A DNA stretch of 64,000 bases from contig JBAYLD010000002.1 in assembly GCA_041664265.1 (NCBI GenBank), positions 35,505 through 99,504 of the forward strand. The letters are read 5' to 3'. The position numbers and the translations under genes are program-made. The DNA comes from Minisyncoccota bacterium (GTDB lineage Bacteria > Patescibacteriota > Minisyncoccia > Phycocordibacterales > Phycocordibacteraceae). The notes beneath the pieces are model-generated. The model saw only the letters and a program-made list of their open reading frames with translations. It was not told the DNA's origin and did no database searches. Positions 1 to 64,000 of this stretch are shown piece after piece (position 1 is the stretch's first letter; every line of letters starts with the position of its first letter).

Positions 1-87
1 CTTTGTATCTTCGCCACTGCTCATTTATTTATCAGTCGGATCAGCCATACAAGTACCTAGTTAATCTAGCAGATACCCCAGAAATCG

Positions 88-1299
88 TCAACGCGCTTCG
101 TCAACCACGACCGAGATCGAGGAAGGGTCCTGGGGGAAGGTCTGCCGCCAGAAGGGCCGGAGGATGATAATCGCCCGCTTCACCTCCGGATAGTTGGTGA
201 GCGCCACCTCGGCGGATGAGCGGGTCTCTCCGGCGATGGCAGCCGCGATACGCGCCGAATCGACCGTGTAGATAAGCGACGCGGTGCCAGAGAGGGTAAA
301 CGAAAACGACGGCGCGTCCGGGTCGAGTGTGCCATCGGGAGTGAGCTGGAGGCTATCCGTTGAAGCAAGCGTCAGCGGCTCGCCCTGATAGTTGAGGCCA
401 GCGACCGAGGAGGCGATCGCCTTGGCGAGGGCAGCATTAGGGAAGACGACTGCCGTGATGGTCCCCTGCTCTTTTATATCCGCCTGACCTGTCGTCTCGG
501 AGGGAGTCGTAGAAAGTTCCTGATAGGTAGTGACGGATGCGCCGGGCACGAGTACGTATCCTGCTGGAATCCGCTCCTCTATGCTCGCGACGAGATCGGT
601 ACCGAGAGCAGCGGTGAGAGCCTCCCTCGTCTTTGTTTCAGTCGCGGCATCTACTACCGGCACCGAGCCAGAAGCGCCACCCGTCATCGCTGCCGAGGAG
701 CGAGCATATACCTGGCTCGCTTGCGGCGTTCCGGCGAATCCGGGAACAGTGAAAGAGGTCGGGCCGACGTTATATGAATCCCCCGGCTGGTCGGCAAACG
801 CCTTCGCTGTTATGCTGCCGGGCTTCGCCGTCGTACCGCCCGGTATAGTGACCGGCGCGTGGATGCGGAAGATAAGCCCCGCAGAAGTCGCGAAGCGCGT
901 GTTCGTGACCAGCTTCTGTGCCTGTGTTTGTGTGTTGTAGATAGTGATGTTCCCTGAGGCAGAGGAGGTTACTGTTTTGGTGCCGCTCCCTGTCACGCTC
1001 TGTGACGCGGTCTTCTCCGCGGTGATTATCTCGAACGGCAGCGCACCGGCGCTCTGGCTCGCCGTGAAGGAACTCTGTACCGCAGCAGAGACAGTGTTCG
1101 GCGTGACCTCGACCTTGGCGTTAGAGAAGTAGAAGAGCGCGCCTACCGAGGCGGCGATAACGAGGACAATAACGATGAATGTTAGATAAGGGAACTGGGA
1201 CTTTTGCCGCGGCTCGCGGCCGCTGGGCGGGTTATTGGCTGGTGCTGGTGAGGTCTCTTTACGCCGAGAAGGCGGGACAATGTCATCAAGTGTGCGCAT
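88..1299 (-). CDS. hypothetical membrane-anchored extracytoplasmic protein (N-terminal TM helix, Thr/Ser/Ala-rich)
   Basis: 403-aa ORF; basic N-terminus followed by hydrophobic helix FPYLTFIVIVLVIAASVGALFYF; no recognisable catalytic motif. Confidence 0.45.
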   Translation of the reverse strand: MRTLDDIVPPSRRKETSPAPANNPPSGREPRQKSQFPYLTFIVIVLVIAASVGALFYFSNAKVEVTPNTVSAAVQSSFTASQSAGALPFEIITAEKTASQSVTGSGTKTVTSSASGNITIYNTQTQAQKLVTNTRFATSAGLIFRIHAPVTIPGGTTAKPGSITAKAFADQPGDSYNVGPTSFTVPGFAGTPQASQVYARSSAAMTGGASGSVPVVDAATETKTREALTAALGTDLVASIEERIPAGYVLVPGASVTTYQELSTTPSETTGQADIKEQGTITAVVFPNAALAKAIASSVAGLNYQGEPLTLASTDSLQLTPDGTLDPDAPSFSFTLSGTASLIYTVDSARIAAAIAGETRSSAEVALTNYPEVKRAIIILRPFWRQTFPQDPSSISVVVDEAR

Positions 1300-1350
1300 G
1301 TCTGGGATTATACCACCTCACCCCGCCCTGCAACCCCGCTGTGTAAAAAT

Positions 1351-1373
1351 TCCGTAAGGTGACACCTTACGGA
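1351..1373. repeat. palindrome TCCGTAAGGTGACACCTTACGGA (family B copy) overlapping 3' end of downstream ORF
   Basis: perfect inverted repeat; same GGTGACACC/CCGTAAGG core recurs at 18014-18056 and 60282-60328. Confidence 0.7.
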
Positions 1374-2401
1374 GTGCGATGCTGGAAGTAGAGCGACATG
1401 AGGAGGAGTTCGAGATCGGGAGGCATGGCAGTTGTTTGGCGGACAATGCCGCCGAGATGGCTCGCGAGAACGGGGACGATCTTTGGCGGATCGTCTGAGA
1501 GCCAGAGCTTGCCAAGATCTCCCGCTTCAAGCGCCTGTCGAAAAGCGGCGATCTCTGAATCGCGCGCGAGTAAGAAGATGACGCGCGGCAAGGGGTGCTT
1601 CTCCGCGATAGAGGTGAATTCGCTTATAACCTTGTCTACCCATGAGCGATCGTCGGCATCGTTCGCTATTTCGGCCAAGGCGATAAAAAGGCCCTTGTGT
1701 ACCACCGAGATAGAAATGATGGATCCCGTCGCGTCGAGGATCAGCGCGTCGCGCTCGTGCGGGAAGGCGATGCGCATCGCCTGATACCGCAACGAGCTGC
1801 CGACGATCGAGAGGATGTGCTTGGTATGGAAAATGCCGCGAAGCGTTGCGTTGATACTGCCAGCTATCCTTTCGTCAATGAGCGATGTGAGGACGATAAC
1901 CGAGGCGCGGTGCGCCTTTCTGCCATATGGATCACGCGTCTCATATCCGTTTAAGATGGTGCCGATGATGCTCTCATTAGCGAGTATCTTCCTTGGCGTT
2001 GATGCCCTCGTTTTCTCGAGTGCCGTGGCAACCATGCTTTTGGTGAAGGTGAAGGGGTGATTCCGCTCGAAATTCTCTGTGCGTACGCTGGTCTCTTGCC
2101 AAGGAGTATCGATCGAGACGAGAATAGTGTCGCTGCGGCCGGTCCCGATGGCGCGCATGAGGATCGGCGTGCCCTCGCGGATCATCTCATTGCCAAGTAT
2201 CGCGAGGGCACGCAGCATCGCCTTCTCGTGCAATTCATCCTTTCGAACCTCTATAGGGAGACGGCGGGTGTAGAGCAGTGTCGGCGCTCCCTTCTCTGTA
2301 TAGTGCGCATACGCACCCGCGACCGACCCCACACCGATATTGATCAGTACGACCGGCTCCACGCCTCTCTCATTGTGGAATAGCTTTTGCAAAAAACTCA
2401 T
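1367..2401 (-). CDS. hypothetical protein, possibly actin/ASKHA-fold ATPase (FtsA/PilM-like); assignment weak
   Basis: 344-aa ORF; N-terminal VVLINIGVGSVAGAY resembles phosphate-1 loop of actin-like ATPases; no Walker motifs. Confidence 0.35.
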   Translation of the reverse strand: MSFLQKLFHNERGVEPVVLINIGVGSVAGAYAHYTEKGAPTLLYTRRLPIEVRKDELHEKAMLRALAILGNEMIREGTPILMRAIGTGRSDTILVSIDTPWQETSVRTENFERNHPFTFTKSMVATALEKTRASTPRKILANESIIGTILNGYETRDPYGRKAHRASVIVLTSLIDERIAGSINATLRGIFHTKHILSIVGSSLRYQAMRIAFPHERDALILDATGSIISISVVHKGLFIALAEIANDADDRSWVDKVISEFTSIAEKHPLPRVIFLLARDSEIAAFRQALEAGDLGKLWLSDDPPKIVPVLASHLGGIVRQTTAMPPDLELLLMSLYFQHRTP

Positions 2402-2405
2402 TCAC

Positions 2406-4154
2406 TTATTCTAACACTGCCTTGATACGCCGGACGCCGGCAGAGGACGCTTCTTCTTTCATAATCTTGAAATGACCAAGCTCAGCAGTGTTGTGCACAT
2501 GCGGCCCGCCGCAAAATTCTAGAGATGAACCGATGCGATAGACCGACACCATGTCGGGATATTTTGCACCAAACTCATGCTCAGCCCCGAGTTTCTCAGC
2601 CTCTTCTTTCGGTAGGGTAAGGTGTTCGACCGGCAGTGCCTGCTCAATCTGCTCGTTCACGATCTTCTCCACTTCTGCAATTTGCTCCGGAACCATCTTC
2701 TGTCCGTAGGAGAAATCAATGCGCAGGCGCTCGCCGGTGATATTGCTCCCCCGCTGGTGCACCTCGCTCCCAAGCACTCTTTGGAGCGCATTAAGGAGCA
2801 GGTGGTGCGCGGTGTGGAGCTTGGTGGTCGCCTCGCTCGCATCGGCGAGCCCGCCGGTAAACTTCTGTGCGGCGCCCGATCGCGAGAGCGCCTGATGCTC
2901 CGCCATCTTTGCCCGCACGACATCTATATCAATCGTGATACCGCGTTCTCTGGCGATTTCTTCAGTGAGTTCGATCGGGAATCCGTAGGTGGTGAAGAGC
3001 ATGAATGCATCAACGTTACTTCCCATCTTCTCCAGCTCGCGGAGGCCGTGTGAGAGCGTTTTCCTAAACTGCATTTCTTCTGCACGGAACTCGTCTTCAT
3101 GTCCTCCGGCAATCTCGCCGAGTATCGCCTCTTTAATACTGAGACGATCCATTTCGCGTATTGCGCGACGGATAAGGCGGCGCAGAACATATCCTTGCTC
3201 TGTGTTTGTAGGATGAAGTCCTGCATCAAACATGACGGAAGCCGCACGCACATGGTCCAAAATGATCCTGAACGCCCGAAGTTTGGACATCGTAAGTCCC
3301 GTATCTGATACGGGACTTACGATGTCCCTATATTGCATGCCCGAATGTTTTTCAAGCACCGCGCGCGCGGCATCAAAGGTGTCAATCAGAAAGACGTCAG
3401 AATTATCTCGTGTCGCCGCAGTCAGTCGCTCAAGGCCGCCGCCGAAATCGACGTTTTGTTGCGGGAGTTTGTCGAACGAGCCGCTCCCATTTTTCACATA
3501 CTCCATAAAGACCGAATTGCCGATCTCCATGAAGCGCCCACAATCGCAGTTCGGGTGGCACGTTTCTCCAAAGGCTGGGTCATGTGGCGTACCAAAATCA
3601 AAAAATATTTCAGAATCAGGACCGCCCAGCTCCCCTGCTGGCATCTTGTCAGGCGTACCGGAACGGCTCCACCAATTCTTCTTCGCATCATAAAAATGAA
3701 TGTGATCTTCAGGCACTCCTAATTTTTTCCAAATCTCTGCCGATTCGGTATCTCTTGGTAGATTAAACACTTCATCTCCGGCAAAGCAGGTCACCCAGAG
3801 CCGGTCCTTCGGGAGTTCGAGTTCTGTCGTTAAAAATTCGTAGAGCCACGGCAACTGCTCTTGTTTGAAATAATCCCCGAGCGACCAATTGCCGAGCATT
3901 TCAAAAAAAGTCGTGTGGCGATTGTCACCCACTTCTTCAATATCCTGTGCGCGGAAGCAGGTTTGTGAATTCGCTAATCGCTTCCCCGCCGAGTGCGGCT
4001 GGCCGAGAAGATATGGCACCAGGGGCTGCATGCCGCTGCTAGTGAAGAGCGTCGTCGGGTCGTTCTCGGGCACGATCGGTGCCGAGGGGATAATCGTGTG
4101 CCCTCGCTTGGCGAAAAACTCCAGATAGCGCCTGCGCACCTCGTTGACGGTCAT
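2406..4154 (-). CDS. alaS: alanyl-tRNA synthetase, short form (catalytic + tRNA-recognition + editing domains, lacks C-terminal C-Ala domain)
   Basis: N-terminus FFAKRGHTIIPSAPIVP...TLFTSSGMQ...FRAQDIEEVG; editing HTAHHLL and CGGPHV motifs; 582 aa vs ~870 typical. Confidence 0.85.
   Translation of the reverse strand: MTVNEVRRRYLEFFAKRGHTIIPSAPIVPENDPTTLFTSSGMQPLVPYLLGQPHSAGKRLANSQTCFRAQDIEEVGDNRHTTFFEMLGNWSLGDYFKQEQLPWLYEFLTTELELPKDRLWVTCFAGDEVFNLPRDTESAEIWKKLGVPEDHIHFYDAKKNWWSRSGTPDKMPAGELGGPDSEIFFDFGTPHDPAFGETCHPNCDCGRFMEIGNSVFMEYVKNGSGSFDKLPQQNVDFGGGLERLTAATRDNSDVFLIDTFDAARAVLEKHSGMQYRDIVSPVSDTGLTMSKLRAFRIILDHVRAASVMFDAGLHPTNTEQGYVLRRLIRRAIREMDRLSIKEAILGEIAGGHEDEFRAEEMQFRKTLSHGLRELEKMGSNVDAFMLFTTYGFPIELTEEIARERGITIDIDVVRAKMAEHQALSRSGAAQKFTGGLADASEATTKLHTAHHLLLNALQRVLGSEVHQRGSNITGERLRIDFSYGQKMVPEQIAEVEKIVNEQIEQALPVEHLTLPKEEAEKLGAEHEFGAKYPDMVSVYRIGSSLEFCGGPHVHNTAELGHFKIMKEEASSAGVRRIKAVLE
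3285..3327. repeat. 43-bp palindromic element (family A) inserted in frame in alaS, translated as DIVSPVSDTGLTMSK
   Basis: GGACATCGTAAGTCCCGTATC|GATACGGGACTTACGATGTCC; core also in leuS, uvrA, uvrC. Confidence 0.8.
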
Positions 4155-4216
4155 ATGACCAAAGTATCGTGCCCTGGCATTTTACGCAATGCAAAATAAA
4201 GCGTATATTGCGCATA

Positions 4217-5488
4217 ATGAAATACGACATCCACACACTTAAAAACGGTCTTCGAGTCATCCTTGTGCCCATGAAGGAGGCGGCTACGGCAACCGCGATC
4301 ATTATGACCGGCACGGGCTCACGGTATGAAAATAAGAAAGAAAATGGGCTCGCCCACTTTCTCGAACACATGTTCTTCAAGGGCACAAAAAAACGACCAA
4401 ACGCACAGACTATCAGCAGCGAGCTCGAGGCGATCGGGAGCGTCTATAATGCTTTTACCGCAAAGGATCATACCGCTTATTGGGCTAAGGTGTCGAAACA
4501 GTACCTCGATACGGCGATCGATGTGTTGAGCGATATGTTCCTCAACTCGACACTGGCATCGAAGGAAATCACGAAAGAACGCGGCACCATTATCCAAGAG
4601 ATCGACATGTATGAAGACATGCCGATGAACAACGTGGACAATGTGTTCGAGGAGCTCATCTTCGGTGCGGAGCATCCGCTCGGGCGAACGATTCTTGGGC
4701 CGAAGGAAAATATTCGTACGTTCAGCCGAAAAGATTTTGCAGAATATTTGAAAAGGAACTACACCTCCGAGAACACGGTCGTCTGCATCGCAGGGTCATT
4801 CTCCACCCCGAAGGTGCTTGCAAAAATTCGCCGGGGGTTCGGGCAAATTAAACAAATCAAACAGCCGGCACTCGTGCCGTTTACCGGCGCACAATCTGCG
4901 CCGCGTATCGCGATTAAAGAAAAGAAAACAGACCAAACGCACCTTATGCTTGGCGTGCCCAGTTATCCGTATCTGCATAAAGACGAATATGCGCTCGCGG
5001 TGCTCGCGACTATCCTCGGACAAGGCATGAGCAGTCGCATCTTTATTGAAGTACGTGAAAAACGCGGGCTCGCGTATTCTGTGCGCGCATGGGCGGAGAA
5101 ATATCCCGATACCGGCTATTTCGTCGTGCAGGCAGGTATAGACCACAAGAAGGTACAAAAAGTAGTCGAGACGATCCTTGCTGAATTCAGGAAAATAAAA
5201 CGCGAAAATGTTTCGGCGGCAGAGCTGAAGAAAGCGAAGTCATTTATCAAAGGCACCCTGACGATTTCGCTTGAAACGAGCGACGGAGTTGCCGGCAACG
5301 CGGCTTCATCGCTTATAGCCATCGGCAAGATCCGCACGCTAGAAGAGAGCTTAAGAAATATCGACAAGGTTACCGCCGCTGACATTAAACGCGTTGCGAA
5401 TGACATTTTCCGCACCGAAAAACTGAACCTCGCCATAATCGGCCCGCAATCGCAGAAAGAAAAATTCCTTTCCCTTTTGCGCATCTAG
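4217..5488 (+). CDS. M16-family zinc peptidase (insulinase/pitrilysin-like)
   Basis: HFLEHM inverted zinc-binding HxxEH motif; start chosen at MKYDIHTLKNG (ORF track starts 48 nt earlier). Confidence 0.8.
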   Translation: MKYDIHTLKNGLRVILVPMKEAATATAIIMTGTGSRYENKKENGLAHFLEHMFFKGTKKRPNAQTISSELEAIGSVYNAFTAKDHTAYWAKVSKQYLDTAIDVLSDMFLNSTLASKEITKERGTIIQEIDMYEDMPMNNVDNVFEELIFGAEHPLGRTILGPKENIRTFSRKDFAEYLKRNYTSENTVVCIAGSFSTPKVLAKIRRGFGQIKQIKQPALVPFTGAQSAPRIAIKEKKTDQTHLMLGVPSYPYLHKDEYALAVLATILGQGMSSRIFIEVREKRGLAYSVRAWAEKYPDTGYFVVQAGIDHKKVQKVVETILAEFRKIKRENVSAAELKKAKSFIKGTLTISLETSDGVAGNAASSLIAIGKIRTLEESLRNIDKVTAADIKRVANDIFRTEKLNLAIIGPQSQKEKFLSLLRI

Positions 5489-5533
5489 ATATCCTCTATT
5501 ATCTACGACCGTTACAAATAAGTGAGATTCATT

Positions 5534-6205
5534 CTATATCCAATTGATTGGCGTTTGGCCGCGAGAAGCGAGGTAGGCGTTCGCCTTAGAGAAGTGCTTA
5601 GAGCCGAAGAAGCCAGAGGCGGCGGAGAAGGGCGAGGGGTGCGGCGCTTCGAGGACGAGATGTTTGGTGCGATCAATATGCGCTCCCTTCGCCTTCGCGT
5701 AGTTGCCCCAGAGCATGAAGACGAGATGCTCGCTCTCATCTCCGAGCGTGCGGATTACAGCGTCGGTAAATTGCTCCCAGCCGTGATTTTGATGCGAACC
5801 AGCGTTATGAGCACGAACAGTGAGCGTCGCGTTGAGCAACAAAACGCCCTGTTTTGCCCATCGCGATAGATCGCCGTTATTTTTTGTAGACACCGGGTGT
5901 CCACAATCACTTTCGATCTCTTTGAAGATGTTTTGTAGAGATGGAGGTACGGCAATTTTTTCATCCACTGCAAAAGCCAATCCATTCGCCTGCCCTATTC
6001 CGTGATACGGGTCCTGACCAAGAATCACCACTTTTACCTTATCAAAAGGACACAAGTCGAATGCGCGAAAAATGTTCTTAGGCGCGGGGTACACCTTCCC
6101 TTCTTTGTATTCACTCTTCACAAAGGCCGTGAGCTTTACGAAATATTCCTTTTCAAACTCGCCTCCCAAATGCTTCGCCCATAATGATTCTATCTTTACG
6201 GTCAT
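5534..6205 (-). CDS. ung: uracil-DNA glycosylase, family 1
   Basis: GQDPYH water-activating motif, HPSPFS, WAKQGVLLLN; start at MTVKIESLW with RBS AAAGGAG upstream. Confidence 0.85.
   Translation of the reverse strand: MTVKIESLWAKHLGGEFEKEYFVKLTAFVKSEYKEGKVYPAPKNIFRAFDLCPFDKVKVVILGQDPYHGIGQANGLAFAVDEKIAVPPSLQNIFKEIESDCGHPVSTKNNGDLSRWAKQGVLLLNATLTVRAHNAGSHQNHGWEQFTDAVIRTLGDESEHLVFMLWGNYAKAKGAHIDRTKHLVLEAPHPSPFSAASGFFGSKHFSKANAYLASRGQTPINWI
5885..5905. repeat. palindrome TGTAGACACCGGGTGTCCACA (family C) inside ung
   Basis: near-identical 20-mer at 48831-48851 (intergenic); variant GATGGACACTCCGTGTCCATC at 6215-6235. Confidence 0.7.
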
Positions 6206-6214
6206 ACTCCTTTT

Positions 6215-6235
6215 GATGGACACTCCGTGTCCATC
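6215..6235. repeat. palindrome GATGGACACTCCGTGTCCATC immediately upstream of ung RBS
   Basis: perfect 9-bp arms; lies between nuclease stop (6246) and ung start (6205). Confidence 0.6.
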
Positions 6236-6245
6236 ATTTTTTCGT

Positions 6246-7034
6246 TCATGTTCCTGCATTTTTCTTCTTATTTTCAGTATGTAGAGCGAGCAGTTTCTTC
6301 CCCGCCATGTCGCGGTACTGGCAATAGTCGCAGTCCGGATGTGCGTCGGGTATCGCGTCGCTGTCGAGGCATTTTTTTATATTCAAGAGCGTACGCTCTA
6401 TCCAAGAATCATCGCCCTCGTAGGGTATAAGCGTCAATTCAAAATTAAGGACACCGTCAAACGCCCCCCTGTCTTTGTCGGCATTCGCATAAACGAAATA
6501 GCCGGTGTTAGAAACCTTGAAGCCGCTTCTCCGGAAGAGCCATTGGTAGGTCTCCATCTGGCGCTTGTATCCCTCATGCCAGTCTTCGTCGAGGGATTCT
6601 ATCCGCGCGTCCTTACTGGTCGATTTGTAATCAACAATGATGAGCTCGCCGTCAGGCTTGACCCACACGTCATCTATCGCTCCCGATATCCGGAACCCTG
6701 TCGGCTCATGCGTAATTTCTATGCCTTTAAAGTTCTCGCGCCAGACATTCAGGTTCGCGTGTTCGAAAGGAATAGCGTCGAGCCCATAGGCCTGCATGAG
6801 CGGATGAGTCGTCGCCTCAGCTCGGTGGATATCAAACTCCTTTTTTAGCAGTGCATCAACGGCAGAGTTCAGGCTGAAGGGATAGCCGGGCGGTCGGGCG
6901 GTGCCGAGCTTGTTATCCAGATAAAAGCAACGCGGGCAGTCAATGAATAAGCTTATCTTCGACCGTGAGAGTCGCCAATTACTGCCGCCATAATTCCATC
7001 CGGGATTCCGATCCGGCTTGTAGTATTTGCTCAT
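6246..7034 (-). CDS. Cas4-like / RecB-family PD-(D/E)xK nuclease with 4 Cys (Fe-S), no CRISPR context
   Basis: motifs GAIDDVW, IVDYKST, QMETYQWL; N-terminal CPRC and C-terminal CDYC cysteine pairs. Confidence 0.6.
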   Translation of the reverse strand: MSKYYKPDRNPGWNYGGSNWRLSRSKISLFIDCPRCFYLDNKLGTARPPGYPFSLNSAVDALLKKEFDIHRAEATTHPLMQAYGLDAIPFEHANLNVWRENFKGIEITHEPTGFRISGAIDDVWVKPDGELIIVDYKSTSKDARIESLDEDWHEGYKRQMETYQWLFRRSGFKVSNTGYFVYANADKDRGAFDGVLNFELTLIPYEGDDSWIERTLLNIKKCLDSDAIPDAHPDCDYCQYRDMAGKKLLALHTENKKKNAGT

Positions 7035-7552
7035 GGCGTGGTTTTGAAATACGCGACCACGGATGCGCCGGTGTCAAAATCGACGTAGACGCTATTGACG
7101 GCGAAATCAAAGGTACCGTTTCCGTCATCGCGATACAGTTCAACGGCATATGATCGGCCCGGCTCGGTCGCCCGCAGAAGCTGCACAGGCACGGAGCTAC
7201 GAGGGCCATCTACGCGCGCGGCGCCAAGCACGTTCCCGAGGTTGCCGCTGGTTACCTCGCGCACGGCGACCCAGACACCCGGTGGCGGCACCGTGATCGA
7301 CTCGACCATAACCACGCTACCGGAGGATTGGTCTGCCACGGATACTGCGCCGCTCTTTTCTGTACCAAGGTTGGCGTCTTGTGTGCCGGAAAGAGGAGAG
7401 TCTGCTCCCCGCTGGTCGATAGGCAAAACAGGGAGAGAGAAGTTGCCGCTGAGGAAATAGGAGCCCGCGAGCAAGGCGCCGAGCATGATTCCGGCAACGA
7501 AGGAACCGACCGAGAAGCCGAAGGTACTGGTAGAGAAAGTGTTGCGCGTCAT
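7031..7552 (-). CDS. hypothetical membrane-anchored protein
   Basis: 173-aa ORF, N-terminal TM helix; 4-nt overlaps with both neighbours. Confidence 0.45.
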   Translation of the reverse strand: MTRNTFSTSTFGFSVGSFVAGIMLGALLAGSYFLSGNFSLPVLPIDQRGADSPLSGTQDANLGTEKSGAVSVADQSSGSVVMVESITVPPPGVWVAVREVTSGNLGNVLGAARVDGPRSSVPVQLLRATEPGRSYAVELYRDDGNGTFDFAVNSVYVDFDTGASVVAYFKTTP

Positions 7553-8418
7553 AGAGAAGAGCTGTTGTCCGCAGCACCAGGGAGCTCAAGGAGCCCATCG
7601 GCCTCTGCGAGGAGTTCGCCGATCCTCTCAGGTGACAAATGCAGCACGTCAAGTGCACGACGATCTTTCATAATAGTGTCGACCGCGATCACTCCCTGTT
7701 CGATAAGGAGCCGCTTCTCGGCGTGGGAAATACCGGTCAAGGTGGTGATCGGATACACTTTCGCGCGGCTCATGCGCATGAAGAGGCTGTTATCCGTCGG
7801 ATAGCCCCATCCGAGGAGTTCGACGCCCGCGCATTCGCCATACGCGATGGCTTCAGAGGTGAACTTAGTGTTCGTCACCAAGAGTCCACGGTCGATTGGA
7901 CACACGCGAGCTCCCTCGTTGCAGGAAAAAATGTCCTCGAAGCGGCTCTTCACATACAGGGCGACTTTCAGGTCAGTCTTGTAACTCGGGTCGTTATGAT
8001 ACTTCAACTCGGCGGCGAGATGGACGCCTTGTTCCGGATGCGATGCGTAGAGATCGATCTCGTGCATCACGCATCTTCCTTGCAGCAATTTGCGTGTCTC
8101 GACCTGCCATCCTTCTGCGCGATAGAGGTGTGAGACGAAGTCTTCAAATGGGTGACCGGTAGGCCCGAGCTCAAGAAGCGCACGTCGGAGCGCATAGCGG
8201 GCAGCGATCGGACGAGCCTCTTTGCGCAAGAGTGCGAAGGCGCGTGCATAAATCTCTCGCGAGGGAGCTCCCGGCACGACGGTGCTCGTGATTGCCTCGG
8301 CTATGCGTGCCGCGGTGTGTTCGCCTGCTCCTGCTCGTTTCAGAGAGATACCGAGGCGCACAGGATCAAAGATCTCGCTCGACCCATCGGCCTTAACGAT
8401 AGTTGGGAGAGGCGTCAT
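7549..8418 (-). CDS. ATP-cone domain fused to Mrr-like restriction-endonuclease (PD-(D/E)xK) domain
   Basis: IVKADGSSEIFDPVRLGISLKRAG ATP-cone start; HEIDLYA...AELKYH catalytic D...ExK; GLLVTNTKFTSEA Mrr C-terminal motif; start at MTPLPTIVK gives 4-nt overlap with upstream gene. Confidence 0.55.
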   Translation of the reverse strand: MTPLPTIVKADGSSEIFDPVRLGISLKRAGAGEHTAARIAEAITSTVVPGAPSREIYARAFALLRKEARPIAARYALRRALLELGPTGHPFEDFVSHLYRAEGWQVETRKLLQGRCVMHEIDLYASHPEQGVHLAAELKYHNDPSYKTDLKVALYVKSRFEDIFSCNEGARVCPIDRGLLVTNTKFTSEAIAYGECAGVELLGWGYPTDNSLFMRMSRAKVYPITTLTGISHAEKRLLIEQGVIAVDTIMKDRRALDVLHLSPERIGELLAEADGLLELPGAADNSSSL

Positions 8419-8825
8419 AGTCTGCTTGTCGTCGCTATACTCCCGTTCACTGTCGCGAATATCGGCAAATCGACAGGTGCAGAGATTGTTGCAGAGAATG
8501 TCGCGCGCGTTGGCACCTGCAAGCATACTCCTCCGTCATCTACAAGCGTGAGTGCGACTAAAATGCCGCTCTCTGATCCTTCGCCCGCCAGAGAAGCCTC
8601 GGCACCTACGCTTGTGCAGGCATTTGGGGCCTCGAGTGATCCGGTAATCGTGTGCACCCCTTTTTTAAAAGAATCGCGCAGGGCAACGGATGGCGTGTGT
8701 GTCACTTCGGCGCGCGAGAGTGGCGCCTGGGCAACGTCGCCCGTCCGCGGTACCGAGAATACGAAACTCACGATGAGAAAAAAAACGATGATGGCCGCGG
8801 CGATCCAGAGGCGTGTATGGCTCAT
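8415..8825 (-). CDS. hypothetical small secreted/membrane-anchored protein
   Basis: 136 aa, N-terminal hydrophobic segment LWIAAAIIVFFLIVSFVF. Confidence 0.4.
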   Translation of the reverse strand: MSHTRLWIAAAIIVFFLIVSFVFSVPRTGDVAQAPLSRAEVTHTPSVALRDSFKKGVHTITGSLEAPNACTSVGAEASLAGEGSESGILVALTLVDDGGVCLQVPTRATFSATISAPVDLPIFATVNGSIATTSRL

Positions 8826-9802
8826 GCGACAATAATACCACCACCGGCCAACTCGCCGCTATGACTTGCTTCGCCGGAAGCGCTGACGCGAGGCGAGTAA
8901 AAAACGATCGACTGGCCGGGCGCAGGGATATCGGGCAGCGACTGTGCGGGGATGAAGCAATCCCCTTCAACCCTTCCTTGTATGTGCGGACCGCGATAAC
9001 GGTACTGAGCCTCGGTGACGCGCGCCGACGCGGCAAACCAATTTGCATCGGTGAAGGAGATCTCATGCATCGGCGCGGATCGCGTCCTTGCGGTTCTGAT
9101 CTCTTTTTTTTCAACGTCCTTCCCGATTACATACCACACGTCATTCGATCCTTCTTTTCCGATGCGTTGGCCGATAGTGTACAAAAGCGCCGGGTTAGCA
9201 CTCCCCAATTCACGCAATAAAAATTCTTTGATGGAGACCGCACCGAGGAAGCAGACGCCCTGGCTGTCTTTCTTCTCTGCGACCGGCAGGTTGAATTTTT
9301 TTGCGAGCTTGCGTACGTCTTCTTTCTTCATGTTCCCTACCGGAAACAGTGTTGCGTCCACTATATCCTTGGGCACGGCCCAGAGGAAGTAGCTCTGGTC
9401 CTTTTCGCCCGCGCGATAATGCCCCATCGCGATCGCATCAGCGCCGGCATCCATCGCGAAGCGATAACATGCGCCGAACTTTACCTCCTTATTGCACATC
9501 ACATCGGGATTTGGTGTCCGACCGGAGCGATATTCTTCGAGCAGATATTCAACAACGCTTTTTTTATACTCCGCACTTGCGTCAAAAGTAAGGAATGGGA
9601 TCCGGAGCCGCGCCGCCACCCGCATCGCATCGCGGCGCTCTGTGGCCCAGGTACACGGCATCCCAGGCGGATACCAGCCTTTGATAAACACGCCTGTCAC
9701 GCGTGCGCCAGCCCTCTGCAAGAGCGCGGCAGACACCGCGGAGTCCACGCCTCCAGACAGGCCAACAAACACTTTTTTCCCGCGCACCTCTTTCATCTCC
9801 AT
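8822..9802 (-). CDS. mnmA: tRNA-specific 2-thiouridylase MnmA
   Basis: VFVGLSGGVDSAVSA PP-loop; FIKGWYP; CNKEVKFG; 326 aa. Confidence 0.85.
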   Translation of the reverse strand: MEMKEVRGKKVFVGLSGGVDSAVSAALLQRAGARVTGVFIKGWYPPGMPCTWATERRDAMRVAARLRIPFLTFDASAEYKKSVVEYLLEEYRSGRTPNPDVMCNKEVKFGACYRFAMDAGADAIAMGHYRAGEKDQSYFLWAVPKDIVDATLFPVGNMKKEDVRKLAKKFNLPVAEKKDSQGVCFLGAVSIKEFLLRELGSANPALLYTIGQRIGKEGSNDVWYVIGKDVEKKEIRTARTRSAPMHEISFTDANWFAASARVTEAQYRYRGPHIQGRVEGDCFIPAQSLPDIPAPGQSIVFYSPRVSASGEASHSGELAGGGIIVA

Positions 9803-9825
9803 GCGTGTATGTAACCATGATTTGA

Positions 9826-9854
9826 CTTTATTCGATAGTGTTGATAAGCTATAT
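9826..9854 (+). promoter_or_regulatory. candidate sigma70-type promoter TTGACT-N17-TAAGCT for the NUDIX gene
   Basis: same TTGACT-N17-TAAGCT architecture recurs at 51347-51375. Confidence 0.35.
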
Positions 9855-9895
9855 CCGGATTGAAATAAAAATAAAGATGGAGAAAGGAGGTTCGC

Positions 9896-10330
9896 ATGTC
9901 CGGACCACTGCGAGTAACTCTCGTGATGCGGTGTTTTGTCGTAAATGAGGCGGGGAGGCTTCTCCTCATGAAGCGGTCATTGTCTGATCCCTACAAAAAA
10001 GGGTTATGGGAATGTCCGGGAGGAAAAGTCGATACCGCAGAAGATCTGTGGTGTGCGGGTATACGGGAGGTCGAGCAAGAAACAGGGTTCCTAGTGGAGC
10101 CAGTCGCACCTCTCACCTATGTCGACAATCATGTGATTCGTGAAGGAAAATACAAAGGAAACCTTTATGTTCAGGTGATTGGCGTCGCGCGCGTTATAGC
10201 CGGAACACTGCGGTTAAGTACAGAACACGAAGCTGGGGTGTGGATCTCGTACGATAACGTGTTCCTCTACGATCTTGCTCCCAAGATTAAAGAAGCCGCT
10301 ATCGCACTCAAAGAATACCTCACGAAGTAA
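9896..10330 (+). CDS. NUDIX hydrolase
   Basis: Nudix box GGKVDTAEDLWCAGIREVEQETG; RBS AAAGGAGG upstream. Confidence 0.75.
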   Translation: MSGPLRVTLVMRCFVVNEAGRLLLMKRSLSDPYKKGLWECPGGKVDTAEDLWCAGIREVEQETGFLVEPVAPLTYVDNHVIREGKYKGNLYVQVIGVARVIAGTLRLSTEHEAGVWISYDNVFLYDLAPKIKEAAIALKEYLTK

Positions 10331-10333
10331 CCG

Positions 10334-10377
10334 AATCGCAGGAAGAGGCCGTATGCCCTCCTGCGATTTTTTATTTT
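10334..10377 (+). terminator. rho-independent terminator
   Basis: AATCGCAGGA...TCCTGCGATT stem followed by TTTTTATTTTG. Confidence 0.7.
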
Positions 10378-10395
10378 GCGAGTCTGACTCGCAAC

Positions 10396-11292
10396 CTAAT
10401 TCAAAAACTTCCGGATGTTTGATTGGTGAGTGGTAAACGTTTTTGCATAATGCATGAGGCCATCGTTGCCGGTGAGGTAGTAGAAATAGTCGGTCTGGGC
10501 GGGGTGGAGCGCCGCTTCAAGCGATTCAAGACCGGGATTCGCGATCGGCACTGCCGGGAACCCTTTATGCTCGTACGTCTCGCGCGCGGCGTCGACTTGA
10601 AGCGGCATGTCGCGCTCGAGGCGGTTCCAAAGGATGCCGGACACGAGGCGCTTGTCGGTAATGCCACGGGCCTCTTTCTCGATAAGGGACGCCATCATGA
10701 CAATTTCAGAGAGCGAATGCCCTGACGCTCGTGTCTCCTCAGCAAGAGGCGCCGTCTGAGCGTTGAAATTATCACGCATGTCCCTCACGATTGATTCTGC
10801 ATCTGCCGAAGGCGAGAAGAAATAAGTATCGGGGAAGAGGTACCCCTCGTGAGGCTCCCCGATCGATGCAAAGTCCGCCGCGGATATTCCGGGGAACGCC
10901 TCTTCGACTTGCGCCGCAATCTCTCGCACCGTCACCCCTTCGATGAAGGTAATCCGCGTTAAAGGGAGTCCGAATGCGCCCGTCACGAGCCGACGTGCGA
11001 TGGTAAATACGTTTTGAGGTGACTCGAACCGGTACGCGCCCGCTTGTATGCGGGTGCTCTTTGCACCAAGGCGCACCAACAACTCCAAGGACATCGGGTG
11101 AGCGATCACACGCGCATCAGCAAGCCCTCGCGCGACTTGGGGTGCGGACAGTCCTTGTGCGACGACTACAATGCTCCCCGAAGGAAAATCGGCTGGTGGC
11201 GAAATGAACGAACGATATCCGCCTATGGAGACCGCAGCGAACGCCAGCATCGCGATCCACGGCCAATTCGTTTTAAAGAAAGCAAGATACAT
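10396..11292 (-). CDS. mltG: endolytic murein transglycosylase MltG (YceG-like)
   Basis: N-terminal TM, YceG-like domain with conserved LIEKEA and catalytic-region motifs. Confidence 0.75.
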   Translation of the reverse strand: MYLAFFKTNWPWIAMLAFAAVSIGGYRSFISPPADFPSGSIVVVAQGLSAPQVARGLADARVIAHPMSLELLVRLGAKSTRIQAGAYRFESPQNVFTIARRLVTGAFGLPLTRITFIEGVTVREIAAQVEEAFPGISAADFASIGEPHEGYLFPDTYFFSPSADAESIVRDMRDNFNAQTAPLAEETRASGHSLSEIVMMASLIEKEARGITDKRLVSGILWNRLERDMPLQVDAARETYEHKGFPAVPIANPGLESLEAALHPAQTDYFYYLTGNDGLMHYAKTFTTHQSNIRKFLN

Positions 11293-12671
11293 TACACCGG
11301 CAGGTTAACAGGTGCTTCGCTCGTTGCCGACTGGATGCGCCCGAGGCTCGGTGTCTCGATCGCACGCGACGGGATATGGAAGATCGTCGCGAGCTCCTCG
11401 GTGCTCATCACCATCGCCTTGTCGGGGTGGAAGCCGAAGGTAAACGGCGGATGGAAGTATTGGCGGCGGCGATACGCTTCTACGAGCGCGGTGCGGATTT
11501 TATTTTTTAATTTATCGGTGCCGATCTCCCAAGGATAATCATCAAACTGCATCATCCAGCTGCCGGCACCCGCCTTGATCCCATTCCACCCTTCTGAAGA
11601 GAATTGTTTGAAGATATTCATGAGGGCAAAGAGATTTACCACTCTGAATTTCTGGTCTGCGTTGACGAGATATATGCCGCGTATGCCGACATCAAAGGCG
11701 GGTTTGGTGACATTGCGCTCAATGGCGGCGATTTTCTCCATCTGACCCTTGGTCGGGTTGGGGAACCCAGGGACCTCCTTCCCCGATACAGGATCGGTAT
11801 ACGGCATACGTGTCTCCTCCCGCATTTTCTTCACAAGATCCTTTGCCTCATCCTTCCAATCAAAGGGCTTTCCATTATCTTTTAATTTGTGATACTTCTC
11901 GCCCTTATGCACACGGATCATAATCTGGAGCCACAACTGTTCACCCTTGCCCATTGAGCCCATAAACTCAATAAGGTTGGCGAGCGGGTCGGTCTGCTCC
12001 TCCTCCTTTTGTATCTTGTCCAAGCCGTATTCAACATAGGTTTTGATCGGGAGCGGGTCAGGGTCGGTATGGATGAAGTCACACCCCCAGATTCCTGAGC
12101 CCCATTTCTCAAGACTTAAATCAGCAAATCGCGTGTAGTCGGGTGCTTCAGTTATCTGTATGCTCGGATACTGCGCATAGAGCTGAGTCTCAATGACGGA
12201 GCGAAAGAATGTCCGCGTCCAGATGAAGAAGTGCACCTGACCCTCTATAGAGGCGATCTCAAGCGACCACCAGGGGCGCACTCCCCCTTTGATCCAACGA
12301 ACATACCAGGTACCCTCGCCCGGAGAGAGATGGATACCCGAGAAGAAAGTCTCCATCGCAAGCGGCGTCTTGATAAGGTTGCGCGGCGGTTTGATCTCAA
12401 GGAGTATCATCTCTTGTGCTGCGATAAACTCTGATCGCCGCCACGCGATCCAGAGCCCCCACGCGCCGCCGAGGAGCAGAGCTGGTAGCCACAAGGGCGC
12501 GATAAAGAGCGCGAGCGAGAGCGCGAGTGAGACCACTTTGGGCATGAAGATGAACGAGACCAGCAGGATCATCGCCCCGAGGATGAGGATCGGCCACTCC
12601 GGAAGGCGGAAGCCGGATTGCGCGGTGGACTTGCTCGTTAACTTTTCAAGTTTGTCTAAGAACGGAAGCAT
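11292..12671 (-). CDS. hypothetical membrane protein (two N-terminal TM helices + ~380-aa soluble domain), function unknown
   Basis: 459 aa; no ATPase or enzymatic motifs recognised. Confidence 0.45.
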   Translation of the reverse strand: MLPFLDKLEKLTSKSTAQSGFRLPEWPILILGAMILLVSFIFMPKVVSLALSLALFIAPLWLPALLLGGAWGLWIAWRRSEFIAAQEMILLEIKPPRNLIKTPLAMETFFSGIHLSPGEGTWYVRWIKGGVRPWWSLEIASIEGQVHFFIWTRTFFRSVIETQLYAQYPSIQITEAPDYTRFADLSLEKWGSGIWGCDFIHTDPDPLPIKTYVEYGLDKIQKEEEQTDPLANLIEFMGSMGKGEQLWLQIMIRVHKGEKYHKLKDNGKPFDWKDEAKDLVKKMREETRMPYTDPVSGKEVPGFPNPTKGQMEKIAAIERNVTKPAFDVGIRGIYLVNADQKFRVVNLFALMNIFKQFSSEGWNGIKAGAGSWMMQFDDYPWEIGTDKLKNKIRTALVEAYRRRQYFHPPFTFGFHPDKAMVMSTEELATIFHIPSRAIETPSLGRIQSATSEAPVNLPV

Positions 12672-12681
12672 ATGACAAGTA

Positions 12682-12714
12682 TAGCAACAAAAAGCGGCGC
12701 CAGAAGCGCCGCTT
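12682..12714 (-). terminator. rho-independent terminator after sigma-like gene
   Basis: AAGCGGCGC-TTCTG-GCGCCGCTT stem then TTTTGTTG on minus strand. Confidence 0.65.
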
Positions 12715-12717
12715 TGT

Positions 12718-13788
12718 TTATACTGCCGCGTAGCGGCCGTCTTTCATCCGTTTGAAGTAGCGCGAATCGTTCAAATTCACCAAGATGGTGTTGTCCTTCA
12801 CAAAACGAGCTTTCTTGACGTGCTTGATGATCTCGTCTTTCTTCATCGGGCCTTTCTCCTCAAGCGTCTCGCGAATAACGTCGCGCACAACGCCCGGCGT
12901 ATAGCCCCACTCGGTGAGCGCGTAGAGTCCGCGGCCGACGAGTACGAAACGAGGATCCTTGATGAGCTCGTTGTGCGTTGTCGCGACGTGCGCCTTCTTG
13001 GAGAAGAGGTTGCTGATCGCCTTCGAGACTTCAGAGAAGTGCATCGGAGCGCCGTGGCGCTTGATAGCGAGATAGGCGTAATCGCGGATGCCCTTGATAC
13101 GGATGGCAGGTGCGCTCATCTTGCCCCACTGGGCAAGCGGGTTCCTGCCGATATGCTTAGAGAGCGAGAGCCAGCGCTTCAAGACCTCCTCGTTCTTGTA
13201 GGCGTCGTTGACCGACTTGAGCTCATCAAGAAAGCGATCGAGGATCTCGGCTTCAGAGACGACCTCGTCATCCGGGAGCGACGCATACAGCTTCGAGAGC
13301 GCGTCATGGATATGTTTTGCGGCCGTGGCATCGACATGCCAGCGCGCGAGGAAGTCGTTTGTCTCGCGCTCGCGGAAGAACGCCGAGTCAACCATGAGGA
13401 GGAAGCGGAATCGGTTGCGGCTCTTCTCATCCTTCCCGAGTGCGGAAAGAAGCGTTTCTTCGGGCACGATGGCGCCGAGCGAGTCAATGTAGCGTGCGAG
13501 ATCCTCAAACGCTCCCTGCGATTCTTTAAAAATCTTGCTCGCGCGAATCGCGTCGAGTCCGGCAGCCTCGATCTGGCGCACGCGCTCGCGGGTGATGCTC
13601 GAGCGATCGCCGATCGCTTCAAGTGTCTCGCGTTCGGCGTTCGTGCCGAGGCCAAAACGGCGCACCAAAACGTCGCGCGCGCGTTCTGGAGCGGCGGCGA
13701 GGAGCCGCTTCACCAGCGCAGCGCTATCAAAGGAAAAGGAGGCTGCGGCAATAGCCGAAGATTTCCCGATCTTTTTAGTTTTGGTCAT
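12718..13788 (-). CDS. sigma-70 region-4-like HTH DNA-binding protein
   Basis: RARDVLVRRFGL...ETLEAIGDRSSITRERVRQIEAAGL is a sigma region 4 HTH; start taken at MTKTKKIG (alternative MKKMTK at 13797). Confidence 0.5.
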   Translation of the reverse strand: MTKTKKIGKSSAIAAASFSFDSAALVKRLLAAAPERARDVLVRRFGLGTNAERETLEAIGDRSSITRERVRQIEAAGLDAIRASKIFKESQGAFEDLARYIDSLGAIVPEETLLSALGKDEKSRNRFRFLLMVDSAFFRERETNDFLARWHVDATAAKHIHDALSKLYASLPDDEVVSEAEILDRFLDELKSVNDAYKNEEVLKRWLSLSKHIGRNPLAQWGKMSAPAIRIKGIRDYAYLAIKRHGAPMHFSEVSKAISNLFSKKAHVATTHNELIKDPRFVLVGRGLYALTEWGYTPGVVRDVIRETLEEKGPMKKDEIIKHVKKARFVKDNTILVNLNDSRYFKRMKDGRYAAV

Positions 13789-13855
13789 TTTTTTCATGTG
13801 GTGTAATTTATAGCAAACGCTTAATAAAGAGTCAACCCCTCTGTCAATAGCTGGA

Positions 13856-16228
13856 CTATACCACAAGATTCAGGATCTTACCCGGGACGTAGACGACCCG
13901 CTTTGGCTCCTGCCCGCCGAGTGCTGCAGCGACTGTCGGGATCTTCAGTGCCTCAGCCGTTACTGCCTCCTCAGAGGCGTCCTGTGCGAGCGTGACCGAG
14001 CCACGACGCTTGCCGTTCACCTGTACGATGACTTCTTTTTCGCTCGCTACTATTACAACGGCTGCTGGCCATACCTGTTTGTGCACGCTCCCTTCCCCAC
14101 CGAGTTTTTCCCACAAATCTTCTGCGAGGTGCGGGGCGAAGGGCGCGAGCATAATCACTAGCTGAGCGAGAGTATCTTTGGAAATACTCTCCTGTTTCTC
14201 CAATTCGTTTACAAGAATCATGAGCGTTGAAATGCTGGTATTGAATTTAAAGCGATCACCGTCCTGCGCGACCTTCACGCTCGTGCGTGCGAGTGCTTGC
14301 TGTATTTCTGGACTTACGAAGTCCTTACATTCGGTTCCCGTATCTAGGGACTTCGTAAGTCCCTCTATATTCCGGTCCACGAGGCGATCAATTCGTTCCA
14401 AAAACTTCCGCATCGCAGCAACACCGTCGAGATTCCAGGGGTAGCTCCCTGGCTCGTTGTAAGGACCGATGAAGGCGAGATAGATTCGCACCGCATCGGC
14501 GCCATGCTTCTGCACAAACTCATCCGGATTAATGACATTCCCTTTTGACTTGCTCATCTTAGCTCCGTCGGGACCCATAATGAGCCCGCGATTAAAGCGC
14601 TCGGTGAATGGCTCTTCGACCGGCACGAGTGCGAGATCATAGAGCGCCTGCGTGAAGAAGCGCGCATAGAGTAGGTGCATCGTGGTGTGTTCGCTCCCGC
14701 CCGAATAGCGATTGATCGGCAGCCACTTTTTCATCAACTCAGTATCAGAAAAAGCATTTGAATCTTTGGGGTCAAGATAGCGCAAGAAATACCACGAAGA
14801 ATCCACGAACGTATCGAGCGTGTCATACTCTGGCGTCCAACCCTCGCCGAAGATGCGCGTGACGCGCTCCTGCAATTCTTTAGATGAGGCGAGGGGCGAC
14901 TTGCCGGTGGGAGTGAAGTCCGCATCAGTCGGCAGGAGCCAGGGCAGGTGTTCGGCCGGTATCGCGTGTGGAGTACCCTCCGGATCGTAGACAATCGGTA
15001 TCGGGCATCCCCAATATCTCTGCCGGCTCACGAGCCAATCGCGCAGGCGATATTGTGTCGCCTTCTCGCCCCCGATGCTCGCGACGGTATCCCAATCAAC
15101 AAATTCAGCCTCACGTATCGGCAGATTGAACTTCTCCGCGAATTCACGGTCCCGTTCATCATATGCAGGGACAGCCATGATACCACCGGTGCCATACGAA
15201 CCTAGGACGTAGTCGGCGACGTAAATTGGAATCTCTTCTTTTGTCGCTGGATTGACTGCCATGACACCCTCCAACTTCACGCCCGTCTTCTCTTTATTCT
15301 CACTCCGCTCCCGCTCAGTCTTCTTCTTGGTCGCTTCCACATATGCCTCAACTTCTTTCGCATTCATGAGGGGTTTACGAAACCCTTCATCTTGAAGCAG
15401 TGAATGCTCCGGAGCAAGCACGAGGTACGTCGCGCCGAAGATCGTATCGGGTCTAGTTGTAAACACTTCGATATACGGACTTACGATGTCCGTAGATTCA
15501 GAATCGGATGTTCTAACATTGAATTTTATCTTCGCACCTTCTGACTTCCCTATCCAGGCTCTCTGCGCCTCTTTAATCTCTTCGCGCCACGGGAGCGTGT
15601 CGAGCCCTGTGAGGAGCCGCTCAGCATGCTGGGTTATTTTTAAGAACCACTGCGTCAAACGTTTTTCTTCAACCTCTGTGCCGCAGCGCTCGCAGCAGCC
15701 GTCAAGTACCTGTTCATTAGCGAGTACGGTCAAACACTTCGGACACCATTTCACCGCTGCCTCTCGTCGCTCAGCGAGTCCGTGCTCAAAGAGCTTCGCG
15801 AAGAGCCACTGCGTCCACTGGTAATAGCTCGGCTCACAGGTCACCACTTCTTTACTCCAATCAAACGATGCGCCCATAGAGGCAAGCTGCTCGCGCATGC
15901 GTGTCATATTGGCGTAGGTCCACGCCTTAGGGTCCTCGCCATGCTTCATCGCCGCGTTCTCAGCCGGGAGTCCGAAGGCGTCAAAGCCGATCGGGAAGAG
16001 GACATTCTTCCCTTGTGCGCGCAGGAGGCGCGCATAGATATCGGTTACCGCGAAGGCATACCAATGGCCGATGTGCAGATCTCCCGATGGGTACGGGAAT
16101 TCAACAAGGAGGTAATACGGCTCCTTACCGCCAGCTGGCGGATCATCAGAGAGATCGGCACGATATAGATCAAGCTCCGCCCACTTCGCTTGGACTTTTT
16201 TTTCTATTTCTCGGTGGTCATACGCCAT
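13856..16228 (-). CDS. leuS: leucyl-tRNA synthetase
   Basis: HIGH motif PYPSGDLHIGHW, KMSKS, editing and anticodon-binding regions; 790 aa. Confidence 0.9.
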   Translation of the reverse strand: MAYDHREIEKKVQAKWAELDLYRADLSDDPPAGGKEPYYLLVEFPYPSGDLHIGHWYAFAVTDIYARLLRAQGKNVLFPIGFDAFGLPAENAAMKHGEDPKAWTYANMTRMREQLASMGASFDWSKEVVTCEPSYYQWTQWLFAKLFEHGLAERREAAVKWCPKCLTVLANEQVLDGCCERCGTEVEEKRLTQWFLKITQHAERLLTGLDTLPWREEIKEAQRAWIGKSEGAKIKFNVRTSDSESTDIVSPYIEVFTTRPDTIFGATYLVLAPEHSLLQDEGFRKPLMNAKEVEAYVEATKKKTERERSENKEKTGVKLEGVMAVNPATKEEIPIYVADYVLGSYGTGGIMAVPAYDERDREFAEKFNLPIREAEFVDWDTVASIGGEKATQYRLRDWLVSRQRYWGCPIPIVYDPEGTPHAIPAEHLPWLLPTDADFTPTGKSPLASSKELQERVTRIFGEGWTPEYDTLDTFVDSSWYFLRYLDPKDSNAFSDTELMKKWLPINRYSGGSEHTTMHLLYARFFTQALYDLALVPVEEPFTERFNRGLIMGPDGAKMSKSKGNVINPDEFVQKHGADAVRIYLAFIGPYNEPGSYPWNLDGVAAMRKFLERIDRLVDRNIEGLTKSLDTGTECKDFVSPEIQQALARTSVKVAQDGDRFKFNTSISTLMILVNELEKQESISKDTLAQLVIMLAPFAPHLAEDLWEKLGGEGSVHKQVWPAAVVIVASEKEVIVQVNGKRRGSVTLAQDASEEAVTAEALKIPTVAAALGGQEPKRVVYVPGKILNLVV
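14310..14363. repeat. 54-bp family-A palindromic element in frame in leuS (translated GLTKSLDTGTECKDFVSP)
   Basis: GGACTTACGAAGTCC...GGACTTCGTAAGTCCC; shares GAATGTAAGGACTTCG with uvrA copy at 63855-63876. Confidence 0.8.
15475..15493. repeat. 19-bp family-A half element ACGGACTTACGATGTCCGT in frame in leuS (translated TDIVSPY)
   Basis: same GGACATCGTAAGTCC core and same DIVSP peptide as alaS copy. Confidence 0.75.
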
Positions 16229-16264
16229 GAGGGTTCAACAAGATTCAACTTTCGGAATTCGGAT

Positions 16265-17236
16265 TTAAGGTTGAACCTTGGTATTGAACGGCGGAAAGAA
16301 CGCGGGATCAATCGTCCGGTCGAAGCATACCTGCCCCGCGCCGTGCTGCCAGTTGTCTTGCAACGAACCCTTTATGCCCGCCGGCGTAGGTACCGAGGAA
16401 AATTCGCGGCCCTCGAACGAGATGGTTTGATTCCCGCGGCTTTCTGCATTGAACACCGCGCAAAGCTTGAATGAGAGCCCCTCGCCTGGCTGATAAACAT
16501 AAGGCTCTCCTGTTTGAGGATCGACCGGCAGCGGGCCGAACGAGAGCGAGTTGTTGAGGTCGGCAATCGTTCCCGGCAATTTTTGTTTCGCTTGGTAATA
16601 GGTGGTGATTTGGGATTGGATATTCTGTAAGTCGCCCACCTTCTGTGCATCAAAGCGCGCAAGGCGCGCTTGGCCCGGAGTGCCGACGATAAAGAATCCT
16701 GAAATTATCGTGGCAGCCGCGAGAATCGCGACGCCGATACGTACCCAATTTCTCCGGTTGGGGAACGCATCCCAGTACCCCTTCAGGTCTGCGCTGAAGT
16801 GCATGAAGACTCCCGCCGCAACCAGCAAGATGACCAGCACCTTGAGCAAAAAGGCGGTCGTGAGCGTCTCGCCGTTTAAGAAGGTGGTGAGGAGCGTAAT
16901 AAGATCTATCGCGATGGTGATCCCGGCGACAAAGAGCGTCAATATAAGCGCCCACCGACGCACCCAGATATCTTTGCGGGAAGGATCGCGAGAAATGTCT
17001 TGGTGTATGAGCTTCATGAGGAATAGATAGGCCGGAAGCAGGACAATAAGCGACGCCATCTCGTAGCTGATGCCGCTCTGGTAGGGGTCGGCCGGGAAGA
17101 AGGAAAGCGCGTCAGGAAACGAATAGTTAATGTAATCGAAGATAAGGAAGATGAATGCGATCACGCTCCAATAAAAAGAGACCATCGCTCCTGCCCACAA
17201 GAAGAAATCCTTCGGTGTTATTTTGGTGGTGTTCAT
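16265..17236 (-). CDS. hypothetical polytopic membrane protein with C-terminal soluble domain
   Basis: 323 aa, about 6 TM helices then a Gly/Pro-rich domain. Confidence 0.45.
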   Translation of the reverse strand: MNTTKITPKDFFLWAGAMVSFYWSVIAFIFLIFDYINYSFPDALSFFPADPYQSGISYEMASLIVLLPAYLFLMKLIHQDISRDPSRKDIWVRRWALILTLFVAGITIAIDLITLLTTFLNGETLTTAFLLKVLVILLVAAGVFMHFSADLKGYWDAFPNRRNWVRIGVAILAAATIISGFFIVGTPGQARLARFDAQKVGDLQNIQSQITTYYQAKQKLPGTIADLNNSLSFGPLPVDPQTGEPYVYQPGEGLSFKLCAVFNAESRGNQTISFEGREFSSVPTPAGIKGSLQDNWQHGAGQVCFDRTIDPAFFPPFNTKVQP

Positions 17237-17244
17237 AGAGGCGC

Positions 17245-17253
17245 ATTATACCA
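17245..17253 (-). promoter_or_regulatory. extended -10 element TGGTATAAT 8 nt upstream of ATG (leaderless-type)
   Basis: minus-strand TTTATGGTATAAT; same motif at 33904, 35393, 43066, 45874, 48524/48541, 63940. Confidence 0.45.
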
Positions 17254-17254
17254 T

Positions 17255-17320
17255 AAAAACAGAAACCCCCGCGCAAGCTCTGCAAGCGCGGGGGTCGATT
17301 GTGCATACCGGGTATGCACA
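17255..17320 (-). terminator. terminator hairpin CCCCCGCGC...GCGCGGGGG + T-tract, preceded by perfect palindrome TGTGCATACCGGGTATGCACA
   Basis: minus-strand stem followed by TTTCTGTTTTT; second 21-bp palindrome at 17300-17320. Confidence 0.6.
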
Positions 17321-17323
17321 TGA

Positions 17324-17875
17324 TTAGGTCGGTTCGGGAACAGGTTCTGCTTCGGGCTTCTGACTTCTCAACCATTGAAGCCCCTTCTTGAGCCACTCCA
17401 GCACCTTGTTTTTGCCGGGAGGTCGCGGGATGCAGATTGAAAAGTATACCCACGCGATCCAACATATTACCGAGGCGAACAAAAATAATGGAATCATCAA
17501 GCTAGCCTTATTCCTCAAAGGTGAGGCCAACACGCCTAACAGTATGGACCAAATGAGTCCGCAAACCAATATTGTGAATATTCGCAAGGGCGTCCGATGA
17601 AAGATAGAAAGCCAGAGTCTGTTGTTTACCAGAAACTCAGTCTCCTCGTACTCCACTCTTCGGATAAGGACTCCTACAACAACTGTAGTAATCGAGACGT
17701 ACCCTACGATTAGAGGAATGAATTTGATCACCAAAGCCGCCCAGAGAAATACAAAAGCCAGAACCAGTGACCACTTCTCGAACTTAAACTTTGTTACTTC
17801 TCCGATGAGCTCTTGGGTGCTATCACACACCCACTGTGCCGCGCTCAACAACTTGCCATCTATCCATCTGAGCAT
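17324..17875 (-). CDS. hypothetical membrane protein
   Basis: 183 aa, 4 predicted TM helices. Confidence 0.4.
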   Translation of the reverse strand: MLRWIDGKLLSAAQWVCDSTQELIGEVTKFKFEKWSLVLAFVFLWAALVIKFIPLIVGYVSITTVVVGVLIRRVEYEETEFLVNNRLWLSIFHRTPLRIFTILVCGLIWSILLGVLASPLRNKASLMIPLFLFASVICWIAWVYFSICIPRPPGKNKVLEWLKKGLQWLRSQKPEAEPVPEPT

Positions 17876-18013
17876 TTCAATTCCCTCCTTCCTTTTCTCG
17901 TTAGTAGTTAGTACATCCGGCGCTTAGCATACCGGATCTAATATATCCGTCAACTATCCAAAACAGAATGCGGTCGCATCATGTTGTGGATACCTGTTGC
18001 GAGCGTTTGAGAC

Positions 18014-18056
18014 CGCGAGGTGACACCTTACGGTTGCCGTAAGGTGTCACCTCGCG
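18014..18056. repeat. 43-bp family-B palindrome just downstream of ychF (terminator-like)
   Basis: CGCGAGGTGACACCTTACGG-TTG-CCGTAAGGTGTCACCTCGCG; same sequence occurs in frame in uvrC at 60282-60328. Confidence 0.75.
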
Positions 18057-18061
18057 TCCCG

Positions 18062-19159
18062 CTAGCCGTGGAGGAATACCATCACATCGCCGTCCTTGAC
18101 GATGTAATCCTTCCCTTCTGTTCGCACTTTTGCAGTCTCGCGCGCGGCGGCCCACGAGCCGGCAGAGAGGAGATCGTCGGTCGAGACGACTTCAGCGCGG
18201 ATAAACTTATCCAAAAAGTCGTTGTGGATAGCGGCGCCGGCAACCGGCGCCGTACTCCCCGCTTGAATCGTCCACGCGCGCGTCTCGTCGGTGCCGGTGG
18301 TAAAAAATGAGATCAGCCCGAGCGTGTCATAGGCGCTGCGAATCAGACTCGCAAGCCCGTCTTCTTGGGCGCCGAATTCTTGGCGGAAGGTGTGGCGGTC
18401 TTCATCAGCGACGTCATTCAACTCACGCTCGATCGCGGCGTCGACGCGTACGTAGCGCGACCCGAGCGCTTTAATGAGCTCATACGCCCGCTCCGCGCGG
18501 CCATCTGCGAGTTCATCGAGATTGTGCCCGCCATTTTTTGTATTAAGCGCATAGAGGATCGGCTTCATGGTGAGCAGGTTTAAGGTCGCGATGCGCTTCT
18601 TCTCATCGTCGGTGATCCCCGCGTGGAGAGCGAGCTTCCCTGCAGCAAAAGTTTGTTCGAGTTTGGCAAGCACAGCATCCTCCTCGATCGCATCCTTGCG
18701 TCCGGCCTTGATGTCGCCTGCGATCTTGTCGCGGCGCTTACGCACCTGTTCGGCATCGGCGAGCGCGAGTTCCACATTGATGATCTCGATATCCTTATAG
18801 GGCTCGATAGCCTCTTCGACGTGGGTGATGTTTGGATCGTCAAAGAAGCGCACCACTTCGAGTATCGCATCTGTCTCGCGGATATTCGCGAGGAATTGGT
18901 TCCCGAGCCCCTCTCCGTCTGCGGCACCCTTCACCAGCCCCGCGATGTCTACGAACTCGATCGCCGCCGGGATCGTTTTTGCCGATTTTGACAGGTCCGC
19001 GAGCTTCTCGAGCCGCGCATCCGGCACACCGACCACACCCACTGATGGGTCGATGGTGCAGAATGGATAATTCTCCGCCGGCACCGACGCCTTCGTGAGC
19101 GCGTTAAAGAGCGTGGACTTCCCCACGTTCGGCAATCCGACAATGCCTATCTTCAGCAT
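18062..19159 (-). CDS. ychF: ribosome-binding ATPase YchF (Obg-family GTPase)
   Basis: GIVGLPNVGKSTLFNALT G1 motif, NxxE, TGS-like C-terminus; start at MLKIGIVG. Confidence 0.85.
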   Translation of the reverse strand: MLKIGIVGLPNVGKSTLFNALTKASVPAENYPFCTIDPSVGVVGVPDARLEKLADLSKSAKTIPAAIEFVDIAGLVKGAADGEGLGNQFLANIRETDAILEVVRFFDDPNITHVEEAIEPYKDIEIINVELALADAEQVRKRRDKIAGDIKAGRKDAIEEDAVLAKLEQTFAAGKLALHAGITDDEKKRIATLNLLTMKPILYALNTKNGGHNLDELADGRAERAYELIKALGSRYVRVDAAIERELNDVADEDRHTFRQEFGAQEDGLASLIRSAYDTLGLISFFTTGTDETRAWTIQAGSTAPVAGAAIHNDFLDKFIRAEVVSTDDLLSAGSWAAARETAKVRTEGKDYIVKDGDVMVFLHG

Positions 19160-19216
19160 GTTACCCACTATTGCCTTTTTCTATTCAAATTTCAAGCCCA
19201 AGAATATTCAACTTAT

Positions 19217-19261
19217 GACAAAAAAGAAAGGACCTAACAAGTTTTAAGCTTGTCAGGTCCT
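19217..19261 (-). terminator. rho-independent terminator closing the AT-rich operon
   Basis: AGGACCTGACAAG-CTTAAAAC-TTGTTAGGTCCT then TTCTTTTTTGT on minus strand. Confidence 0.6.
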
Positions 19262-19301
19262 GTGTTTGCTACAACAACTTAATCAACTTTGATTTGTACA
19301 A

Positions 19302-20111
19302 TCACACCTGTGTCTTCCTTACCAAGGCGAAACCATCGGTCTGAAGCAGGATGCCTTTCTTTCGTTCGATGTAACTTAAGATATCTTCTTGAATGTCCTT
19401 GGGGTATTCTCCCCATCGCTTATTCAAGAAAAATTCGACGATTGAAATTACGTCTCGCATATTGCCCGCTATTGGCAAGTGTAATTCTGAATTGGCACTG
19501 CATGTTGATACTTCTATCGATCTGGTTTTGGCCAATTCATAGAATATATCGAGTGCGCTATCGATGGTTAAAGAATGATAACTTTCTTTCATTAACCGGG
19601 ATTTGAATGTAGATCTGAATTCGTGAATGTCATCATTTTTTCTTAAAACAACAACTAGACAACCATCAGAATTCAGCATGTCCAACATCCTCTTGTAAAT
19701 TCGCGGCAACACATCTCGTGCAAACGGAAGATGCGATACCAAGATTACATCGAATGAATTACTCGGCACAAAATCATCAAAAGTAGAGGGATTAATTTCT
19801 ACTTCAGCATACGGAGGAAATTGCTTTGCAATCAATCGCAATCGTTTTATTAAATCCTTGCTCGGCTCAAGCAAAGTTATGCTTACTCTTTTAAGTCGCC
19901 GAGCTCTGATTTTATTTAACGACAACCGAAGATATTCGCCATTTCCTGAACCAATGTCCAAAAGATTCAAATTATCTCGATTGAGTAATTTCCTTAGCAG
20001 ATTCGCTAGCACCGCTGATGATTTTTCCTTTTCGCTGGTGTACTTCAAGAATGTTTCGAAGACCGACTCTTCTTGTTTATCAAGATATTCGAATCCAACG
20101 TCTTTCCCCAT
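19302..20111 (-). CDS. class I SAM-dependent methyltransferase
   Basis: motif I LLDIGSGNGEY; AT-rich codon usage unlike flanks. Confidence 0.65.
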   Translation of the reverse strand: MGKDVGFEYLDKQEESVFETFLKYTSEKEKSSAVLANLLRKLLNRDNLNLLDIGSGNGEYLRLSLNKIRARRLKRVSITLLEPSKDLIKRLRLIAKQFPPYAEVEINPSTFDDFVPSNSFDVILVSHLPFARDVLPRIYKRMLDMLNSDGCLVVVLRKNDDIHEFRSTFKSRLMKESYHSLTIDSALDIFYELAKTRSIEVSTCSANSELHLPIAGNMRDVISIVEFFLNKRWGEYPKDIQEDILSYIERKKGILLQTDGFALVRKTQV

Positions 20112-20221
20112 GACATTTCACCTCCTTCCATTTTATTTAACCCAACTAATTACAAGTTATGGATGGGCGTAAAATAGAAAGGGTGCACCATTACTGATGC
20201 ACCCCACTTAATCCAATAAGA

Positions 20222-21316
20222 TCATGGCGTTCGGATTCCGCGAAGCGGTTCCTCCCCAAAGGTTAGGAACCACAGACTTCGATAATCCTCCCAAACCAAT
20301 GGTCTCATGCTTGTTCCGACAAACAGCTGTTCCAGAATCTGCCTTGCCTCAAGATAATACTCAAGGCGATTGGCTTCTGGATCTTTAAGAGTTGCCTCAT
20401 GGTACTTATGCATTTGCAGAGTATTGATGGTAGGGAACTTGTTAATGTGATCCTTGAAGCAACCGAAGTGGTACTCCATCACATCCAATGGTTCCGTCCC
20501 GACAATGTAGGCGAAATTCACTTCGTACCCTAATCCTCGCGCGAAATCCATGGATTCGCAGGCGTCTCGGAGACTGACCGCCCTCTTCTCCTTTCGCAAC
20601 AGACCTCGACGTTCGAACGTTTCTAATGAGAAGCAGATGCCAAATGGCTGAATCTCGGCGATACTTCTCAACCAATCTTTGCTTATGATCTGCGAACCGA
20701 GATAAAAGATCTTGCCAACAAACTTGTATTCCATCGAGACCTTCTTTAAGGTACGAAGAAATCGGCAAAGATCTTCGCTATTTTCATAGCAACCGGTCAC
20801 AATCGAGATCTGCACCAGATGAGACAAGTCGGTCAATCCGTACTTGGACATCCACCCTTCAAAGAATTCTCTCAGATCGAAGTCGGTTATCAGTTTCTTC
20901 CTATCATAAGGAACCTGATATGCCGCATAACAGAACTTGCAGCCGTGGCATGAAGTTCTGGAATTCGGATTGATATTGAGCGATGTCCCTTTCCTCCGTG
21001 GATAGTGGGAATCGCAAATATCTTCAGTCGGTCCTATCGCCTGTCCGATAACCGTATTCTGCAAAAGCAGAATATTATTGTCGACTACAGTGAAGGGACT
21101 CTCCTGATTAATCGGCAACGCGAAGTAATAATCAAGTTCCTCTCGCTGTTTAGCGTAATTAAACAGATTGCTGTCGGCCAAATGAAGGGCCATCCGCATC
21201 CTGTTGTAATCACACTCGAAGTTAACACCGTTGATGTTAAGAGCGATGAACAATACATCTTCCAGAGGTATGTTATACCTCTCCGCAAGCCGCACAACCG
21301 TGTTGATTTCTAACAT
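20222..21316 (-). CDS. hypothetical protein with CxxCxxC motif (possible Fe-S enzyme), unknown family
   Basis: 364 aa; SCHGCKFCY is not the canonical radical-SAM CxxxCxxC; no other motif recognised. Confidence 0.45.
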   Translation of the reverse strand: MLEINTVVRLAERYNIPLEDVLFIALNINGVNFECDYNRMRMALHLADSNLFNYAKQREELDYYFALPINQESPFTVVDNNILLLQNTVIGQAIGPTEDICDSHYPRRKGTSLNINPNSRTSCHGCKFCYAAYQVPYDRKKLITDFDLREFFEGWMSKYGLTDLSHLVQISIVTGCYENSEDLCRFLRTLKKVSMEYKFVGKIFYLGSQIISKDWLRSIAEIQPFGICFSLETFERRGLLRKEKRAVSLRDACESMDFARGLGYEVNFAYIVGTEPLDVMEYHFGCFKDHINKFPTINTLQMHKYHEATLKDPEANRLEYYLEARQILEQLFVGTSMRPLVWEDYRSLWFLTFGEEPLRGIRTP

Positions 21317-21319
21317 GAC

Positions 21320-22168
21320 TCATAATCCTCCTTTTGAATTTGTCACTACCTCGAGGAAATGATTCCTTCTTTGACAGATGATTAGAGTAGTCAGTACCGG
21401 TACCGAGATAGCGCCGTGCCGTTTAACGATTTCTGAGATGTGTCCAAAGAATCTTGAACGCTTCTCTTCCTCGACTTCAACGATCTTGGGAAAGGTATTG
21501 AGTAGTTTCGGATATGTCTGATCGTCATAGTTGTACACGGTCAGATATTTCCTCAAGTAAATCGGGTAGAACAAGGGATTTGCGACAACCTCTTGTTCTC
21601 TGTGATTTAACTTCAATAACACACCCTCATTCACGTTGTTTACAGTCGATTCATCGGGATAGACATCCGGTAGAAACTCATGATAGGCGTTGTTGATTTC
21701 AGCAGTAACCGATGAATCGTCCTGAAAGAAACTATTCCAGACCAGGATGAGATGACCCGACTTATTGAGCACATCGGAAACTTGTTTGAACTTGTCCCCC
21801 TCGCTCAACCAATGAAATGCTGTGAAGGCCAGAATCGCGTCAAACTTTTCCGCAACCCGGAAATTCTCGAATGTATCCTCGATAATCTCGACATTCTTGA
21901 ACGAACTCGTCTGTTCCCTGGCAATTGCTGCCAGACGTGCGCCCGGTTCGATAGCAACAATATGACAACCGAGCTTAGCAAGCTCGATGGTCGCAATGCC
22001 ACTGCCAGCTCCGATTTCCATTAAACGAGAACTACCATCAATCCCACATTGCTCTTTGATATCTGAGAACAGCGCAACCGGATATCCCGGACGAACTGAA
22101 TGATAATTGTCAGCATATACGTCAAATGACGCATTGAAGATATTTTTCCCTTTGAACATCATAGTCAT
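21320..22168 (-). CDS. class I SAM-dependent methyltransferase
   Basis: motif I LMEIGAGSGIAT; 4-nt overlap with upstream gene. Confidence 0.7.
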   Translation of the reverse strand: MTMMFKGKNIFNASFDVYADNYHSVRPGYPVALFSDIKEQCGIDGSSRLMEIGAGSGIATIELAKLGCHIVAIEPGARLAAIAREQTSSFKNVEIIEDTFENFRVAEKFDAILAFTAFHWLSEGDKFKQVSDVLNKSGHLILVWNSFFQDDSSVTAEINNAYHEFLPDVYPDESTVNNVNEGVLLKLNHREQEVVANPLFYPIYLRKYLTVYNYDDQTYPKLLNTFPKIVEVEEEKRSRFFGHISEIVKRHGAISVPVLTTLIICQRRNHFLEVVTNSKGGL

Positions 22169-22749
22169 TCTCCTTTTATGGTTGATTGATGTAAGAACTG
22201 CATGAACCGATCTTTAACATCGACCAATTCTAATGGCCGACGGAAGTCACGGCGTCCACCGAGTTCAATTTTTGCAACAATGAATCCCGGTCCTTGCCTG
22301 AAATGCAATATAGCACGCCTTAGATCTTTCTGATTATTTACCACCTGTACATACCGATAACCAACAGTAAGTGCTAGTTGATCGAGATGAGCGGAATCAG
22401 ACATTGATTTTTCTTCGTTACAAGAACCATAAGCACTATTATCAATAACGATATGAAGCAAATTTTCAGGTTGCTTATTGCCTATCGTTACAATAGAGCC
22501 AAGATTCATCAACAAACTTGCATCACCATCAATTATTACCACCCGCTTAGTGGGGCACGAGATAGCTAATCCCAACCCAATTGATGATGCGAGTCCCAAT
22601 GAACCGGGAACATAGATATTTCTGACTGAGTCGAATTTTTCGAAAACCTCTCGAGAAATCAACCCCGTTGTTGAAATATTGACTGTATCCGCCGGATCAA
22701 TCACTCTCATAATGGTTTCAATTGCTTCTTTTCTTTTCATCTTTGCCAC
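22165..22749 (-). CDS. TPP-dependent 2-oxoacid decarboxylase, beta subunit (ComE / phosphonopyruvate decarboxylase C-half-like)
   Basis: TPP-binding IDGDASLLMNLGS...N motif. Confidence 0.65.
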   Translation of the reverse strand: MAKMKRKEAIETIMRVIDPADTVNISTTGLISREVFEKFDSVRNIYVPGSLGLASSIGLGLAISCPTKRVVIIDGDASLLMNLGSIVTIGNKQPENLLHIVIDNSAYGSCNEEKSMSDSAHLDQLALTVGYRYVQVVNNQKDLRRAILHFRQGPGFIVAKIELGGRRDFRRPLELVDVKDRFMQFLHQSTIKGE

Positions 22750-23276
22750 CCCCTCTTTAGTAACAAGAATGTAGGAAGTTTGACCTTACGCATTTTTTGG
22801 AACATTGAAGTGACAAGTATCGGTATGTCTTGCCCTCCAAAAACCACAAATGGTAAACCAAATGACCGAAGCAAAGCTTCAGTTGCCCCACCTGTTGTTA
22901 AGTGTTGCACCGCATCTTCACCCTCGCATCCACGATAAGATACCGTAAAAAAGACCGGGATCTTATAAGGAACAAGTAGAGACGCAATGTCGTTTGAAGC
23001 AGCGAAAAGACCGGAGTTTTGCATATAGACGATGGGAGTTTTGCCAGCAAAGTATGCGCCAGCCACTAACCCAACGGCTTCAGACTCGCGGTTAGCAGAC
23101 ACATGAAGCATCTTAGGCTCATCAATAAAATTCTTAATGATATGCCTTAACACTCCACATGGAACTCCAGATACAAAATCGACACCAAATTTTAAGAACT
23201 GCTGGTGCATTTGATCTGCTTTTTCGCTACGTCTTCCATCCAGCACATTGAATACACTTCCTTCATCTGTGTTCAC
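22737..23276 (-). CDS. TPP-dependent 2-oxoacid decarboxylase, alpha subunit (ComD / Ppd N-half-like)
   Basis: GVDFVSGVPCGVL pyrimidine-binding domain; GTG start with RBS AAAGGAGGAAAT. Confidence 0.65.
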   Translation of the reverse strand: MNTDEGSVFNVLDGRRSEKADQMHQQFLKFGVDFVSGVPCGVLRHIIKNFIDEPKMLHVSANRESEAVGLVAGAYFAGKTPIVYMQNSGLFAASNDIASLLVPYKIPVFFTVSYRGCEGEDAVQHLTTGGATEALLRSFGLPFVVFGGQDIPILVTSMFQKMRKVKLPTFLLLKRGWQR

Positions 23277-23329
23277 GTTTATTTCCTCCTTTTTATTTTA
23301 TTTAGTATGTCAAAGAGCCCCTGTCTTCC

Positions 23330-23365
23330 TTGAGAACATCTCAAGGGCGGTTGCATTTTATCATT
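23330..23365 (-). promoter_or_regulatory. candidate promoter TTGACA-N17-ATAAAA (with TG) for the decarboxylase/MT sub-operon
   Basis: minus-strand TTGACAAATCTAATAATTAAATGATAAAAT in the 141-nt gap after the ABC gene. Confidence 0.35.
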
Positions 23366-23418
23366 TAATTATTAGATTTGTCAATACATTGCTCTGTTAT
23401 ACAAAATGTGTTGATATT

Positions 23419-25239
23419 TTATTCATGCAATCCTATATGCAACTCATAGAGATGACGATAGATGCCTCCTTCGATCAGCACGAGATCATCGTGGCTACCG
23501 CTTTCAGCAATATGACCTTCCTTTAGAACGAGTATCTTCCCCGCCTTGCGTACCGTCGAGAGTCGATGCGCGATGATGAATGTTGTGCGATTGTGCATGA
23601 GCTTCTCGAGTGCACTCGTAACGAAACGTTCGGTTTCTGAATCAAGTGCCGAGGTCGGCTCGTCAAGAATGAGAATCTCTGGATCACGTAAAATTGCGCG
23701 CGCAATGGCGATTCTTTGCTTTTGCCCCACCGAGAGTTTAATACCGCGCTCGCCGACGAGTGTCTGATATCCATTCGGCAAATCTGTGATGTACTCATCT
23801 ATGTGTGCCTCGCGTGCGGCGTGTGCAATTTGTTCTTCTGTTGCATCAAACATCCCGTAGCAAATGTTGTTACGAATAGTATCATTGAAAAGCGCAACTT
23901 CTTGCGGGACGACAGCGATGCGTGTACGCAAGTCAGTAAGGTCCCAATGGCGTGTATCGAGACCATCAACCATCACACTGCCTGCACTTGGGAAATAATA
24001 TCCAGACACTAGCGAGACGGTCGTACTCTTCCCTCCGCCGGACTCGCCGACGAGTGCGATGACTTCACCTGGGTTAACAGTAAATGACATGTTAGAGAGC
24101 ACCTCGGCCTGATCGGCGTCATAATGAAACGAAACATGATCAAACGCGATTCGCCCTGAATGTTCAGTCGGTACTGTGGCGGTAATGGGGTGATAATTTT
24201 CTTCTTTCTCGTTAAAAACTCTTTCGAGTTGGCCAGCTGCGGTCAAACCATTCTGGACCATCTGCCAACTTTGACCGAGAGCGACAAAAGGCCCAAAGAA
24301 CATGAGAGCATACCCATTCAGAGCGATAAGCTCTCCAACGGTCATTGAGCCATTCGCTACTGAGCTCGCCGAAGCAACAAAAACGGTAAGCTGTGTGAGA
24401 AATACAATAGTACGTTGAAAGAATCCCGCATTGCTCCATATTCGGTCAAGGGAATGCCAAAGCTGGCCAGTTTTCCCTGCGAGATTTTTCTGCACCTTGG
24501 CAATCTCGTACTTTTCTGCGGCTGCCTGCTTTACTGAAGCAACTTGTTGTACTGCTGCCGCTGCATCGTCCCAATATTCATTCCACGATTCATGAGCGAT
24601 GTGATCAATTGTGGCAACCGGTCGTAACATAAATACGAGTACCACGCCATAGAAAAGAACACCGGCTGCTAGCACACCAGCCATCGGAAGACTTATTGTT
24701 GCCGCAAGAATAATGCCGATTGCAACCGAGAGGAGTTGCGGCCCAATCTGAATTGCGTTCTGCATGATCGACGAAATGCGCCATCCTGCCATACTAATCT
24801 TAGAAAGTACCCCGTTTATGTGTTCATTGGAGTGATATGTAAGCGGAAGTTTGAAAAGATGAGCGAATCCTTCGGTCTGAATAGCAAGATGGGACTGCAC
24901 ATCAATCGTGCGACGTTTGCGATCCATCACCCAGTCGATGCTATTTGCCACAACCTGAATGACCGCCCAAATAGCGAGCATGAGTGCCCAAAATGGAAAT
25001 GTGCCGCCGTTTGTTTTTCCTTGCGAAAGACTGATGAGCGCATCAAAAAATCGCCCAGTGATGTAAGGTACTGCGCCATTAGCAACTGCAGAAATAAAAC
25101 CAAGAAAACCAAGTACAAAAAATTCGTTACGATAACGGCGAGTGTGCCGCCAGATACCTCGTATACCCTCGCGCATAGACACCGGCTCTGTCCTTATTTC
25201 TTCAACTGCATCCTCGTCGGAATCCTTAATATCGATCAT
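23419..25239 (-). CDS. ABC exporter, fused permease + ATPase (MsbA-like type I)
   Basis: six N-terminal TM helices; Walker A GESGGGKST; signature LSVGQKQRIAIARA; Walker B ILILDEPTSALD. Confidence 0.85.
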   Translation of the reverse strand: MIDIKDSDEDAVEEIRTEPVSMREGIRGIWRHTRRYRNEFFVLGFLGFISAVANGAVPYITGRFFDALISLSQGKTNGGTFPFWALMLAIWAVIQVVANSIDWVMDRKRRTIDVQSHLAIQTEGFAHLFKLPLTYHSNEHINGVLSKISMAGWRISSIMQNAIQIGPQLLSVAIGIILAATISLPMAGVLAAGVLFYGVVLVFMLRPVATIDHIAHESWNEYWDDAAAAVQQVASVKQAAAEKYEIAKVQKNLAGKTGQLWHSLDRIWSNAGFFQRTIVFLTQLTVFVASASSVANGSMTVGELIALNGYALMFFGPFVALGQSWQMVQNGLTAAGQLERVFNEKEENYHPITATVPTEHSGRIAFDHVSFHYDADQAEVLSNMSFTVNPGEVIALVGESGGGKSTTVSLVSGYYFPSAGSVMVDGLDTRHWDLTDLRTRIAVVPQEVALFNDTIRNNICYGMFDATEEQIAHAAREAHIDEYITDLPNGYQTLVGERGIKLSVGQKQRIAIARAILRDPEILILDEPTSALDSETERFVTSALEKLMHNRTTFIIAHRLSTVRKAGKILVLKEGHIAESGSHDDLVLIEGGIYRHLYELHIGLHE

Positions 25240-25283
25240 CTAGGCAGTATACACCTCGGTTCTTCGAGCAGAAACGAAGAATA

Positions 25284-25769
25284 TTATAGCGTTTCCTTCA
25301 GCGCCAACGCCCGTTCAATATAGCGTTCGCCATCCTCTCCCCAATCAAAATATTGCTTGATGTCTTTCGGGTCTATGAGTTTTATTTCGGTAACATCGCC
25401 GTCGGGATCTGAGACGAATTCCCCTATCGGTTCAACAATACAGACGGAACGGGTTTGTAGGGTTCGATCCGGCTCGAAGGCCTCCAAATAACCAAAAACC
25501 TTTTGCTTTAGGACGCGCATATTTGTCTCTTCAAACACCTCGCGCACAACTGCTTCTTCAAAGGTTTCGCGGGGTTCTACTCCACCTCCGGGCGGTCCCC
25601 AGGATTTTTTCTCTTCAGCGTACACAACAACGAGCTTGTCGCCACAAAAACAATAGGCGTGTACTCCCTTTATTTTTTCTCCATTCAGCTCTTCAGGCGA
25701 ATCAATATCGCGGTACACAAATGGTATGGTTTGTTTGTCGCGGTTGGTTAGTGTTGAGTGAATTTCCAT
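25284..25769 (-). CDS. NUDIX hydrolase (paralog of 45200-45697)
   Basis: GPPGGGVEPRETFEEAVVREVFEETN Nudix box; ~75% identical to second copy. Confidence 0.75.
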   Translation of the reverse strand: MEIHSTLTNRDKQTIPFVYRDIDSPEELNGEKIKGVHAYCFCGDKLVVVYAEEKKSWGPPGGGVEPRETFEEAVVREVFEETNMRVLKQKVFGYLEAFEPDRTLQTRSVCIVEPIGEFVSDPDGDVTEIKLIDPKDIKQYFDWGEDGERYIERALALKETL

Positions 25770-25953
25770 TTTGCGAATGATTATACTTGATAACTATAAC
25801 GGTAGCGATTTAAGAGCCGGCCGCTTAGTTTTCCTCTTTCGGCCACCTCGCGGGACTGTTCGACGGTCCGGCGGCGGAAGTTCAATAGTGAATGTAAAAG
25901 GAATACCTTTACCCCTGTCTCCAAAATATTGGTTCATATGGGACAAACGATTC

Positions 25954-26541
25954 CTATTTTGAGCATATGATATGGGCATTTTCGCTTGTTTCGGGTAAGA
26001 AATCAACTACGCGCCGTATGAAATTGAATCCGGCATCATTCGTGTATTCAATTTCAAAAATGTCCGGATACGAAACCGTAAAGAAAAAATCCTTTGGGAA
26101 ACCGAATTGCTGGACACAAAACTCACTCAGCACCGTCCCGTGTGTACTAACCGCGACCGCACTCGCAGGATGTCTCTCGGCTATTTTCTTTAGCGTCGAA
26201 AAAAAGCGATGATTCGCTTCATCGATACTCTCACCGCCTTTGAATTTAAAATCTCTGTTCCCAACAATTTCTGTATGGAAGAGCGCTGCGTCGCCACGGT
26301 AGTCGAGCTCAACAAGCCCACTGTCTTCTATGGCAGGGAGCGATACCTTCGCGGATAATGGGGCGATCGTCTGTAACGCTCTCGGTAAGCGAGAACTATA
26401 CAGACAATCAATCGGTTGTTCCCAGAGATCGGCCATCTGTACGGCTTGAGTCGTGCCGCGCGACGAAAGATCGATATATCTGTTGGTGGCAGAGTCCCGA
26501 GTGTATTCAACGGACGCATGCCGTATGAGAAACAGCCGCAT
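25954..26541 (-). CDS. histidine phosphatase family protein (phosphoglycerate-mutase-like)
   Basis: LIRHAS catalytic RHG-type motif near N-terminus. Confidence 0.6.
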   Translation of the reverse strand: MRLFLIRHASVEYTRDSATNRYIDLSSRGTTQAVQMADLWEQPIDCLYSSRLPRALQTIAPLSAKVSLPAIEDSGLVELDYRGDAALFHTEIVGNRDFKFKGGESIDEANHRFFSTLKKIAERHPASAVAVSTHGTVLSEFCVQQFGFPKDFFFTVSYPDIFEIEYTNDAGFNFIRRVVDFLPETSENAHIICSK

Positions 26542-26604
26542 AAGGTAATTATACTATGATATTGAATAGATGTCGAGTCTGCGAGATGTGCTAGGCTTCA
26601 GGCT

Positions 26605-27798
26605 ATGAGTCGCCGCATTCTACTGGTGGCAGACTACGGCGCCCCGTATATCGGCGGCATGGAAATTCATGCCGAAGAGTGCGCCCGACATTTTGAGCAG
26701 CGCGGCGATCTCGCTGGAGTATGTCTCATGCCTCTTGCCGACAGTGTCGACGCGCTCCCCCACTTTCAAAAAAGTACATCGCTCTGTGCGCCGATCACGA
26801 AGCTCTCACTGTCCTCGATCTTCACGCCTGAAGAACTCGAACACGTTATCACGGATAACGGAACTATGGACGACACCGTTCTTTTTTTTAACAGTGTGTA
26901 TTGGGTGCGCATTCTTGGGGATTTGAAACAACGATTCCCTTCTTTAAAGATTTTCGTCCGTTCGGGTGGCAACGATATCTTCCAAGCTCGCGTCGAAGGC
27001 ACGGGCGACACTCTGAAAGAACGCCAAGCGTACATTGTTCAGCAGATCACGTCGTATGCCGATGGCCTCATTGTCAACAGTGCGTTTAGCCGGCAACGCC
27101 TCGCCATCCTCGGTATTCCGGAAGAACACATGTGCGTTGTTTCTGGAGGCGTAGACACTTCACGATTCACCCCAGCCGGCCAAGAAGAAAGAAATGCCGT
27201 AAGAGAAACCCTCGGATTACCGAAGAATCACGTTATTGTTCTCGCTGTATGCCGCTTAGTGCCCTTTAAGGGCATGGAGCAAACGCTCTCGATCCTGAGT
27301 CGCCTGCAAACGCAAGCTACTTTCCTTTATCTGATAATCGGAGACGGCCCAGAACGCGCATCGCTTGAACGCCACGCACAGCAAATCGGGATAGAAAAAC
27401 AGGTTCGATTCCTTGGTGTAGTACCTCATCAAACCATACCGGACTATTTTCGAGCCGCAGATGTCTACGGTTATTTCCCAAGGCTGGAAACTATGCACGA
27501 GTCAGGAGGCACGTACGTGCACACCGAGACGATGGGTCGCAGTTTCTGTGAAGCGATGGCGGCAGCGCTGCCGATAGTTTCTTCGCATGTGGGCGGCATA
27601 GAAGAGATCGTGCGCACGGGCGAGCACGGTTTCTTGACTCAAGACGTGCGCACGGGCGAAGAAGAACGAGCGCTCGCGCAGCTTATAGACGATCCACTTC
27701 TCCGCAAGCAGTTCGGTGAACGGGCACGCCAGCATGCTACGGAACACTATTCATGGGAAGCCGTCTGTTCAAGCTACCTAAGCTTTTTCTCACTATGA
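26605..27798 (+). CDS. glycosyltransferase family 1 (GT4-like)
   Basis: C-terminal E-x7-E region HESGGTYVHTETMGRSFCEAMAAALPIV. Confidence 0.7.
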   Translation: MSRRILLVADYGAPYIGGMEIHAEECARHFEQRGDLAGVCLMPLADSVDALPHFQKSTSLCAPITKLSLSSIFTPEELEHVITDNGTMDDTVLFFNSVYWVRILGDLKQRFPSLKIFVRSGGNDIFQARVEGTGDTLKERQAYIVQQITSYADGLIVNSAFSRQRLAILGIPEEHMCVVSGGVDTSRFTPAGQEERNAVRETLGLPKNHVIVLAVCRLVPFKGMEQTLSILSRLQTQATFLYLIIGDGPERASLERHAQQIGIEKQVRFLGVVPHQTIPDYFRAADVYGYFPRLETMHESGGTYVHTETMGRSFCEAMAAALPIVSSHVGGIEEIVRTGEHGFLTQDVRTGEEERALAQLIDDPLLRKQFGERARQHATEHYSWEAVCSSYLSFFSL

Positions 27799-28910
27799 AG
27801 ATTGCCATTGTCTGTGGAAGAGATATCGAACGGGCGCGCGATACTGATGGAGGTTCAATACTTATTCGGAACCTAGCACATGAACTGCGTCGACAAGGAC
27901 ACGGTATCACGATATACACACCCTCACATGCCTCCTATGGGGGATCCGAGCAATACTTTTTAGACCGCATAGCAATCAGTCAACGCTGGGGCGCATATTT
28001 TGACGACGGGAAGCTCCACAAGTACGACCGCGTGTATATATTCCACGTCGCGAACACATTCGGCCTCTTCGAAGGAAATCGTTGCCCTCTCTCGCGCACG
28101 GTGCTCTTCCCCATGCTCTTGGGAGCGTTTTACCGCCTCTTTCAGAGCGTTCCCCCAGAATATATACGGGCTGAAAAGGAGGCGCTGAAAGCGGCTCATT
28201 ATATCGCCACTCCATCTGCCGCCGAACAGGATGTATTAAGGGATTTTTACCATGTCCCTAAGGAGAAGATCTTCATCACGCGCCGCGGCTATGACCCCTC
28301 GATTTTTAAACCGCTTCTGCGGACACATATTCCCAAAGACCGACTCGATATCGTGTGTGCCAATGCACTCAAACCGCAAAAAGATCAGCGATTCTTTGTT
28401 GACCTTGTCGCAACGGCACGCGAATACATACCGGAAATAGTCATACACCTTGCCGGCATCGGCGAGATGAATGGCAACGCAGGGTACGGAAACTACGCAC
28501 GAGCATTGAAACGAGAAGTGGCCGAGCGCGGCCTTACGCCGCACTTCATCTTCCATGAACTTTTGTCCCAGTCTGCAGTGAATAGGCTCATGCAGGAGTG
28601 TCACCTCGCGTTCTATCCCTCTCGCACAGAAACGTTTGGCAAGTCCGTTCTCGAAAGCGTCGTGACGGGGCTCCCCACTATCGTGCTCAACGACGTTCCG
28701 GCTTATGACGAATTCCTCGAACATGCTTATACCTGCATAAAAATCACGCGGTCAGCGACGGCGGCATTCGAAGCTATTGAGACGTTGCGTACTGATCCGA
28801 AGCGCTATCGCGCGCTAAGCGAGAATGGCATCGCCATTGCGCCCCGATTCACTTGGGAGCGGGTGGTTGCAGATTTCCTACACGACTCTGAAGCGCGTAT
28901 AGGCTCCTGA
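27795..28910 (+). CDS. glycosyltransferase family 1
   Basis: ETFGKSVLESVVTGLPTIV; start MKIAIVCG overlaps upstream stop (ATGA). Confidence 0.7.
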   Translation: MKIAIVCGRDIERARDTDGGSILIRNLAHELRRQGHGITIYTPSHASYGGSEQYFLDRIAISQRWGAYFDDGKLHKYDRVYIFHVANTFGLFEGNRCPLSRTVLFPMLLGAFYRLFQSVPPEYIRAEKEALKAAHYIATPSAAEQDVLRDFYHVPKEKIFITRRGYDPSIFKPLLRTHIPKDRLDIVCANALKPQKDQRFFVDLVATAREYIPEIVIHLAGIGEMNGNAGYGNYARALKREVAERGLTPHFIFHELLSQSAVNRLMQECHLAFYPSRTETFGKSVLESVVTGLPTIVLNDVPAYDEFLEHAYTCIKITRSATAAFEAIETLRTDPKRYRALSENGIAIAPRFTWERVVADFLHDSEARIGS

Positions 28911-28983
28911 CCGCCGAATTGCATTTGCCGCCTGCGGGCGTATTATCGCGATAGAAAACTAAAACGACAAAAGGAGGTGTCCC

Positions 28984-29898
28984 ATGTGTTCTTTGAAAGT
29001 TCTGAAGATTGATCTCATCAACCGTTGTAACGCAGCTTGTCCCTTCTGCCCGTATCACGCCGCACGAGTGCATCAAGCACCGCTCTCGCGATTGTCTATA
29101 ACCGACGTGCAAGGAATCGTTCTCGGTTGCAGGCGATTGGGGATCACCCCCCAGTTTAAATTCTCGGGGCGAGGCGAGGCGACGGTCCATCCGGATTTTC
29201 CTGAGATGGTACGACTCGCTAGTGCAGAAGGGTTCCAGACAAGACTCATCACCAACGGCCTTCTGCTCCGTACGCACGCTTCGGTACTCGCCGAGTGCGG
29301 TACCGACGTCGTCGTATCGATCCACGGCAATGAAGCAACTCATGATGCGGTGATCGGTAAGCGCGGAGCGCTCTGCCTCGCGGAGGCCGGTATCGAAGCA
29401 GTGGCGGCTCGCGGTGCATCAGTGACCGTCGGGATCATCCTCACGCCGGATACCATCGAGGATCTGGAGGAGATCGGAGCACGCTATGCATCTCAAGAAA
29501 AAGTGCGCGTGCGCGTTCATCACAACTTCGACACGCACGTTCGAGAGTCGCTGTCACCGCACGCGGTACAAGCGGCACTTGCCCGACTCAAAGAGCGGTT
29601 TCCGAACATCCGTACCGTTCCCCATGTACCTGAAGAGTTGTTGGATCGTTATTACAGCACGAACGGGTTCGTACTCCAGCCGCACGCTTGTACGCATTTT
29701 ATCGAGGAGGTAGAGATCTCTTCTGACGGTATGGTGAGCGTGTGCGGAGCCGCTCCCTTCGGCAACATACGCAACGAGCCGTTCGAGCATCTTGTAGCAA
29801 GCAACTCACGCACGTCCTTTATGGCGACTATCGCAGGCGAGCTGCGATCTGCCGATGGGCTCGCAGCGACGCGCTGCGATCGCTGCTGCTACCAGTAA
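28984..29898 (+). CDS. radical SAM protein with C-terminal Cys-rich auxiliary-cluster domain
   Basis: CNAACPFCPY CxxxCxxC; C-terminal Cys cluster ending CDRCCYQ; RBS AAAGGAGG. Confidence 0.75.
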   Translation: MCSLKVLKIDLINRCNAACPFCPYHAARVHQAPLSRLSITDVQGIVLGCRRLGITPQFKFSGRGEATVHPDFPEMVRLASAEGFQTRLITNGLLLRTHASVLAECGTDVVVSIHGNEATHDAVIGKRGALCLAEAGIEAVAARGASVTVGIILTPDTIEDLEEIGARYASQEKVRVRVHHNFDTHVRESLSPHAVQAALARLKERFPNIRTVPHVPEELLDRYYSTNGFVLQPHACTHFIEEVEISSDGMVSVCGAAPFGNIRNEPFEHLVASNSRTSFMATIAGELRSADGLAATRCDRCCYQ

Positions 29899-29900
29899 CC

Positions 29901-29938
29901 ACACTTCCCCGCGCACCACGGGGAAGTGTTTTTCGTTT
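29901..29938 (+). terminator. rho-independent terminator
   Basis: ACACTTCCCC-GCGCACCAC-GGGGAAGTGT then TTTTTCGTTT. Confidence 0.75.
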
Positions 29939-29966
29939 GACGCGTGCGCACCTTCCTCGTACTGTA
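29938..29966 (+). promoter_or_regulatory. candidate promoter TTGACG-N17-TACTGT for rel-like gene
   Basis: located between terminator and ATG at 29975. Confidence 0.35.
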
Positions 29967-29974
29967 TCTACTAT

Positions 29975-31042
29975 ATGAGCAGCGGCACGTACACAGAAGC
30001 TGATATCGAGAGACTCATACCCCCGCGAGTCAGCGTCGATCCTACCGCCGTCACCTGCATCAAACAAGCATGGGCATTCGCACAAAGGGTGCATGCCGGG
30101 CAACGCCGCCGTTCGGGCGAGCCGTATACTGAACACCTTTTTCAAACAACGAAGATGCTTGGCGCGCTCGACATGGGCGCACCGACACTCATCGCAGGTA
30201 TCCTGCACGACACGCTTGAAGACACGCAAACGTGCGAGGCGGATCTCGCCGAAGCCTTTGGGACTGATGTCGCCTTCCTCGTTGCTGGCCTGACAAAATT
30301 GAAGCGGGAGAAATCAAAACAAGGACGGCACGAAGGGACGCCCTATTATGCAAACAATTTGCGCAAGCTCCTTCTCGCAGCAGCACAGGATGTGCGGATC
30401 CTTATCATCAAGCTCTGCGACCGGCTGCACAATATGCAAACGCTCTCTCATATGCCTGCCGAAACACAAAAGCGCGTCTCACTCGAGACGCGCAATGTGT
30501 ATGTGCCGGTTGCTGAACGGCTCGGCATGCATACCATCAAGCGAGAACTTGAGGATCTGGCCTTTGCCTATCTTGAGCCGGACTCGTTTAAAAAGGCTTG
30601 TCGTCTCTTCAAGAAGTGTAAATCGGAACACGAAATAAGCATCATCGAGGCGACCGCCACGCTCCAATTAGAGCAGGCGATACACGCACGCATACCCTTC
30701 CGTATCGAACAGCGAGACAAAGGCATTTGCAGTTTTTATCAGAAACTTGAACGGAAGGAATGGGAACTTTCACAGATAAACGACATCATCACGCTGCAGG
30801 TCATCGTCCCTAACGCCGATGATTGCTATATCATGCTCGGGAAGATTCACGGCCTCTGGCATCCTATTCATGGCAAGTTTAAAGACTATATCGCCTTCCC
30901 CAAGCCAAACGGATTCCAATGTCTGCGTACGACAGTCGGTGCGGAATCGTTGGGTATTCTCGAAATACAGATTTATTCAGACGATATGTATGAACGCGCG
31001 AAGTACGGATTCGCGGTTCTCCTCGCCCGCAACGAATACTAA
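29975..31042 (+). CDS. small RelA/SpoT-family (p)ppGpp hydrolase/synthetase (HD + synthetase domains, no TGS/ACT)
   Basis: HD motif ILHDTLEDT; synthetase motif KDYIAFPKPNGFQCLRTTV; start at MSSGTYTE. Confidence 0.65.
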   Translation: MSSGTYTEADIERLIPPRVSVDPTAVTCIKQAWAFAQRVHAGQRRRSGEPYTEHLFQTTKMLGALDMGAPTLIAGILHDTLEDTQTCEADLAEAFGTDVAFLVAGLTKLKREKSKQGRHEGTPYYANNLRKLLLAAAQDVRILIIKLCDRLHNMQTLSHMPAETQKRVSLETRNVYVPVAERLGMHTIKRELEDLAFAYLEPDSFKKACRLFKKCKSEHEISIIEATATLQLEQAIHARIPFRIEQRDKGICSFYQKLERKEWELSQINDIITLQVIVPNADDCYIMLGKIHGLWHPIHGKFKDYIAFPKPNGFQCLRTTVGAESLGILEIQIYSDDMYERAKYGFAVLLARNEY

Positions 31043-31046
31043 CGTT

Positions 31047-31238
31047 TCAGCTCGTGGGCAACTCAACAAAGAAGGTTGACCCCTTATCTCTCCCCTCTGA
31101 CTCGGCGCGGATCGTGCCGCCATGCGCCTCGGCGATCTGCTTCGCGATATAGAGGCCGTCATCGCGAGCGCCGAGAGATGCTTTATGCTCATAGTATATG
31201 CTATATTTCCGCATATATGACTGAAGTTCTGTTCGCAA
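31047..31238 (-). pseudogene. chimeric fragment carrying duplicated last 32 codons of the histidine kinase gene
   Basis: C-terminal [31 protein letters not shown] identical to HK 32072-33727. Confidence 0.5.
31063..31159. repeat. 97-bp direct repeat copy 1 (HK 3' end)
   Basis: matches 32088-32184 with one mismatch (31079 c / 32104 g). Confidence 0.85.
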
Positions 31239-31771
31239 TTGGCATGTCTATTATCTTTATATTCAGTCTCTTCGCTTTATTGTTTACGCTTTTGAGACTC
31301 AGAGATTCTCTTTTTGTAGAAATCCCATTTATTTCAACACGAAGACGGGCTGTTGAATCAGTGGTAAACGCTCTTTCTCTCTCAGACAAATCAGTACTTT
31401 ATGATCTTGGCTGTGGCAATGCCGAGGTTCTTAAAACGGCAATACAAAAAACGCCTAGAGCGCGGGGTGTTGGTATTGAACAAGGCTATATTCCTTTCAT
31501 TCTTTCAAAGGTCAAAACGAGAAAAATGCCAATTATTATTCACCACCAAGACATATTTGATACTGACCTATCCAATGCGTCGCACATTTATTGCTATTTG
31601 TCAGATTCAATGATGCAAAAACTATCGCACAAGTTTTTGCATGAATGTAAGAAAGGAGCGCGTATCGTTTCTTGCGATTTTCAGGTACCCAACATACCAC
31701 TAATTCAAACTATTTCGTTAGAAGCCAAGAATGATACACTGGCCCGTTCTCTATACATTTATCAGATATAA
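31217..31771 (+). CDS. membrane-anchored class I SAM-dependent methyltransferase
   Basis: TM helix [20 protein letters not shown] then motif [13 protein letters not shown]; start uncertain (alternative 31178). Confidence 0.5.
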
Positions 31772-31774
31772 AGT

Positions 31775-31803
31775 AACAGCCACACTTGGTTGCGTGTGGC
31801 TGT
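31775..31803. terminator. bidirectional hairpin between convergent genes
   Basis: AACAGCCACAC-TTGGTTGC-GTGTGGCTGTT. Confidence 0.55.
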
Positions 31804-31813
31804 TAATGAGCTG

Positions 31814-31987
31814 TTATTCACTATCTACATAACCTATGTTTTTCATGTGTCTACCCTCACATGCAGGACATATCCCACCGTCTGGGTCACATTCCTCGCA
31901 ATGAACACAGCCACAATCCCTGCACACCCAAATCCTCGCACTATCTTCGTTATTGCCACACCTTGGACACCGATCGAATGTCGCCAT
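31814..31987 (-). CDS. small zinc-ribbon protein with four CxxC pairs
   Basis: MATFDRCPRCG...CRDCGCVHCEECDPDGGICPACEG; RBS GGGAGGAAAG upstream of ATG. Confidence 0.5.
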   Translation of the reverse strand: MATFDRCPRCGNNEDSARIWVCRDCGCVHCEECDPDGGICPACEGRHMKNIGYVDSE

Positions 31988-32071
31988 TTTCTTTCCTCCC
32001 ATTTCAAAATTGTTAAAACAACACACAAACCCTCTAACACTATCTACTTACAGTATAACATGTCCGCCCTG

Positions 32072-33727
32072 TTATACAACAGGAAATTCAACAAAGAAGG
32101 TTGAGCCCTTATCTCTCCCCTCTGACTCGGCGCGGATCGTGCCGCCATGCGCCTCGGCGATCTGCTTCGCGATATAGAGGCCGTAGCCCGTAGAGTGGAC
32201 GTTTACCCGCTGCGAATCCTTACCGTGCCCGCCCTCGGTGAAGAGGTGCTTCTTGTCGTCTTCATCGATCCCGATGCCGGTATCCTTCACCGCAAACACA
32301 AGCTTGCCGTCATCGCGCTTGAGTGAGACGGCGATAGAGCCTGACGACGTGTAATTGATCGAGTTGTCAATAATATTGCGTAGCACGTGGTCGCTCAACT
32401 GCGCTTTATCCCCCGTCATCTGATACGAAGCACCATCGGCAACAAACGTGAGTGTGAGTCCCTTCCGCTCTGCGGCCGCCCTCGCCTTCTCGACTGCCTC
32501 TCTCGCGAGCGCTTCCAGATCAAACGGCTCCTTCACATACGTCACAGCGCCCTTCTTCAAGTTTGACGCTTTGAGGATGTTGGACACCGAATCAGCGCCC
32601 TGGCGCGACTCGATGAGTGCTTGATCCACAAATGGCTTCATCCCGTCTGGCGGCGTGCCAAAATCTCCCTGCGAGATCGCGGCGAACGCTCCCGCATCCT
32701 TCGTCAAGAATCCCTTAACCTCGTGCCCAATGAAGTGCAGCAGCCCCTCCTGTCGCTCGTTGGTGTCTTGGAGCTCTTCTGCAAGCTTTTGGATCTTCTC
32801 ACGCTGAGCAATCTCGCGCTTAACACCGCGCACCAACAAAATGCCGGCGATAAGCACGAAAATGAGGGTTACCGAGGTGATAATTCGAACATCCTCAACC
32901 GTGCGTATAAAGAGGAGTGAGAGTACCGAGAGCCAGAACGCTGCCACTAATGCTTGTGCGCCAATCAAGCGCACGTTGAAAGCTCGATACTGCACGATAA
33001 GGTAGGCGAGGAACGCAACAAATACAGGCGCCCCGAAGAGTCCGTATCTTCCTATAGACCAATCTTGAGAGAACACTTCGACAATGTTCCCGATAGAAAA
33101 ACTGAGTAAAAATAAAACGATACCGACCGCGAGCAGAGCAGTTCGCTTTTTTACTACAGATTCTTTTGCCTTTATTAAGACAAAGATGGCGAAACCGATA
33201 ATGAGCAGCGTATATAGAATTTCTATTGCGTATCCGTACGTTGCAAGTATTCCTTCAGAGGCCGCGCGATCACAATTCGATATGTCATATCCCAACAAAC
33301 CAAGTCTCGTTGAAGCGAAAACAAATGTCGGTAAAAGTGGGAAGAGAAAAAGAATCTTTTGTAAGACTGAAAGATCTTTTTTAAAGACATATACATAAAA
33401 GAAGTAGAACGAGAAGAAATATACGAGTGGTTCACACACTATCTCCAGAGCCCAAAAGAACATTGTGTAAGAAGGAAATTCCGTCGCCCAAAGTACCAAG
33501 TCACTAAAAACCCAGAGCGAAAAGAAGATTGAGGTAAGCAATAGAAGGATACTCGAAAATTCCTTCCGGCCATAGATAAAGATAAAGAGCGCGATTAGTA
33601 GTGTCGGGATGATCGAACCAAGGTGTGAGTAATAAATAAAAGACTCAAAGACGTTGTCCGAAAATACGAGAAATTGGGATGGCGCCCATTCGCACGCTTG
33701 TATGAGGTTGAAGACTTCGGGTGTCAT
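32072..33727 (-). CDS. sensor histidine kinase with polytopic N-terminal membrane domain
   Basis: H-box LLHFIGHEVKGF; HATPase_c G-boxes [16 protein letters not shown]. Confidence 0.8.
   Translation of the reverse strand: MTPEVFNLIQACEWAPSQFLVFSDNVFESFIYYSHLGSIIPTLLIALFIFIYGRKEFSSILLLLTSIFFSLWVFSDLVLWATEFPSYTMFFWALEIVCEPLVYFFSFYFFYVYVFKKDLSVLQKILFLFPLLPTFVFASTRLGLLGYDISNCDRAASEGILATYGYAIEILYTLLIIGFAIFVLIKAKESVVKKRTALLAVGIVLFLLSFSIGNIVEVFSQDWSIGRYGLFGAPVFVAFLAYLIVQYRAFNVRLIGAQALVAAFWLSVLSLLFIRTVEDVRIITSVTLIFVLIAGILLVRGVKREIAQREKIQKLAEELQDTNERQEGLLHFIGHEVKGFLTKDAGAFAAISQGDFGTPPDGMKPFVDQALIESRQGADSVSNILKASNLKKGAVTYVKEPFDLEALAREAVEKARAAAERKGLTLTFVADGASYQMTGDKAQLSDHVLRNIIDNSINYTSSGSIAVSLKRDDGKLVFAVKDTGIGIDEDDKKHLFTEGGHGKDSQRVNVHSTGYGLYIAKQIAEAHGGTIRAESEGRDKGSTFFVEFPVV
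32088..32184. repeat. 97-bp direct repeat copy 2 (native 3' end of HK gene)
   Basis: see 31063-31159. Confidence 0.85.
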
Positions 33728-33894
33728 AGTTGGGAGTATGCAGAAGGATCAAACTGGTCAGGAATCTCATCTTCAGTCTGAAAATAGGTGAAATCCTGCC
33801 GCACCATATATCGGTAATAAGCCGCACCAACAGAGAGCCCTACAAGCACAAAAAGAACCACTGTGTAGATAATGCTCGATCTGCCTATTTGCAT
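33724..33894 (-). CDS. 56-aa single-TM protein, stop overlaps HK start (ATGA)
   Basis: MQIGRSSIIYTVVLFVLVGLSVGAAYYRYMVRQDF...; own TGGTATACT -10 at 33904-33912; not in ORF track (<60 aa). Confidence 0.4.
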   Translation of the reverse strand: MQIGRSSIIYTVVLFVLVGLSVGAAYYRYMVRQDFTYFQTEDEIPDQFDPSAYSQL

Positions 33895-33916
33895 ATGCTA
33901 ATTAGTATACCACTAC

Positions 33917-33960
33917 AGAAAAGTAAAGGGCCCAGCAAGTTTTACAACTTGCCAGGCCCC
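33917..33960 (-). terminator. rho-independent terminator after Hsp70-like gene
   Basis: GGGGCCTGGCAAG-TTGTAAAAC-TTGCTGGGCCC then TTTACTTTTCTG on minus strand. Confidence 0.6.
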
Positions 33961-33979
33961 ATTTCAACATTTCGCAGTT

Positions 33980-35260
33980 TTAGTATCTCGAGGCACTCAG
34001 TCCGAGGCCGTAGGCTACGCTTGTGAATGCATCGATTGAAAGAAGCTTCTCCTCTCCGAATCGGCTTGAAAAGATCTTGCGGATTCTCGGTATGAACGAG
34101 GACCCGCCGGTTAAAAGAACTGAATCAATGTCTGATGCAGAAACCCCAGAGCGAGAGAGCACATCATCCACGCACTCCTCGATCTTTTGGAATTTGTCTT
34201 CCGCCAGCGTCTCGAACTCCTCCCGCGTAATTGTTTCGTGAATCTCTATACCTCTTTCGCAAAAATCGATGACTGACGAACTTTCGTTGGATAATTCGCA
34301 TTTCGCCTTCTCGATAACACGGAATAACTTGTACCCGAGATTCTCTACAACGAGAGTACGGAGATTTTCCAAGGCACGCTGGTCCTCCACACCAACTCCG
34401 GGGAGAGACCGCATGAATTGGAGTGTCTTTCGATCGCGAAGCAGTGGAATCCTATGCCACTGACATAGGGTATGCGGAATCCACGATGGGAAATCGAGAA
34501 TCTGACCCCCGGGCATCGGATTCAGAGTTCGTACCCCTCTGCCAAAATGCTTTGCCAACTTCTCCCACATAATGGAAGCATCTAAGGCATCGCCCGCAAC
34601 ATAAACACCGCCTGTGGCGAGAATGTCACTTTTCCGATTCTCATTCGGATCATGTTTCCCCCCACGAAGTCGCATTACTACGAAATCGGACGTTCCTCCC
34701 CCAAAATCACCCATGAGCACTAGTTTCTCTTCTCCCTCTCGAAGATGTGATTCATGCGCCATGGTCGCCGCAATCGGTTCATACATGAAGTGAACATTGG
34801 TAAATCCGGATCGTAATACTGCATCCCTCAACCTTTCTTCGGCAAGGAGATCTAATTCCTTATCCTCAGAAAAGACAACCGGGCGTCCAATAATGACCGT
34901 ATCCACTACATGTCCAGCATGAAGCTCTCCGCGATGTTTAACAGCCTTCAGAATCAGAGCAATTAAGTCTTCAATCTGGTAGCGCTTGCCAAAAACATAC
35001 GTCTCGACAAAACTTCTGTCTGGCAAGAATGCCTTAATAGACTGCATGAAGCGTCCATACGTCCCACCATAGTCTAAATACTGATCTATGGCGTCCTGTC
35101 CGATACTGATGCTGTTCTCCTCATCGAAGAAAAGCACCGACTTGAGAGATTCTCTAGAACTACTGGTTGGATCAATGTCTACTATCTCCACATTCCCATC
35201 TTGCGCAATGGCAAGTATGGAATTTGTGGTTCCGAAATCAAGACCAAAGGTTATACTCAT
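33980..35260 (-). CDS. Hsp70-family ATPase, nucleotide-binding domain only (no substrate-binding domain)
   Basis: GLDFGTTNS, DFGGGTSD, VLLTGGSSFIP phosphate/adenosine motifs; 426 aa. Confidence 0.75.
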   Translation of the reverse strand: MSITFGLDFGTTNSILAIAQDGNVEIVDIDPTSSSRESLKSVLFFDEENSISIGQDAIDQYLDYGGTYGRFMQSIKAFLPDRSFVETYVFGKRYQIEDLIALILKAVKHRGELHAGHVVDTVIIGRPVVFSEDKELDLLAEERLRDAVLRSGFTNVHFMYEPIAATMAHESHLREGEEKLVLMGDFGGGTSDFVVMRLRGGKHDPNENRKSDILATGGVYVAGDALDASIMWEKLAKHFGRGVRTLNPMPGGQILDFPSWIPHTLCQWHRIPLLRDRKTLQFMRSLPGVGVEDQRALENLRTLVVENLGYKLFRVIEKAKCELSNESSSVIDFCERGIEIHETITREEFETLAEDKFQKIEECVDDVLSRSGVSASDIDSVLLTGGSSFIPRIRKIFSSRFGEEKLLSIDAFTSVAYGLGLSASRY

Positions 35261-35387
35261 TCCATTCTCCTTTCTTTTACGTTATTGAGTTATTCAAGGT
35301 TCAATTGTCCTGTCCTCACTGCATCCAAAGAGAGCGTATCATAGAATGTGCATGTTGGCAAGACCCGTCCTTGCGTATCAAATATAA

Positions 35388-35402
35388 ATATGGTATAAAC
35401 TA
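35388..35402 (+). promoter_or_regulatory. extended -10-like TATGGTATAAA upstream of B12-radical SAM operon
   Basis: about 65 nt upstream of ATG 35467; RBS GGGAAGGAG. Confidence 0.35.
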
Positions 35403-35466
35403 TACAGTCTAGTTCGTTCTTTGAAAGCCCAATAAACGTCAAATAAAATTAGGGAAGGAGTCAGCA

Positions 35467-37026
35467 ATGTCAGCAAAAACAATAGCACTGGTTACACCGC
35501 GCACCTTGTCACACCGAACCGCCGAAGAAACCCTGGCCCTGGGATATCTTGCCAGCGTCTTACGTGAAAACGGCTATTTGGTCACTATCGTGGATGGCTG
35601 GCTTCGCGGCATCAGCTCGTCTGAAATCGTCAACATCATCGCCAAAGATGTCCCGGACATCATCTGCATGTCCAGCTACCGTTCGAACCTCGAACAAGCA
35701 AAGGAACTTCTTGGAGCCATAACCGGAAGATTTGGGAACATCCCCACAATATGTGGCGGATATGGCCCAACCTTCCATGACAAAGATTTCTTAGACGCTG
35801 GATTCTCCGTGGTTGTTCGTGGTGAAGCGGAGCACATGATTGTGTCTCTTATTGACGAAATTGTATCGCACCGCAGTTTGTCCAGTGTCCCTGGAATTAC
35901 CTTCAATAATTGCAATGCCACAATTCGCACAAAACGCGTCGAGTCGATTCGAAACATCGACTCAATACCGTTCCCTGCACGCGATGAAATCGGATTTGCA
36001 ATCAAAAGGAAAAACCCAGTCCACGTTTGTACCTCTCGTGGTTGCGAAGCTCATTGTTCATTCTGTTCAATCTTTGCATTCGCGAGTGGTGCTTCTAAAA
36101 TGCACCGCTGGCGAGGGAGAGTAGTTCAGAACATCATTGATGAACTTCGCTACTTGTACGAGGAATTCGGCGTCACCCATATTAAATTTGTGGATGACAG
36201 TTTTCTCGAACCCCCACGAGATAGTCACTGGGTTGCTGAGTTCGTGGAGGCATTGTTGAGACATAATCTACCGTTGCGTTTTAGAACGCAGGTTCGTGCC
36301 GACAGACTCAACGATGATATCGTTAGAGGTTTGAAACAGGCCGGATGGTTCGCGACAAGTGTCGGGATAGAGAATGCCTCAGCATCCGCTCTCAAGCGAA
36401 TGGGGAAAACATCCTCGTCAGAGGATAATTGGAAGGCTCTGGAATTGCTACGCCGACACGGGATCTATGTGCAGATGGGAATGATTCTCTTTGACGATGC
36501 AACAACTATCGACGAACTTGAGACAAATTACCGCTTTCTTGTGCATCACGATTGGGTTGTCACAAAAGGGATCTTCTCGGAGATGTTTGCTGCGACGGGA
36601 ACGCTCTACACCGAGAGATTGTCTCGCGACGGACTTCTTGTGACCAACAAAGAACAAAACCACAGTTACCTAGTGAGGGACATTCGAGCAATGCGTGTGT
36701 ATCAAATGCTTAAGGCATGGCACAAATCACACGCGAGTCTTTATGACTGGGTCATTGACCCAATCACGGCTCCCAAGGTATTGCCGGATGAGGGTTATGT
36801 CTGTGTTCATGAAATCTGTAAGGAAATTATTACCTGTGACACACAAATGTTCCGCCGCGTTCTCGACCACGTGACATCTAGTGCGCCTGAAAGTGACGTT
36901 GATGTTGTAACATCCGCAATAACTGAGCAATCCCGTTTCTACGCTTGCATACAGTCGCAGATACAAGAGATTTACGATTGTTATGATCTCGTGTATGACG
37001 GGGTTCCAAACCAGTTCCTAAATTGA
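35467..37026 (+). CDS. B12-binding (class B) radical SAM enzyme
   Basis: N-terminal cobalamin-binding Rossmann region; CEAHCSFCS CxxxCxxC; 519 aa. Confidence 0.8.
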   Translation: MSAKTIALVTPRTLSHRTAEETLALGYLASVLRENGYLVTIVDGWLRGISSSEIVNIIAKDVPDIICMSSYRSNLEQAKELLGAITGRFGNIPTICGGYGPTFHDKDFLDAGFSVVVRGEAEHMIVSLIDEIVSHRSLSSVPGITFNNCNATIRTKRVESIRNIDSIPFPARDEIGFAIKRKNPVHVCTSRGCEAHCSFCSIFAFASGASKMHRWRGRVVQNIIDELRYLYEEFGVTHIKFVDDSFLEPPRDSHWVAEFVEALLRHNLPLRFRTQVRADRLNDDIVRGLKQAGWFATSVGIENASASALKRMGKTSSSEDNWKALELLRRHGIYVQMGMILFDDATTIDELETNYRFLVHHDWVVTKGIFSEMFAATGTLYTERLSRDGLLVTNKEQNHSYLVRDIRAMRVYQMLKAWHKSHASLYDWVIDPITAPKVLPDEGYVCVHEICKEIITCDTQMFRRVLDHVTSSAPESDVDVVTSAITEQSRFYACIQSQIQEIYDCYDLVYDGVPNQFLN

Positions 37027-37039
37027 AGGAGGTATTGAA

Positions 37040-38176
37040 GTGAAAATAGAAAATATAGGATGGACACTCGGAAACGATTGTCCATATAGATGTATACATT
37101 GTTACTCAACCATTGTCCGAAACAAGGGACGGAATCTGACGGTGCGGGACATCGAACGTATTGTCGGGCAAATTGCCTCTGTGAACGTGCGAACGGTAAA
37201 CCTTGGAGGAAATGAGCCAATCTTCACGAACGGCCTTAGCCTGAAAGACACCCTCCTGCCACACGTCGTCCGGTCTCTGTATGACGCGCACGTCATGGTT
37301 GGCCTCACGACGGCAGGAATTAGTTTGAACCATTTGGAACGGTTCTACCCAGAATCACTCTCGTTCCTTAACGACGTGGATGTTAGCCTAGATAGCCCCT
37401 TCTTCGAAGAGCATAACGCTAATCGTGGGGCACTACTCTTCAACCATGCACTCAAGGCATTGAGGATTTGTAACGAGTACGGAATCAACAAAACGATCGT
37501 GATGTGCGGAATGAATTGGAATTTGAGCAATCGACACATTGATGAACTAGTTCGGCTAGCGCGAAAATTTCGTGCTTTCATCAGAATAAATTTCATCAAG
37601 CCGACCGAGCCAGAACACATGGAGAAAGTACCTGACGCTACGACATATTACCGTGCGACAAACCGACTGCTCTCACAGTGCCATTCAGTCGAGATAGATG
37701 AGCCTTTGATTGCAGTCGCCGCAAATCTGCCTCACAAGAAGGGCTGTCCGTGTGGTTCGAAATCATTTCGGATTCACTCGATTACCCCTGACGGTACTGT
37801 GCCAGTTAGTCCATGCGTATTCGCGCATGATTACAAGGTCGGTGACATTCTTGTTGACGAACTCATCGATATTGTCGCTTTCGAGCAGTTCCGAGCTTTC
37901 ATTGACCGGTGTGCGAAACCAAGTTCCATCGAAGGGTGCCAGGACTGCCAGCACATTGAAACCTGCCGTGGGGGATGTGCGTCTCGCGCTTACCTCACCG
38001 AGAAGTTCAAAACTGGTAAAATTAATCTTCTTGTGCGTGACCCATATTGTATTCGGGATATGGAAAAAAATGGTTCGAAAAAGCCAACGATCAATAGTGT
38101 CGAGGAATTGTCACAACAAGGACTAACACTCGTGCATCGAGACTATCTTTGTACCATTATCGCAAAACCGAAATAG
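37040..38176 (+). CDS. radical SAM enzyme with C-terminal SPASM domain
   Basis: CPYRCIHCY CxxxCxxC; C-terminal Cys clusters GCPCGS...CQDCQHIETCRGGC; GTG start with RBS GGAGG. Confidence 0.8.
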   Translation: MKIENIGWTLGNDCPYRCIHCYSTIVRNKGRNLTVRDIERIVGQIASVNVRTVNLGGNEPIFTNGLSLKDTLLPHVVRSLYDAHVMVGLTTAGISLNHLERFYPESLSFLNDVDVSLDSPFFEEHNANRGALLFNHALKALRICNEYGINKTIVMCGMNWNLSNRHIDELVRLARKFRAFIRINFIKPTEPEHMEKVPDATTYYRATNRLLSQCHSVEIDEPLIAVAANLPHKKGCPCGSKSFRIHSITPDGTVPVSPCVFAHDYKVGDILVDELIDIVAFEQFRAFIDRCAKPSSIEGCQDCQHIETCRGGCASRAYLTEKFKTGKINLLVRDPYCIRDMEKNGSKKPTINSVEELSQQGLTLVHRDYLCTIIAKPK

Positions 38177-38198
38177 CTCATTGGTTCTTACATCAAAA

Positions 38199-38238
38199 AG
38201 GTTAGGCAATGTTATATGTTGCCTAGCCTTTTTTGTTT
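38199..38238 (+). terminator. rho-independent terminator
   Basis: AGGTTAGGCAA-TGTTATATG-TTGCCTAGCCT then TTTTTTG. Confidence 0.7.
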
Positions 38239-38246
38239 GTGATAAT

Positions 38247-38663
38247 ATGAATTCAGTTTATTTAGAATTAATTAATGAAAATATGCAGGATGATACAGTT
38301 AAGTCGACTGACTACGCTACAAAATTTATCGGCAGTGAAGTGGAAATAAAGATTGATCGCGCACTTCACTCAAAGCACCCTAAGTACGACTGGTCCTATG
38401 AGTTAAACTATGGCTTCGTTCCTGGCACGGCTTCCCCAGACGGCGAAGAGATTGACGCTTATCTACTTGGAGTAAATGAACCAGTGGAATCCTATAAAGG
38501 GAAATGCATCGCTGTTATTCATCGCCTTAACGATAATGATGACAAGCTCGTAGTTATCCCGACGACCATGGATAACGTGAGTGACGAAGATATTCAGAAG
38601 GCAACGAATTTCCAAGAACAGTTTTTCAAGTCTGAAATTACTCGTGGGTCTGAGAAGAAGTAG
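38247..38663 (+). CDS. inorganic pyrophosphatase-like small protein (weak assignment)
   Basis: SPDGEEIDAYLLGV resembles the PPase DGDPLDVLV region; start taken after terminator. Confidence 0.35.
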   Translation: MNSVYLELINENMQDDTVKSTDYATKFIGSEVEIKIDRALHSKHPKYDWSYELNYGFVPGTASPDGEEIDAYLLGVNEPVESYKGKCIAVIHRLNDNDDKLVVIPTTMDNVSDEDIQKATNFQEQFFKSEITRGSEKK

Positions 38664-39945
38664 TGCGTGCAATATCTGACCTGACTTTCTCAGTCACATA
38701 GGCAAAATCGTCGATTATTTTCTGCTCGTCTCCTACGAGAAGGTTGTCCTGCCATAACAGTTTCTTACCGCCTACGATTACTCCCTCGACGACTATTGAG
38801 TCGTTTGTGATTAAGCTGTCCACTGGATTGGTTCTCGAGAAATGACTCCCGCGAAGGAGTGTAATATCCGCCTTCTTTCCGGGCTCTATACTGCCAACCT
38901 CGGTAAACATCCTGAGTGACTTTGCTGGGCTTATTGTAATCATATCCAGTATATCTTGAGCTGAGACATGACATTCCTCCGGACAAAAACGGTTATGAAA
39001 AAAATAACAACGTCTCGCTTCAGAGAGGACGCTGAAAGTCCCAGCTGTAGCAACGCCGTCTGTAGCTATGCTCACTGAGATGTTGTTCTGTAACAATGAC
39101 CAAATATCGGCTGTATTATCGGCAACACGCAAATTTGAAGAAAGACAGTGAACGAGAGACGAGTTTGATCGGTTAATCAACGAAGCATCCTCTGAAGAGA
39201 GATTGTTCCCATGGATGAGAAGTGTTTGTTTACCTAAAAGGTTGTATTTTTGAAGTACGTGGACCGACGTCAATCCAAACGCATCCTTAGATTCAGCCTC
39301 GGTCTTTGCCGTCTCCGCGATATGAGCCATAATTAATATGTCAGAATATTTAGTCTTTAAATCTCGCGCTAAAGACAACATCTCTTCGCTCACTGTCCCA
39401 AGAGAGTGCACAAACAATGCTGGACGCGAAATGGACTGGTTCAGTCCCAAATAGAATTTTTCAAATTGTTCTTCAATATTCTCACCAAACTTACCAAGTT
39501 TCGGGCTTTGCATAAGCATATAGGCAGACACATTGCGCAGTCCAAACGGCTCAGAAGACTCGTTTGTCCTCCCTCCAGCAATTGTTGTCGCGCCGCTTCT
39601 AATAAGTTGTAACAATGAATAGTCACATATCAATCGCCGAGCATCCTCAATTGTACTGGAAACAGTGGATAGTCTATTTGTAAATTCTATATATTTCTCA
39701 AGATCATACCAACCGTTCATAAAGCCGGTGTAAATAGTCTCCCCGAGATGTACGTGCGCGTTTATAAATCCCGGAGAAACAATGAGCCCAGAAGCATCGA
39801 TTGTCTCTTCCCCCGCCCTCAAATCGCCTTCATAATCGCCCTTGCCGACCACTGCGATAGAATCATCTACAATGTAAATATAACCGTGAGGGATAATCTC
39901 ACGATTTGCATTTTGGGTGATAATTGTTGCATTTTGTATCAGCAT
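38638..39945 (-). CDS. amidohydrolase-family metal-dependent deaminase (MTA/SAH or guanine deaminase-like)
   Basis: GFINAHVHL metal-binding motif; start at MLIQNATIITQ. Confidence 0.65.
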   Translation of the reverse strand: MLIQNATIITQNANREIIPHGYIYIVDDSIAVVGKGDYEGDLRAGEETIDASGLIVSPGFINAHVHLGETIYTGFMNGWYDLEKYIEFTNRLSTVSSTIEDARRLICDYSLLQLIRSGATTIAGGRTNESSEPFGLRNVSAYMLMQSPKLGKFGENIEEQFEKFYLGLNQSISRPALFVHSLGTVSEEMLSLARDLKTKYSDILIMAHIAETAKTEAESKDAFGLTSVHVLQKYNLLGKQTLLIHGNNLSSEDASLINRSNSSLVHCLSSNLRVADNTADIWSLLQNNISVSIATDGVATAGTFSVLSEARRCYFFHNRFCPEECHVSAQDILDMITISPAKSLRMFTEVGSIEPGKKADITLLRGSHFSRTNPVDSLITNDSIVVEGVIVGGKKLLWQDNLLVGDEQKIIDDFAYVTEKVRSDIARTTSSQTHE

Positions 39946-39951
39946 CTTAAT

Positions 39952-39986
39952 ATAAAAAATAAGGAGCGGCTTTCGCCTGCTCCTTA
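39952..39986 (-). terminator. rho-independent terminator after tmk
   Basis: ATAAGGAGC-AGGCGAAAGCC-GCTCCTTAT then TTTTTTAT on minus strand. Confidence 0.6.
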
Positions 39987-40580
39987 TGATAAAACACTTT
40001 CCACGTGGTGGGAAATAAGTGCGCTGATTCCCTCTACCGACAGAGAACCATCGACTACCACCCATGAAGCTTCTTTTGAGAGATCGAGAAAAACTTCTCT
40101 CTGCTTTCGGAAGAACTCGTTGCTCATCAGATCGAACTTGCTTTGCTCCAATTTCTTGTCCTTTCGGTGAGCCGCCTCCTCAATGTCAACATCAAGAAGC
40201 AATGTTAACTTTGGTCTCAAGCCGTTAATGGCAAGCGTAATGGCATTGAGGAGAAACGACCTAGAAAACCCGAGTGATTCGAAATAACTTACAAACGACC
40301 CGACTCCGCGATCACAGATGACGATTCCATTGCTTGAGATGAATGGAACGATTACCTGCGAAAAGAGTTGCGCTTTGCAAGCTAGGAAAGAAAAGAGTTC
40401 GACTTCCGGTGGCCTAGATTCTCCGCTGGTTAACACCTTCCGTATTCCTCTCCCAAGCTCCGTGCTTCCGAGGTCTTTTACTACGATCACATCTTTCCCT
40501 TGTTGTTGCAGATACTCCTTGAGAAGCTCGCACTGCGTTGTCTTTCCAACACCATCAACACCTTCGATTTCGATAATCAT
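39984..40580 (-). CDS. tmk: thymidylate kinase
   Basis: P-loop IEGVDGVGKTTQ; start at MIIEIEG with RBS GGAGGG. Confidence 0.8.
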   Translation of the reverse strand: MIIEIEGVDGVGKTTQCELLKEYLQQQGKDVIVVKDLGSTELGRGIRKVLTSGESRPPEVELFSFLACKAQLFSQVIVPFISSNGIVICDRGVGSFVSYFESLGFSRSFLLNAITLAINGLRPKLTLLLDVDIEEAAHRKDKKLEQSKFDLMSNEFFRKQREVFLDLSKEASWVVVDGSLSVEGISALISHHVESVLS

Positions 40581-40639
40581 TTTACCCTCCAATCTGATTT
40601 CCATGTTAAGAACAATGCTTCGGCACCATCCGAACGCTC

Positions 40640-40672
40640 TGTTTATATTGTAGCATACCTTTACAGATAATG
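40640..40672 (-). promoter_or_regulatory. candidate promoter TTGCAT-N17-TACAAT for tmk
   Basis: minus-strand TTGCATTATCTGTAAAGGTATGCTACAAT about 60 nt upstream of start. Confidence 0.35.
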
Positions 40673-40708
40673 CAAGCCCCCCCAGTTTGCAACGTATTTT
40701 AAGCCTTC

Positions 40709-42493
40709 TTATGGCTGGTATTCGCTCAGCTTTATAGCACCGAGAACGTACAGCCTCGTCATTGCTCGCGTTAGCGCAACATACAAGAGATCTTTCTGAA
40801 TTCGCTTTTTCTCCTCTTCATGTTCATCAATATTGTCACTTATTCTCCCGTTTCTGAATGAATGCCCGTCTATACCTACAATGAATACTGTGTCGAACTC
40901 GACACCCTGGGATTCCGCCATGGTTAATACATGAACCCGTGGATCATTCTGGAAGTGGAGTCTGAACGGCTCGAGATATTCAGCGCGTCTTGCAATAATA
41001 CCAACAGTGGGATCAGCCGCGGCGTTGAACGTCTTTTGTATATAATGAACCTGCTCCTCTTGTGTGTGCAGAATTTGTTCTTCAACCATTGGGCCATCTT
41101 TACTACTGCTCGGGACTGATATTGCATATCCTAGATCTCGAATATATGAGAGTATTTGTCGTGTACTTCGATAGACTCTTCCCAACTCAACGTGCTTATC
41201 TCCTGTTATGTTTTCTCCGATATCGTCCCAAGTGCGAATAGTCCCCACATTAATCTGCTGAGCCATATCGCCCACATATAATATTGACTTCGTATCAGTC
41301 GACAGACACCGTTTCAACAGTATCAATTGTTCCGGTAGGTAGTTCTGAAATTCATCGACAAGAATAAGTGAATACGCAAGCGCTGATTTTATGTAGCGCT
41401 CCTTTGGGACACCAAATTTTTCAAAAAATGCCAGCAAAAGAAACGTCAGATCAAACCTGTCGAGTACACCATGGGCTTTCTGCCGATCGAACGTCTTCAG
41501 AGCAGCTGGACTAAGATGTTGAGCATAGAGAGATTTTAACGCAACAAATGAACGGCGGCCAAATACGCATTTCAGTCCTTTTCTAAGCAACTTTAATTTC
41601 TCGTATTCATAAGCATCCCGTTCCTCATCATTGTCGCCGAATCTAAATGTGAACTCATGACCAGATATGTTGAGTATTTCAAATGCCCACTCCCAGAACG
41701 TGGTGATGCACACCCCTTTAATACCGAGATCGGGAAGGATCTCGGAAAAGTATTCTTTGGTAGCGGAATCTTGCACAAAGACAATAACTGAACCTCTATA
41801 GAAAAGCGAAGATGTATCAATTGACTGCATCAAAAATGCAATCCTGTGGAACGCGAGTGTTGTTTTGCCTGAACCTGCGGGACCGGATATTACCAGAGAT
41901 CCTTTGTGATGTGCTCGAATAATTTGATCCTGGGCTTTCTCCATTTGGGCCACTATTTCAGGGAGCGCAAACCCTGATTTCCGCTGGGTGAAAGGTTCTC
42001 GATATATGACTTCCCACAGGGCGTTCAGAGTTTCGCGAGTGTAGGAAAGAATTTTCTGGTCAATTATTGTAAACTTCTCCTTAGAGAGAAGCTGCGCCAT
42101 CTTTTTCTCCCCGCTCGGGAGTGTGTACGCGACGTCCCCAAGATTCTCAAAACGTATTGACGATATGGGTGCAACCCACGAATATATAGCCTCTTCTGAT
42201 AGGTTAAAGGTCGCGAAGTAAACAGTCACGATTTCTGGTGAAGATTCATATACCAATTCACATTTTATGAAGTAAGGAGTCTTATTGAGAAAAGTCAATT
42301 CTTCAATCCTTTGACTAAGATAGTAGAGCCGATTCGAATGCACGCCCAGATCGTCACTTCGAATACGGAAAGTCTCACTTTCCGCCTTTTCTTTCTGAGC
42401 AGTAATTACTTCGCGTGAATTGACGATTGTCTTACGCACTGCAATTAAATGCTTTCTCAAGCCAGATAGTAACTGTTCTTTGGTGGCTTCCAT
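40709..42493 (-). CDS. UvrD/HelD-family (helicase IV-like) superfamily-1 helicase
   Basis: Walker A GPAGSGKTT; LILVDEFQNY; YRSTRQIL; LYVALTRAM. Confidence 0.75.
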   Translation of the reverse strand: MEATKEQLLSGLRKHLIAVRKTIVNSREVITAQKEKAESETFRIRSDDLGVHSNRLYYLSQRIEELTFLNKTPYFIKCELVYESSPEIVTVYFATFNLSEEAIYSWVAPISSIRFENLGDVAYTLPSGEKKMAQLLSKEKFTIIDQKILSYTRETLNALWEVIYREPFTQRKSGFALPEIVAQMEKAQDQIIRAHHKGSLVISGPAGSGKTTLAFHRIAFLMQSIDTSSLFYRGSVIVFVQDSATKEYFSEILPDLGIKGVCITTFWEWAFEILNISGHEFTFRFGDNDEERDAYEYEKLKLLRKGLKCVFGRRSFVALKSLYAQHLSPAALKTFDRQKAHGVLDRFDLTFLLLAFFEKFGVPKERYIKSALAYSLILVDEFQNYLPEQLILLKRCLSTDTKSILYVGDMAQQINVGTIRTWDDIGENITGDKHVELGRVYRSTRQILSYIRDLGYAISVPSSSKDGPMVEEQILHTQEEQVHYIQKTFNAAADPTVGIIARRAEYLEPFRLHFQNDPRVHVLTMAESQGVEFDTVFIVGIDGHSFRNGRISDNIDEHEEEKKRIQKDLLYVALTRAMTRLYVLGAIKLSEYQP

Positions 42494-42514
42494 GAATGAG
42501 ACTCGGATTTTTGT

Positions 42515-43048
42515 TTACGCCTTCGCAAGTCCTTGGTTTTTACGCTGTTTGAGATACAGATTTTTGAAGTAGGTAGGGACATCGGGAAAATACTTCTTGA
42601 ACTGCTTTTCCGGCAAATATTGGATGGAGCGTATGATCTTCCGGCAGCCCTTTTGTCCGCACGCGCATTTCATTTCCCAGAAATCATCACCTTCTATAAT
42701 AGAGTAATCTATAGTTACCTCCTCGCCCTCTTTGATAGGCTTGAGGGCGACGATAACATACTTTCCTTTTACGCTCTTGTCCGACTTGTTAACAATGATA
42801 GTCCCATTGATTCCCGCATTAGGATTACACGAATGATTAAGATATTGATTAGGGTATTCAGGATCTATCCACTTATCTTTTCCCACACCTATCCAATTCG
42901 GATAAGAAAGGGACTCTTCTTTGTTGGTGACCGTAAGAAATCTTGCCTCACCACGTATTTCTTGAATGGCTTCACCCTTCTTAATTTTCTCTCCGGCAGA
43001 AACTCCCTTGCCTTCGATAGGACTTGAGCAAATATAAATATGCTTCAT
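42515..43048 (-). CDS. SET-domain protein-lysine methyltransferase-like
   Basis: NHSCNPN, EEVTIDY, post-SET CACGQKGCRKI; start at MKHIYICSS. Confidence 0.7.
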   Translation of the reverse strand: MKHIYICSSPIEGKGVSAGEKIKKGEAIQEIRGEARFLTVTNKEESLSYPNWIGVGKDKWIDPEYPNQYLNHSCNPNAGINGTIIVNKSDKSVKGKYVIVALKPIKEGEEVTIDYSIIEGDDFWEMKCACGQKGCRKIIRSIQYLPEKQFKKYFPDVPTYFKNLYLKQRKNQGLAKA

Positions 43049-43065
43049 GTTTTTCGGTGCCGCGA

Positions 43066-43074
43066 TTATACCAT
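43066..43074 (-). promoter_or_regulatory. extended -10 TGGTATAAT upstream of SET/helicase operon
   Basis: minus-strand CTTTATGGTATAAT, 18 nt before ATG, no RBS. Confidence 0.45.
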
Positions 43075-43108
43075 AAAGAAAGCCCCTCGTGGATATCCAC
43101 AAAGGGCT

Positions 43109-43681
43109 TTAACTCTTTCGTCTTGCGATCAAGAAGGTTGCCAGATGCACCGCCAGATGACTTGTCGGATATGCCAACTCTTCCCATCGTTTAAGTCTCA
43201 GAAGGACTGAGACGAGAAGGAGAGAGTACGCGAGTGTCCAGATGAGCCACGGCAACGGCCTTTCGACCTCCCTACCCGCAAGCTGTCCACGGAACATGGG
43301 CAGGAATGACAAGACGGTACTGACCTGGTAGAGCAAACTCGCAATCACGACATTGGTAAAAGCCCAGATGACCGTAACCGCTCCGTCTGCACCTACAAAA
43401 GCCCAGTCCGTTTTGTCTGGCCAACTGAACCGCTTCTTCACAATCGCGTAGCAGAAGGTGCTAATGGCCGCTACCGCACAAGCCGCCGGAAGAATGTTCT
43501 TCACCCAGTCGCCGGTGAGCACGGAGTACGACGCAAGGTCAACTATCCCTCCGAGCGCCCAGATGCTCCACGAGCCGGTGTTTATCTTCTCGCCAGCGCC
43601 TCTGTTGTAAATGAAGTAGCCGACCAGCTGCACCGCTCCGGCCGCAAAGCCGAGAACGACTGAAATCTCTGTGATGCCCAT
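43109..43681 (-). CDS. hypothetical polytopic membrane protein
   Basis: 190 aa, about 6 TM helices. Confidence 0.4.
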   Translation of the reverse strand: MGITEISVVLGFAAGAVQLVGYFIYNRGAGEKINTGSWSIWALGGIVDLASYSVLTGDWVKNILPAACAVAAISTFCYAIVKKRFSWPDKTDWAFVGADGAVTVIWAFTNVVIASLLYQVSTVLSFLPMFRGQLAGREVERPLPWLIWTLAYSLLLVSVLLRLKRWEELAYPTSHLAVHLATFLIARRKS

Positions 43682-43834
43682 CTGGCACCTCCTTTCTGTT
43701 TATTTGTCTGACGTTAAAAGACCAAGGTATCTGACACCTCGTCACCCTGTCGAGGGCGAGGAAACCTCCCAAATACCACCTCTTTATATCATAGCACATC
43801 TTCCTAAAAAATGCAAGAGGTGCGTAGGACAGCC

Positions 43835-44488
43835 CTATTTAATTAGGTTGTTGAACGCGTCATATGTTGGCTCGAATCCGTACACCGCTTTAAATAAAGC
43901 GTTAAACTTGTCTTTTGTTGGATTTCCGCCTGATTTCTTGATGTTCCGTAAAAGATCAAGAATTTTCTCTTTACCAAACGCCTTAACAAGGGCTTCTACG
44001 GCAAAGCCCGATTCTTTATAGACTCCAGCACCGCCAGTATCGAAGAATTCTAGAAAACTAGAAAATGATGCTGGTTTCTTTTTGAACTGAATATCGCCAG
44101 AAACATACCCGCTCAACCCCTCGGTCAGCCATATAGGAGTATGGCCGCCGTTAGTACTCGCGCTGAAAAATAGATGGCAGAGCTCGTGGGTGAGAAGCGC
44201 ATTATATTCTTCAACAGAATGCGCCCTATCTGATTCTGTCCCCATTTTTTCCCTTGCGAGCAGGAATACTTTGCGGTGCTCAGACCACCCGACTACCCAG
44301 GACTCCGTATTTTTAGTTCGCAGACAATCAATCGTCGCTCGATCTTCAACAATAAATACAGGAGGTAGATGCTGAGTCCAACCAATATCAAAGAAATCAT
44401 TGAGCCGCTTCATCGCGGCTACGTACGATTCTTCCAATTCATTATGAACGGGTTTGACGGTCAGGTTGAATAGGTGGTCCATACACAT
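43835..44488 (-). CDS. HExxH metallopeptidase-like protein
   Basis: THELCHLFF HExxH motif. Confidence 0.5.
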   Translation of the reverse strand: MCMDHLFNLTVKPVHNELEESYVAAMKRLNDFFDIGWTQHLPPVFIVEDRATIDCLRTKNTESWVVGWSEHRKVFLLAREKMGTESDRAHSVEEYNALLTHELCHLFFSASTNGGHTPIWLTEGLSGYVSGDIQFKKKPASFSSFLEFFDTGGAGVYKESGFAVEALVKAFGKEKILDLLRNIKKSGGNPTKDKFNALFKAVYGFEPTYDAFNNLIK

Positions 44489-44489
44489 T

Positions 44490-45104
44490 TTATTCTCCTA
44501 TTGCCTTAGCCACCGCCTCCATATTTGGGAAGAATTTTTCAAATGCAGGGTCAACCATTGAAATATCCTCCCTCATAATCTGCATCTTTGTGAGCCCCGG
44601 AAAATAACGCTCCAGAAGCAGCCCCACCAGTCGCTCTTTGCGCCAATGTCGCACCTGATACTGATCAATAAGATACTGGATAGTCATATGCACTATTTCG
44701 TGCACGACAGTGCCCGTTATGCCTCCTTGTAACTTGATAGTGATACGAACTATCACCTCATTTATATTTGCATTGTAACTTCCCCCTGAGCCGTACTTCG
44801 TCAGGACAACGCTATATTCATTTCCCAGATGGAACGACGGCTCATTCCTCATTTTTTCAAATCCATCGGGGATAGCCTGCCACTCGCGTTGTAACGCGGC
44901 GGCGCACTCGGCATAATCAGTCTCAACATATTCGCGTTTCACCGCATGTATCACCTCGTCCTCGTTTGAGTCTTTATGTATTCCTTCAGGAAGCTTGGCA
45001 AAGCCTGCAGGATATCCCTGTTCCAAATACCACGGAATTCTTTTTATAGCCTCCAGTACGCGCCGCACTTCCTGTTCAACGCCATATGAAATAGTGAGCT
45101 TCAT
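44490..45104 (-). CDS. HExxH metallopeptidase-like protein (paralogous architecture)
   Basis: VVHEIVHMTI HExxH motif. Confidence 0.5.
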   Translation of the reverse strand: MKLTISYGVEQEVRRVLEAIKRIPWYLEQGYPAGFAKLPEGIHKDSNEDEVIHAVKREYVETDYAECAAALQREWQAIPDGFEKMRNEPSFHLGNEYSVVLTKYGSGGSYNANINEVIVRITIKLQGGITGTVVHEIVHMTIQYLIDQYQVRHWRKERLVGLLLERYFPGLTKMQIMREDISMVDPAFEKFFPNMEAVAKAIGE

Positions 45105-45199
45105 AACTAATTTTTAGTAAACAATGGTGACTGCCTCCTTTTTTCCTGTCCCCTTTTTCCCAGTAACAACGTATTGTCCCACTACTTTTCCAATAATGT

Positions 45200-45697
45200 T
45201 CATAACGTCTCTTTTAGCAAAAGCGCACGCTCAAGCTGAGCATCACCACTCTCGCCCCAGTCAAAATACTTTTTCGCATCTTGCGGGTCAATGAGCTTTA
45301 TTTCTGTAACATCGCCATCAGGATCTGAAATGAATTCGCCTATCGGTTCAACGATGCACACCGAGCGAGCGCCCAGAGTCCGTTCTGGTTCTAAAATTTC
45401 CATATACCCGATCGCCTGTTGCTTCAGGACGCGCATATTCGTCTCTTCAAATACTTCGCGCACAACGGCTTCTTCAATCGTCTCACCAGGTTCTATTCCT
45501 CCCCCGGGTGGTCCCCAACTCCCCTTATTTTCTGCATACACAATGACGAGTTTATCACCGCAGAAGCAGAATCCATGCACCCCCTTCACTTTGGTTCCCT
45601 TCAGTTCATCAAATGCATCAAGATCACGATAGATAAAGGGTATCGTCTGCCCACTCGTGCGACTAACAAACGTCGAGCAGATTTCTTTGTGTGACAT
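45200..45697 (-). CDS. NUDIX hydrolase (paralog of 25284-25769)
   Basis: GPPGGGIEPGETIEEAVVREVFEETN. Confidence 0.75.
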   Translation of the reverse strand: MSHKEICSTFVSRTSGQTIPFIYRDLDAFDELKGTKVKGVHGFCFCGDKLVIVYAENKGSWGPPGGGIEPGETIEEAVVREVFEETNMRVLKQQAIGYMEILEPERTLGARSVCIVEPIGEFISDPDGDVTEIKLIDPQDAKKYFDWGESGDAQLERALLLKETL

Positions 45698-45708
45698 GTA
45701 TATATCAG

Positions 45709-45885
45709 TCAGAATAAAAATGCTCCATATAACCCAACCGCCTCGCGGATATTCGCGGTAAGTTCATCAAGGGTCTCTCCTTGCGTCACAATAGGTACAC
45801 TCACACCCTCCGCGACATAGCCACCATCGCTCTCGGAGATTTGAAAGATGATATGATACTTTTCATACTCAATAGTATACCACAA
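45709..45885 (-). CDS. HicB-like (UPF0150) antitoxin-domain small protein, non-AUG (TTG/ATT) start, no HicA partner seen
   Basis: translation ...YHIIFQISESDGGYVAEGVSVPIVTQGETLDELTANIREAVGLYGAFLF; TGGTATACT -10 at 45874-45882 overlaps the start region. Confidence 0.3.
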   Translation of the reverse strand: MWYTIEYEKYHIIFQISESDGGYVAEGVSVPIVTQGETLDELTANIREAVGLYGAFLF

Positions 45886-45895
45886 CGCACAGGAA

Positions 45896-46588
45896 TTATT
45901 CAGCTACCGCGAAGCAATAGAAGAGGCCGCCGCTGCCGGTCGTTGCCAGCTCCTCTAAGCTGCAGCCGCGTGAGAGATGGGACGAGTTCCATGACCTGGC
46001 TGCATCAGTATCGCTGGTGCCCTGCCGGTCATGATGCCCAACCATGGCACCGCCGCGGCGGTCTTCAGTCCAGTTGTCGCAGGTGACGTCTGTCGAGGTG
46101 GCGATAGCCCGGCCGTCGGGGCCCGAGCCAGTCAAGATGTCGTGCCAATTCGGCGTGTCGCCGCGGCCGTTTACTACCACACCCCTCTCGTCGAGCGCCG
46201 TCTGCTTGGTGATGAAGTTACCGTTGTGAAGCTGCTCTAAGCTCGAGGCGATCAACTCGCCGTTAAAGTTATTCCAGGGGCCGTTACCGATGCGGTCGCG
46301 TGCGTTTGTAGCCGACGTGTTCGAGGTTGCTTGCGTGCTCAAGTATGCGTGCCACGTCTTGTCGCCCGCGCCAGCCGAGCTCGCGAGCGTCTGACAATAG
46401 GCATCTGCACCCGCGAGCCCGCCCAAGTCACCGCCCCGGCCGGGATTCCTGCTCGTCACGAAGAAGGTCATCTCAGCTTGATTTTGCGATTGCGAGGGTA
46501 ACCCGGGCTGTCGCGAAGCGGCGAGGTACCAAATGCTTATGATCACGATCAGGCCGATGCCCAAACCAACGAGATATGGCGTCCGCAT
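45896..46588 (-). CDS. hypothetical secreted protein (signal anchor, Trp/Asn-rich domain)
   Basis: N-terminal TM LVGLGIGLIVIISIWYL; no known motif. Confidence 0.4.
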   Translation of the reverse strand: MRTPYLVGLGIGLIVIISIWYLAASRQPGLPSQSQNQAEMTFFVTSRNPGRGGDLGGLAGADAYCQTLASSAGAGDKTWHAYLSTQATSNTSATNARDRIGNGPWNNFNGELIASSLEQLHNGNFITKQTALDERGVVVNGRGDTPNWHDILTGSGPDGRAIATSTDVTCDNWTEDRRGGAMVGHHDRQGTSDTDAARSWNSSHLSRGCSLEELATTGSGGLFYCFAVAE

Positions 46589-46599
46589 ATTGTTTTATG

Positions 46600-47709
46600 T
46601 TAGGGGCTAACCGTGGTAATACTGACGGTCACTGGTGCTCCCGGGACTTGCGCTGATTCAACGATAGTCATCTCATAGGTGCCCTCTGCCACCAGCCCGG
46701 CGAAGATGCCGGTCGTCTTCGCGGTCTTGAAGGTGCCCTTTGAGGTGATCGTCGAACCAACGACGGTCGCCGTGCCGTTGTACGCGAGCGTGACATGCCC
46801 GGCCGGGATCGTGTCGATATCAATGTCGATCGTGCCTTGGTGCTGGCCTACACCATTTTTCGTCTTCAGGTTAGTGATAACCTTCAGCTGCGTGGCGGTG
46901 TTGGCGACGCCGTTAATCGTGATCGGGAACGCGCCCATGGTCGGCGGGATAGTCTCGAGCGGCGCTTCATACTGCCGATCCTTCACCTGGCCTTGGCCCA
47001 CCTGGCCAACGCGATCGAACAAGAGTTGCGTAGCGGGCAACGCGATATTCAGCGGGCCGGTCGGATAGCCGGGGCCAGAGACGCCGCCGGTGATAATCAC
47101 GCCCGCTCTCGCCTGCGCTTCGGGGGTCACATCCGCTCGCGCGGTCTCTGTCTGCCCAAACGCCATCAGGCTTTTAATCTTGGCCTCCAGCTCCTTGATC
47201 TTCGCTGTCAGCTCTTGGATCTTCTTTGTAGCGTCTGCCGCAGGCGTCTGTGCTACTTCTTCTTGTGCCTGAGCTTGTTCTTCAGGAGCGGCAATCGGCT
47301 TGGTAATCGCCTCTTCATTAGAATCTACAAGTGCTTTGTTAAGCTCCTTCCGCGTGAGCTCGCCCACGAATCCGGTCGCCGGGATGCCGTGTGCCTTTTG
47401 GAACTCGACAACCGCCTTCTTGGTCAGATCCATGAAGTTGCCCGTGATAATGATGTTCTTGTCGAAGAATCCTTCATCTTGCAATTCTTTTTGCAGACGA
47501 GCGACCTCGTCATCCTTTATCCCGAACCCGAGATTTTTTTCAAAATGGTTCCGCTCTGAAGATCCGGGGTTTGAAACTTCTCCGCCACTTCCCTCGCTGC
47601 CGTCCTCGCGCGCAAAAGCGGGAGAGACAATCATGAGTGCGAGAACCGTAATAAGAGCTATCACACCTGCCGAATAAACTTGTGGGATATGTATTGCGTG
47701 TGTTTTCAT
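46600..47709 (-). CDS. secreted protein with peptidoglycan-binding (PG_binding_1-like) domain, coiled coil and beta-rich C-terminus
   Basis: DDEVARLQKELQDEGFF...AVVEFQKAHGIPATGFVG. Confidence 0.5.
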   Translation of the reverse strand: MKTHAIHIPQVYSAGVIALITVLALMIVSPAFAREDGSEGSGGEVSNPGSSERNHFEKNLGFGIKDDEVARLQKELQDEGFFDKNIIITGNFMDLTKKAVVEFQKAHGIPATGFVGELTRKELNKALVDSNEEAITKPIAAPEEQAQAQEEVAQTPAADATKKIQELTAKIKELEAKIKSLMAFGQTETARADVTPEAQARAGVIITGGVSGPGYPTGPLNIALPATQLLFDRVGQVGQGQVKDRQYEAPLETIPPTMGAFPITINGVANTATQLKVITNLKTKNGVGQHQGTIDIDIDTIPAGHVTLAYNGTATVVGSTITSKGTFKTAKTTGIFAGLVAEGTYEMTIVESAQVPGAPVTVSITTVSP

Positions 47710-47765
47710 ATCCCGCCACCATACGAGGTAGCGCGTTAACTTTTCATTAAGAAAGATTCAAGGAA

Positions 47766-48266
47766 TTACCGCTTGTGCACGGCAAAGATGCGGATGGTGC
47801 GGAGCAACCCGTAAATGACTGCGGTGAGCACGACGTAGAGCGCAACTGCCGAGCCAAAAGGGATCGTCAGCCGGCCAAGCGTGAGATAGGCGAGGAGCCA
47901 CCACGCCGTTAGGGCGGCGGCGGAGCCGAAGGTAAAGGAGACGCGCCGGCGCGCGAGCGCCCACGAGAAGCCGATGACCAGCAGCGTGAGCAGAGTGAAG
48001 ATCCAATAGTTCGCGGTAAGTGCAGGCTGCAATGTTTCGTGGAGCGCGTACGCGACAACGGCGAGTGCCAGAGAAGAAAGGAGGAGGAGCGTCATGCCGA
48101 AGCGTAGTCCATGCGCGATAACGCGCAGGTGCGCGCGCTCGGCAGTATCGATCTCCCCGTCACGCATCGCGCGAATGTGCGCAAGCTCGCCCCAGATCGC
48201 CGTGCAGGCGCCGGTGAATGCGCCGAGCACTTGGCAGAAGAATAAGAAGAGGATCAGTTTTGTCAT
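47766..48266 (-). CDS. hypothetical membrane protein
   Basis: 166 aa, 4-5 TM helices. Confidence 0.4.
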   Translation of the reverse strand: MTKLILFLFFCQVLGAFTGACTAIWGELAHIRAMRDGEIDTAERAHLRVIAHGLRFGMTLLLLSSLALAVVAYALHETLQPALTANYWIFTLLTLLVIGFSWALARRRVSFTFGSAAALTAWWLLAYLTLGRLTIPFGSAVALYVVLTAVIYGLLRTIRIFAVHKR

Positions 48267-48291
48267 GGGTATGTATAGTGAACGTATCGAA

Positions 48292-48522
48292 CTATTTCTG
48301 CATCAGCGCCCCGAGCTCGGCGCGATATTTCTTCATCACCTCCATGCTTGCCTTCATCTCGTCTTCGCCGCCCTTCTTCCGCCGTTCGATCTCCTCGCCG
48401 ATCTTTTTGAAAAGCTGCGGATCCTTCGCCACAAGCTCAGTCATCTGCTCGCGCTGCGCCGCCGGCATATCCTTCAGCTTCCACTTGGCATATTGGTTGA
48501 TGAGAAAACTCTGGACGGACAT
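48292..48522 (-). CDS. hypothetical small charged protein
   Basis: start at MSVQSF; TGGTATACT directly upstream. Confidence 0.4.
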   Translation of the reverse strand: MSVQSFLINQYAKWKLKDMPAAQREQMTELVAKDPQLFKKIGEEIERRKKGGEDEMKASMEVMKKYRAELGALMQK

Positions 48523-48537
48523 ATGGTATAGTATACC
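48523..48537. promoter_or_regulatory. perfect palindrome TGGTATAGTATACCA = back-to-back extended -10 elements (bidirectional)
   Basis: reads TGGTATAGT on plus and TGGTATACT on minus. Confidence 0.45.
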
Positions 48538-48570
48538 AGTCAACTTATCATGTAGACAATAATATTCACT

Positions 48571-48822
48571 ATGGCAATAAACGCAGCATTATCAAAGCCC
48601 CTCAACCTCTCTCCTGAATTGGAGGCGGTTGTCGGCGCAGGCCCGATGCCGAGAACCGAAGTGGTTAAGCAGCTTTGGGTCTACATCAAGAAGCATGACC
48701 TGCAGAATCCCTCGAACAAGCGCAACATCCTCGCGGATGACAAGCTGAAGGCGATCTTCGGCGGCAAAGGCGAAGTGACGATGTTCGAGATGACCAAGCT
48801 CGTCTCGGCGCATTTGAAGTAA
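48571..48822 (+). CDS. SWIB/MDM2-domain protein
   Basis: LSPELEAVVG...RTEVVKQLWVYIKKHDLQNP...ILADDKLKAIFG typical SWIB. Confidence 0.7.
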   Translation: MAINAALSKPLNLSPELEAVVGAGPMPRTEVVKQLWVYIKKHDLQNPSNKRNILADDKLKAIFGGKGEVTMFEMTKLVSAHLK

Positions 48823-48830
48823 CGCATCGT

Positions 48831-48851
48831 TGTGGACACCGGGTGTCCACA
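48831..48851. repeat. palindrome TGTGGACACCGGGTGTCCACA (family C)
   Basis: copy of element inside ung (5885-5905). Confidence 0.7.
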
Positions 48852-48858
48852 GAATTAG

Positions 48859-48895
48859 AAAAAGGCGGCACCTAGGTGCCGCCTTTTGTCGTTTA
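48859..48895. terminator. bidirectional rho-independent terminator
   Basis: AAAAAGGCGGCACC-TAG-GTGCCGCCTTTTGTCGTTT. Confidence 0.75.
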
Positions 48896-48935
48896 GAGTC
48901 CAAGTTTCTGTTTCCAGTTTTCCTCGGCCTTTTGT

Positions 48936-50264
48936 TTACCCACCAAACACCCTGTTGAAGATGTAATCTACATTCTTAAGCTTCGCATCCAGATTGAAGC
49001 AGGCACGAAGTTCATCGCGTGTTACATACGCCATCACTTCTGCTTCTTCGCAGAGCGCGTCGAAGAAATCCGTTTCGTCCCCCCAACACTTGAGTGCGAC
49101 ACTGCGCACAATAGTGTGCGCATCCTCTCGCGGGAAGTTGCTCTTTTCTGCAACGAGCATCATGACGTCCTGAGAGAAGATAAGCCCCTTGGTCACGTCA
49201 AGATTACGCATCATTTTATTCGGGAAAACGCGCATGTTCTCGATGATTCCGGTCAGTCGAGCCAGTGCATAATCCACCAAGATCGACGAATCCGCGAAAA
49301 TCACACGCTCGGCCCCCGAATTATCCAGGCTTCGCTCGTGCCAGCAATTGGCCAGATTCTCAAGCGCCACCAGATAATTGACGCCCGGTACCCGCATCAA
49401 TCCCGAAATGTTCTCACTTCCGACGGGATTCTTCTTGTGCGGCATGGCGCTCGACCCCTTCTGAGTTGTACCAAACGGCTCCATCACTTCTCTGATTTCA
49501 GTTTGCGACAGGAGCCGAAGGTTGACCGAGATCTTCCCGATTGATGCAGCGAGGTTCGCGAGAGTAGACATATAGACAGCCGCAACGTCGCGCGAGATGA
49601 TCTGCGTAGCGATGATGGGCTTGAGGCCCAGTCTCGCACAAACCAGCTCCTCAATTTTCGGGTCGATGGTATACATGCCGACAGCTCCGCTCAACTTACC
49701 GACTGACACTTCTTCGCGCGCTTGGACAAGTCGCCAGCTATGACGAACGAGTTCTGCGTACCAGTTGGCGAGCTTCACACCAAATGTTATCGGCTCGGCA
49801 TGAATACCGTGAGTACGGCCGATTTCAGGAGTGTACTTGAACTCATACGCGCGCCTTTTTAAAACGCCCATGAGTCTCCCCACTCCCATGGTAATGACAT
49901 CAATACTGTCGCGCATCTGTAACGCAAGTGCCGTATCGACAATATCGTAGGACGTAAGCCCCCGGTGTAGCCACGATCGCAGTCCTTCAGGGATCTGCGG
50001 CGAGACGTGCATAAGAAATGCAATCACGTCATGTCCAATTCCTTCCTTTTTAACACCTCTCTCAATCCATCCTTTCTCGAGCCGGTTAATCTCCCTCGGG
50101 TCAATCACGATTTTATCGATCATGTCGGGCGGCACAGGGTATTTGAATTCCCCCCTGTCGCGTCTGACCCCTAACACTGTGGTTTCAACACGAAACCACG
50201 TAAGAAACTTATTCAACTCAGACCAGATAAACTCCATTTCACTCTGACTGTAACGCTTTAACAT
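48936..50264 (-). CDS. purB: adenylosuccinate lyase
   Basis: fumarate-lyase signature GSSAMPHKKNP; 442 aa. Confidence 0.9.
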   Translation of the reverse strand: MLKRYSQSEMEFIWSELNKFLTWFRVETTVLGVRRDRGEFKYPVPPDMIDKIVIDPREINRLEKGWIERGVKKEGIGHDVIAFLMHVSPQIPEGLRSWLHRGLTSYDIVDTALALQMRDSIDVITMGVGRLMGVLKRRAYEFKYTPEIGRTHGIHAEPITFGVKLANWYAELVRHSWRLVQAREEVSVGKLSGAVGMYTIDPKIEELVCARLGLKPIIATQIISRDVAAVYMSTLANLAASIGKISVNLRLLSQTEIREVMEPFGTTQKGSSAMPHKKNPVGSENISGLMRVPGVNYLVALENLANCWHERSLDNSGAERVIFADSSILVDYALARLTGIIENMRVFPNKMMRNLDVTKGLIFSQDVMMLVAEKSNFPREDAHTIVRSVALKCWGDETDFFDALCEEAEVMAYVTRDELRACFNLDAKLKNVDYIFNRVFGG

Positions 50265-50353
50265 GATTATTTCCTCCTTTCAAAGACCTATTTTAGGGTT
50301 AGAAAACTAAGCCATTCTGGACGCACCTTACCACACCTCTTCAATTCTTCAAT

Positions 50354-50424
50354 GTGGACCTACGGGGAGTCGGACCCCGACCTCGTGCATGCCATGCGCG
50401 CGTTCTACCGCTGAACTATAGGCC
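50354..50424 (-). tRNA. tRNA-Ala(GGC), atypical T-loop UCCGACU
   Basis: manual fold: acceptor GGGCCUA/UAGGUCC with G3:U70, D-stem GUUC/GAAC, anticodon loop AUGGCAU, T-stem CGGGG/CCCCG; one C-A mismatch in anticodon stem. Confidence 0.55.
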
Positions 50425-50539
50425 CGCTTTGTTTTTATATCTTACTTCCCTTTCCTCGCTTGCTCAAGCCGCGTTTGACTTTATTATACACTCATGCTAC
50501 TCTGCAAACAGAAAATAACCTGAATGAGGAGGTGTAGAA

Positions 50540-50980
50540 ATGAGAAAAGTTCTTTGCGTATGTATGACCAACACAGCCCGGAGCGTGATGCTGGCCGCCC
50601 TGCTCCGAAAAGTGCTCGGCGACGAGTCCCGGGTGGAGAGTGCTGGCGCTTCAAAAAAGGCCCGTGAGGGATCGCTGGCCAACGTCTATACCGACCATCT
50701 CATGCGGCATCGAGGGTTCAACCTCTCCGGTCACCAGAGCCGCTGGTTTGGGGATCTTGATCTCACTCAATTCACGCACATCGTGTGCGTGGATGAGAAG
50801 ACGGAGGAACAGGTTGTCTCACTCCTCGGTGGATACCGGATGATCGAGGTCCTCGTCGCCAATGAACGCGGCGGCGGGATACCCCTCGCACAGGGGGCGG
50901 GCTGGCAAGAACACCGAGCCGCTCTCTCTATAATGGAAAGAGTGGCTCCCGACATCGCGCGGCAAGTCCGTGGCGAATGA
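50540..50980 (+). CDS. low-molecular-weight protein-tyrosine phosphatase / ArsC-family protein
   Basis: P-loop CVCMTNTARS (CX5R); RBS GAGGAGG. Confidence 0.6.
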   Translation: MRKVLCVCMTNTARSVMLAALLRKVLGDESRVESAGASKKAREGSLANVYTDHLMRHRGFNLSGHQSRWFGDLDLTQFTHIVCVDEKTEEQVVSLLGGYRMIEVLVANERGGGIPLAQGAGWQEHRAALSIMERVAPDIARQVRGE

Positions 50981-50992
50981 GAAGGGCGGCTA

Positions 50993-51024
50993 AGCCCGGC
51001 GTACTAGGTACGCTGGGCTTTTTC
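50993..51024 (+). terminator. rho-independent terminator
   Basis: GCCCGGCGTAC-TAG-GTACGCTGGGC then TTTTTCT. Confidence 0.65.
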
Positions 51025-51129
51025 TATAACGCGCACGATTCCCCTTCTCATGCATCTGCTTCTTCCAAATAATACGTTATAATCAAATGGGTGTTCTTGG
51101 GCTTAAAAATCAGTTAGAAAGGAGAATCT

Positions 51130-51261
51130 CGTGAAAGATAAAAAATACGAAAAACCGGTTTTTATCAAGATGACCAAGATGACGTTCCTGCTCAACAGCA
51201 TCAAAACGAAGGGAAAAGGCGTCGTTTGTAGGCAGTGTTCTGGATGCCACGGCTGTCGATA
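51130..51261 (+). CDS. 43-aa Lys-rich peptide with Cys-rich C-terminus (CRQCSGCHGCR); candidate precursor peptide or metal-binding peptide
   Basis: GTG start 6 nt after RBS AGAAAGGAGAA; TATAAT at 51077-51082; terminator follows; not in ORF track. Confidence 0.4.
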
Positions 51262-51295
51262 AACCTCAAAACTCGGCGAGAACACCTCCCTTACC

Positions 51296-51327
51296 AAGCC
51301 TTCGGTTACTCCGAAGGCTTTTATTAT
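51296..51327 (+). terminator. rho-independent terminator
   Basis: AAGCCTTCGG-TTACT-CCGAAGGCTT then TTTATTATTG. Confidence 0.7.
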
Positions 51328-51423
51328 TGAACCATTACGGGAGCTTGACTTTTTCATGGTGGTATGCTAAGCTTTATCAAGGCAATTTGATCTCTCAAAT
51401 GAACGTGAGAAGGAGGTGCGGAA

Positions 51424-51861
51424 GTGAAGAAAAAAGTTCTTTGTGTTTGCGCTGGTAATACCTGCCGGAGTCCTATGATGGCAGCCTTGCTCCAAAAGGA
51501 ACTCGGTAACGAGTTCCAGATGGAGAGCGCGGGTTGGTTCAGGAATCAAGTTGGCGAGCCAGCGAGCGAAAATGCTGTATTTTTTATGAGGGTCAGAGGT
51601 ATCGATATCAGTGAACATAAAGCTCGCTGGATCAGAGATCTCGATCTCAAAGCATTCTCGCATATTGTGTGTGTGAATCCTGACATGGCATACAACATCC
51701 GGTCCAATCTCGAAAACGATCAGACAATGGTTCTCATCGCTGGAGTAGAGGTCGGAGGAGTGCCGGACCCGTATGGAAAAGGAAGAGACGCCTATCGTGA
51801 GTGTGCAAACCTTCTAGATAAGGCCATGCACGAAATCGCCGCGATAATCCGCAACTCTTAA
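51424..51861 (+). CDS. low-molecular-weight protein-tyrosine phosphatase
   Basis: canonical CVCAGNTCRS P-loop; GTG start with RBS AAGGAGG. Confidence 0.7.
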   Translation: MKKKVLCVCAGNTCRSPMMAALLQKELGNEFQMESAGWFRNQVGEPASENAVFFMRVRGIDISEHKARWIRDLDLKAFSHIVCVNPDMAYNIRSNLENDQTMVLIAGVEVGGVPDPYGKGRDAYRECANLLDKAMHEIAAIIRNS

Positions 51862-53744
51862 ACAACTGAAGCCCGACGTGATGAACGTCGGGCTTTCTTT
51901 ATTACACGGACTATTCCGTTGGTGGCATCCACTTCGATAAGATCTCCTGTTTTCAAAATCTGCGTCGCAACTTTGGTCCCCACGATGCAAGGAATTTTGA
52001 ACTCTCGTGAGAGAATCGCCGCATGCGAGACAATACCCCCTTCGTCAGTCACGATGGCTACAGATCTCTTACACGCCGCTATCATATCCGGTTTCGTCAT
52101 ATCGGTAACTAAAACTTCTCCAGACTGCACCGCGTACACATCGCCCCGCCGCGTATGTTTCTCGAAAATCACTCGCGCCTTTCCTGTCACTTTCCCGGGA
52201 TATGCAATCGACCCGACGATGATCGCTTTATCTTTTGGAGACGTTAATTCCTTGACTCGATGCCAAAGCTGGTCTGCGTCCTTTTTCAAAAAGATTTCCG
52301 ATTGTTTCTTTTTCCTTAGAACAGCATGACCTCGAGTCCGTTCAGCGATTATTTGTGCAGGAACCTTCTTCCCCTCTTTTGCAAGAGCGGTGAGCTCGTC
52401 AAAATCGTAGAAAAAGAGCTCTCCAGCAACGCGTATTTTATTTCTTCTGGCGATCTCGCCTAGCAATTGCCCTATGTATAGAAAGAAAAATTCTTTGGAG
52501 CAGCGCCTGAGCTTTAAGCGAATTTCTCCTATTTTTTTGAATGTCCGGTGGTTTGCCTTAACTCTCTCGAATTTCTTCATCCGCGACGCTTCGGTTTTCG
52601 TATATATCGCGCTGAATTTTTCCATCACACAAGTTAATGAAACGAGGGTCTTACGCATTTTCTCATCACTCAGTTTCTTGAAGTCGACATTCTTAAATTC
52701 TTGAGTAATTCGCTTCACTGTCGCTGCTATATCCTCGGCACGTTCCAAATATCTCTCACGGTTTTTCTGTTTCGAGAAAAAGGCATACCCCTTTTTCTCC
52801 TCATTGTCATGAGAACCGTTCAGATAAAAACAGTGACACATCTTCTTTTTGTAGAAGAAGATACTGGAGTTGCCCAGGTCGTGATTCGGGTTGGTAAGCC
52901 AAAAGAGCGGCATGGAGTTCTCTCTTGCCCAAAATTCAGCACTCCTTATTTCCGGCAAGAATGGAGATTCTTGCCCTTCACGAAGAGTTGTAATCGGGCG
53001 GCTCTGCACAATCCAAAACTTTCCTTCGGCATATGCCCACTCGACGTCGACCGGGAAGCCGTAATGATTTTCTATTTTTATGACTAACTTTGCGAGCTCC
53101 TTAATCTGTTGTTCCGAAAGTTTTTGCTCTCCTTGTGCGGTAACATCAATCAACGTGAGGTTATTCTTCGCTACCACGTAGCTATCCGGCGTTACCTGCC
53201 CGGACACCAGCTTCTCTCCAAGGCCGGAGACTGCCTCGATGATCATCTGATTATGGTCTTCGGTTACTGGATGCACCGAGAAGGCGACACCGGCAGTCTC
53301 AGCTTCAACCATCTCCTGTACTACCACCGCAACTGAGATGTTCGCAGTGTCGAGTCCTTGTTCAGAACGGTAGGAGACAGCACGAATAGTGAAGAGGGAC
53401 TCCCAACATTTCTCTACGTTCTCGAGCAGGTTTTCTTCCGTGGTGTTCAAATAACTCTCCAGCTGCCCCGCCCACGACGCACTCTTCGAATCTTCTGCAG
53501 TCGCGCTCGAGCGCACCGCGACCCGCTTCACACCGAGTTCTTTAAAAGCCTTTTTAATTTCTCCTGCCACATCCTCTGACATTTTCCCCTCCCCTTTAAA
53601 CTTCTCATAAGCACTTGAGAGAATCACAAACCCAGGCGGGACCGGTATCCCCGCCCACGTCATCTCGCCCAAGGACGCGCCCTTCCCGCCCGCGATCGCA
53701 GTGTCGTCTTTGGTTATGTCTTCAAACCACCGTATCCATTCCAT
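51858..53744 (-). CDS. PEP-utilizing enzyme (PpsA/PPDK-like ATP-grasp + phosphohistidine swivel domain, no C-terminal PEP/pyruvate TIM barrel)
   Basis: N-terminal nucleotide-binding region; C-terminal GGIVSHAAILSREFKIPCIVG mobile-His domain. Confidence 0.7.
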   Translation of the reverse strand: MEWIRWFEDITKDDTAIAGGKGASLGEMTWAGIPVPPGFVILSSAYEKFKGEGKMSEDVAGEIKKAFKELGVKRVAVRSSATAEDSKSASWAGQLESYLNTTEENLLENVEKCWESLFTIRAVSYRSEQGLDTANISVAVVVQEMVEAETAGVAFSVHPVTEDHNQMIIEAVSGLGEKLVSGQVTPDSYVVAKNNLTLIDVTAQGEQKLSEQQIKELAKLVIKIENHYGFPVDVEWAYAEGKFWIVQSRPITTLREGQESPFLPEIRSAEFWARENSMPLFWLTNPNHDLGNSSIFFYKKKMCHCFYLNGSHDNEEKKGYAFFSKQKNRERYLERAEDIAATVKRITQEFKNVDFKKLSDEKMRKTLVSLTCVMEKFSAIYTKTEASRMKKFERVKANHRTFKKIGEIRLKLRRCSKEFFFLYIGQLLGEIARRNKIRVAGELFFYDFDELTALAKEGKKVPAQIIAERTRGHAVLRKKKQSEIFLKKDADQLWHRVKELTSPKDKAIIVGSIAYPGKVTGKARVIFEKHTRRGDVYAVQSGEVLVTDMTKPDMIAACKRSVAIVTDEGGIVSHAAILSREFKIPCIVGTKVATQILKTGDLIEVDATNGIVRVIKKARRSSRRASVV

Positions 53745-53765
53745 TTCTCAAGTATATACCGTTTG

Positions 53766-53838
53766 TGGACCCTAGCGGACTTGAACCGCTTACCTCGTCA
53801 ATGCGAATGACGCGCTCTACCAGATGAGCTAAGGGCCC
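53766..53838 (-). tRNA. tRNA-Ala(CGC)
   Basis: GGGCCCU acceptor with G3:U70, D-arm UAGCUCAUCUGGUAGAGC, anticodon loop UUCGCAU, T-loop UUCAAGU. Confidence 0.8.
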
Positions 53839-53968
53839 TGCACGAGCGATTCTACCACGACCCCCGATTATTTTCATCGCCCTGTCCCACCACAGTATGC
53901 ACCCGCCGGGGTTGCATCTTCACAGAAACTTCATGTTAGACTGCCGACAGAATAGTTATTTTGACATC

Positions 53969-53984
53969 GGCCGCTTCGGCGGCC
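53969..53984 (+). promoter_or_regulatory. GGCCGC-UUCG-GCGGCC tetraloop hairpin in 5' leader of hydrolase gene
   Basis: perfect 6-bp GC stem with UUCG loop, 33 nt upstream of ATG. Confidence 0.4.
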
Positions 53985-54016
53985 TTAACCTGAAGAGGAG
54001 AGAAAGGAGGAGAAAT

Positions 54017-55084
54017 ATGCGTAGAAAAATATTGGTCCCGAAAAGAACCCCTGTTGCACCCCTATTGCGGCCGTGGATAGCCTCAATGGAGTACTGGGCG
54101 ACAATGATGAACCTGCCCCAGCACGACTGGAGTACGCCGCATCGGGTTGTCGCCGAGTGTGCCAATGCCAAACTCTTATATTTTGGCGGCAAGAAAACTG
54201 GGCGAGTGATGCTTATTAACCCGCCACAGGCGAGCCATAGCTCAAGCGGTTGCGACTTCGGTCCCGGTCGCTCGCTGGTACAAACGGCGGTCGCGTCCGG
54301 TATCGGCGAAGTTTATGCCATTGACTGGAAGAGCGCCGGCTTCGACCGACGAAATGAAGATATCGGCGATTTCGTCACCACCATGTACTCGTTCATCGAC
54401 GGACTCGATCGTGATGTCGATCTCAACGGCGTGTGTCAGGGCGGATGGCAGGCGGCAATCTATGCCGCATTGTATCCGGAAAGGGTTAGAACTCTCACGC
54501 TCGTCGCCTCGCCCATAGATTTCCATGGCGGGGAGAGCAAAATATCTGAATGGGTCAACGCCCTGCCGGACATCTGGTTCCAGAATCTGGTCGCGATGGG
54601 AAATGGCGTTCTCGACGGACGTTATATCCTGTTGGCATTTAAGATGATGCATCCGACAGAGCGGTTTGTCGAAGACAATTGGAAGCTCTATCTGAGCATT
54701 CTGGAAGGGAGATGGGAGGAAGTGCAACAGCAAGTTCATTTTAGGTCCTGGTATGACCGGGCCGTACAGAACCTGCCGGGTTCCTTCTACCTCCAAGTGG
54801 TTCGCGAGCTGTTTAAGAAGAATTCGCTGGTCAGGGGCGAACTAGAGATCCTCGGGCAGCGGGTAGATCTGAAAAAGATAACCTGCCCGACATTTCTCGT
54901 AACGGGTGATACCGACGATATCACCCCAGATCCACAGGCCTGTGCAATGAAGGACTGTGTGAGCACAAGCTGTTCCTGCCGGCACTTTGAAGTCGAGGGC
55001 GGGCATTTCGCCACCTTCGCCGGAAGTGGCGCAATGGGAAGATGGAAGGAAGAGATCTTCCCCGCCATCAAAACGGCGGGGTAG
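54017..55084 (+). CDS. alpha/beta-fold hydrolase, PhaC/PhaZ-like (GxCxGG nucleophile elbow)
   Basis: GVCQGGW lipase-box-like motif; start at MRRKILVPK after RBS AAAGGAGGAG. Confidence 0.55.
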   Translation: MRRKILVPKRTPVAPLLRPWIASMEYWATMMNLPQHDWSTPHRVVAECANAKLLYFGGKKTGRVMLINPPQASHSSSGCDFGPGRSLVQTAVASGIGEVYAIDWKSAGFDRRNEDIGDFVTTMYSFIDGLDRDVDLNGVCQGGWQAAIYAALYPERVRTLTLVASPIDFHGGESKISEWVNALPDIWFQNLVAMGNGVLDGRYILLAFKMMHPTERFVEDNWKLYLSILEGRWEEVQQQVHFRSWYDRAVQNLPGSFYLQVVRELFKKNSLVRGELEILGQRVDLKKITCPTFLVTGDTDDITPDPQACAMKDCVSTSCSCRHFEVEGGHFATFAGSGAMGRWKEEIFPAIKTAG

Positions 55085-55141
55085 GATACGAAAAAAGCAG
55101 ATAAGGAGGAAAAGTGTACACAGAAGACGAGCGCACAGGGC

Positions 55142-55178
55142 GGTGATTGCAAGAACTACGCAATCACCGCTTTTTTGT
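55142..55178 (+). terminator. rho-independent terminator
   Basis: GGTGATTGC-AAGAACTAC-GCAATCACC then TTTTTTG. Confidence 0.75.
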
Positions 55179-55197
55179 ATTCTCACCTCTCTTTCAG

Positions 55198-55268
55198 TCG
55201 GGCCGCCGGGAATCGAACCCGGTTCTTGCGCACCCCATGCGCAAATACTGCCGGTATACTACGGCCCG
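55198..55268 (-). tRNA. tRNA-Pro(GGG)
   Basis: C1:G72 acceptor CGGGCCG, anticodon loop AUGGGGU, T-arm CCGGGUUCGAUUCCCGG. Confidence 0.8.
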
Positions 55269-55286
55269 TTATGGAGATGTCCTCTG

Positions 55287-55357
55287 TCGGGCCGCCGGGA
55301 ATTGAACCCGGTCTACACGCACCCGAAGCGTGCGTACTACCGACATACTCCGGCCCG
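55287..55357 (-). tRNA. tRNA-Pro(CGG)
   Basis: C1:G72 acceptor, anticodon stem CACGC/GCGUG, loop UUCGGGU, T-loop UUCAAUU. Confidence 0.8.
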
Positions 55358-55375
55358 ACACAGAACACCTCCCGA

Positions 55376-55393
55376 GTGCGCCCTGCAGGATTC
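55376..55393. repeat. 18-bp duplicate of tRNA-Val 3' end (GTGCGCCCTGCAGGATTC)
   Basis: identical to 55526-55543. Confidence 0.7.
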
Positions 55394-55526
55394 TTTCCTT
55401 ACAGGAACAGTATACCTTGCGGATTTTTTGTTCACATTCGTTCCAAAAAATGCTCGCAAGGTCTTCTCATCCTGCACGCACGCCCCCCAGGCGTGCTAGA
55501 GCGCACTACGCCTGAAGACATGCTTG

Positions 55527-55600
55527 TGCGCCCTGCAGGATTCGAACCTGCGACCTTACGCGTGTGAAGCGTACGCTCTAACCAACTGAGCTAAGAGCGC
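55527..55600 (-). tRNA. tRNA-Val(CAC)
   Basis: D-arm UAGCUCAGUUGGUUAGAGC, anticodon stem UACGC/GCGUA, loop UUCACAC, T-arm GCAGGUUCGAAUCCUGC. Confidence 0.8.
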
Positions 55601-55629
55601 GCACACGACGTACCATACCAGACATTTGC

Positions 55630-56589
55630 TTAGATTCCCAGATTCGCGAGCGCGCTCCTCACTCTGCCGATCGGCAGGGCGAAGCCGATGTTCTGCGAAC
55701 CCTGCACCATCGCGACGTTGACGCCGACGGCTTCGCCCGTAAGGTTGACCAAGGGGCCGCCCGAATTGCCGGGGTTGATAGCGGCATCGGTCTGAATGAT
55801 GCCGGTCAAGGTCTCGGTGTTGCCTTGGCTATCTGAAGCGGTAATGCTCCGATCGAGCCCCGAGACGACCCCGACAGAGACCGAGTTGCTATATTGTCCA
55901 AGCGCATTCCCCACCGCGAATACTGACTGTGCGAGCCGGAGCGCCGAGGAGTCGCCAAGCGGGACAACCGGATACCCGCTCCCAGGGATCTTCACAACGG
56001 CGAGATCCTCGCTCGAGGAGCGCCACACGACCGTGCCCGACTGCTGGGCGCCGCTTGAGAGCAAGACGGTATACGTCGCGTTCGGCACATTCGGCACGAC
56101 GTGCTTGTTGGTGACGATATACCCGCTTGAGCGCACGAGGAATCCGGTCCCGGCCGAGATGCGTTCGGTCGTCGTGCCGACCTGCTCATACACCGGCACC
56201 CGTATTCCAAAATCGCGGAAGAAGGGATCATTACCAAACGGGTTCTCGTACGTTACTTGTAGCTTCGGCACTTCTCGGCTCTCGACGATCGAGACGACTG
56301 CTGGCGTCACCCTCGCCACGGCATCTTGGAGCGATAGCGTCTCCTCCTTCTGCACCACAATCTCACGCCGCACGGTCTCGGTAATGTTCGCGGCGGTGTT
56401 CGGTGCCGTCGAGCTCGCGAGCTCGGCGAGCTGGATGACTGAACCTTGGAGCATCGCAATGGAGTCTTCGAGCGTCGCTACCGAACGCGCGAGCTGCCCC
56501 CTCTCCTGATTCTCGTACACGAGCCCGCCCGCGAGTGCCACTATCGCTAGTAACGCCGCGAGCCAGAGATAATCAATGGTATCCTTCAT
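55630..56589 (-). CDS. trypsin-like serine protease (HtrA/DegP-family S1C, no PDZ)
   Basis: GNSGGPLV catalytic Ser motif, TNKHVV His region, N-terminal TM. Confidence 0.75.
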   Translation of the reverse strand: MKDTIDYLWLAALLAIVALAGGLVYENQERGQLARSVATLEDSIAMLQGSVIQLAELASSTAPNTAANITETVRREIVVQKEETLSLQDAVARVTPAVVSIVESREVPKLQVTYENPFGNDPFFRDFGIRVPVYEQVGTTTERISAGTGFLVRSSGYIVTNKHVVPNVPNATYTVLLSSGAQQSGTVVWRSSSEDLAVVKIPGSGYPVVPLGDSSALRLAQSVFAVGNALGQYSNSVSVGVVSGLDRSITASDSQGNTETLTGIIQTDAAINPGNSGGPLVNLTGEAVGVNVAMVQGSQNIGFALPIGRVRSALANLGI

Positions 56590-56714
56590 TTTTCCTATTA
56601 TACCGGATGCCGGGAGAATCGGTGCCTCACGATCGTGAGTGCCCCCTTATCCGCATTTATGGGGTGCGTTACCACTATGAACTCATGCGTACGCCGCATA
56701 GATGATGGGGAGCT

Positions 56715-58265
56715 TCATTTTGAAACGGTGAAGAACTTTTGCGGGATCTCATGCGCCGCGACAATAGATTCATTCTGGCTGTTCCTCTTGAGGAGAATGA
56801 TCATGTCGGTATCGAGGTATACAGGAGCCCATTCCGGATCGAACACTTTGGTAGTGATAAATGCTTGGCCCCACGGCGTATAGTCCCGGTAATAAAATAA
56901 AATTGCGTTAAATGCATAGGTTTTTTCCAATTCTTTGAAGAGAGCGGGATTCTCCATTGCGGCGATATATTCCCCATCAACAAATCGTTTGGTGTACGCC
57001 TCTGGGCGATTGTCGAAAAAGACCTTCTCACCTGGGAAAAGGCCGAAAATGGCGTATCCACCACTATCGTAGTTATTAAAGAGCGGCCCCTTGATTTCAT
57101 TTGCCTTGAAGAATTCAATGGCGTCATGAGCCCCCTCTTTGACGCCAATCCCGAAGTCGCTGCTCCGTTGTACCACCAGCCCCAGGGCGAGCACCATACC
57201 AGCCATTGCGAGAAGAAAAAAGAGCGGGAATGCCAGCATTTCTTTTGTGAGGAACTTGAACCTGCCGACCCCGTGCTCGCGAATTATTTCTATATTCGTT
57301 ACGGTTGCGGCAACGCCAACCAAGCCGAAAAGAGGAAAGTCCCGTATGGCAAACCAGCCCATGACACCATAGACCGCACTCACGATGAGGAGTGGCGCTG
57401 ATATTTTCCTCCACTGGACAAACGCGGCCACGATAGAGCTTACGAGCACCAACGCGACCAAAATCTTGTATGCAGAGAACGTATACGGATTCCCCATGTC
57501 CAAATGCTCCAAAAAGCTGATTGATTGGTTTTCAAATACTCGGTAGCTATATGAATCAAAGATATGAAAGGGGTATAGTGCGCCGCGTATAAACGAAGGG
57601 TTTGCCAACATCACCAGACAGGCAGCCAGCAACACGCGACCGAGCGCAACAGCTTTCGAAAAATGCTTGCGCACGAGAGACGATAAGAAGAAAACGCCGA
57701 TGATGAATGGGCCGAGGATAAACCCGACGTGCAGGTTTACCCAGAGGAGCTGTACGGCCGGCATGAGCCAGAGCCATTTTTTATCTATACTCCCTTCATC
57801 ATATCGCAGACACACCCACAGGAAGAACGCGGCAAAGAGGTAGGTGAATACTTCTGGCCGTACTTCTGCGCGAGAGGCTATCACCACGATGCCAACACAC
57901 GAGATGGTAAATAGTATCCACGGATGCGCCCTGTCTCGAATGAGGTCAAAGATAAGCCAAAAGGCAGCCACCATGCCGGCAATATAGAGAATGGATAACC
58001 CGGAAAAACCAACGACGGTGAAGAATAGAAAAAAGATAACACCCGACAACCAATGATGATTAACGAAGGGTGTACCGCCTTCGGTATACGAATAATAATT
58101 TGTCGTTACTACCGCGGTTCTCTCCGCGGCGCTCCCGGTCAATACTATTTCCCCATTCTTAATATGCCGACCGAGATCCGCGGTAAAAAGGTCGATCTTG
58201 ACCATGAGAGAAACAGTAAGGACGCTTGCCAATGCCAAAAACAATATCTTCTGGTTGGTCGTCAT
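56715..58265 (-). CDS. polytopic membrane protein with C-terminal soluble domain (possible GT-C-type glycosyltransferase)
   Basis: more than 10 TM helices; start at MTTNQKILF to avoid overlap with tRNA-Ala. Confidence 0.45.
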   Translation of the reverse strand: MTTNQKILFLALASVLTVSLMVKIDLFTADLGRHIKNGEIVLTGSAAERTAVVTTNYYSYTEGGTPFVNHHWLSGVIFFLFFTVVGFSGLSILYIAGMVAAFWLIFDLIRDRAHPWILFTISCVGIVVIASRAEVRPEVFTYLFAAFFLWVCLRYDEGSIDKKWLWLMPAVQLLWVNLHVGFILGPFIIGVFFLSSLVRKHFSKAVALGRVLLAACLVMLANPSFIRGALYPFHIFDSYSYRVFENQSISFLEHLDMGNPYTFSAYKILVALVLVSSIVAAFVQWRKISAPLLIVSAVYGVMGWFAIRDFPLFGLVGVAATVTNIEIIREHGVGRFKFLTKEMLAFPLFFLLAMAGMVLALGLVVQRSSDFGIGVKEGAHDAIEFFKANEIKGPLFNNYDSGGYAIFGLFPGEKVFFDNRPEAYTKRFVDGEYIAAMENPALFKELEKTYAFNAILFYYRDYTPWGQAFITTKVFDPEWAPVYLDTDMIILLKRNSQNESIVAAHEIPQKFFTVSK

Positions 58266-58277
58266 GACAATTACGAG

Positions 58278-58350
58278 TGGACCGTACAGGATTCGAACCT
58301 GCGACCCCCGCATTGCAAATGCGGTGCTCTACCAACTGAGCTAACGGCCC
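58278..58350 (-). tRNA. tRNA-Ala(UGC)
   Basis: GGGCCGU acceptor with G3:U70, anticodon loop UUUGCAA, T-arm GCAGGUUCGAAUCCUGU. Confidence 0.85.
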
Positions 58351-58365
58351 AACTTTTCTATCCTA

Positions 58366-58803
58366 TCATTCCTTGAAGTATTTCTCCAACACCGGAAGAT
58401 ACCCGGAAACAAATTCATGCTGATGCAATTCTTCAGCAGTTATCCAGGCAAAATCATTGTTTTCGAAACTAAGTTCGATCTTTCCTTCTTGGTACCGACA
58501 TTTAAAAACGACCAACATAACCTGATTCGCAGCCGCTCCTGGGTTATTCCAAGGACGTCGCATGATATCAATCATGTCTCCAATTTCAACTCGAAAGGCC
58601 TCCCCTAATTCCTCCCTTATTTCTCTCTTGAGAATTTCTTCAAGCGGAGTTTCTTCTTCTCCTTCGGCGATCTTTCCACCAGGTAATTCCCATTTCCCTC
58701 CATCGAAAAAATGCGTGGGTTCTTGCGTGATAAGCACCTTGCCGTCATTGTTTACGATAAGACCTTTTACTCCCACGTACGATATTTTGTTTTTATTACC
58801 CAT
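58366..58803 (-). CDS. NUDIX hydrolase
   Basis: GGKIAEGEEETPLEEILKREIREELG Nudix box. Confidence 0.7.
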   Translation of the reverse strand: MGNKNKISYVGVKGLIVNNDGKVLITQEPTHFFDGGKWELPGGKIAEGEEETPLEEILKREIREELGEAFRVEIGDMIDIMRRPWNNPGAAANQVMLVVFKCRYQEGKIELSFENNDFAWITAEELHQHEFVSGYLPVLEKYFKE

Positions 58804-58813
58804 GTTTTAAATA

Positions 58814-59776
58814 TCATCGTCCCAACGCGAGATTGACCAGATGCGAAAGGAATTCAGAGAACGAGACGCCGACCGCGGCGAGAGATTTGGGCATGAGCGA
58901 GCCCGCGGTGAGCCCCGGGAGCGTGTTCGTCTCGAGATAATAGACGCCCTTGGGCGTGACGATAAAGTCGCTCCGCGAATAGTGACGAAGGCCCAAGGCG
59001 CGATGCATCACCTTCGCTGCCCGTCGCAACTCCTCGGCGTTCACACGCGAGAAATTGCCGGGACAGACTTCATGCGTCTTGCCCGAATACTTCGCGGCAT
59101 ACGAGAAGAAGTCGCCGCCCTGCGGAATAATCTCGACCGGCGGTAAGGTATAGAGCACCTCGCCGCGCAGGCCTTCGACCACGCCCGCCGCCGCCTCCTT
59201 GCCTCGTATGTATTCTTCAACTAAGACGCCCGCCGCGCCCTCTGCAAAGAGCTGTTCGATAGCGGCAAGAACCGGCGCATAGCCGCCGACGACAGAAACA
59301 CCCACTGAAGAACCCCACCCGACCGGCTTCACGACAACCGGCTGATGGAAAGATCGAATAATCTCATGCGCTTCTCGTTCGCTCTCTTCGGCACGTTCGA
59401 TGTAATGGAACTTTGGGGTGAGCAATCCCGCCTCCTGCGCCCGCATCTTCGCCATCAACTTGTGCATCGCGAGATATGAACCGAATGAATCTGCGCCCGT
59501 ATACGGAATGCCAAAACGTTCGAGCAGTTTCTGTACTTCGCCGTCTTCGCCGTATTCGCCATGGAGACCGATGAGGACGAGATCGACTTGCCGCAACACG
59601 CGCTCGGGCGGCGTCGGGCGGCCACGGTCGTGCCACACGCCTTGTTTATCAATATAAATATCACGCGCGATGTAACGCTCCTCGCTTAGATTCGCGAGCA
59701 TCATCGCACCCGTCTGGAGCGAGACTTCATGCTCGCGGCTGGGCCCGCCGCGCAACACCCCGATGATGGTCTGCAT
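58814..59776 (-). CDS. ddl: D-alanine--D-alanine ligase
   Basis: ATP-grasp Ddl motifs, C-terminal LETNTLPGLT. Confidence 0.85.
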   Translation of the reverse strand: MQTIIGVLRGGPSREHEVSLQTGAMMLANLSEERYIARDIYIDKQGVWHDRGRPTPPERVLRQVDLVLIGLHGEYGEDGEVQKLLERFGIPYTGADSFGSYLAMHKLMAKMRAQEAGLLTPKFHYIERAEESEREAHEIIRSFHQPVVVKPVGWGSSVGVSVVGGYAPVLAAIEQLFAEGAAGVLVEEYIRGKEAAAGVVEGLRGEVLYTLPPVEIIPQGGDFFSYAAKYSGKTHEVCPGNFSRVNAEELRRAAKVMHRALGLRHYSRSDFIVTPKGVYYLETNTLPGLTAGSLMPKSLAAVGVSFSEFLSHLVNLALGR

Positions 59777-59795
59777 AGAAATAGTATACCAGGCC

Positions 59796-61127
59796 TCAAA
59801 TCAAAATTTGCACTCGCATCTCGCGCAAGTTTCTGCTTCTCGCTCTGCGATGACGTGCGAGAGAAAACCGATGTGCTTCAGAATTCGCCAGAACCGCGTC
59901 TGCTTCGCTTATTCCTGAAGTACGCGCTCCGATAACCTCGCGCGGGCGGTGCCGCTCGTCTTTCACCACAGCAACCACGGAGATCTTCATGCCAAACTCG
60001 ACAAGTACCGCCTCGGCCGCACGCTTCTGCGTGCGGCCGCCGTCTACGACGATCACTCGCGGAAACGGCCACTCGGGATGATTCAGTCGCCGTGTCAGAA
60101 TTTCCTTTAGCGAGGCAATATCATCATTTTTCATGTGGGACTTCGGAAGTCCCACATTCCCACGGATGCGGAATGTCCGATATTCTTTTTTCGCGGGAAC
60201 GCCATCTATGACCACCGTCATCACCCCAATCGCATTCGTACCCGAGAGGTGTGCAACGTCATATGCCTCAATCCGCAAGGTCCCGCGAGGTGTCACCTTA
60301 CGGCAACCGTAAGGTGACACCTCGCGGGACTCGTCCTTAATGAGCGAGACATCCTGGACATGATCGAGCGCGAAGAGCTCGCGGCGCCGCGCGGACGCGT
60401 CTTCGAAACGTTCTTCTTTAGCCGCGTGGCGCATTTCTTTTTCAAGCGCCAGACGCAACTCTTTGCCGCGCCCACTTAAAAAGAGCATCACATGACGAAT
60501 CGTGCGTCGATATTTTTTTGCATCAAACTCGCGCGGATATTGTTTGATTTGTTTATTGAATTCTATTTTTGCCTGATGATGTTTCCCGGGCGCTGTAACG
60601 GGCTTGGCTGTGTCAAAGAACGGAAATATCTTACGGATAAGCCGCAGAGCCTCTTTCAGCTGCGCCCCGCTCGGGAACGGCCCGTATATCGCGCGCAAGG
60701 TGACTCCTCGCAACAAGGTGACTCCTCGCCGCGAGGTGTCTCCTTGTTGCCCTTGTTGCTCTAAATCTTTGCCGCGCACGACAAGCACGCGCGGAATGTC
60801 TTCTTCGGTAATCACTGCATAAAGAAATGTCTTATCGTCCTTCCCTTCTGCATTCGCCGCCGGGTGATACTGCTTGATCAGCGCCGCCTCGCGCACGAGA
60901 GCCTCAAGCACCGTTGGGGTCGTCTCAAAGGCGACGCGATCGGCTTTGGTCACCATATCTACCACGCGCGGCCCGCGTGTTGCGATCAGGTCGTCATCAA
61001 AATAACTCCGCACCCGATCGCGGAGCGAAGTCGCCTTGCCAACATACAAGACTTTTCTGCCCTGCTTAAAGAGATACACCCCCGGGACATCCAGCAGATC
61101 AAACTTTTTTAGCTCGTTTCGTTGCAT
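59796..61127 (-). CDS. uvrC: excinuclease ABC subunit C, short form with in-frame repeat insertions
   Basis: GIY-YIG VPGVYLFKQGRKVLYVGKATSLRDRV; 443 aa; 29-nt overlap with uvrA. Confidence 0.8.
   Translation of the reverse strand: MQRNELKKFDLLDVPGVYLFKQGRKVLYVGKATSLRDRVRSYFDDDLIATRGPRVVDMVTKADRVAFETTPTVLEALVREAALIKQYHPAANAEGKDDKTFLYAVITEEDIPRVLVVRGKDLEQQGQQGDTSRRGVTLLRGVTLRAIYGPFPSGAQLKEALRLIRKIFPFFDTAKPVTAPGKHHQAKIEFNKQIKQYPREFDAKKYRRTIRHVMLFLSGRGKELRLALEKEMRHAAKEERFEDASARRRELFALDHVQDVSLIKDESREVSPYGCRKVTPRGTLRIEAYDVAHLSGTNAIGVMTVVIDGVPAKKEYRTFRIRGNVGLPKSHMKNDDIASLKEILTRRLNHPEWPFPRVIVVDGGRTQKRAAEAVLVEFGMKISVVAVVKDERHRPREVIGARTSGISEADAVLANSEAHRFSLARHRRARSRNLREMRVQILI
60134..60156. repeat. family-A palindrome TGTGGGACTTCGGAAGTCCCACA in frame in uvrC (VGLPKSH)
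   Basis: identical core to uvrA copy at 63822-63844. Confidence 0.8.
60282..60328. repeat. 47-bp family-B palindrome in frame in uvrC (REVSPYGCRKVTPRG)
   Basis: CCCGCGAGGTGTCACCTTACGG-CAA-CCGTAAGGTGACACCTCGCGGG. Confidence 0.8.
60696..60759. repeat. degenerate tandem/inverted family-B-like repeats in uvrC (QGDTSRRGVTLLRGVTL)
   Basis: CAAGGTGACTCCTCGC twice in tandem, then CGCGAGGTGTCTCCTTG. Confidence 0.6.
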
Positions 61128-63900
61128 GGCGTTTCAAGGCGTTGGCGAGATACTCGCCCGTATACGAACCCTGGGTGTCGGCAACCTCTTCGGGCGTACC
61201 CTTGGCGATAATCTTACCCCCGCCCGCCCCGCCCTCAGGGCCGAAGTCGATGACATAATCAGCACTCTTGATGATATCGAGATTGTGCTCAATGACAACG
61301 ACGGAGTTGCCGCGCCGCACGAGCTCCTGCAAGATCTCGATAAGCTTCTTCACATCCTCATAATGGAGACCGACCGTGGGCTCATCGAGGAGATAGATCG
61401 TCTTCATCGGCATAGGACGATAGAGCTCGCTCGCGATCTTGACCCTTTGAGCCTCGCCGCCGGAGAGCGTTGTCGCGCTCTGACCGAGAGTGAGGTATTC
61501 GAGCCCGGTCGCGTTGAGACTCGCGAGGCGGTCGGCAATCGCAGGGATGTCGCCGAAAAATTTCTCTGCCTCTTCGATGGTCATCTGGAGCACCTCATAA
61601 ATATTTTTGCCGCGATAGGTCACTTCGAGCGTCTCCTTCATAAAGCGTTTCCCTTCGCAGATATCGCAGGTGACATATACCGTCGGGAGGAAGTGCATCT
61701 CAACGGCGACCGAGCCATTGCCCTGGCACGCCTCGCAGCGGCCGCCAGGAACGTTGAAGGAGAATCGACCCGGCTTCCAGCCACGCGCACGTGCAGCGGC
61801 GGTCGAAGCGAAGAGATCGCGAATGTGCGTAAATGCGCCAGTGTAGGTCGCGGGGTTGCTGCGTGGCGTGCGGCCGATCGGCGATTGATCGATAAGCACG
61901 GCACGCCCGAGATATTCGGTACCGGTGAGTGATGCAACATGCTCAAGCTTCGTCTCGCGGCGAGTGAAGCGCGCGGCGATGTTGCGATGGAGAATATCGT
62001 AAAGGAACGTGGACTTCCCGCTCCCCGATACGCCAGTGATGCACACGAGCTTACCGAGCGGTACGTCAATATTCTGATTCACAAGATTGTGCAAAGTCGC
62101 GCCGCGCACCTTCAACCAGCCCTTCTCACTGATGCGGCGTTCTTCGGGCACGGGGATTTCTTTTTCTTGCCGCAGGTACGCGAGCGTGAGCGACTCCGCG
62201 GCGGAAGTCAGACTTCCTGACTTCTTCGCGGAGAGCAAATCATCGAGCCATCCGGCCGCGACAACCTTGCCGCCATGCACGCCTGCACCCGGTCCGATAT
62301 CCACGAGATAATCAGAAGAAAAGATAGTTTCTTCATCATGCTCGACCACAATGATCGTGTTGCCGAGCTCTTTGAGCGTAAGGAGCGTTTTGATGAGACG
62401 ATCATTGTCGCGCTGGTGCAGACCGATAGTTGGCTCATCAAGCACATAAAGGGCGCCTGTGAGTCCAGATCCAAGCTGGGACGCGAGGCGAATCCGCTGA
62501 GCTTCGCCTCCAGAAAGAGTAGCCGCCGAGCGGTTGAGTGTGAGGTAGTCGAGGCCGACATTCAGCATAAAGGTGAGGCGGCTCTCGATCTCCTTCAATA
62601 TCGGCATCGCGATATCGAATTTCATATCTGAGAGCTCGATAGTGTCTATAAAATCTTTTGCTTCTCTGATGGACATATTTGTAAAATCCACAATGTTCAC
62701 TCCGAGCCCATGTTTGGACTTCGTAAGTCTGGATTCAGAGGAGGACTTACGAGGTCCTTTCATTCCTGTGCTTTGCAGATACACGCGCAGCGACTCCGGC
62801 CTCAGGCGCTTCCCCTCGCACACCGGACACGGCTCTTCAGAGAAGAGCGACGCGGTACCGAGCCCGTGGCACTCCGGACACGCGCCATAGGGCGAGTTGA
62901 ATGAGAAGAGGCGCGGCTCCACCTCGGGGAATGACGCGCCATCTTCGGGACAAATAAATTTTGAAGAAAGAGTTTCCAACGTTCCATCAGCATGCTTTAT
63001 CTTCACCAAACCATTCGCCTCTTTGAGCGCGAGTTCGAGCGCCTCAGAGAGGCGCTCGCGCGCATTCGCCGTCGCGCGGGAGAATTCAGAGACGAAGATG
63101 GTGTCAACGACCGCGTCAATGTCGTGGCGCTTGTTCCGATCAAGCTCGATCTTCTCACGAAGCGACTGCGACTTGCCGTCGATCACGACGCGCTCATAGC
63201 CCTTGCCGAGAAGATCGTAGAGCAGTTGATAGTATTCACCCTTGCGCCCCACAACGACCGGCGCATAAATAGTCACAGCAGTCTTATCAACCGCGACACC
63301 CATCACTACAGGCGCTCCACAAGTCAGACTTCCAGAATCCGTATGTGAAGTCTGACTTCCTAAGTGCCTTTTTGCTTCCACTCTCTCAAACACCATTTTA
63401 ATCATCTCCTCCTTCGAGAGCCGCACGATCGGCACATCGTGGTGGATGCAGTAGGGCTGGCCCGCGCGCGCATAGAGCACGCGCAAATAATCATAAATCT
63501 CGGTCACCGTCGCAACCGTCGAACGCGGATTATTCGAGCGGCTCTTCTGGTCAATCGAGATGGCCGGCGAGAGGCCGGTGATCTCGTCGACGTCCGGCTT
63601 CGCCATTTGGTTCAAAAATTGCCGGGCATAGGCCGAGAGCGACTCGACGTAGCGTCGCTGGCCTTCTGCAAAAATAGTGTCGAAAGCGAGCGAACTCTTC
63701 CCCGAGCCCGAGAGCCCCGTAATAACCGTCATCGCCCCGCGCGGCATCGCGACATCGATATTCTTTAAATTATGGGTACGCGCGCCCTTCACGACGAGCC
63801 AGTCGCTCCCGTGCTTTGACGTGTGGGACTTCGGAAGTCCCACATCTGATGTGTGACTTCCGAAGTCCTTACATTCTTTGGTTTTGGTTGATTTCTTCAT
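61099..63900 (-). CDS. uvrA: excinuclease ABC subunit A
   Basis: two ABC ATPase modules (Walker [10 protein letters not shown] and GVSGSGKST), zinc-finger Cys pairs; 933 aa. Confidence 0.9.
62716..62757. repeat. family-A palindromic element in frame in uvrA ([16 protein letters not shown])
   Basis: GGACTTCGTAAGTC...GGACTTACGAGGTCC. Confidence 0.75.
63321..63366. repeat. family-A-related inverted/direct repeat in uvrA ([15 protein letters not shown])
   Basis: AGTCAGACTTCC...GAAGTCTGACTTCC. Confidence 0.6.
63822..63876. repeat. 55-bp family-A palindromic element in frame near uvrA N-terminus ([18 protein letters not shown])
   Basis: TGTGGGACTTCGGAAGTCCCACA + GACTTCCGAAGTCCTTACATTC. Confidence 0.8.
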
Positions 63901-63939
63901 GCAAAACCCCTGCCCGTGGAGGGGCAGGTACGGTATGAG

Positions 63940-63948
63940 TATACCACA
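63940..63948 (-). promoter_or_regulatory. extended -10 TGGTATACT upstream of uvrA
   Basis: minus-strand AATGTGGTATACT; palindromes CCCTGCCC..GGGCAGG and AGCAGGGGTACCCCTGCT nearby. Confidence 0.4.
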
Positions 63949-64000
63949 TTTCGAGTAGTTTTGACTGTAGCAGGGGTACCCCTGCTATTAAGATAGGAGT

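Follow-up and report, generated by a model that had tools for sequence, protein, structure and literature searches.

A putative extended -10 promoter motif, often placed for leaderless mRNAs, recurs in a Kaiserbacteria-like genome

The 64,000-nucleotide stretch of DNA analyzed here (the window; contig JBAYLD010000002.1) belongs to an ultra-small, Kaiserbacteria-like member of the Paceibacterota (candidate phyla radiation, CPR) and carries a short sequence, TGGTATAVT, that recurs between its genes, raising the question of whether it is a promoter and, if so, how much leader the resulting mRNAs would have. The motif has 10 exact matches on the two strands of the window versus 0.42 expected from dinucleotide-preserving shuffles (largest shuffle value, 2), and the longer form TRTGGTATAVT has 6 versus 0.11 expected, with TR at -17/-16 present in 6 of the 10 exact sites. 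All 10 lie in the non-genic DNA that makes up 9.7% of the window (P ~7e-11), the site at 13855, which overlaps the leuS stop codon, being the sole partial exception, and the next gene is co-oriented with the motif in every case. These results bear out the preliminary description, which had reported at least eight copies, always intergenic and oriented toward the adjacent gene. Its coordinates were right within 1 to 3 nt, but three sites were missed (1307, 13855, and 59783); its copy at 35393 proved to be a one-mismatch relative rather than an exact match, and its copy at 48541 corresponds to the one on the minus strand at 48530-48538. The exact sites and the related boxes before single protein-coding genes are as follows.

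1307-1315, minus strand: TGGTATAAT, extended -10 box 7 nt before ATG 1299; leaderless type
2408-2416, minus strand: TGTTAGAAT, 6 nt before ATG 2401 (gene 1367-2401); candidate leaderless promoter, internal and overlapping the alaS stop codon
12678-12686, minus strand: TGCTATACT, 6 nt before ATG 12671 (gene 11292-12671), directly 3' of a terminator-like hairpin and T-run
13855-13863, minus strand: TGGTATAGT, 57 nt before ATG 13797; overlaps the leuS stop codon
17245-17253, minus strand: TATGGTATAAT, 8 nt before ATG 17236 (DUF5671 protein, 16265-17236), directly 3' of a terminator hairpin; leaderless type
25246-25251, minus strand: TATACT, 6 nt before ATG 25239 (ABC transporter gene, 23419-25239)
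33904-33912, minus strand: TGGTATACT, 9 nt before ATG 33894
35391-35399, plus strand: TGGTATAAA, one-mismatch relative ~67 nt before a radical-SAM gene (35467-37026) with a strong Shine-Dalgarno (SD) site; leadered type
43065-43073, minus strand: TATGGTATAAT, 16 nt before ATG 43048 (SET-domain gene, 42515-43048), preceded by a terminator-like hairpin (43110-43079)
45874-45882, minus strand: TGTGGTATACT, 7 nt before ATG 45866
53751-53756, minus strand: TATACT, 6 nt before ATG 53744 (PEP-utilising enzyme gene, 51858-53744)
56597-56605, minus strand: CGGTATAAT, 7 nt before ATG 56589 (trypsin-like protease gene, 55630-56589)
59783-59791, minus strand: TGGTATACT, 6 nt before ddl ATG 59776, in the 19-nt uvrC-ddl gap; leaderless type
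63938-63946, minus strand: TGTGGTATACT, putative uvrA promoter 37 nt before ATG 63900, in the uvrB-uvrA gap; kept in 36 relatives
63909-63928, minus strand: conserved hairpin CCUGCCC-CUCCAC-GGGCAGG, where the uvrA mRNA is predicted to begin

The gene opened by ATG 1299 (88-1299) encodes 403 amino acids, the same product as in the public contig's own gene call, and has no family match. The gene opened by ATG 13797 has a second putative promoter nearer its start, in which TTGACT (13835-13830) is followed after 17 nt by TGCTATAAA (13815-13807), with 9 nt then remaining to the ATG. The uvrA hairpin has a folding energy of -14.8 kcal/mol and covaries, with 100% of cells paired and compensatory changes at 2 pairs.

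Several features point to a promoter that works without a -35 element. The motif has the sigma-70 signature T-12, A-11, and T-7 together with TG at -15/-14. Upstream of the ten exact sites, the -35 region is at the level of random positions (mean best match, 2.6 of 6 versus 2.4; P ~0.29), and a conventional two-hexamer -35/-10 scan of the window was not enriched (20 found versus 16.7 expected). Placement is strictly intergenic and directed toward genes, and the element also stands 8 to 11 nt before the 5' ends of tRNA genes, as in the three window examples below.

53849-53857, minus strand: TGGTAGAAT, with tRNA-Ala(cgc) 10 nt downstream (5' end, 53838)
55612-55620, minus strand: TGGTATGGT, with tRNA-Val 11 nt downstream (5' end, 55600)
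58360-58368, minus strand: TGATAGGAT, with tRNA-Ala(tgc) 9 nt downstream (5' end, 58350)

In relatives, TGnTATGGT is kept before tRNA-Val, and across 214 tRNA genes TGnTANNNT peaks 8 to 11 nt before the mature 5' end. Taken together, the signature, the placement, the tRNA spacing, and the missing -35 signal make it probable that the motif is a -35-independent extended -10 promoter of the sigma-70/SigA type, TRTGnTATAMT, often placed for leaderless mRNAs; the promoter reading given in the preliminary description is thus supported by both comparative and statistical tests. The strict TGG form is not general: it accounts for 10 of 12 TGnTATAVT matches in the window versus 57 of 185 in relatives. 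G at -13 is preferred in the source genome, and this base is unbiased in the relatives. No additional exact TGGTATAVT copy occurs in 20 kb of sequence flanking the window on the same contig; as an out-of-sample check, tyrS, tgt, grpE, and dnaJ there, together with a DUF5663 gene and a hypothetical gene, again carry a -10 box 6 to 9 nt before the ATG.

The distance to the start codon points to leaderless placement of many of these boxes. An ATG lies 6 to 9 nt downstream in 6 of the 10 exact sites (those at 1307, 17245, 33904, 45874, 48530, and 59783), for which the chance of at least 6 of 10 is ~1e-5; the longer distances are 16 nt (SET-domain gene), 37 nt (uvrA), 38 nt (SWIB-domain gene), and 57 nt (the 13855 site). 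Among 60 genes in the window, about 20 are of the leaderless type and 13 are SD led; all 20 of the former use ATG, and 3 of the 13 SD-led genes start with GTG. The clearest case is ddl, where TATACT, TATAAT, or TACAAT occurs 4 to 12 nt before the ATG in 77 of 79 relatives (48 to 85% protein identity) and at 6 to 8 nt in 70 of them, with TG carried by 57, amid upstream DNA that is otherwise unconserved; where the N terminus is 2 amino acids shorter, the box has shifted with the ATG. The DUF5671 gene and a gene for a 76-amino-acid protein show the same pattern upstream in relatives, and GTGGTATAAT-N8-ATG is kept upstream of the DUF5671 gene in all 3 relatives found.

The same spacing recurs across the lineage. 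The preliminary description had proposed a genome-wide motif search relative to gene starts; the search here covered the window, 20 kb of flanking sequence, and ~1.1 Mb of relatives. Taking the first ATG of each of 1,038 long ORFs as the start, a rule by which some assigned starts will be wrong, we found TANNNT 144, 76, 54, and 51 times at spacers of 6, 7, 8, and 9 nt, respectively, versus a background of ~20 per position. Among 64 patterns of the form XYNNNZ, only TANNNT was strongly enriched at 6 to 9 nt (4.0-fold; next best, 1.6-fold), and in the sequence logo TG stands out at -15/-14 (54% and 57%), with hardly any information in the -35 region. The extended form TGnTANNNT occurs 98, 50, 36, and 25 times at these spacers before ATGs that open ORFs of at least 100 codons, with no such peak for GTG, TTG, or CTG starts. 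Overall, a net 20 to 24% of genes in relatives have the box. It is near the background rate in genes that overlap their upstream neighbor or almost touch it; with ddl set aside, it is as frequent (~30%) in genes separated by less than 30 nt from a preceding gene on the same strand as in clear first genes.

In the mechanism that we propose, sigma region 3.0 would read TG at -15/-14 and region 2 would read T-12, A-11, and T-7, with RNA polymerase starting ~7 nt after the hexamer; a box 6 to 9 nt before an ATG would then yield a transcript that begins at the AUG or within 0 to 3 nt of it. Such an mRNA would be translated through binding of a 70S ribosome or initiator tRNA to the 5'-terminal AUG, with no SD pairing. 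The preliminary description had invoked leaderless translation for several genes, including the SET-domain gene; this holds up for about 6 of the 10 exact sites and is favored by the conservation at ddl, but the SET-domain gene has a predicted leader of ~9 to 10 nt, without an SD site. The same element may also drive leaders of ~30 nt without SD sites, as predicted for the SWIB-domain gene and uvrA, which would not be leaderless, as well as genes led by SD sites and tRNA genes, the latter with leaders predicted at 2 to 5 nt. Because ~15 bp would suffice, such promoters could fit 19-nt gaps, abut terminators, overlap stop codons, and form two head-to-head overlaps acting as bidirectional promoters. 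These overlaps, and one nonoverlapping divergent pair, are as follows.

26548-26597, both strands: back-to-back leaderless-type promoter pair in a 63-bp gap, with TATAAT (26553-26548, minus strand) 6 nt before ATG 26541 and TGCTAGGCT (26589-26597, plus strand) 7 nt before ATG 26605
48524-48538, both strands: 15-bp palindrome TGGTATA-G-TATACCA, two divergent -10 boxes with a 3-bp overlap
51360-51369, both strands: putative bidirectional promoter with a shared -10, TATGCTA (51363-51369)

The perfect palindrome, two 7-bp arms around a central G, is real and is formed by two copies, as the preliminary description had stated, but it lies at 48524-48538 rather than at 48523-48537. Its plus-strand copy (48524-48532) is 38 nt before ATG 48571 of the SWIB-domain gene, its minus-strand copy (48530-48538) is 7 nt before ATG 48522 of the gene for the 76-amino-acid protein (48292-48522), and the predicted start sites are ~16 to 17 bp apart. 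In relatives, each of these two genes has its own -10 box but they are not adjacent, and the palindrome is a genome-specific juxtaposition without conservation. At 51360-51369, the plus arm has TGGTATGCT before the SD-led gene 51424-51861, the minus arm has TAGCAT 6 nt before ATG 51357 (gene 51103-51357), and 18 bp separate the start sites predicted for the two divergent arms.

An alternative that retains the promoters, and that we consider unlikely, is that the true starts lie further downstream, behind ordinary leaders, or that the ATGs open short upstream ORFs. Two sites lend themselves to this reading: at the 45874 site, the ATG that follows begins a reading frame of only 21 codons, with a 58-codon ORF in another frame (45709-45885) and a NUDIX gene starting 176 nt downstream, and ATG 33894 opens a 56-amino-acid ORF of membrane type (33724-33894), the stop of which overlaps the start (ATGA) of the histidine-kinase gene 32072-33727. 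Leaderless leader peptides are also known from Deinococcus deserti (PMC4007540). However, alignments of the ddl protein with those of 79 relatives start at residues 1 to 5 of the ORF opened by ATG 59776, the 209 ATGs found 6 to 9 nt after TGnTANNNT were all counted as opening ORFs of at least 100 codons, and the public contig's independent gene calls use the same starts as here.

Still less probable is that the TA-rich box is a non-SD ribosome-binding or translation-enhancer element within longer mRNAs, such as the "group B" motif of GeneMarkS-2 or an AU-rich site bound by ribosomal protein bS1. Its 6- to 9-nt spacing equals that of SD sites, and its frequency in genes less than 30 nt behind a neighbor, equal to that in first genes, would also be expected of a signal for translation within polycistronic mRNAs. 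Few genes in relatives use SD sites (~5 to 11%), about half of Parcubacteria are reported to lack the anti-SD motif (PMC9297842), and the r-protein operon adjoining the window has AU-rich ATTTAAA spacers and no SD sites. Nevertheless, the enrichment is for exactly the sigma-70 TANNNT with TG at -15/-14 rather than for general AT-richness, GTG and TTG starts have no peak, and untranslated tRNA genes carry the same element at a fixed distance, all of which argues against a translation signal even for the genes with gaps of less than 30 nt; moreover, overlapping genes lack the box, and it also occurs 16 to 57 nt from starts and on the opposite strand in divergent pairs.

We regard as very improbable an operator for a DNA-binding regulator or a piece of a dispersed repeat or mobile element, readings suggested by the 7+1+7 palindrome and by the overrepresentation of the TGG form here: recurrence is limited to the 9- to 11-nt core amid flanks that share nothing, 9 of the 10 sites have no palindrome, the one palindrome lacks conservation in relatives, where the two genes are apart and each has its own -10 box, and the strict orientation and fixed distance to ATGs or tRNA 5' ends fit a promoter. 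An artefact of chance or of the AT-rich nature of intergenic DNA is refuted by the shuffles (none above 2 matches versus 10 observed), by the statistics of intergenic placement and ATG spacing (P ~7e-11 and ~1e-5), and by conservation of the element across 79 species.

The extended -10 promoter thus favored resembles a known class. Extended -10 (TGn) or "-16 region" (TRTGn) promoters, with the consensus TRTGnTATAAT, are found in E. coli and Gram-positive bacteria, where TG at -15/-14 compensates for a missing -35 element, and -35-poor promoters are also a feature of Campylobacter, Helicobacter, and Mycoplasma. The window motif fits this consensus, with TR in 6 of 10 sites and a random -35 region, but what is a minority class in E. 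coli and Gram-positive bacteria is the dominant form here, with G preferred at -13 and a constant spacing to start codons and tRNA 5' ends. The constant and very close spacing between promoter and mature tRNA 5' end recalls Nanoarchaeum equitans, in which tRNA transcription is reportedly leaderless; the window spacing (8 to 11 nt after the hexamer) predicts leaders of 2 to 5 nt instead of none, so that 5' processing would probably still be needed.

The two overlapping pairs are like the bidirectional promoters described by Warman, Grainger, and colleagues in that opposite-strand -10 boxes share or overlap the same short DNA. In those promoters, which arise from -10 symmetry, start sites are most commonly spaced 18 bp apart, the preferred classes being 18, 10, and 23 bp (PMC12825309). 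The TATGCTA pair, at a predicted 18 bp, falls in the commonest class, whereas the pair at 48524-48538 differs in its hexamer overlap of only 3 bp, in a spacing outside the preferred classes, and in its lack of conservation in relatives, and both pairs differ in that one arm is of the leaderless type.

The closest likeness is to "group C" of GeneMarkS-2, in which a Pribnow box lies 6 to 8 nt from the gene start (PMC6028130). Here, too, such a box precedes many starts, the genes concerned have no SD site and no conserved -35, and leaderless-type and SD-led genes coexist in one genome (PMC6028130; PMC4007540). In D. deserti, leaderless start codons have the -10 box immediately before them, without a conserved -35 being detected (PMC4007540). 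This architecture has been demonstrated experimentally in D. deserti and Mycobacterium tuberculosis, whereas we read it from sequence; leaderless mRNAs of this kind are familiar from other bacteria but have yet to be documented for the CPR group, for which we found no published report of the leaderless -10 arrangement in the literature searched. The lineage also differs, being CPR/Paceibacterota rather than Actinobacteria or Deinococcus-Thermus. Finally, the signal described here is specific to ATG and frequently includes the TG extension, in contrast to D. deserti, where 176 of 916 zero-leader mRNAs start with GUG (PMC4007540).

An exact search of the 64-kb window recovered 10 copies of TGGTATAVT, where dinucleotide-preserving shuffles predict 0.42 and never gave more than 2, and the longer form TRTGGTATAVT occurred 6 times against 0.11 expected; this confirms the repeated motif of the preliminary description, which had claimed at least eight occurrences. 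The coordinates in that description held to within 1 to 3 nt, but it had missed three sites (1307, 13855, and 59783), and the copy it placed at 35393 is instead TGGTATAAA, a one-mismatch relative. On a gene map built from long ORFs and six tRNAs, which leaves 9.7% of the window non-genic, all 10 copies lie in non-genic DNA (P ~7e-11) and all 10 are oriented toward the next gene on their strand, as had been proposed; only the copy at 13855 is a partial exception, as it overlaps the stop codon of leuS. The hexamers at these sites are TATAAT, TATACT, or TATAGT. The G at position -13 is a preference of the window genome and not a rule, being present (as TGG) in 10 of 12 TGNTATAVT copies there versus 57 of 185 in relatives. 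The window is part of a 126-kb ENA metagenome contig, ERZ27249449 k141_464617, and the 20 kb of that contig lying around it held no further exact copy of TGGTATAVT.

Table. Exact TGGTATAVT copies in the window, with distances to the following ATG counted from the final T of the motif.
1307: 7 nt to ATG
17245: DUF5671 gene, 8 nt to ATG
33904: 9 nt to ATG
45874: 7 nt to ATG
48530 (- strand): gene for a 76-aa protein, 7 nt to ATG
59783: ddl, 6 nt to ATG
43065: SET-domain gene, 16 nt to ATG
63938 (- strand, uvrA) and 48524 (+ strand, SWIB-domain gene): 37 to 38 nt to ATG
13855: 57 nt to ATG

An ATG follows at 6 to 9 nt, the spacing we call leaderless-type, at 6 of these 10 sites (the chance probability of at least 6 of 10 is ~1e-5). 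The earlier suggestion that the motif is often placed for leaderless or very short-leader mRNAs is supported; by spacing, these six are the candidate leaderless sites, whereas the SET-domain gene, named as leaderless in that description, lies at 16 nt.

Several features support reading the motif copies as putative -35-independent extended -10 promoters of the sigma-70 type, in line with the original interpretation: a TATAAT-like hexamer, a TG at -15/-14, a dispensable or weak -35 region, and a peak before tRNA genes. The TG is present in 10 of 10 window sites by the definition of the search; in a logo of 250 leaderless-type upstream regions excluding ddl, T and G reach 54% and 57% at -15/-14, with a weak T/R signal at -17/-16, and the information at -35 does not exceed 0.08 bits. 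At the ten window sites the mean best -35 match was 2.6 of 6 versus 2.4 at random positions, and a conventional two-hexamer -35/-10 scan of the window found no enrichment (20 sites versus 16.7 expected). Statistics for the lineage were drawn from 80 loci around a single locus (1.13 Mb) plus the window, with the start codon taken as the first ATG of each ORF. Among 64 patterns of the form XYNNNZ upstream of starts, TANNNT was the sole one strongly enriched (4.0-fold, with the runner-up at 1.6-fold), and the signal therefore differs from general AT-richness.

Upstream of 214 tRNA genes in the related loci, TANNNT peaks 8 to 11 nt ahead of the mature 5' end, in 94 cases, 56 of which have the TG extension, and within the window this placement is found for three of six tRNAs (53849-53857, 55612-55620, and 58360-58368, all on the - strand). 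A box with constant spacing from genes that are not translated is a transcription signal, and its spacing predicts that tRNA precursors would carry 5' leaders of only ~2 to 5 nt. At gathering thresholds, an Rfam scan of the window returned no match besides the six tRNAs. Beside one of these, a 532-aa ORF (56715-58313, - strand) has no family match and is also called as a gene on the public contig; if started at 58313 it would overlap tRNA-Ala (58277-58350) by 37 nt, and the actual start codon probably lies downstream of this position.

The wider search for the position of the motif relative to gene starts also gave a peak at 6 to 9 nt in the relatives (80 loci, 1.13 Mb). There, 83 of 185 TGNTATAVT copies have their first ATG at 6 to 9 nt, and at 81 of these 83 ATGs the ORF that begins there is at least 60 aa long; a reverse-orientation control for this spacing showed nothing. 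Before the first ATG of 1,038 ORFs of at least 150 aa, TANNNT occurs 144, 76, 54, and 51 times at spacers of 6, 7, 8, and 9 nt, respectively, compared to a background of ~20 per position elsewhere. ATG starts had box counts of 98, 50, 36, and 25 at spacers 6 to 9, and the 6- to 9-nt peak was absent before GTG, TTG, or control CTG starts; such an ATG-only peak fits a 5'-terminal AUG as the ribosome-binding signal, not the box itself as a ribosome-binding site.

Approximately 20 of the 60 genes in the window are of the leaderless type, with ATG as the start in 20 of 20, and strong Shine-Dalgarno (SD) sites of the AAGGAG type precede 13 window genes, three of which have GTG starts. The leaderless-type starts lack an SD site because 6 to 9 nt is too small for one. 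Mean GC in the window is 53.4% for leaderless-type genes and 48.6% for SD-led genes. Most of the strong AAGGAGG SD sites, and also several GTG starts, fall in two low-G+C stretches (~17300-23300 and 33900-45100; 0.39 to 0.48 per gene versus 0.53 to 0.61 elsewhere in the window), which may represent acquired DNA with a different start signal. As a check on the anti-SD sequence we searched for the 3' end of 16S rRNA, which was present neither in the window and the 80 related loci nor in the 20-kb contig flanks. The public contigs encoding identical proteins run through the promoters as ordinary metagenome contigs do, and they are therefore uninformative on RNA ends.

Comparisons of single genes link the box to the start codon. 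All ddl relatives, recovered from GTDB species genomes at identities of up to 85%, belong to "Candidatus Kaiserbacteria," Paceibacterota, or Parcubacteria MAGs, and across 79 usable loci (48 to 85% protein identity) only one hexamer element can be aligned in the upstream DNA. This hexamer lies 4 to 12 nt before the ATG in 77 of 79 loci (TATACT in 58, TATAAT in 11, and TACAAT in 6) and at 6 to 8 nt in 70 of 79, and 57 of the 77 promoters have TG at -15/-14. Where the protein begins two residues later, as in the more distant relatives, the ATG and the box have shifted together, which ties the box to the start codon rather than to the coding sequence of the protein. Similarly, GTGGTATAAT-N8-ATG is kept upstream of the DUF5671 gene in all three relatives found, and most of eight relatives of the 76-aa protein gene have a -10-like box ~6 nt before the ATG despite different neighbors. 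In relatives of the SWIB-domain gene, a TGnTATA(TA)CT box instead lies ~38 to 40 nt upstream and is followed by an A-rich leader without an SD site. Pfam matches in the window to DUF5671, SWIB, and SET domains, together with a short AlaRS (582 aa), are consistent with a CPR genome.

As ~15 bp suffices, these promoters fit into very tight places. The ddl promoter sits within the 19-nt uvrC-ddl gap, indicating that a full promoter can fit an intergenic gap of this size; those at 17245, 12678, and 43065 lie immediately downstream of terminator hairpins, those at 13855 and 2408 span stop codons, and two back-to-back promoters share a 63-bp gap (26548-26597). In this geometry, a hexamer ending 6 nt before the ATG would place the start 7 nt downstream, at the A of the AUG, and a 70S ribosome or initiator tRNA would then bind the 5'-AUG, as is established for leaderless mRNAs elsewhere (PMC4007540). 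Genes that overlap or abut their neighbors have a box in 11 to 19% of cases, near background, and genes 10 to 30 nt behind a same-strand neighbor have it as frequently as clear first genes. We read the latter boxes as what could be internal promoters in tiny gaps; if boxes in small same-strand gaps were instead a translation signal, the same pattern would be expected, and the gap data are ambiguous between the two.

The preliminary description had also noted a 15-bp palindrome serving divergent genes, which is real (TGGTATA-G-TATACCA) and occupies 48524-48538, a corrected position. Its two -10 hexamers, 48527-48532 (+ strand) and 48535-48530 (- strand), overlap by 3 bp. We considered the palindrome as a conserved regulatory site and rejected this, the two genes not being adjacent in relatives. 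At a second divergent pair, which like the palindrome we read as a head-to-head bidirectional promoter, the hexamers overlap by 5 bp (51363-51368 on the + strand and 51369-51364 on the - strand), and the shared TATGCTA at 51363-51369 serves an SD-led gene (51424-51861, + strand) and a leaderless-type gene (51103-51357, - strand). Warman and Grainger found 18 bp to be the commonest start-site spacing of bidirectional promoters, with 10 and 23 bp also preferred (PMC12825309). From geometry alone, the start sites of the 51363-51369 pair are predicted to be exactly 18 bp apart, equal to this commonest class, whereas those of the palindrome are predicted at ~16 to 17 bp, which differs from the preferred spacings.

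The longer leader of uvrA contains a hairpin (CCUGCCC-CUCCAC-GGGCAGG, with the loop also given as CGCCAC; 63909-63928, - strand) between the 63938 promoter and the ATG. Its 7-bp stem begins 9 nt after the hexamer, or ~2 to 3 nt into the predicted mRNA, and the fold energy is -14.8 kcal/mol. The hairpin is kept before uvrA in 36 relatives (e.g., related loci L004:6075-6097 and L039:4537-4559). In an alignment of these leaders (37 sequences), 259 of 259 pair cells are standard pairs, and compensatory changes are seen in two base pairs (one reads UA, AU, GC, GU, or UG, the other CG or UA); the covariation score was reached by 0 of 500 shuffles. The G-U pairs favor an RNA structure of the sense strand. 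The relatives have no U-run after the hairpin, which is therefore not a terminator, and a search of Rfam around the leader gave no match at E values up to 1. The hairpin may represent a previously undescribed RNA element in the uvrA 5' UTR of Paceibacterota; that it acts in mRNA stability or regulation is our guess.

Several further loci bear on start signals or transcription in this genome. The ATG at 45866, which follows the 45874 box at a leaderless-type distance, opens only 21 codons, and a 58-codon ORF in another frame (45709-45885, - strand) begins within the promoter. If the AAAA run at 45863-45860 were one A longer, both frames would fuse into a protein starting MKKYHIIFQ. The arrangement could stem from an indel in the assembly or represent a pseudogene or a leader peptide. 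A resemblance of the 58-codon ORF to HicB-type antitoxins is a guess; Pfam and NCBIfam gave no match, and tblastn on relatives gave nothing convincing. An ORF of 56 aa, predicted to encode one membrane helix (33724-33894, - strand), begins 9 nt downstream of a TGGTATACT box, and its stop overlaps the start of a histidine kinase gene (ATGA), which suggests that translation of the kinase is coupled to that of a small leaderless ORF. Just beyond position 1 of the window, the r-protein/rpoA operon (rpsM, rpsK, rpsD, rpoA, and rplQ; L083:11560-14300, on the same contig) is without SD sites, and its short spacers contain repeated ATATTTAAA(C/T) units immediately 5' of each ATG, which may be an AU-rich translation-start signal for internal operon genes. 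ATTTAAA was rejected as a general ribosome-binding signal, having no positional peak before ORF starts in relatives, and it seems confined to this operon. The infA gene (IF1) also lies just outside the window (L083:11276-11563). Lastly, a 359-aa protein (12718-13797, - strand) encoded behind a leaderless-type promoter of its own has a sigma-70 region-4 domain (residues ~28 to 88), lacks sigma region 2, and has a HARE-HTH domain (residues ~240 to 300) resembling the RNA polymerase delta subunit; this combination is an unusual transcription-factor architecture.

The CPR, or Patescibacteria, comprises a large share of bacterial diversity, with almost no cultured members and with reduced ribosomes. 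A published survey identified an anti-SD motif in just 48% of Parcubacteria and left open how translation starts in the lineages concerned (PMC9297842), and a leaderless architecture conserved across the lineage provides a concrete, testable answer. A broader proposal, toward which we remain somewhat more doubtful than convinced, is that a ~15-bp promoter without a -35 element, set against the RNA, would be the default throughout Paceibacterota, with leaderless initiation commoner than SD initiation. The relatives point toward this reading, with a box at leaderless distance in a net 20 to 24% of genes versus an SD site in a net 5 to 10%, figures that derive from ~1.1 Mb around a single locus and from simple start-codon assumptions. 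If true, mRNAs beginning with a 5'-AUG and tRNA leaders of 2 to 5 nt would be the default in Paceibacterota, which would explain translation start in members with reduced ribosomes, about half of which lack an anti-SD motif. A promoter-at-minus-10 model is advisable for gene-start prediction in such metagenome-assembled genomes, and the native 5'-AUG design could be usable for heterologous CPR gene expression.

The full-text literature that we searched reported no leaderless mRNAs in CPR, Patescibacteria, Saccharibacteria, or Parcubacteria, the matches being reference-list mentions or YchF only. YchF is reported to modulate leaderless-mRNA translation in Escherichia coli and is noted as retained in CPR (PMC12641178), and its gene is present in the window (18062-19168, - strand). 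What is new here is the lineage; the design is already known from Deinococcus and mycobacteria. Group C of GeneMarkS-2, in which the Pribnow box lies 6 to 8 nt from the start, includes 90% of Actinobacteria and 97% of Deinococcus-Thermus (PMC6028130), and the window and its relatives match this group in having a -10 box at 6 to 9 nt and in the coexistence of SD-led and leaderless-type genes. Differential RNA sequencing of Deinococcus deserti identified 60% leaderless mRNAs, with a -10 box directly upstream and a conserved -35 element absent (PMC4007540), and the leaderless-type window sites match this arrangement as well, with the -10 box directly upstream of the start and no -35 signal.

Follow-up and report, generated by a model that had tools for sequence, protein, structure and literature searches.

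Within the analysed stretch of 64,000 nucleotides (the window), part of a Candidatus Paceibacterota (CPR) genome, six genes in the same orientation lie between ychF and a NUDIX gene. All six minus-strand open reading frames were recovered where the sequence-only reading had placed them, with domains backed by Pfam and NCBIfam, and both of the SAM methyltransferases it had named are class I SAM enzymes. The genes and signals are as follows:

18062-19168: ychF, flanking gene
19229..19261, minus strand: intrinsic-terminator-like hairpin after MT2 and upstream of ychF, with a 13-pair stem and then TTCTTTTTT
19302..20111, minus strand: accessory class I SAM methyltransferase MT2, 269 aa (Pfam Methyltransf_23/12), with its own RBS (GGAAGGAGG)
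20180..20205, minus strand: intrinsic-terminator-like hairpin and T-run closing the four-gene core, with an 11-pair stem (6 GC pairs) and then TTCTATTTT, 17 nt past the radical SAM stop
20222..21316, minus strand: predicted divergent radical SAM enzyme, 364 aa, with CX2CX2C (C123, C126, C129)
21320..22168, minus strand: class I SAM methyltransferase MT1, Tam/Tmt1/HvrF-like, 282 aa (Pfam Methyltransf_25/11), overlapping the stop codon of TPP-beta
22165..22749, minus strand: TPP subunit beta (PP domain), ComE/RhiF-like, 194 aa (NCBIfam and PDB matches), overlapping the TPP-alpha gene by 13 nt; gene callers start it 3 codons downstream
22737..23276, minus strand: TPP subunit alpha (PYR domain), ComD/RhiE-like, 179 aa, with a GTG start after AAGGAGGA
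23328..23346, minus strand: short hairpin where the predicted 5' UTR begins, CCTTGAGA-tgt-TCTCAAGG, read from the sequence, with no Rfam family match
23355..23384, minus strand: predicted sigma-70-like promoter for the core cassette (TTGACA and TAAAAT with an 18-nt spacer, the -10 being preceded by TG)
23419..25239, minus strand: ABC exporter, an MsbA-like half-transporter (TM domain then NBD), 606 aa (Pfam ABC_membrane and ABC_tran)
25284-25769: NUDIX gene, flanking gene

Base composition and extent of the operon

The claim that these genes are AT-richer than their flanks is borne out by the computed values, with 39.3-48.2 % GC per gene in the island, compared with 58.4 % for ychF and 53.9 % for leuS, a mean of 50.8 % (sd 6.0) for the genes of the window, and GC3 z-scores as low as -2.1. 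The low GC is not confined to the island: it carries on across the NUDIX and His-phosphatase genes as far as about 26.5 kb, and a second, larger block of low GC spans 31-45.7 kb. The window is therefore a mosaic, in which the AT-rich island is not unique. No tRNA, integrase or flanking repeat, the marks of a classical island, was seen at the locus. The suggested horizontal acquisition is supported mainly by the patchy cross-domain distribution of the genes and by a GC mismatch in Treponema (28 % vs 42 %).

The predicted promoter, which matches the consensus at 11 of 12 positions, falls in the 142 nt that separate the ABC gene from TPP-alpha and overlaps the element previously placed at 23330-23365, while the terminator at 19261-19229 agrees with that placed at 19217-19261. 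A consensus scan found 11 sites, with 13.4 expected from shuffled sequence, and the predicted sites are therefore credible through their position alone. Both signals that were said to bracket the locus have a predicted counterpart, but the promoter is internal and a second strong terminator stands at 20205-20180; the signals thus bracket a four-gene unit, with MT2 separate, rather than the six-gene span. This unit, TPP-alpha, TPP-beta, MT1 and the radical SAM gene, is an operon running from 23384 to 20180 on the minus strand, with a predicted promoter, overlapping or closely spaced genes and a terminator directly 3' of the radical SAM gene.

The ABC exporter and MT2 are lineage-specific additions outside the conserved cassette, and the proposed six-gene operon shrinks to four genes. 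Only two related loci, L016 and L018, have a homologue of the exporter (about 59 % identical) no more than 10 kb from the cassette, and there it is encoded on the opposite strand; MT2 adjoins the cassette in only six others (L007, L008, L010, L013, L022 and L038), in two of them on the opposite strand. The exporter, which scores under every NCBIfam equivalog cut-off, is probably co-transcribed with the NUDIX and His-phosphatase genes that lie upstream. A PDB search with MT2 gave no informative relative. Export genes are present in few related loci only; the Treponema operon terminates in ABC-2 transporter genes.

Conservation and distribution of the four-gene unit

About 22 Patescibacteria loci, set in unrelated neighbourhoods, keep the order TPP-alpha, TPP-beta, MT1, radical SAM, with identities of 47-80 %, and MT1 and the radical SAM gene are syntenic in 31 loci. 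In 27 loci the radical SAM gene has 3 kb or more of flanking sequence on each side; 26 of these encode a TPP enzyme, and 24 a recognisable methyltransferase, no further than 4.5 kb from it. The sole well-flanked locus with no TPP enzyme nearby belongs to a Micrarchaeota genome (L035) and, in addition to those 24, carries a different methyltransferase; in the Treponema operon no methyltransferase was recognisable. The constant pairing is that of the radical SAM family with a TPP enzyme, nearly always joined by a methyltransferase, and the module centres on CPR bacteria and DPANN archaea, i.e. on ultra-small symbionts. The methyltransferase is Tam-like or, in a second radical SAM subfamily, UbiE/TehB-like, so the methylation chemistry may differ among subfamilies.

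The sequences are very strongly conserved from one CPR class to another (50-80 %), unlike fast-evolving defence genes. An anti-phage defence or other conflict system that would use the radical SAM enzyme as prokaryotic viperins do is extremely unlikely, since IMG/VR viral contigs also hold no relatives and PADLOC recognised neither the radical SAM nor the TPP proteins, its only hits being generic ones to ABC and methyltransferase domains. A small-molecule biosynthetic role, as had been proposed, is the best reading, and one relative lies in an NRPS-like cluster (L046), where the radical SAM gene and its TPP partner are surrounded by genes for two adenylation enzymes, two carrier domains, a BtrH-like transferase, a methyltransferase, an ABC ATPase and phosphatases of the HAD and PHP types.

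The TPP enzyme and its replacement

The best PDB matches of the two TPP subunits are RhiE (9iz3_A, E 1.9e-15) for alpha and RhiF (9iz3_B, E 6e-27) for beta, which form the split phosphonopyruvate decarboxylase of the rhizocticin cluster (PDB 9IZ3; PMC12141560). Like RhiE/RhiF and ComD/ComE (the sulfopyruvate decarboxylase of coenzyme M synthesis), the enzyme consists of PYR and PP subunits of about 180-190 aa, but it is constantly accompanied by a radical SAM enzyme and a methyltransferase, and neither PEP mutase nor com genes lie nearby. The NCBIfam models score alpha at 104.9 bits for sulfopyruvate decarboxylase alpha (cut-off 147.95) and 99.7 bits for Ppd, and beta at 155.4 bits for Ppd (cut-off 312.5) and 146.4 bits for ComE (cut-off 221.5). 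The ComE/Ppd E-values of 1e-43 to 1e-45, against 1e-6 or weaker for acetolactate synthase, place the subunits in the ComDE/Ppd clade, so that the resemblance noted earlier holds and a grouping with acetolactate synthases was not seen. The ComDE and Ppd assignments proper both fail, every curated cut-off being missed. The enzyme appears catalytically competent, as judged from the catalytic-Glu region 'RESEAVG' of alpha, which is kept across 23 homologues, and from the diphosphate/Mg motif of beta ('DGDASLLMN...DN', of the form GD(G/A)...N), which is also kept.

In other lineages the TPP partner takes different forms. It is a fused Ppd-like protein of 394 aa in one locus (L041), and a phosphoketolase-like protein of 684-751 aa in gut Clostridia MAGs, L027, L046 and Treponema lecithinolyticum, a type absent from the window itself. 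The phosphoketolase-like partners score 419-513 bits, compared with cut-offs of at least 777 for phosphoketolases. In Clostridia, Treponema and L046 they have all three domains of xylulose-5-P/fructose-6-P phosphoketolase (XFP) and keep most of its catalytic motifs (GHWG, GDGE, YEAF), but are shorter than the about 800 aa of XFP, and the Clostridia-type proteins lack three residues of the WRQDHNGF-HQ loop. This replacement of the decarboxylase argues against a simple tailoring pathway for a 2-oxoacid-derived metabolite, as had been suggested, and together with the scores below the cut-offs it makes both phosphonopyruvate and sulfopyruvate improbable as the substrate.

The fosfomycin (Fom2/Fom3) and phosphinothricin (PhpK) clusters bring together a Ppd-type decarboxylase, radical SAM methylases and methylation, as the cassette does. 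To our knowledge, PEP mutase is always the starting point of such phosphonate clusters, whose radical SAM methylases depend on B12. Some versions of the cassette also have a nucleotidyltransferase-type accessory, which is GrpB, as opposed to the cytidylyltransferase domain of Fom1 in fosfomycin synthesis. A phosphonate pathway here would use a true split Ppd, as in RhiEF or Fom2, with PEP mutase encoded elsewhere and with the radical SAM enzyme and methyltransferases tailoring the phosphonate as Fom3 and PhpK do. It would fit RhiEF as the best solved relative, the slightly better match of TPP-beta to Ppd than to ComE (155 vs 146 bits), and the presence of HvrF, from the pantaphos phosphonate cluster, among the relatives of MT1. 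We nevertheless regard it as very unlikely, because the summed Ppd-model score (about 255 bits) stays below the 312.5 cut-off, the radical SAM enzyme lacks a domain for binding B12, and the phosphoketolase-like replacement has no phosphonate role. In addition, neither the window nor any of the 42 related loci (703 kb in total) contains the PEP mutase motif EDKx5NS, although ppm and ppd normally lie side by side (PMC8942020), and phosphonate synthesis is thus not supported.

A ComDE-type enzyme could instead deliver sulfoacetaldehyde for a coenzyme-M-like or a sulfolactate/taurine-type metabolite, in line with the NCBIfam ComD/ComE matches (E 4e-30 and 8e-43), the two-subunit architecture, the JGI annotation of alpha as sulfopyruvate decarboxylase and a malate/lactate dehydrogenase gene that adjoins the radical SAM gene in one archaeal locus (L029). 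Such a sulfonate pathway is highly unlikely, since both subunits fall under the equivalog cut-offs, the ComA, ComB, ComC and cysteate-synthase families are absent from all Pfam-annotated neighbourhoods, the hosts are fermentative symbionts, neither methanogens nor alkene oxidisers, and the phosphoketolase-like substitution would be left unexplained.

The radical SAM family and the proposed chemistry

The protein previously listed for its CxxCxxC motif is, in its predicted structure, a very divergent radical SAM enzyme and the signature gene of the cassette. The family is previously undescribed and without annotation in public databases. Its CX2CX2C motif is invariant and non-canonical, while remote members carry the canonical CX3CX2C. 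The protein scores under the Pfam PF04055 threshold and has no sequence similarity to solved radical SAM enzymes (E 2.1), so the assignment rests on the predicted structure. Compared with the full-barrel enzymes PylB, LipA, MqnE, HydG and Elp3, it has 8-16 % identity with no sequence-level match, CX2CX2C in place of CX3CX2C, and an additional N-terminal domain of 115 residues, for which a fold search found no relative and no RNA-binding fold.

These properties bear on an Elongator-like modification of nucleotides or RNA, in which the TPP enzyme would supply acetyl-TPP, the radical SAM enzyme would, as Elp3 does, convert the acetyl methyl group to a radical that attacks a pyrimidine, the methyltransferase would esterify the new carboxylate in a Trm9/CmoM-like step, and a nucleotidase or NUDIX enzyme would trim the nucleotide. 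Phosphoketolase and a beta-eliminating decarboxylase could both form acetyl-TPP without redox chemistry, which would suit this scheme. We consider it unlikely, because a dozen other radical SAM enzymes match just as well as Elp3, the N-terminal domain fits no RNA-binding fold, the radical SAM proteins are not basic (median pI 6.5), each of the neighbour genes cited is rare, and the NRPS-like setting of L046 suggests a free metabolite.

The cassette probably makes a small methylated metabolite, and no characterised pathway matches it. We slightly favour a scheme in which the four genes process a C2 unit by radical chemistry and then methylate it, with substrate, order of steps, product and export reasoned solely from the enzyme classes. 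The TPP enzyme would form a thiamine-bound two-carbon carbanion/enamine, X-CH2-C(OH)=TPP, in the window by decarboxylating a 3-substituted pyruvate and in the phosphoketolase-like versions by cleaving a ketose phosphate. A C2 intermediate shared in this manner would be one explanation for the exchange of TPP enzymes; the two versions could instead yield different compounds. The intermediate could be set free as an aldehyde or break down into acetyl-TPP or an acyl phosphate, and the radical SAM enzyme would carry out a radical C-H or C-C step on the C2 unit or its acceptor.

The methyltransferase would then cap the product. O-methylation at a carboxylate is the likeliest form of this step, because the relatives of MT1 (HvrF, Tmt1) are small-molecule carboxyl methyltransferases. 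Lastly, HAD or PHP phosphatases would strip phosphate in some loci. MT1 has the class I fold in common with the Tam/Tmt1/HvrF group, at E-values of only 1e-4 to 1e-11, and its N-terminal 'FDxxAxxYxxxRPxYP' is also found in HvrF, 4hg2 and the yeast trans-aconitate methyltransferase Tmt1. In this genome, MT2 may add a second methyl group and the neighbouring ABC transporter may export the product.

The four-gene unit and its neighbours

All six co-oriented genes that the sequence-only reading had placed between ychF (18062-19168) and a NUDIX gene (25284-25769) are present on the reverse strand, and Pfam and NCBIfam models confirm their domains. The window belongs to a contig of 126-132 kb in a metagenome-assembled genome of Candidatus Paceibacterota (Patescibacteria/CPR). 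The ABC gene encodes a half-transporter (ABC_membrane and ABC_tran, Pfam), and the two proposed methyltransferases are both class I SAM enzymes (Pfam/NCBIfam). The genes and the signals around them are listed in reading direction:

23419-25239, (-), ABC exporter gene
23384-23355, (-), strong promoter-like site, TTGACA and TAAAAT separated by 18 nt, in the gap from the ABC gene to TPP-alpha
23328-23346, (-), perfect 8-bp hairpin, CCTTGAGA-tgt-TCTCAAGG, a few bases past the -10 element, at the start of the 5' UTR
22737-23276, (-), TPP-alpha
22165-22749, (-), TPP-beta
21320-22168, (-), methyltransferase MT1
20222-21316, (-), radical SAM gene (364 aa)
20205-20180, (-), good intrinsic terminator after the radical SAM gene
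19302-20111, (-), methyltransferase MT2, with its own ribosome-binding site
19261-19229, (-), second terminator, downstream of MT2

The four core genes (TPP-alpha, TPP-beta, MT1 and radical SAM) overlap or lie 3 nt apart, and a consensus ribosome-binding site is found downstream of the promoter hairpin. Site counts in the consensus scan were not above the shuffled expectation, and the weight given to these sites is that of their position alone. The signals may be read as delimiting a four-gene core unit. MT2 would then be transcribed separately or by read-through, and the ABC gene, which the cassette's own promoter separates from the cassette, would go with the upstream NUDIX and His-phosphatase genes. 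Rfam returned no known RNA or riboswitch at the locus (E up to 1), the promoter hairpin included, nor in seven related loci.

Comparison of loci points to the same unit. Scanning one genome for each GTDB species gave 34 loci carrying the radical SAM gene (denoted L with a number), and a metagenome scan with a narrower alignment gave four. The order TPP-alpha, TPP-beta, MT1, radical SAM is kept in about 22 Patescibacteria loci, at 47-80 % identity, and two other CPR (Patescibacteria) genomes carry the same four genes, set among unrelated genes and accompanied by neither the ABC gene nor MT2. MT2 adjoins the cassette in six of these loci. Only two other loci have an ABC homologue (59 % identical) within 10 kb, and there it is on the opposite strand, so that the exporter is not conserved with the biosynthetic genes; unrelated transporter genes do flank the versions in Treponema and in the metagenomic locus L046. 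Thus, the genes of the proposed six-gene operon are real, but the conserved unit, judged by synteny and by its own promoter and terminator, comprises four of them. The sequence around the radical SAM gene extends for 3 kb or more to either side in 27 loci. In 26 of these a TPP enzyme is encoded within 4.5 kb of that gene; 24 have a methyltransferase recognisable by BLAST, and one more has a different methyltransferase. The recurrent association is that of this radical SAM family with some TPP enzyme and usually a methyltransferase.

The radical SAM family

The CxxCxxC product had been described as an unknown cysteine-motif protein. The motif is real, with C123, C126 and C129 invariant both in an alignment of 25 diverse members and in a second subfamily of 16, but the protein can now be named: on its predicted structure it is a radical SAM enzyme, and its gene is the one that defines the cassette. 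NCBI lists a "hypothetical protein", no NCBIfam model fits, and the score against PF04055 is 17.3 bits, under the Pfam gathering threshold of 29.5, with a precomputed PF04055 match present in some homologues. Used as a profile against the PDB, the family alignment matched no chain (best E 2.1). The AlphaFold model built from the 25-member alignment is confident (pLDDT 87, pTM 0.88) and has the (beta/alpha) TIM-barrel core fold, partial or full, of radical SAM enzymes. The core family has CX2CX2C in place of the canonical CX3CX2C, whereas remote members carry CX3CX2C at the aligned position (CTSKCIFC, CPGGCVYC, CDNGCSFC, CNQKCLFC), so the three cysteines are very probably cluster ligands from whose motif one residue was deleted. 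The enzyme would be predicted to cleave SAM reductively by means of a [4Fe-4S] cluster.

The 364-aa protein has 187 detectable homologues, of which the best 120 are 52-100 % identical to it and come nearly all from Patescibacteria. The family is small, with 311 clusters among 1.84 billion representatives in an exhaustive profile search, 91 of them at E ≤1e-30. It is an unannotated family that combines a non-canonical cluster motif with an N-terminal domain that has no known fold relative. In three loci the radical SAM gene falls into two tblastn segments (L026 10001-11087, L018 1393-2483, L040 1521-2412), reflecting either frameshifts, and so cassette decay, or assembly errors.

TPP partners and candidate chemistry

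The two TPP subunits (179 and 194 aa) divide the PYR and PP domains between them and carry TPP-binding motifs, as in ComDE (sulfopyruvate decarboxylase); conservation covers the Glu region that activates TPP as well as the diphosphate/Mg motif (GD(A)...N). As had been proposed, they belong to the ComDE/Ppd clade (Ppd, phosphonopyruvate decarboxylase), with NCBIfam E-values of 1e-28 to 1e-45 compared with 1e-6 or weaker for acetolactate-synthase-type models, and JGI annotates one subunit as sulfopyruvate decarboxylase. The equivalog cut-offs are missed in every case: 104.9 versus 147.95 bits and 146.4 versus 221.5 bits for ComD and ComE (TIGR03845/TIGR03846), and 99.7 and 155.4 bits for the two halves versus 312.5 bits for Ppd (TIGR03297). 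The closest solved structure is RhiEF, the split phosphonopyruvate decarboxylase of the rhizocticin cluster (PMC12141560), which would fit a phosphonate pathway. In PMC8942020, however, the PEP mutase motif EDKx5NS is described as marking essentially all phosphonate clusters, with PEP mutase normally beside ppd; in six-frame translations of the window and 42 related loci (703 kb) no gene contains it, the single match lying outside any ORF. Pfam scans of the annotated neighbourhoods likewise gave neither ComA/B/C nor a cysteate route. Because the cut-offs are missed and neither PEP mutase nor com genes occur in the searched loci, we file the enzyme as neither ComDE nor Ppd. Of the earlier proposal on this enzyme, a split decarboxylase of that clade holds, putatively a non-oxidative decarboxylase of a 3-substituted pyruvate; neither phosphonate nor coenzyme-M-type chemistry is supported by the loci searched, and we score the phosphonate and sulfonate readings lower than the general one of a small-molecule module. 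These results caution against labelling such genes as coenzyme M or phosphonate biosynthesis.

The N-terminal motif of MT1, FDxxAxxYxxxRPxYP, is shared with HvrF of the pantaphos cluster, with 4hg2 and with the yeast trans-aconitate methyltransferase Tmt1, and MT1 also matches CmoM, which forms the methyl ester of tRNA cmo5U. These likenesses weakly favour O-methylation of a carboxylate. No informative relative was found for MT2. The CmoM match would also suit an Elongator-like carboxymethylation of nucleotides or RNA, which we score lower than a small-molecule module; the isoelectric point gave no clue to RNA binding. A defence role is scored lower as well, PADLOC having returned generic domain matches only.

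The TPP partner is not always of the ComDE/Ppd type. In five gut Clostridia MAGs a 684-aa phosphoketolase-like gene precedes MT1 and the radical SAM gene, its stop overlapping the MT1 start, and the same pairing of radical SAM and phosphoketolase-like genes occurs in L027, in L046 and in Treponema lecithinolyticum ATCC 700332. In the latter, the radical SAM gene (28 % identical) stands ahead of genes for a 751-aa phosphoketolase-like protein, a HAD phosphatase and an ABC-2 transporter; the 366-aa and 261-aa genes there proved not to be counterparts of the PHP and methyltransferase genes in L046. The phosphoketolase-like proteins keep most phosphoketolase motifs, score 419-513 bits against curated cut-offs of at least 777, and in the Clostridia type have lost three residues from a conserved active-site loop. 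The Treponema-type radical SAM subfamily is mostly found in CPR, where its neighbours are a UbiE/TehB-type methyltransferase and a Ppd-like enzyme, either split or fused (394 aa). In one further locus (L048 8013-11051), near a reverse-transcriptase fragment, reading with translation table 11 leaves several short ORFs in place of an intact radical SAM gene and an intact phosphoketolase-like gene. These could be pseudogenes, or the organism could use a recoded stop codon, as do some CPR lineages.

The exchange between Ppd-like and phosphoketolase-like enzymes amounts to a natural experiment of a rare kind, and it narrows the chemistry that can be proposed. Decarboxylases of the ComDE/Ppd type and phosphoketolases both form a thiamine-bound two-carbon enamine, X-CH2-C(OH)=TPP. 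Phosphoketolase then dehydrates the enamine to acetyl-TPP, an intermediate seen in PDB 9CD4 (bioRxiv 10.1101/2024.08.08.607227). With interchangeable TPP partners, we infer most simply that the pathway needs a C2 unit, an aldehyde or acyl group. The radical SAM enzyme would act on this unit or join it to an acceptor, and methylation, with dephosphorylation in some loci, would come next. It is a doubtful but consequential possibility that the two enzymes form a coupled pair, with the thiamine-bound C2 intermediate as direct radical partner. This intermediate may then be the enamine, enol-acetyl-TPP or acetyl-TPP. Genome-reduced CPR and DPANN symbionts would make a metabolite not described before, perhaps a modified nucleotide, and host-associated Treponema and Clostridia may have received the module from them by gene transfer. 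A coupled pair would account for the exchange of TPP enzymes beside one radical SAM family and, if true, would represent radical SAM/thiamine C-C bond formation of a kind not yet described. Since T. lecithinolyticum ATCC 700332 has a version of the module, it can be tested in a cultured organism.

On balance, we favour the view that the cassette is a conserved small-molecule module built on the radical SAM and TPP pair; any one specific product is quite unlikely. Small-molecule biosynthesis, as first suggested, is probably correct in view of the MT1 relatives and of the thiotemplate context of L046, which has two adenylation enzymes, two carrier domains, a BtrH-like transferase and an ABC ATPase. 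Accessory genes in related loci include PHP phosphoesterases and, in some, HAD phosphatases resembling YjjG-type nucleotidases. A GrpB/UPF0157 domain, which has a nucleotidyltransferase fold and is fused to dephospho-CoA kinase in other proteins, is fused to the radical SAM N-terminus in three clusters (P0188, P0190, P0207), and a GrpB gene adjoins the radical SAM gene in L045 (868-1410) and in the Micrarchaeota locus L035 (13276-13845). A family of basic proteins, each about 150 aa long and matched by neither Pfam nor NCBIfam models, occurs in DPANN loci; members are encoded in L027 (4892-5347), L031 (262-708) and L032 (84-614). The gene lies directly upstream of radical SAM in the last two, whereas in L027 it is on the opposite strand at a distance of about 4 kb. 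By eye, the conserved region EDGA(I/V)LIQ...GSGYNS of the family resembles a DisA-type nucleotide-binding domain. L042 contains, divergent from the radical SAM operon and adjoining a HAD phosphatase gene, a gene for a 557-aa protein (6239-7912, (-)) with a weak match to phage Mu Mom (E 1.4e-5, under the cut-off). Literature searches on the gene combination, on CX2CX2C radical SAM enzymes, on ComDE/Ppd in CPR and on the function of GrpB gave no description of this system.

Base composition, transfer and the rest of the window

The locus had been described as an AT-rich island, and computed values bear this out. Genes from 19302 to 26541 have a GC content of 39-48 %, compared with 58 % for ychF, 54 % for leuS and a window gene mean of 50.8 % (sd 6.0); the cassette has 43.0 % against 51.5 % in flanking ORFs (GC3 43 % against 55 %), with a GC3 z-score down to -2.1 in the TPP-beta gene. 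The AT-richness runs past the right border first drawn and takes in the NUDIX and His-phosphatase genes. Another and larger low-GC block lies at 31000-45700, with genes mostly at 40-48 % GC that include ones of housekeeping type (thymidylate kinase, pyrophosphatase, a UvrD-like helicase) and one for a SET-domain protein (42515-43102). This second block shows the genome to be compositionally mosaic, and GC content is weaker as evidence of transfer. We rejected a classical genomic island, as there is no tRNA within 25 kb of the locus, flanking repeats are at chance level only, and no integrase or recombinase lies in the cassette neighbourhood. The sole mobility gene seen beside any cassette copy is a large serine recombinase about 600 bp downstream of it in a gut Clostridia MAG (L025 11708-13282). 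A phage origin was also rejected, with no relatives on IMG/VR viral contigs.

Horizontal acquisition, the other part of the island proposal, is likely. The cassette is patchily distributed relative to taxonomy, in several CPR classes, DPANN archaea, gut Clostridia MAGs and T. lecithinolyticum, some automatic MAG labels (Gammaproteobacteria, Rickettsiales) being possibly wrong. Across 37 loci its GC content mostly tracks that of the host and deviates in both directions. The Treponema copy, at 28 % GC (GC3 16 %), lies amid DNA of 42 % GC and is related most closely to members from CPR, which together are good evidence of transfer, and the presence of the cassette in Aenigmarchaeota and Micrarchaeota MAGs indicates exchange between domains. 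For recent acquisition in the window itself, the evidence is confined to the GC shift. Identity of the three-enzyme module is 50-80 % across classes, and in the one comparison available (L034) the radical SAM gene is 78 % identical, versus 65 % for ychF. Such high conservation, together with exchange between bacteria and archaea, points to a metabolite that is important in the lifestyle of the organisms carrying it.

Elsewhere in the window, a 304-aa radical SAM gene (28984-29898) stands beside a RelA/SpoT-HD gene, and a B12-binding radical SAM gene (519 aa, 35467-37026) adjoins one with a SPASM domain (378 aa, 37040-38176), a pair that may form another locus for modification or biosynthesis, unrelated to the first. 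Six tRNA genes (three Ala, two Pro and one Val) lie at 50354-58350 among protein genes that include a PPDK_N/PEP-utilizer gene (51858-53744), a PHB-depolymerase-like hydrolase and a SWIB-domain protein.

Follow-up and report, generated by a model that had tools for sequence, protein, structure and literature searches.

A predicted radical-SAM branch with a cluster motif one residue short, usually encoded beside a TPP enzyme

The gene examined here closes a tight operon of four, in which it follows the alpha and beta subunits of a TPP decarboxylase and a methyltransferase, MT1 (Table 1; all positions are those of the window, the 64-kb stretch of DNA that was analysed). The alpha and beta genes overlap by 13 nt and the beta and MT1 genes by 4 nt, and a gap of 3 nt separates MT1 from the target. 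A promoter-like site falls in the 142-bp gap 5' of the alpha gene, the GTG start of which is directly preceded by an AGGAGG Shine-Dalgarno sequence, and a terminator-like hairpin begins 17 nt past the stop codon of the target. The original prediction had set the gene between two methyltransferases and a decarboxylase within a putative biosynthetic operon. Both methyltransferases do flank it, a split TPP decarboxylase lies upstream, and this ComDE-like decarboxylase and MT1 share its operon; however, the second methyltransferase, MT2, lies beyond the terminator-like hairpin and outside the conserved cassette, which it adjoins in only about six related loci (L007, L008, L010, L013, L022 and L039). 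The region has a GC content of 43-47%, against 50-56% in its surroundings, and the low-GC stretch upstream holds genes for an ABC exporter, a NUDIX hydrolase and a histidine phosphatase. These are possible accessories, though they are not conserved with the cassette: a close ABC homologue occurs near it only in L018 and L052, and a NUDIX gene only in L011. Genes for YchF and LeuRS lie downstream of the target.

Against the curated equivalog models of NCBIfam for ComDE (TIGR03845/6) and Ppd (TIGR03297), both decarboxylase subunits score below the cut-offs. The alpha subunit reaches 104.9 bits with sulfopyru_alph (cut-off 148) and 99.7 bits with Ppyr-DeCO2ase, and the beta subunit 155.4 bits with Ppyr-DeCO2ase and 146.4 bits with sulfopy_beta (cut-off 221.5); the Ppd cut-off of 312.5 bits is missed even when the scores of the two subunits are summed. 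The closest solved relative of the alpha subunit is RhiE (9iz3_A, E=2e-15), and the beta subunit, which carries the TPP/Mg motif GDAS...x25...DNS, matches RhiF (9iz3_B) with E=6e-27. MT1 has 3hnr, HvrF (9e72), CmoM and Tmt1 as its nearest PDB entries, and matches Erm/KsgA-type models weakly.

Table 1. Features of the locus, with domains and motif of the 364-aa protein, in coordinates of the window
Feature	Coordinates	Strand	Basis or remark
364-aa protein with predicted radical-SAM fold, CX2CX2C	20222..21316	-	stop codon inside coordinates
N-terminal domain, residues 1-108, two helices and a beta sheet	20993..21316	-	AF2 model, conservation
CHGCKFC, C123/C126/C129, predicted [4Fe-4S] ligands (site-differentiated cluster)	20930..20950	-	residues 123-129
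Radical-SAM-like partial (beta/alpha)6 barrel, residues ~109-335	20312..20992	-	secondary structure, fold matches, conservation
C-terminal tail, residues 336-364	20225..20311	-	family signature RPxxWE[ND]YRSLW
MT1, class I SAM-dependent methyltransferase, 282 aa, Methyltransf_11/25 type	21320..22168	-	conserved cassette member
TPP decarboxylase beta (PP-domain), 194 aa, ComE/RhiF-like	22165..22749	-	Pfam TPP_enzyme_C
TPP decarboxylase alpha (PYR-domain), 179 aa, ComD/RhiE-like	22737..23276	-	Pfam TPP_enzyme_N
Promoter-like site, TTGACA-18 nt spacer with TG-TAAAAT	23355..23384	-	consensus match only
Terminator-like hairpin, stem of 11 bp with 6 GC pairs, tail rich in T	20180..20205	-	consensus match only
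MT2, second methyltransferase, 269 aa, lineage-specific accessory	19302..20111	-	own terminator-like hairpin 19229-19261
MsbA-like ABC exporter	23419-25239	-	upstream, low-GC stretch
NUDIX hydrolase	25284-25769	-	upstream, low-GC stretch
Histidine phosphatase	25954-26541	-	upstream, low-GC stretch

ORF calling confirmed the 364-aa protein as an ATG-initiated frame on the minus strand, a strand that the original prediction had not named; the plus-strand frame over the same interval is riddled with stops, and the start codon is supported by homologues that begin at the same residue. CHGCKFC is the sole CxxCxxC of the protein and, as had been claimed, it stands alone: the residues that follow it (YAAYQVPYD) bring no fourth Cys-Pro, and no CxxxCxxC exists anywhere in the 364 residues. 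C123, G125, C126 and C129 are invariant across 47 homologues of 52-80% identity, and conservation of the three cysteines, proposed at the outset as a check, extends to 184 of 186 full-length family members. Across all retrieved sequences, CxxCxxC is present in 215 of 270, the remainder being mostly fragments that lack the motif region. Such conservation argues that CHGCKFC is no chance feature. F128 stands where the canonical CxxxCx(aromatic)C has its aromatic residue, which is replaced by Ala within the motif of a subclade linked to GrpB. The three motif cysteines are the only ones invariant throughout the family, and many members lack C35, C101, C176 and C228. Neither a further family-invariant Cys nor a SPASM match hints at an auxiliary cluster of the SPASM/twitch type, and Pfam finds no B12-binding domain of the Fom3/PhpK kind in the protein.

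Three parts can be distinguished. The N-terminal domain, with the family-invariant residues N27, G30, R39, R41, D99, Y105 and R107, is modelled with high confidence even on its own (AF2 pLDDT 91), and Foldseek against the PDB gave no fold match for it, the best hit having E=1.7 and TM values staying at or below 0.28. An RRE, and hence a RiPP enzyme, was ruled out on this ground and on the lack of a recurring small ORF at the loci, where TPP enzymes and methyltransferases are the neighbours that stay conserved. In the barrel, conserved residues gather at strand ends: T174-G175 at the end of beta-2, in the GGE position, Y205-x-G-S-Q, S230-x-E232 at the end of beta-4, R237 and K244, followed by Y270-x-x-G273-x-E275 (Y270-I-x-G273-x-[ED]275, at the end of beta-5), P295, N298, Q301, R325 and E329. 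These strand-end residues may correspond to SAM-binding motifs; in place of a literal GGE the family has T-G-C-[YF]. The tail is marked by P339, W342, Y345, R346 and W349.

The full-length AF2 model (pLDDT 91, pTM 0.90; residues 130-140, beside the cluster loop, have low confidence) places the Cys triad on the loop that follows beta-1 in the barrel, as in radical-SAM enzymes. Foldseek, one of the searches that the original prediction had proposed, agrees: among the 50 PDB matches listed, almost all are radical-SAM enzymes, aligned over ~240 columns and including LipA (the best, with E=4e-7), MgmA, BioB, LAM, SkfB, SuiB, viperin, PFL-AE and HemN. The missing CxxxCxxC had been taken to place the protein outside known families, a view that does not survive the radical-SAM partial TIM barrel of the model. 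A ferredoxin was likewise ruled out by the absent fourth Cys-Pro, the non-ferredoxin fold and the position of the motif in a TIM-barrel loop.

The family itself provides a link to the canonical motif. CX3CX2C stands at the equivalent column in four members (P0145, P0160, L068 and L069), two of which, L068 and L069, still adjoin split TPP genes. Further CX3CX2C proteins are drawn in by the family profile as remote relatives (E=5e-29 to 2e-19), and these rise above the Pfam Radical_SAM threshold (P0214 with 42.5 bits, P0251 with 34.2 bits); the window protein itself matches PF04055 weakly (E=0.006, 17.3 bits, below the gathering threshold of 29.5). At the level of sequence the distance is otherwise large: phmmer and a 57-sequence profile run against all PDB chains returned spurious matches only and no solved radical-SAM relative, and scans with the NCBIfam models were uninformative, both for the window protein and for ten remote relatives. 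The same window also encodes a canonical rSAM-SPASM protein, and hhalign found nothing when the family profile was compared with it. Taken together, the radical-SAM fold and the canonical variants at the same position argue that CX2CX2C is the radical-SAM motif shortened by one residue, and by model and sequence the protein is an uncharacterised branch of the superfamily with a cluster motif one residue short.

This branch is small and scattered. At 50% identity it falls into at least 310 clusters, out of 1.84 billion representatives, and these are patchily spread across phyla of both prokaryotic domains, with members in CPR bacteria, DPANN archaea, gut Clostridia and actinomycetes. No entry in Pfam, NCBIfam or the PDB sequences describes it, and literature searches turned up neither an account of it nor a CX2CX2C motif reported for radical-SAM enzymes; public records label its members "hypothetical" or, generically, "radical SAM protein". 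A phage origin was set aside, no relative having been found in IMG/VR. The suggestion of an uncharacterised Fe-S-type enzyme gains support from the model and the sequence comparisons, and no NCBIfam housekeeping model matches the protein.

Related loci were retrieved with the C-terminal tail pattern (RPxxWE[ND]YRSLW), with alignment A3 in place of A2, a broad alignment whose diversity was too great for searching loci; in high-GC actinomycete loci, where greedy ORF calling is unreliable, tblastn coordinates were used. In an analysis of co-occurrence, as the original prediction had proposed, a TPP enzyme lies within 6 kb in 56 of the 74 informative loci (34 of the split type, 23 phosphoketolase-like). 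The link is not universal: 15 of the 74 lack a TPP enzyme and carry GrpB. Clostridia and actinomycetes have the phosphoketolase-like enzyme as the partner, and in a neighbour-joining tree these XFP-type loci are nested within the split-type clade. MT1 is kept beside the target in ~25 CPR loci and recurs at 41% identity in Clostridia loci, and in L009 it is fused to the TPP beta subunit. The flanks vary in every lineage, and the cassette of TPP enzyme, methyltransferase and radical-SAM gene stays whole. Recurrent elsewhere in the clusters are HAD phosphatases, extra methyltransferases and an enolase-superfamily gene resembling acid-sugar dehydratases, together with uncharacterised accessory proteins (clusters c8, c9, c13, c17 and c20) that hhalign found mutually unrelated; scans of c8, c9, c13 and c20 against Pfam and NCBIfam brought no significant match. 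A six-frame search for the PepM signature EDKxxxxxNS found it neither in the window, where a classical phosphonate cluster is thereby ruled out, nor in 84 of the 85 related loci searched. The sole positive, L074 from Actinophytocola, has its PEP_mutase confirmed by Pfam, and 5 kb separate its family member from a PepM-Ppd-FeADH-LicD cluster. Actinomycete clusters also hold a weakly PhpK-like B12 radical-SAM gene.

What might such an enzyme do? We consider it probable, with room for doubt, that it is a [4Fe-4S]/SAM radical enzyme whose substrate is a small anionic metabolite tied to the TPP enzyme. What the analysis shows is the fold in the model, the conservation of the cysteines, their exchange for the canonical motif, the layout of the operon and the linkage of the genes; that the protein binds a cluster and cleaves SAM, what kind of substrate it takes and in which order the steps run are what we infer here. 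C123, C126 and C129 of the CX2CX2C loop would hold three irons of a [4Fe-4S] cluster, leaving the fourth free to chelate S-adenosylmethionine, and one-electron reduction would split SAM to give a 5'-deoxyadenosyl radical. This radical could then take a hydrogen from, or add to, a small negatively charged metabolite, perhaps gripped where the barrel meets the N-terminal domain peculiar to the family, with invariant Arg, Lys and Tyr side chains in a ring around it (R39, R41, R107, R237, K244, R325, R346, Y105, Y270 and Y345). Most likely the substrate would be the product or precursor of the TPP enzyme, i.e. an aldehyde or a C2/acyloin unit that stems from either a ketose phosphate or a 3-substituted pyruvate, and the end compound would be methylated.

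How firmly should the radical step be held? The non-canonical motif, the altered GGE, the loss of the aromatic residue in the GrpB subclade and the very weak sequence similarity to canonical families would all suit an Fe-S enzyme that uses the radical-SAM scaffold without forming 5'-dAdo, either cutting another S-C bond (3-amino-3-carboxypropyl or methyl transfer, of the Dph2/ArsL type) or employing its cluster as a Lewis acid, as in dehydratases and IspH; the adjacent methyltransferase would then resemble the pairing of a radical enzyme with a methyltransferase seen in ArsL and ArsM. We regard this as unlikely, since canonical CX3CX2C variants occur in the same family and the same gene context, which argues for ordinary cluster-SAM geometry, and nearly all structural neighbours among the matches listed are classical 5'-dAdo-forming enzymes. 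Furthermore, in ferredoxins a CX2CX2C triad holds three of the irons in a single cubane, and the chemistry could thus stay the same with the shorter loop. As to the substrate, the TPP enzyme could be a true phosphonopyruvate or sulfopyruvate decarboxylase, with the radical enzyme and the methyltransferase acting on phosphonoacetaldehyde or sulfoacetaldehyde, like Fom3 and PhpK after Ppd. RhiEF, the closest solved relative of the TPP subunits, is a phosphonopyruvate decarboxylase, their best NCBIfam matches are Ppd and ComDE, MT1 is similar to HvrF, which we take to be a methyltransferase from the pantaphos (hvr) phosphonate cluster, and the PepM-linked member of L074 and the PhpK-like gene of actinomycetes point the same way. 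Yet we find this improbable as well, considering the near-absence of EDKxxxxxNS, the lack of ComA/B/C-type or cysteate-route genes among the recurring neighbours and scores that fall short of the Ppd and ComDE cut-offs even in sum; moreover, the partner in Clostridia and actinomycetes is phosphoketolase-like, and we know of no role for such enzymes on phosphono- or sulfopyruvate.

TPP binding is the only property common to the two interchangeable partner types, and the protein-modifying enzymes PFL-AE, MgmA and anSME are among the structural neighbours. Could the TPP enzyme or its thiamine cofactor, and not a free metabolite, then be what the radical enzyme and methyltransferase modify or activate? 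In the GrpB clade a TPP partner to mature is missing, HAD phosphatases, a sugar-acid-dehydratase-like gene and several methyltransferases typify small-molecule pathways, and the invariant basic residues and compact N-terminal domain would better suit a small anionic ligand; such a maturase is very improbable. It is barely credible that the protein serves in housekeeping modification of RNA or protein and lies near YchF and LeuRS by chance, with a partner like an rRNA methyltransferase, even with those two genes downstream and the weak Erm/KsgA-type matches of MT1. The flanks change with each lineage around an intact cassette, the phyletic spread is patchy with so few clusters, NCBIfam has no housekeeping model that covers the family, and the GC content of the region is below that of its surroundings.

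The reading that we prefer, of a radical enzyme with a small anionic metabolite as its substrate, leads beyond the single protein, as the pairing of its gene with a TPP enzyme points to an undescribed small-molecule pathway. In its fullest form, which we think rather unlikely, the family would mark a pathway of TPP enzyme, CX2CX2C radical enzyme and methyltransferase that counts among the few biosynthetic abilities of ultra-small CPR and DPANN organisms, which retain it and apparently exchange it laterally, and that gut Clostridia and actinomycetes have too. What the pathway makes would be methylated, probably phosphorylated initially, and bioactive or used in signalling. The boldest version of this idea would have the radical enzyme and a Ppd-like decarboxylase replace PepM, giving a PepM-independent C-P (or C-S, or C-As) compound.

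Radical-SAM enzymes are usually spotted by CX3CX2C, and a family with CX2CX2C escapes both motif- and Pfam-based detection. By sequence and model, the family would show that the cluster loop tolerates a contraction of one residue. Its usual pairing with a TPP enzyme outlasts the swap of one type of TPP enzyme for another, and defines a compact cassette in organisms that otherwise synthesise hardly anything themselves (CPR bacteria and DPANN archaea), for which reason its product likely matters for a symbiotic lifestyle. Four genes are also few enough for heterologous expression and metabolomics.

Set beside the single-cluster radical-SAM enzymes, such as lipoyl synthase (5exi), biotin synthase, MgmA (9ccb), lysine 2,3-aminomutase (2a5h), viperin and PFL-AE, the protein shares in its model the partial (beta/alpha)6 TIM barrel, a loop behind beta-1 that carries three cysteines, the last of them preceded by an aromatic residue, and conserved residues at the strand ends where SAM binds in those enzymes. 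Unlike them, it has CX2CX2C in place of CX3CX2C, TGC[YF] in place of GGE, an extra N-terminal domain of 108 residues and a conserved WENYRSLW tail, and no sequence similarity to any solved member was detected. Non-canonical motifs are not without precedent: ThiC (CX2CX4C), HmdB (CX5CX2C), variants of QueE and ArsL (RCCLKC) vary the spacing of the ligands and keep radical SAM chemistry. To our knowledge none of these has CX2CX2C, and NCBIfam gave no match to their families for the window protein and its relatives. The spacing of the triad equals that of the three ligands of one cubane in the ferredoxin motif CX2CX2CX3CP; in contrast to ferredoxins, the motif is single, lacks the fourth Cys-Pro and lies in a TIM-barrel loop. 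Radical-SAM enzymes downstream of Ppd are known from the fosfomycin and phosphinothricin pathways (Fom3 and PhpK), from which the window protein differs in having no B12 domain. Its partner in the window is, like RhiEF (phosphonopyruvate; rhizocticin) and ComDE (sulfopyruvate; coenzyme M), a two-subunit TPP decarboxylase without a middle domain. Unlike both, this partner stays below the curated cut-offs of either family, it is linked to no sulfopyruvate-forming genes and to PepM in a single related locus only, and its role passes in other lineages to a phosphoketolase-like enzyme.

The target gene encodes a protein with a single CxxCxxC motif, CHGCKFC, of a kind that recurs in most of its family; its frame is open on the minus strand, and the plus-strand reading is interrupted by stops throughout. 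The protein has neither a CxxxCxxC motif nor a Cys-Pro following the triad, and an identical protein, annotated as hypothetical, is recorded from a 'Candidatus Paceibacterota' MAG. A protein database search returned 187 relatives at E<=1e-3, nearly all of ~363 aa; across 47 of them (52-80% identity), C123, G125, C126, C129 and Y130 are invariant, and a chance origin of the motif is clearly excluded. The original prediction, which had reported this reading frame, its motif and the two absences, is thus confirmed as an observation. All three triad cysteines are retained in 184 of 186 aligned family sequences, and no other cysteine is family-wide in that alignment: C101 and C176 co-vary but are dispensable (C/C, n=127; S/N, n=17), and in the majority of members the two may act as a redox or hydrogen-donor pair.

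By sequence, the target fails the usual tests for a radical-SAM enzyme: the literal motif is lacking, the Pfam Radical_SAM match is sub-threshold (E=0.006; 17.3 bits against a cut-off of 29.5), no curated subfamily is matched, NCBIfam offers nothing meaningful, and not even a 57-sequence profile detects a solved structure. The AlphaFold2 model built from the alignment is confident (pLDDT 91, pTM 0.90). At E<=1e-3, Foldseek retrieved 72 PDB matches; of the 50 listed, nearly all are radical-SAM enzymes, including lipoyl synthase (4e-7), MgmA, biotin synthase, lysine 2,3-aminomutase, SkfB, SuiB, BlsE, MqnE, viperin, PFL-AE, HemN, HydE, anSME, NifB, MiaB and PylB. The loop that follows the first strand of the barrel (112-115) carries the triad. 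Family-conserved residues follow beta-2 (T174-G175, the GGE equivalent, with C176 directly after it) and beta-3 (Y205-x-G-S-Q), or lie on beta-4 (S230-x-E232) and beta-5 (Y270-I-x-G273-x-E/D275); in the model they sit at C-terminal strand ends, which would correspond to the usual positions of SAM-binding motifs. Very probably the target is an Fe-S protein of radical-SAM fold that relies on its three triad cysteines. The original interpretation is thus supported in part: the idea of an Fe-S tailoring enzyme, so far uncharacterised and encoded within a biosynthetic operon, still stands, whereas its placement outside known families does not.

Modelled alone, the N-terminal domain is again confident (pLDDT 91) and finds no PDB match by Foldseek (best E=1.7, TM <=0.28), so that an RRE, a B12 domain and a ferredoxin domain were all rejected. 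Its family-invariant residues (N27, G30, R39, R41, D99, Y105, R107), together with R237, K244, R325, R346, E232, E329, Y270, Y345, W342 and W349, make up a strongly basic and aromatic set, which we read as a putative binding pocket for a small, negatively charged ligand bearing a phosphate, carboxylate or comparable group. In TYW1, a pyruvate-binding lysine forms an imine; more speculatively, the invariant K244 could do likewise with an aldehyde or keto substrate.

The target belongs to a four-gene operon (the cassette), with the alpha and beta subunits of a split thiamine diphosphate (TPP) decarboxylase and the methyltransferase MT1. The 142-bp gap upstream of TPP-alpha holds a strong promoter-like site (TTGACA-18-TAAAAT with TG) and an AGGAGG, and 17 nt past the target stop codon begins a GC-rich hairpin, with an 11-bp stem and followed by a T tail; the promoter-like site and hairpin are consensus matches and not proof, yet they fit the comparative data. 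The order TPP-alpha, TPP-beta, methyltransferase, target is repeated in three distant Patescibacteria contigs with unrelated flanks. A GC content of 43-47% across the 20-26 kb stretch, against 50-56% in the flanks, suggests lateral acquisition of this block. The dip (~20000-26000) spans the cassette and same-strand ABC exporter, NUDIX and histidine phosphatase genes. Besides the canonical radical-SAM/SPASM gene of the window, genes of this type together with a methyltransferase occur no more than 8 kb from the cassette at L003, L005, L010 and L052 (L numbers denote loci holding family members).

Features in the window, in the target protein and at related loci
Feature	Position	Strand	Remarks
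Target ORF	20222-21316	minus	ATG start, 364 codons
CHGCKFC	20930-20950	minus	residues 123-129
TPP-alpha	22737-23276	minus	13-nt overlap with TPP-beta
TPP-beta	22165-22749	minus	4-nt overlap with MT1
MT1	21320-22168	minus	ends 3 nt before target gene
MT2, methyltransferase	19302-20111	minus	beyond hairpin
Two GT4 glycosyltransferases	26605-28910	plus	
Canonical radical-SAM/SPASM protein	28984-29898	plus	304 aa; after the GT4 genes; ~8 kb from target
N-terminal domain (model)	residues 1-~108		
Beta/alpha barrel (model)	residues ~109-335		then short tail
TPP-beta/MT1 fusion	L009:6577-8001		474 aa
Single-chain alpha-beta decarboxylases	L042:1452-2672; L043:9076-10290		archaeal, ~405 aa
B12-binding radical-SAM protein	L071:5633-7273		adjoins family member
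Recurrent small proteins (examples)	L036:4056-4706; L083:10856-11954; L031:262-708		
Phosphonate-decoration type cluster and cassette next to it	L074:774-5699 and 8001-13796		cluster directly upstream of cassette; made up of CTP-transferase/PepM fusion, Ppd, Fe-ADH, LicD-methyltransferase fusion
GrpB-paired loci	L047, L048, L051, L053-L056, L061, L063, L066, L067, L073, L080		

Searching 1.84 billion representative proteins with the family profile gave 310 clusters at E<=1e-3, 91 of them at E<=1e-30. C-x-G-C-x-F-C is present in 215 of the 270 collected sequences (P numbers), and most of the others are fragments without that region. In a few members the equivalent position is occupied by the canonical CX3CX2C, for instance as CKGGCRFC in P0145 (family E=9e-80) and CIGKCTFC in P0160 (1e-68), as it is in the remote relatives P0214, P0222, P0238, P0251, P0267 and P0270; since P0214 and P0251 pass the Pfam Radical_SAM threshold, a transitive chain links the target to the superfamily. 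Two archaeal loci, L068 and L069, have CIGKC[TK]FC with split TPP genes still adjoining, so both spacings are interchangeable in one functional context. On these alignments, CX2CX2C is best read as a shortened radical-SAM motif. In ferredoxins, a CX2CX2C triad supplies the ligands for three irons of a single cubane; by this precedent, a site-differentiated [4Fe-4S] cluster on the triad, with an iron free for SAM, is a chemically reasonable prediction. The known non-canonical motifs of ThiC, HmdB, QueE variants and ArsL differ from CX2CX2C.

Scanning one genome per GTDB species yielded 80 loci, in Patescibacteria (including Saccharibacteria), Clostridia and Bacilli MAGs, many actinomycetes, Sorangium and DPANN archaea (Aenigmat-, Micr-, Nano-, Woese- and Parvarchaeota); no relatives were found in IMG/VR viral contigs. 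Several MAGs titled 'uncultured Gammaproteobacteria' (L014, L017, L020, L021, L023, L026 and others) hold cassettes 50-80% identical to those of Patescibacteria in Patescibacteria-like contexts, and the labels of these binned assemblies look unreliable. Among 74 non-duplicate loci with usable flanks, scored by tblastn and Pfam, 56 have a TPP enzyme within 6 kb: a split ComDE/Ppd-like decarboxylase in 34, a phosphoketolase-like XFP protein of ~690-730 aa in 23, and both in L074. A GrpB (nucleotidyltransferase-fold) gene stands instead in 15, often with a His- or Tyr-phosphatase, and is fused to the target in P0146, P0148 and P0168; four loci have neither. The GrpB-paired subclade is mostly Saccharibacteria, with phosphatases nearby and a C-x-G-C-x-A-C motif that has lost the aromatic residue.

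In a neighbour-joining tree, actinomycete/XFP, GrpB and split-TPP members form three clades, and Clostridial XFP-type loci nest within the split-TPP clade; the TPP partner was thus swapped whilst the radical enzyme and MT1 (41% identity) were retained, which argues that the split decarboxylase and XFP supply an equivalent step. Further genes at DPANN and other CPR loci encode one to three additional methyltransferases, a HAD phosphatase and an uncharacterised 200-aa protein. Those at actinomycete loci encode an acid-sugar-dehydratase-like enolase-superfamily protein, a HAD phosphatase, two uncharacterised small proteins and a methyltransferase; several of the actinomycete loci also have a weakly PhpK-like B12 radical-SAM protein. 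Such B12-binding proteins adjoin family members at L071, L059, L062, L077, L078, L079, L082 and L043, that is, in several actinomycete clusters and one archaeal locus, with the PhpK P-methyltransferase family as best, sub-threshold NCBIfam match. Small proteins recur by subclade (~200 aa in DPANN/CPR, 214 and 155 aa in actinomycetes, ~150 aa in DPANN); none matches Pfam or NCBIfam significantly, and they show no similarity to one another.

Which pathway might this partnership serve? Among solved structures, the split decarboxylase comes closest to RhiEF, a likewise split enzyme that decarboxylates phosphonopyruvate in rhizocticin biosynthesis (PMC12141560). Its best NCBIfam models are phosphonopyruvate decarboxylase (Ppd) and sulfopyruvate decarboxylase (ComDE), with every curated cut-off missed. 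A search for the PEP mutase (PepM) signature EDKxxxxxNS found no match in the window or in 84 of the 85 related loci searched, L074 being the exception, and no sulfopyruvate-making genes recur among the related loci, so that a standard phosphonate or coenzyme-M route is unsupported for the window. L074, from Actinophytocola sp., has the only PepM near any family member, in a cluster 5 kb away and directly upstream of a radical-SAM, enolase-superfamily and XFP-like cassette. Phosph(on)ate chemistry is still hinted at: recurrent phosphatases suggest phosphorylated intermediates, and the number of methyltransferases a methylated end product. From established TPP mechanisms, the Ppd-like and phosphoketolase-like enzymes could share a TPP-bound C2 intermediate (dihydroxyethyl- or acetyl-TPP), which the former would draw from a 3-substituted pyruvate and the latter from a ketose phosphate. 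With less assurance than for the fold, we lean towards a mechanism in which the target carries out canonical SAM radical chemistry, its substrate being a small anionic metabolite connected to the TPP enzyme.

In public records, family members go by 'hypothetical protein', 'radical SAM protein' or 'Radical SAM core domain-containing protein'. Full-text literature searches turned up no paper describing radical-SAM enzymes of CX2CX2C type, connecting them with TPP enzymes or GrpB, or reporting genes that resemble Ppd or ComDE from CPR or DPANN organisms. The family is cleanly delimited, widely distributed and experimentally tractable, in organisms with very little biosynthesis. Within the radical-SAM enzymes it is a distinct family, marked by a contracted cluster motif, a domain without PDB structural match and a conserved TPP-enzyme partnership, and not a new kind of system. 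Its triad loop occupies the same place as the cluster loop of radical-SAM enzymes and, judged by its modelled fold, the target belongs to that superfamily and would work as its members do.
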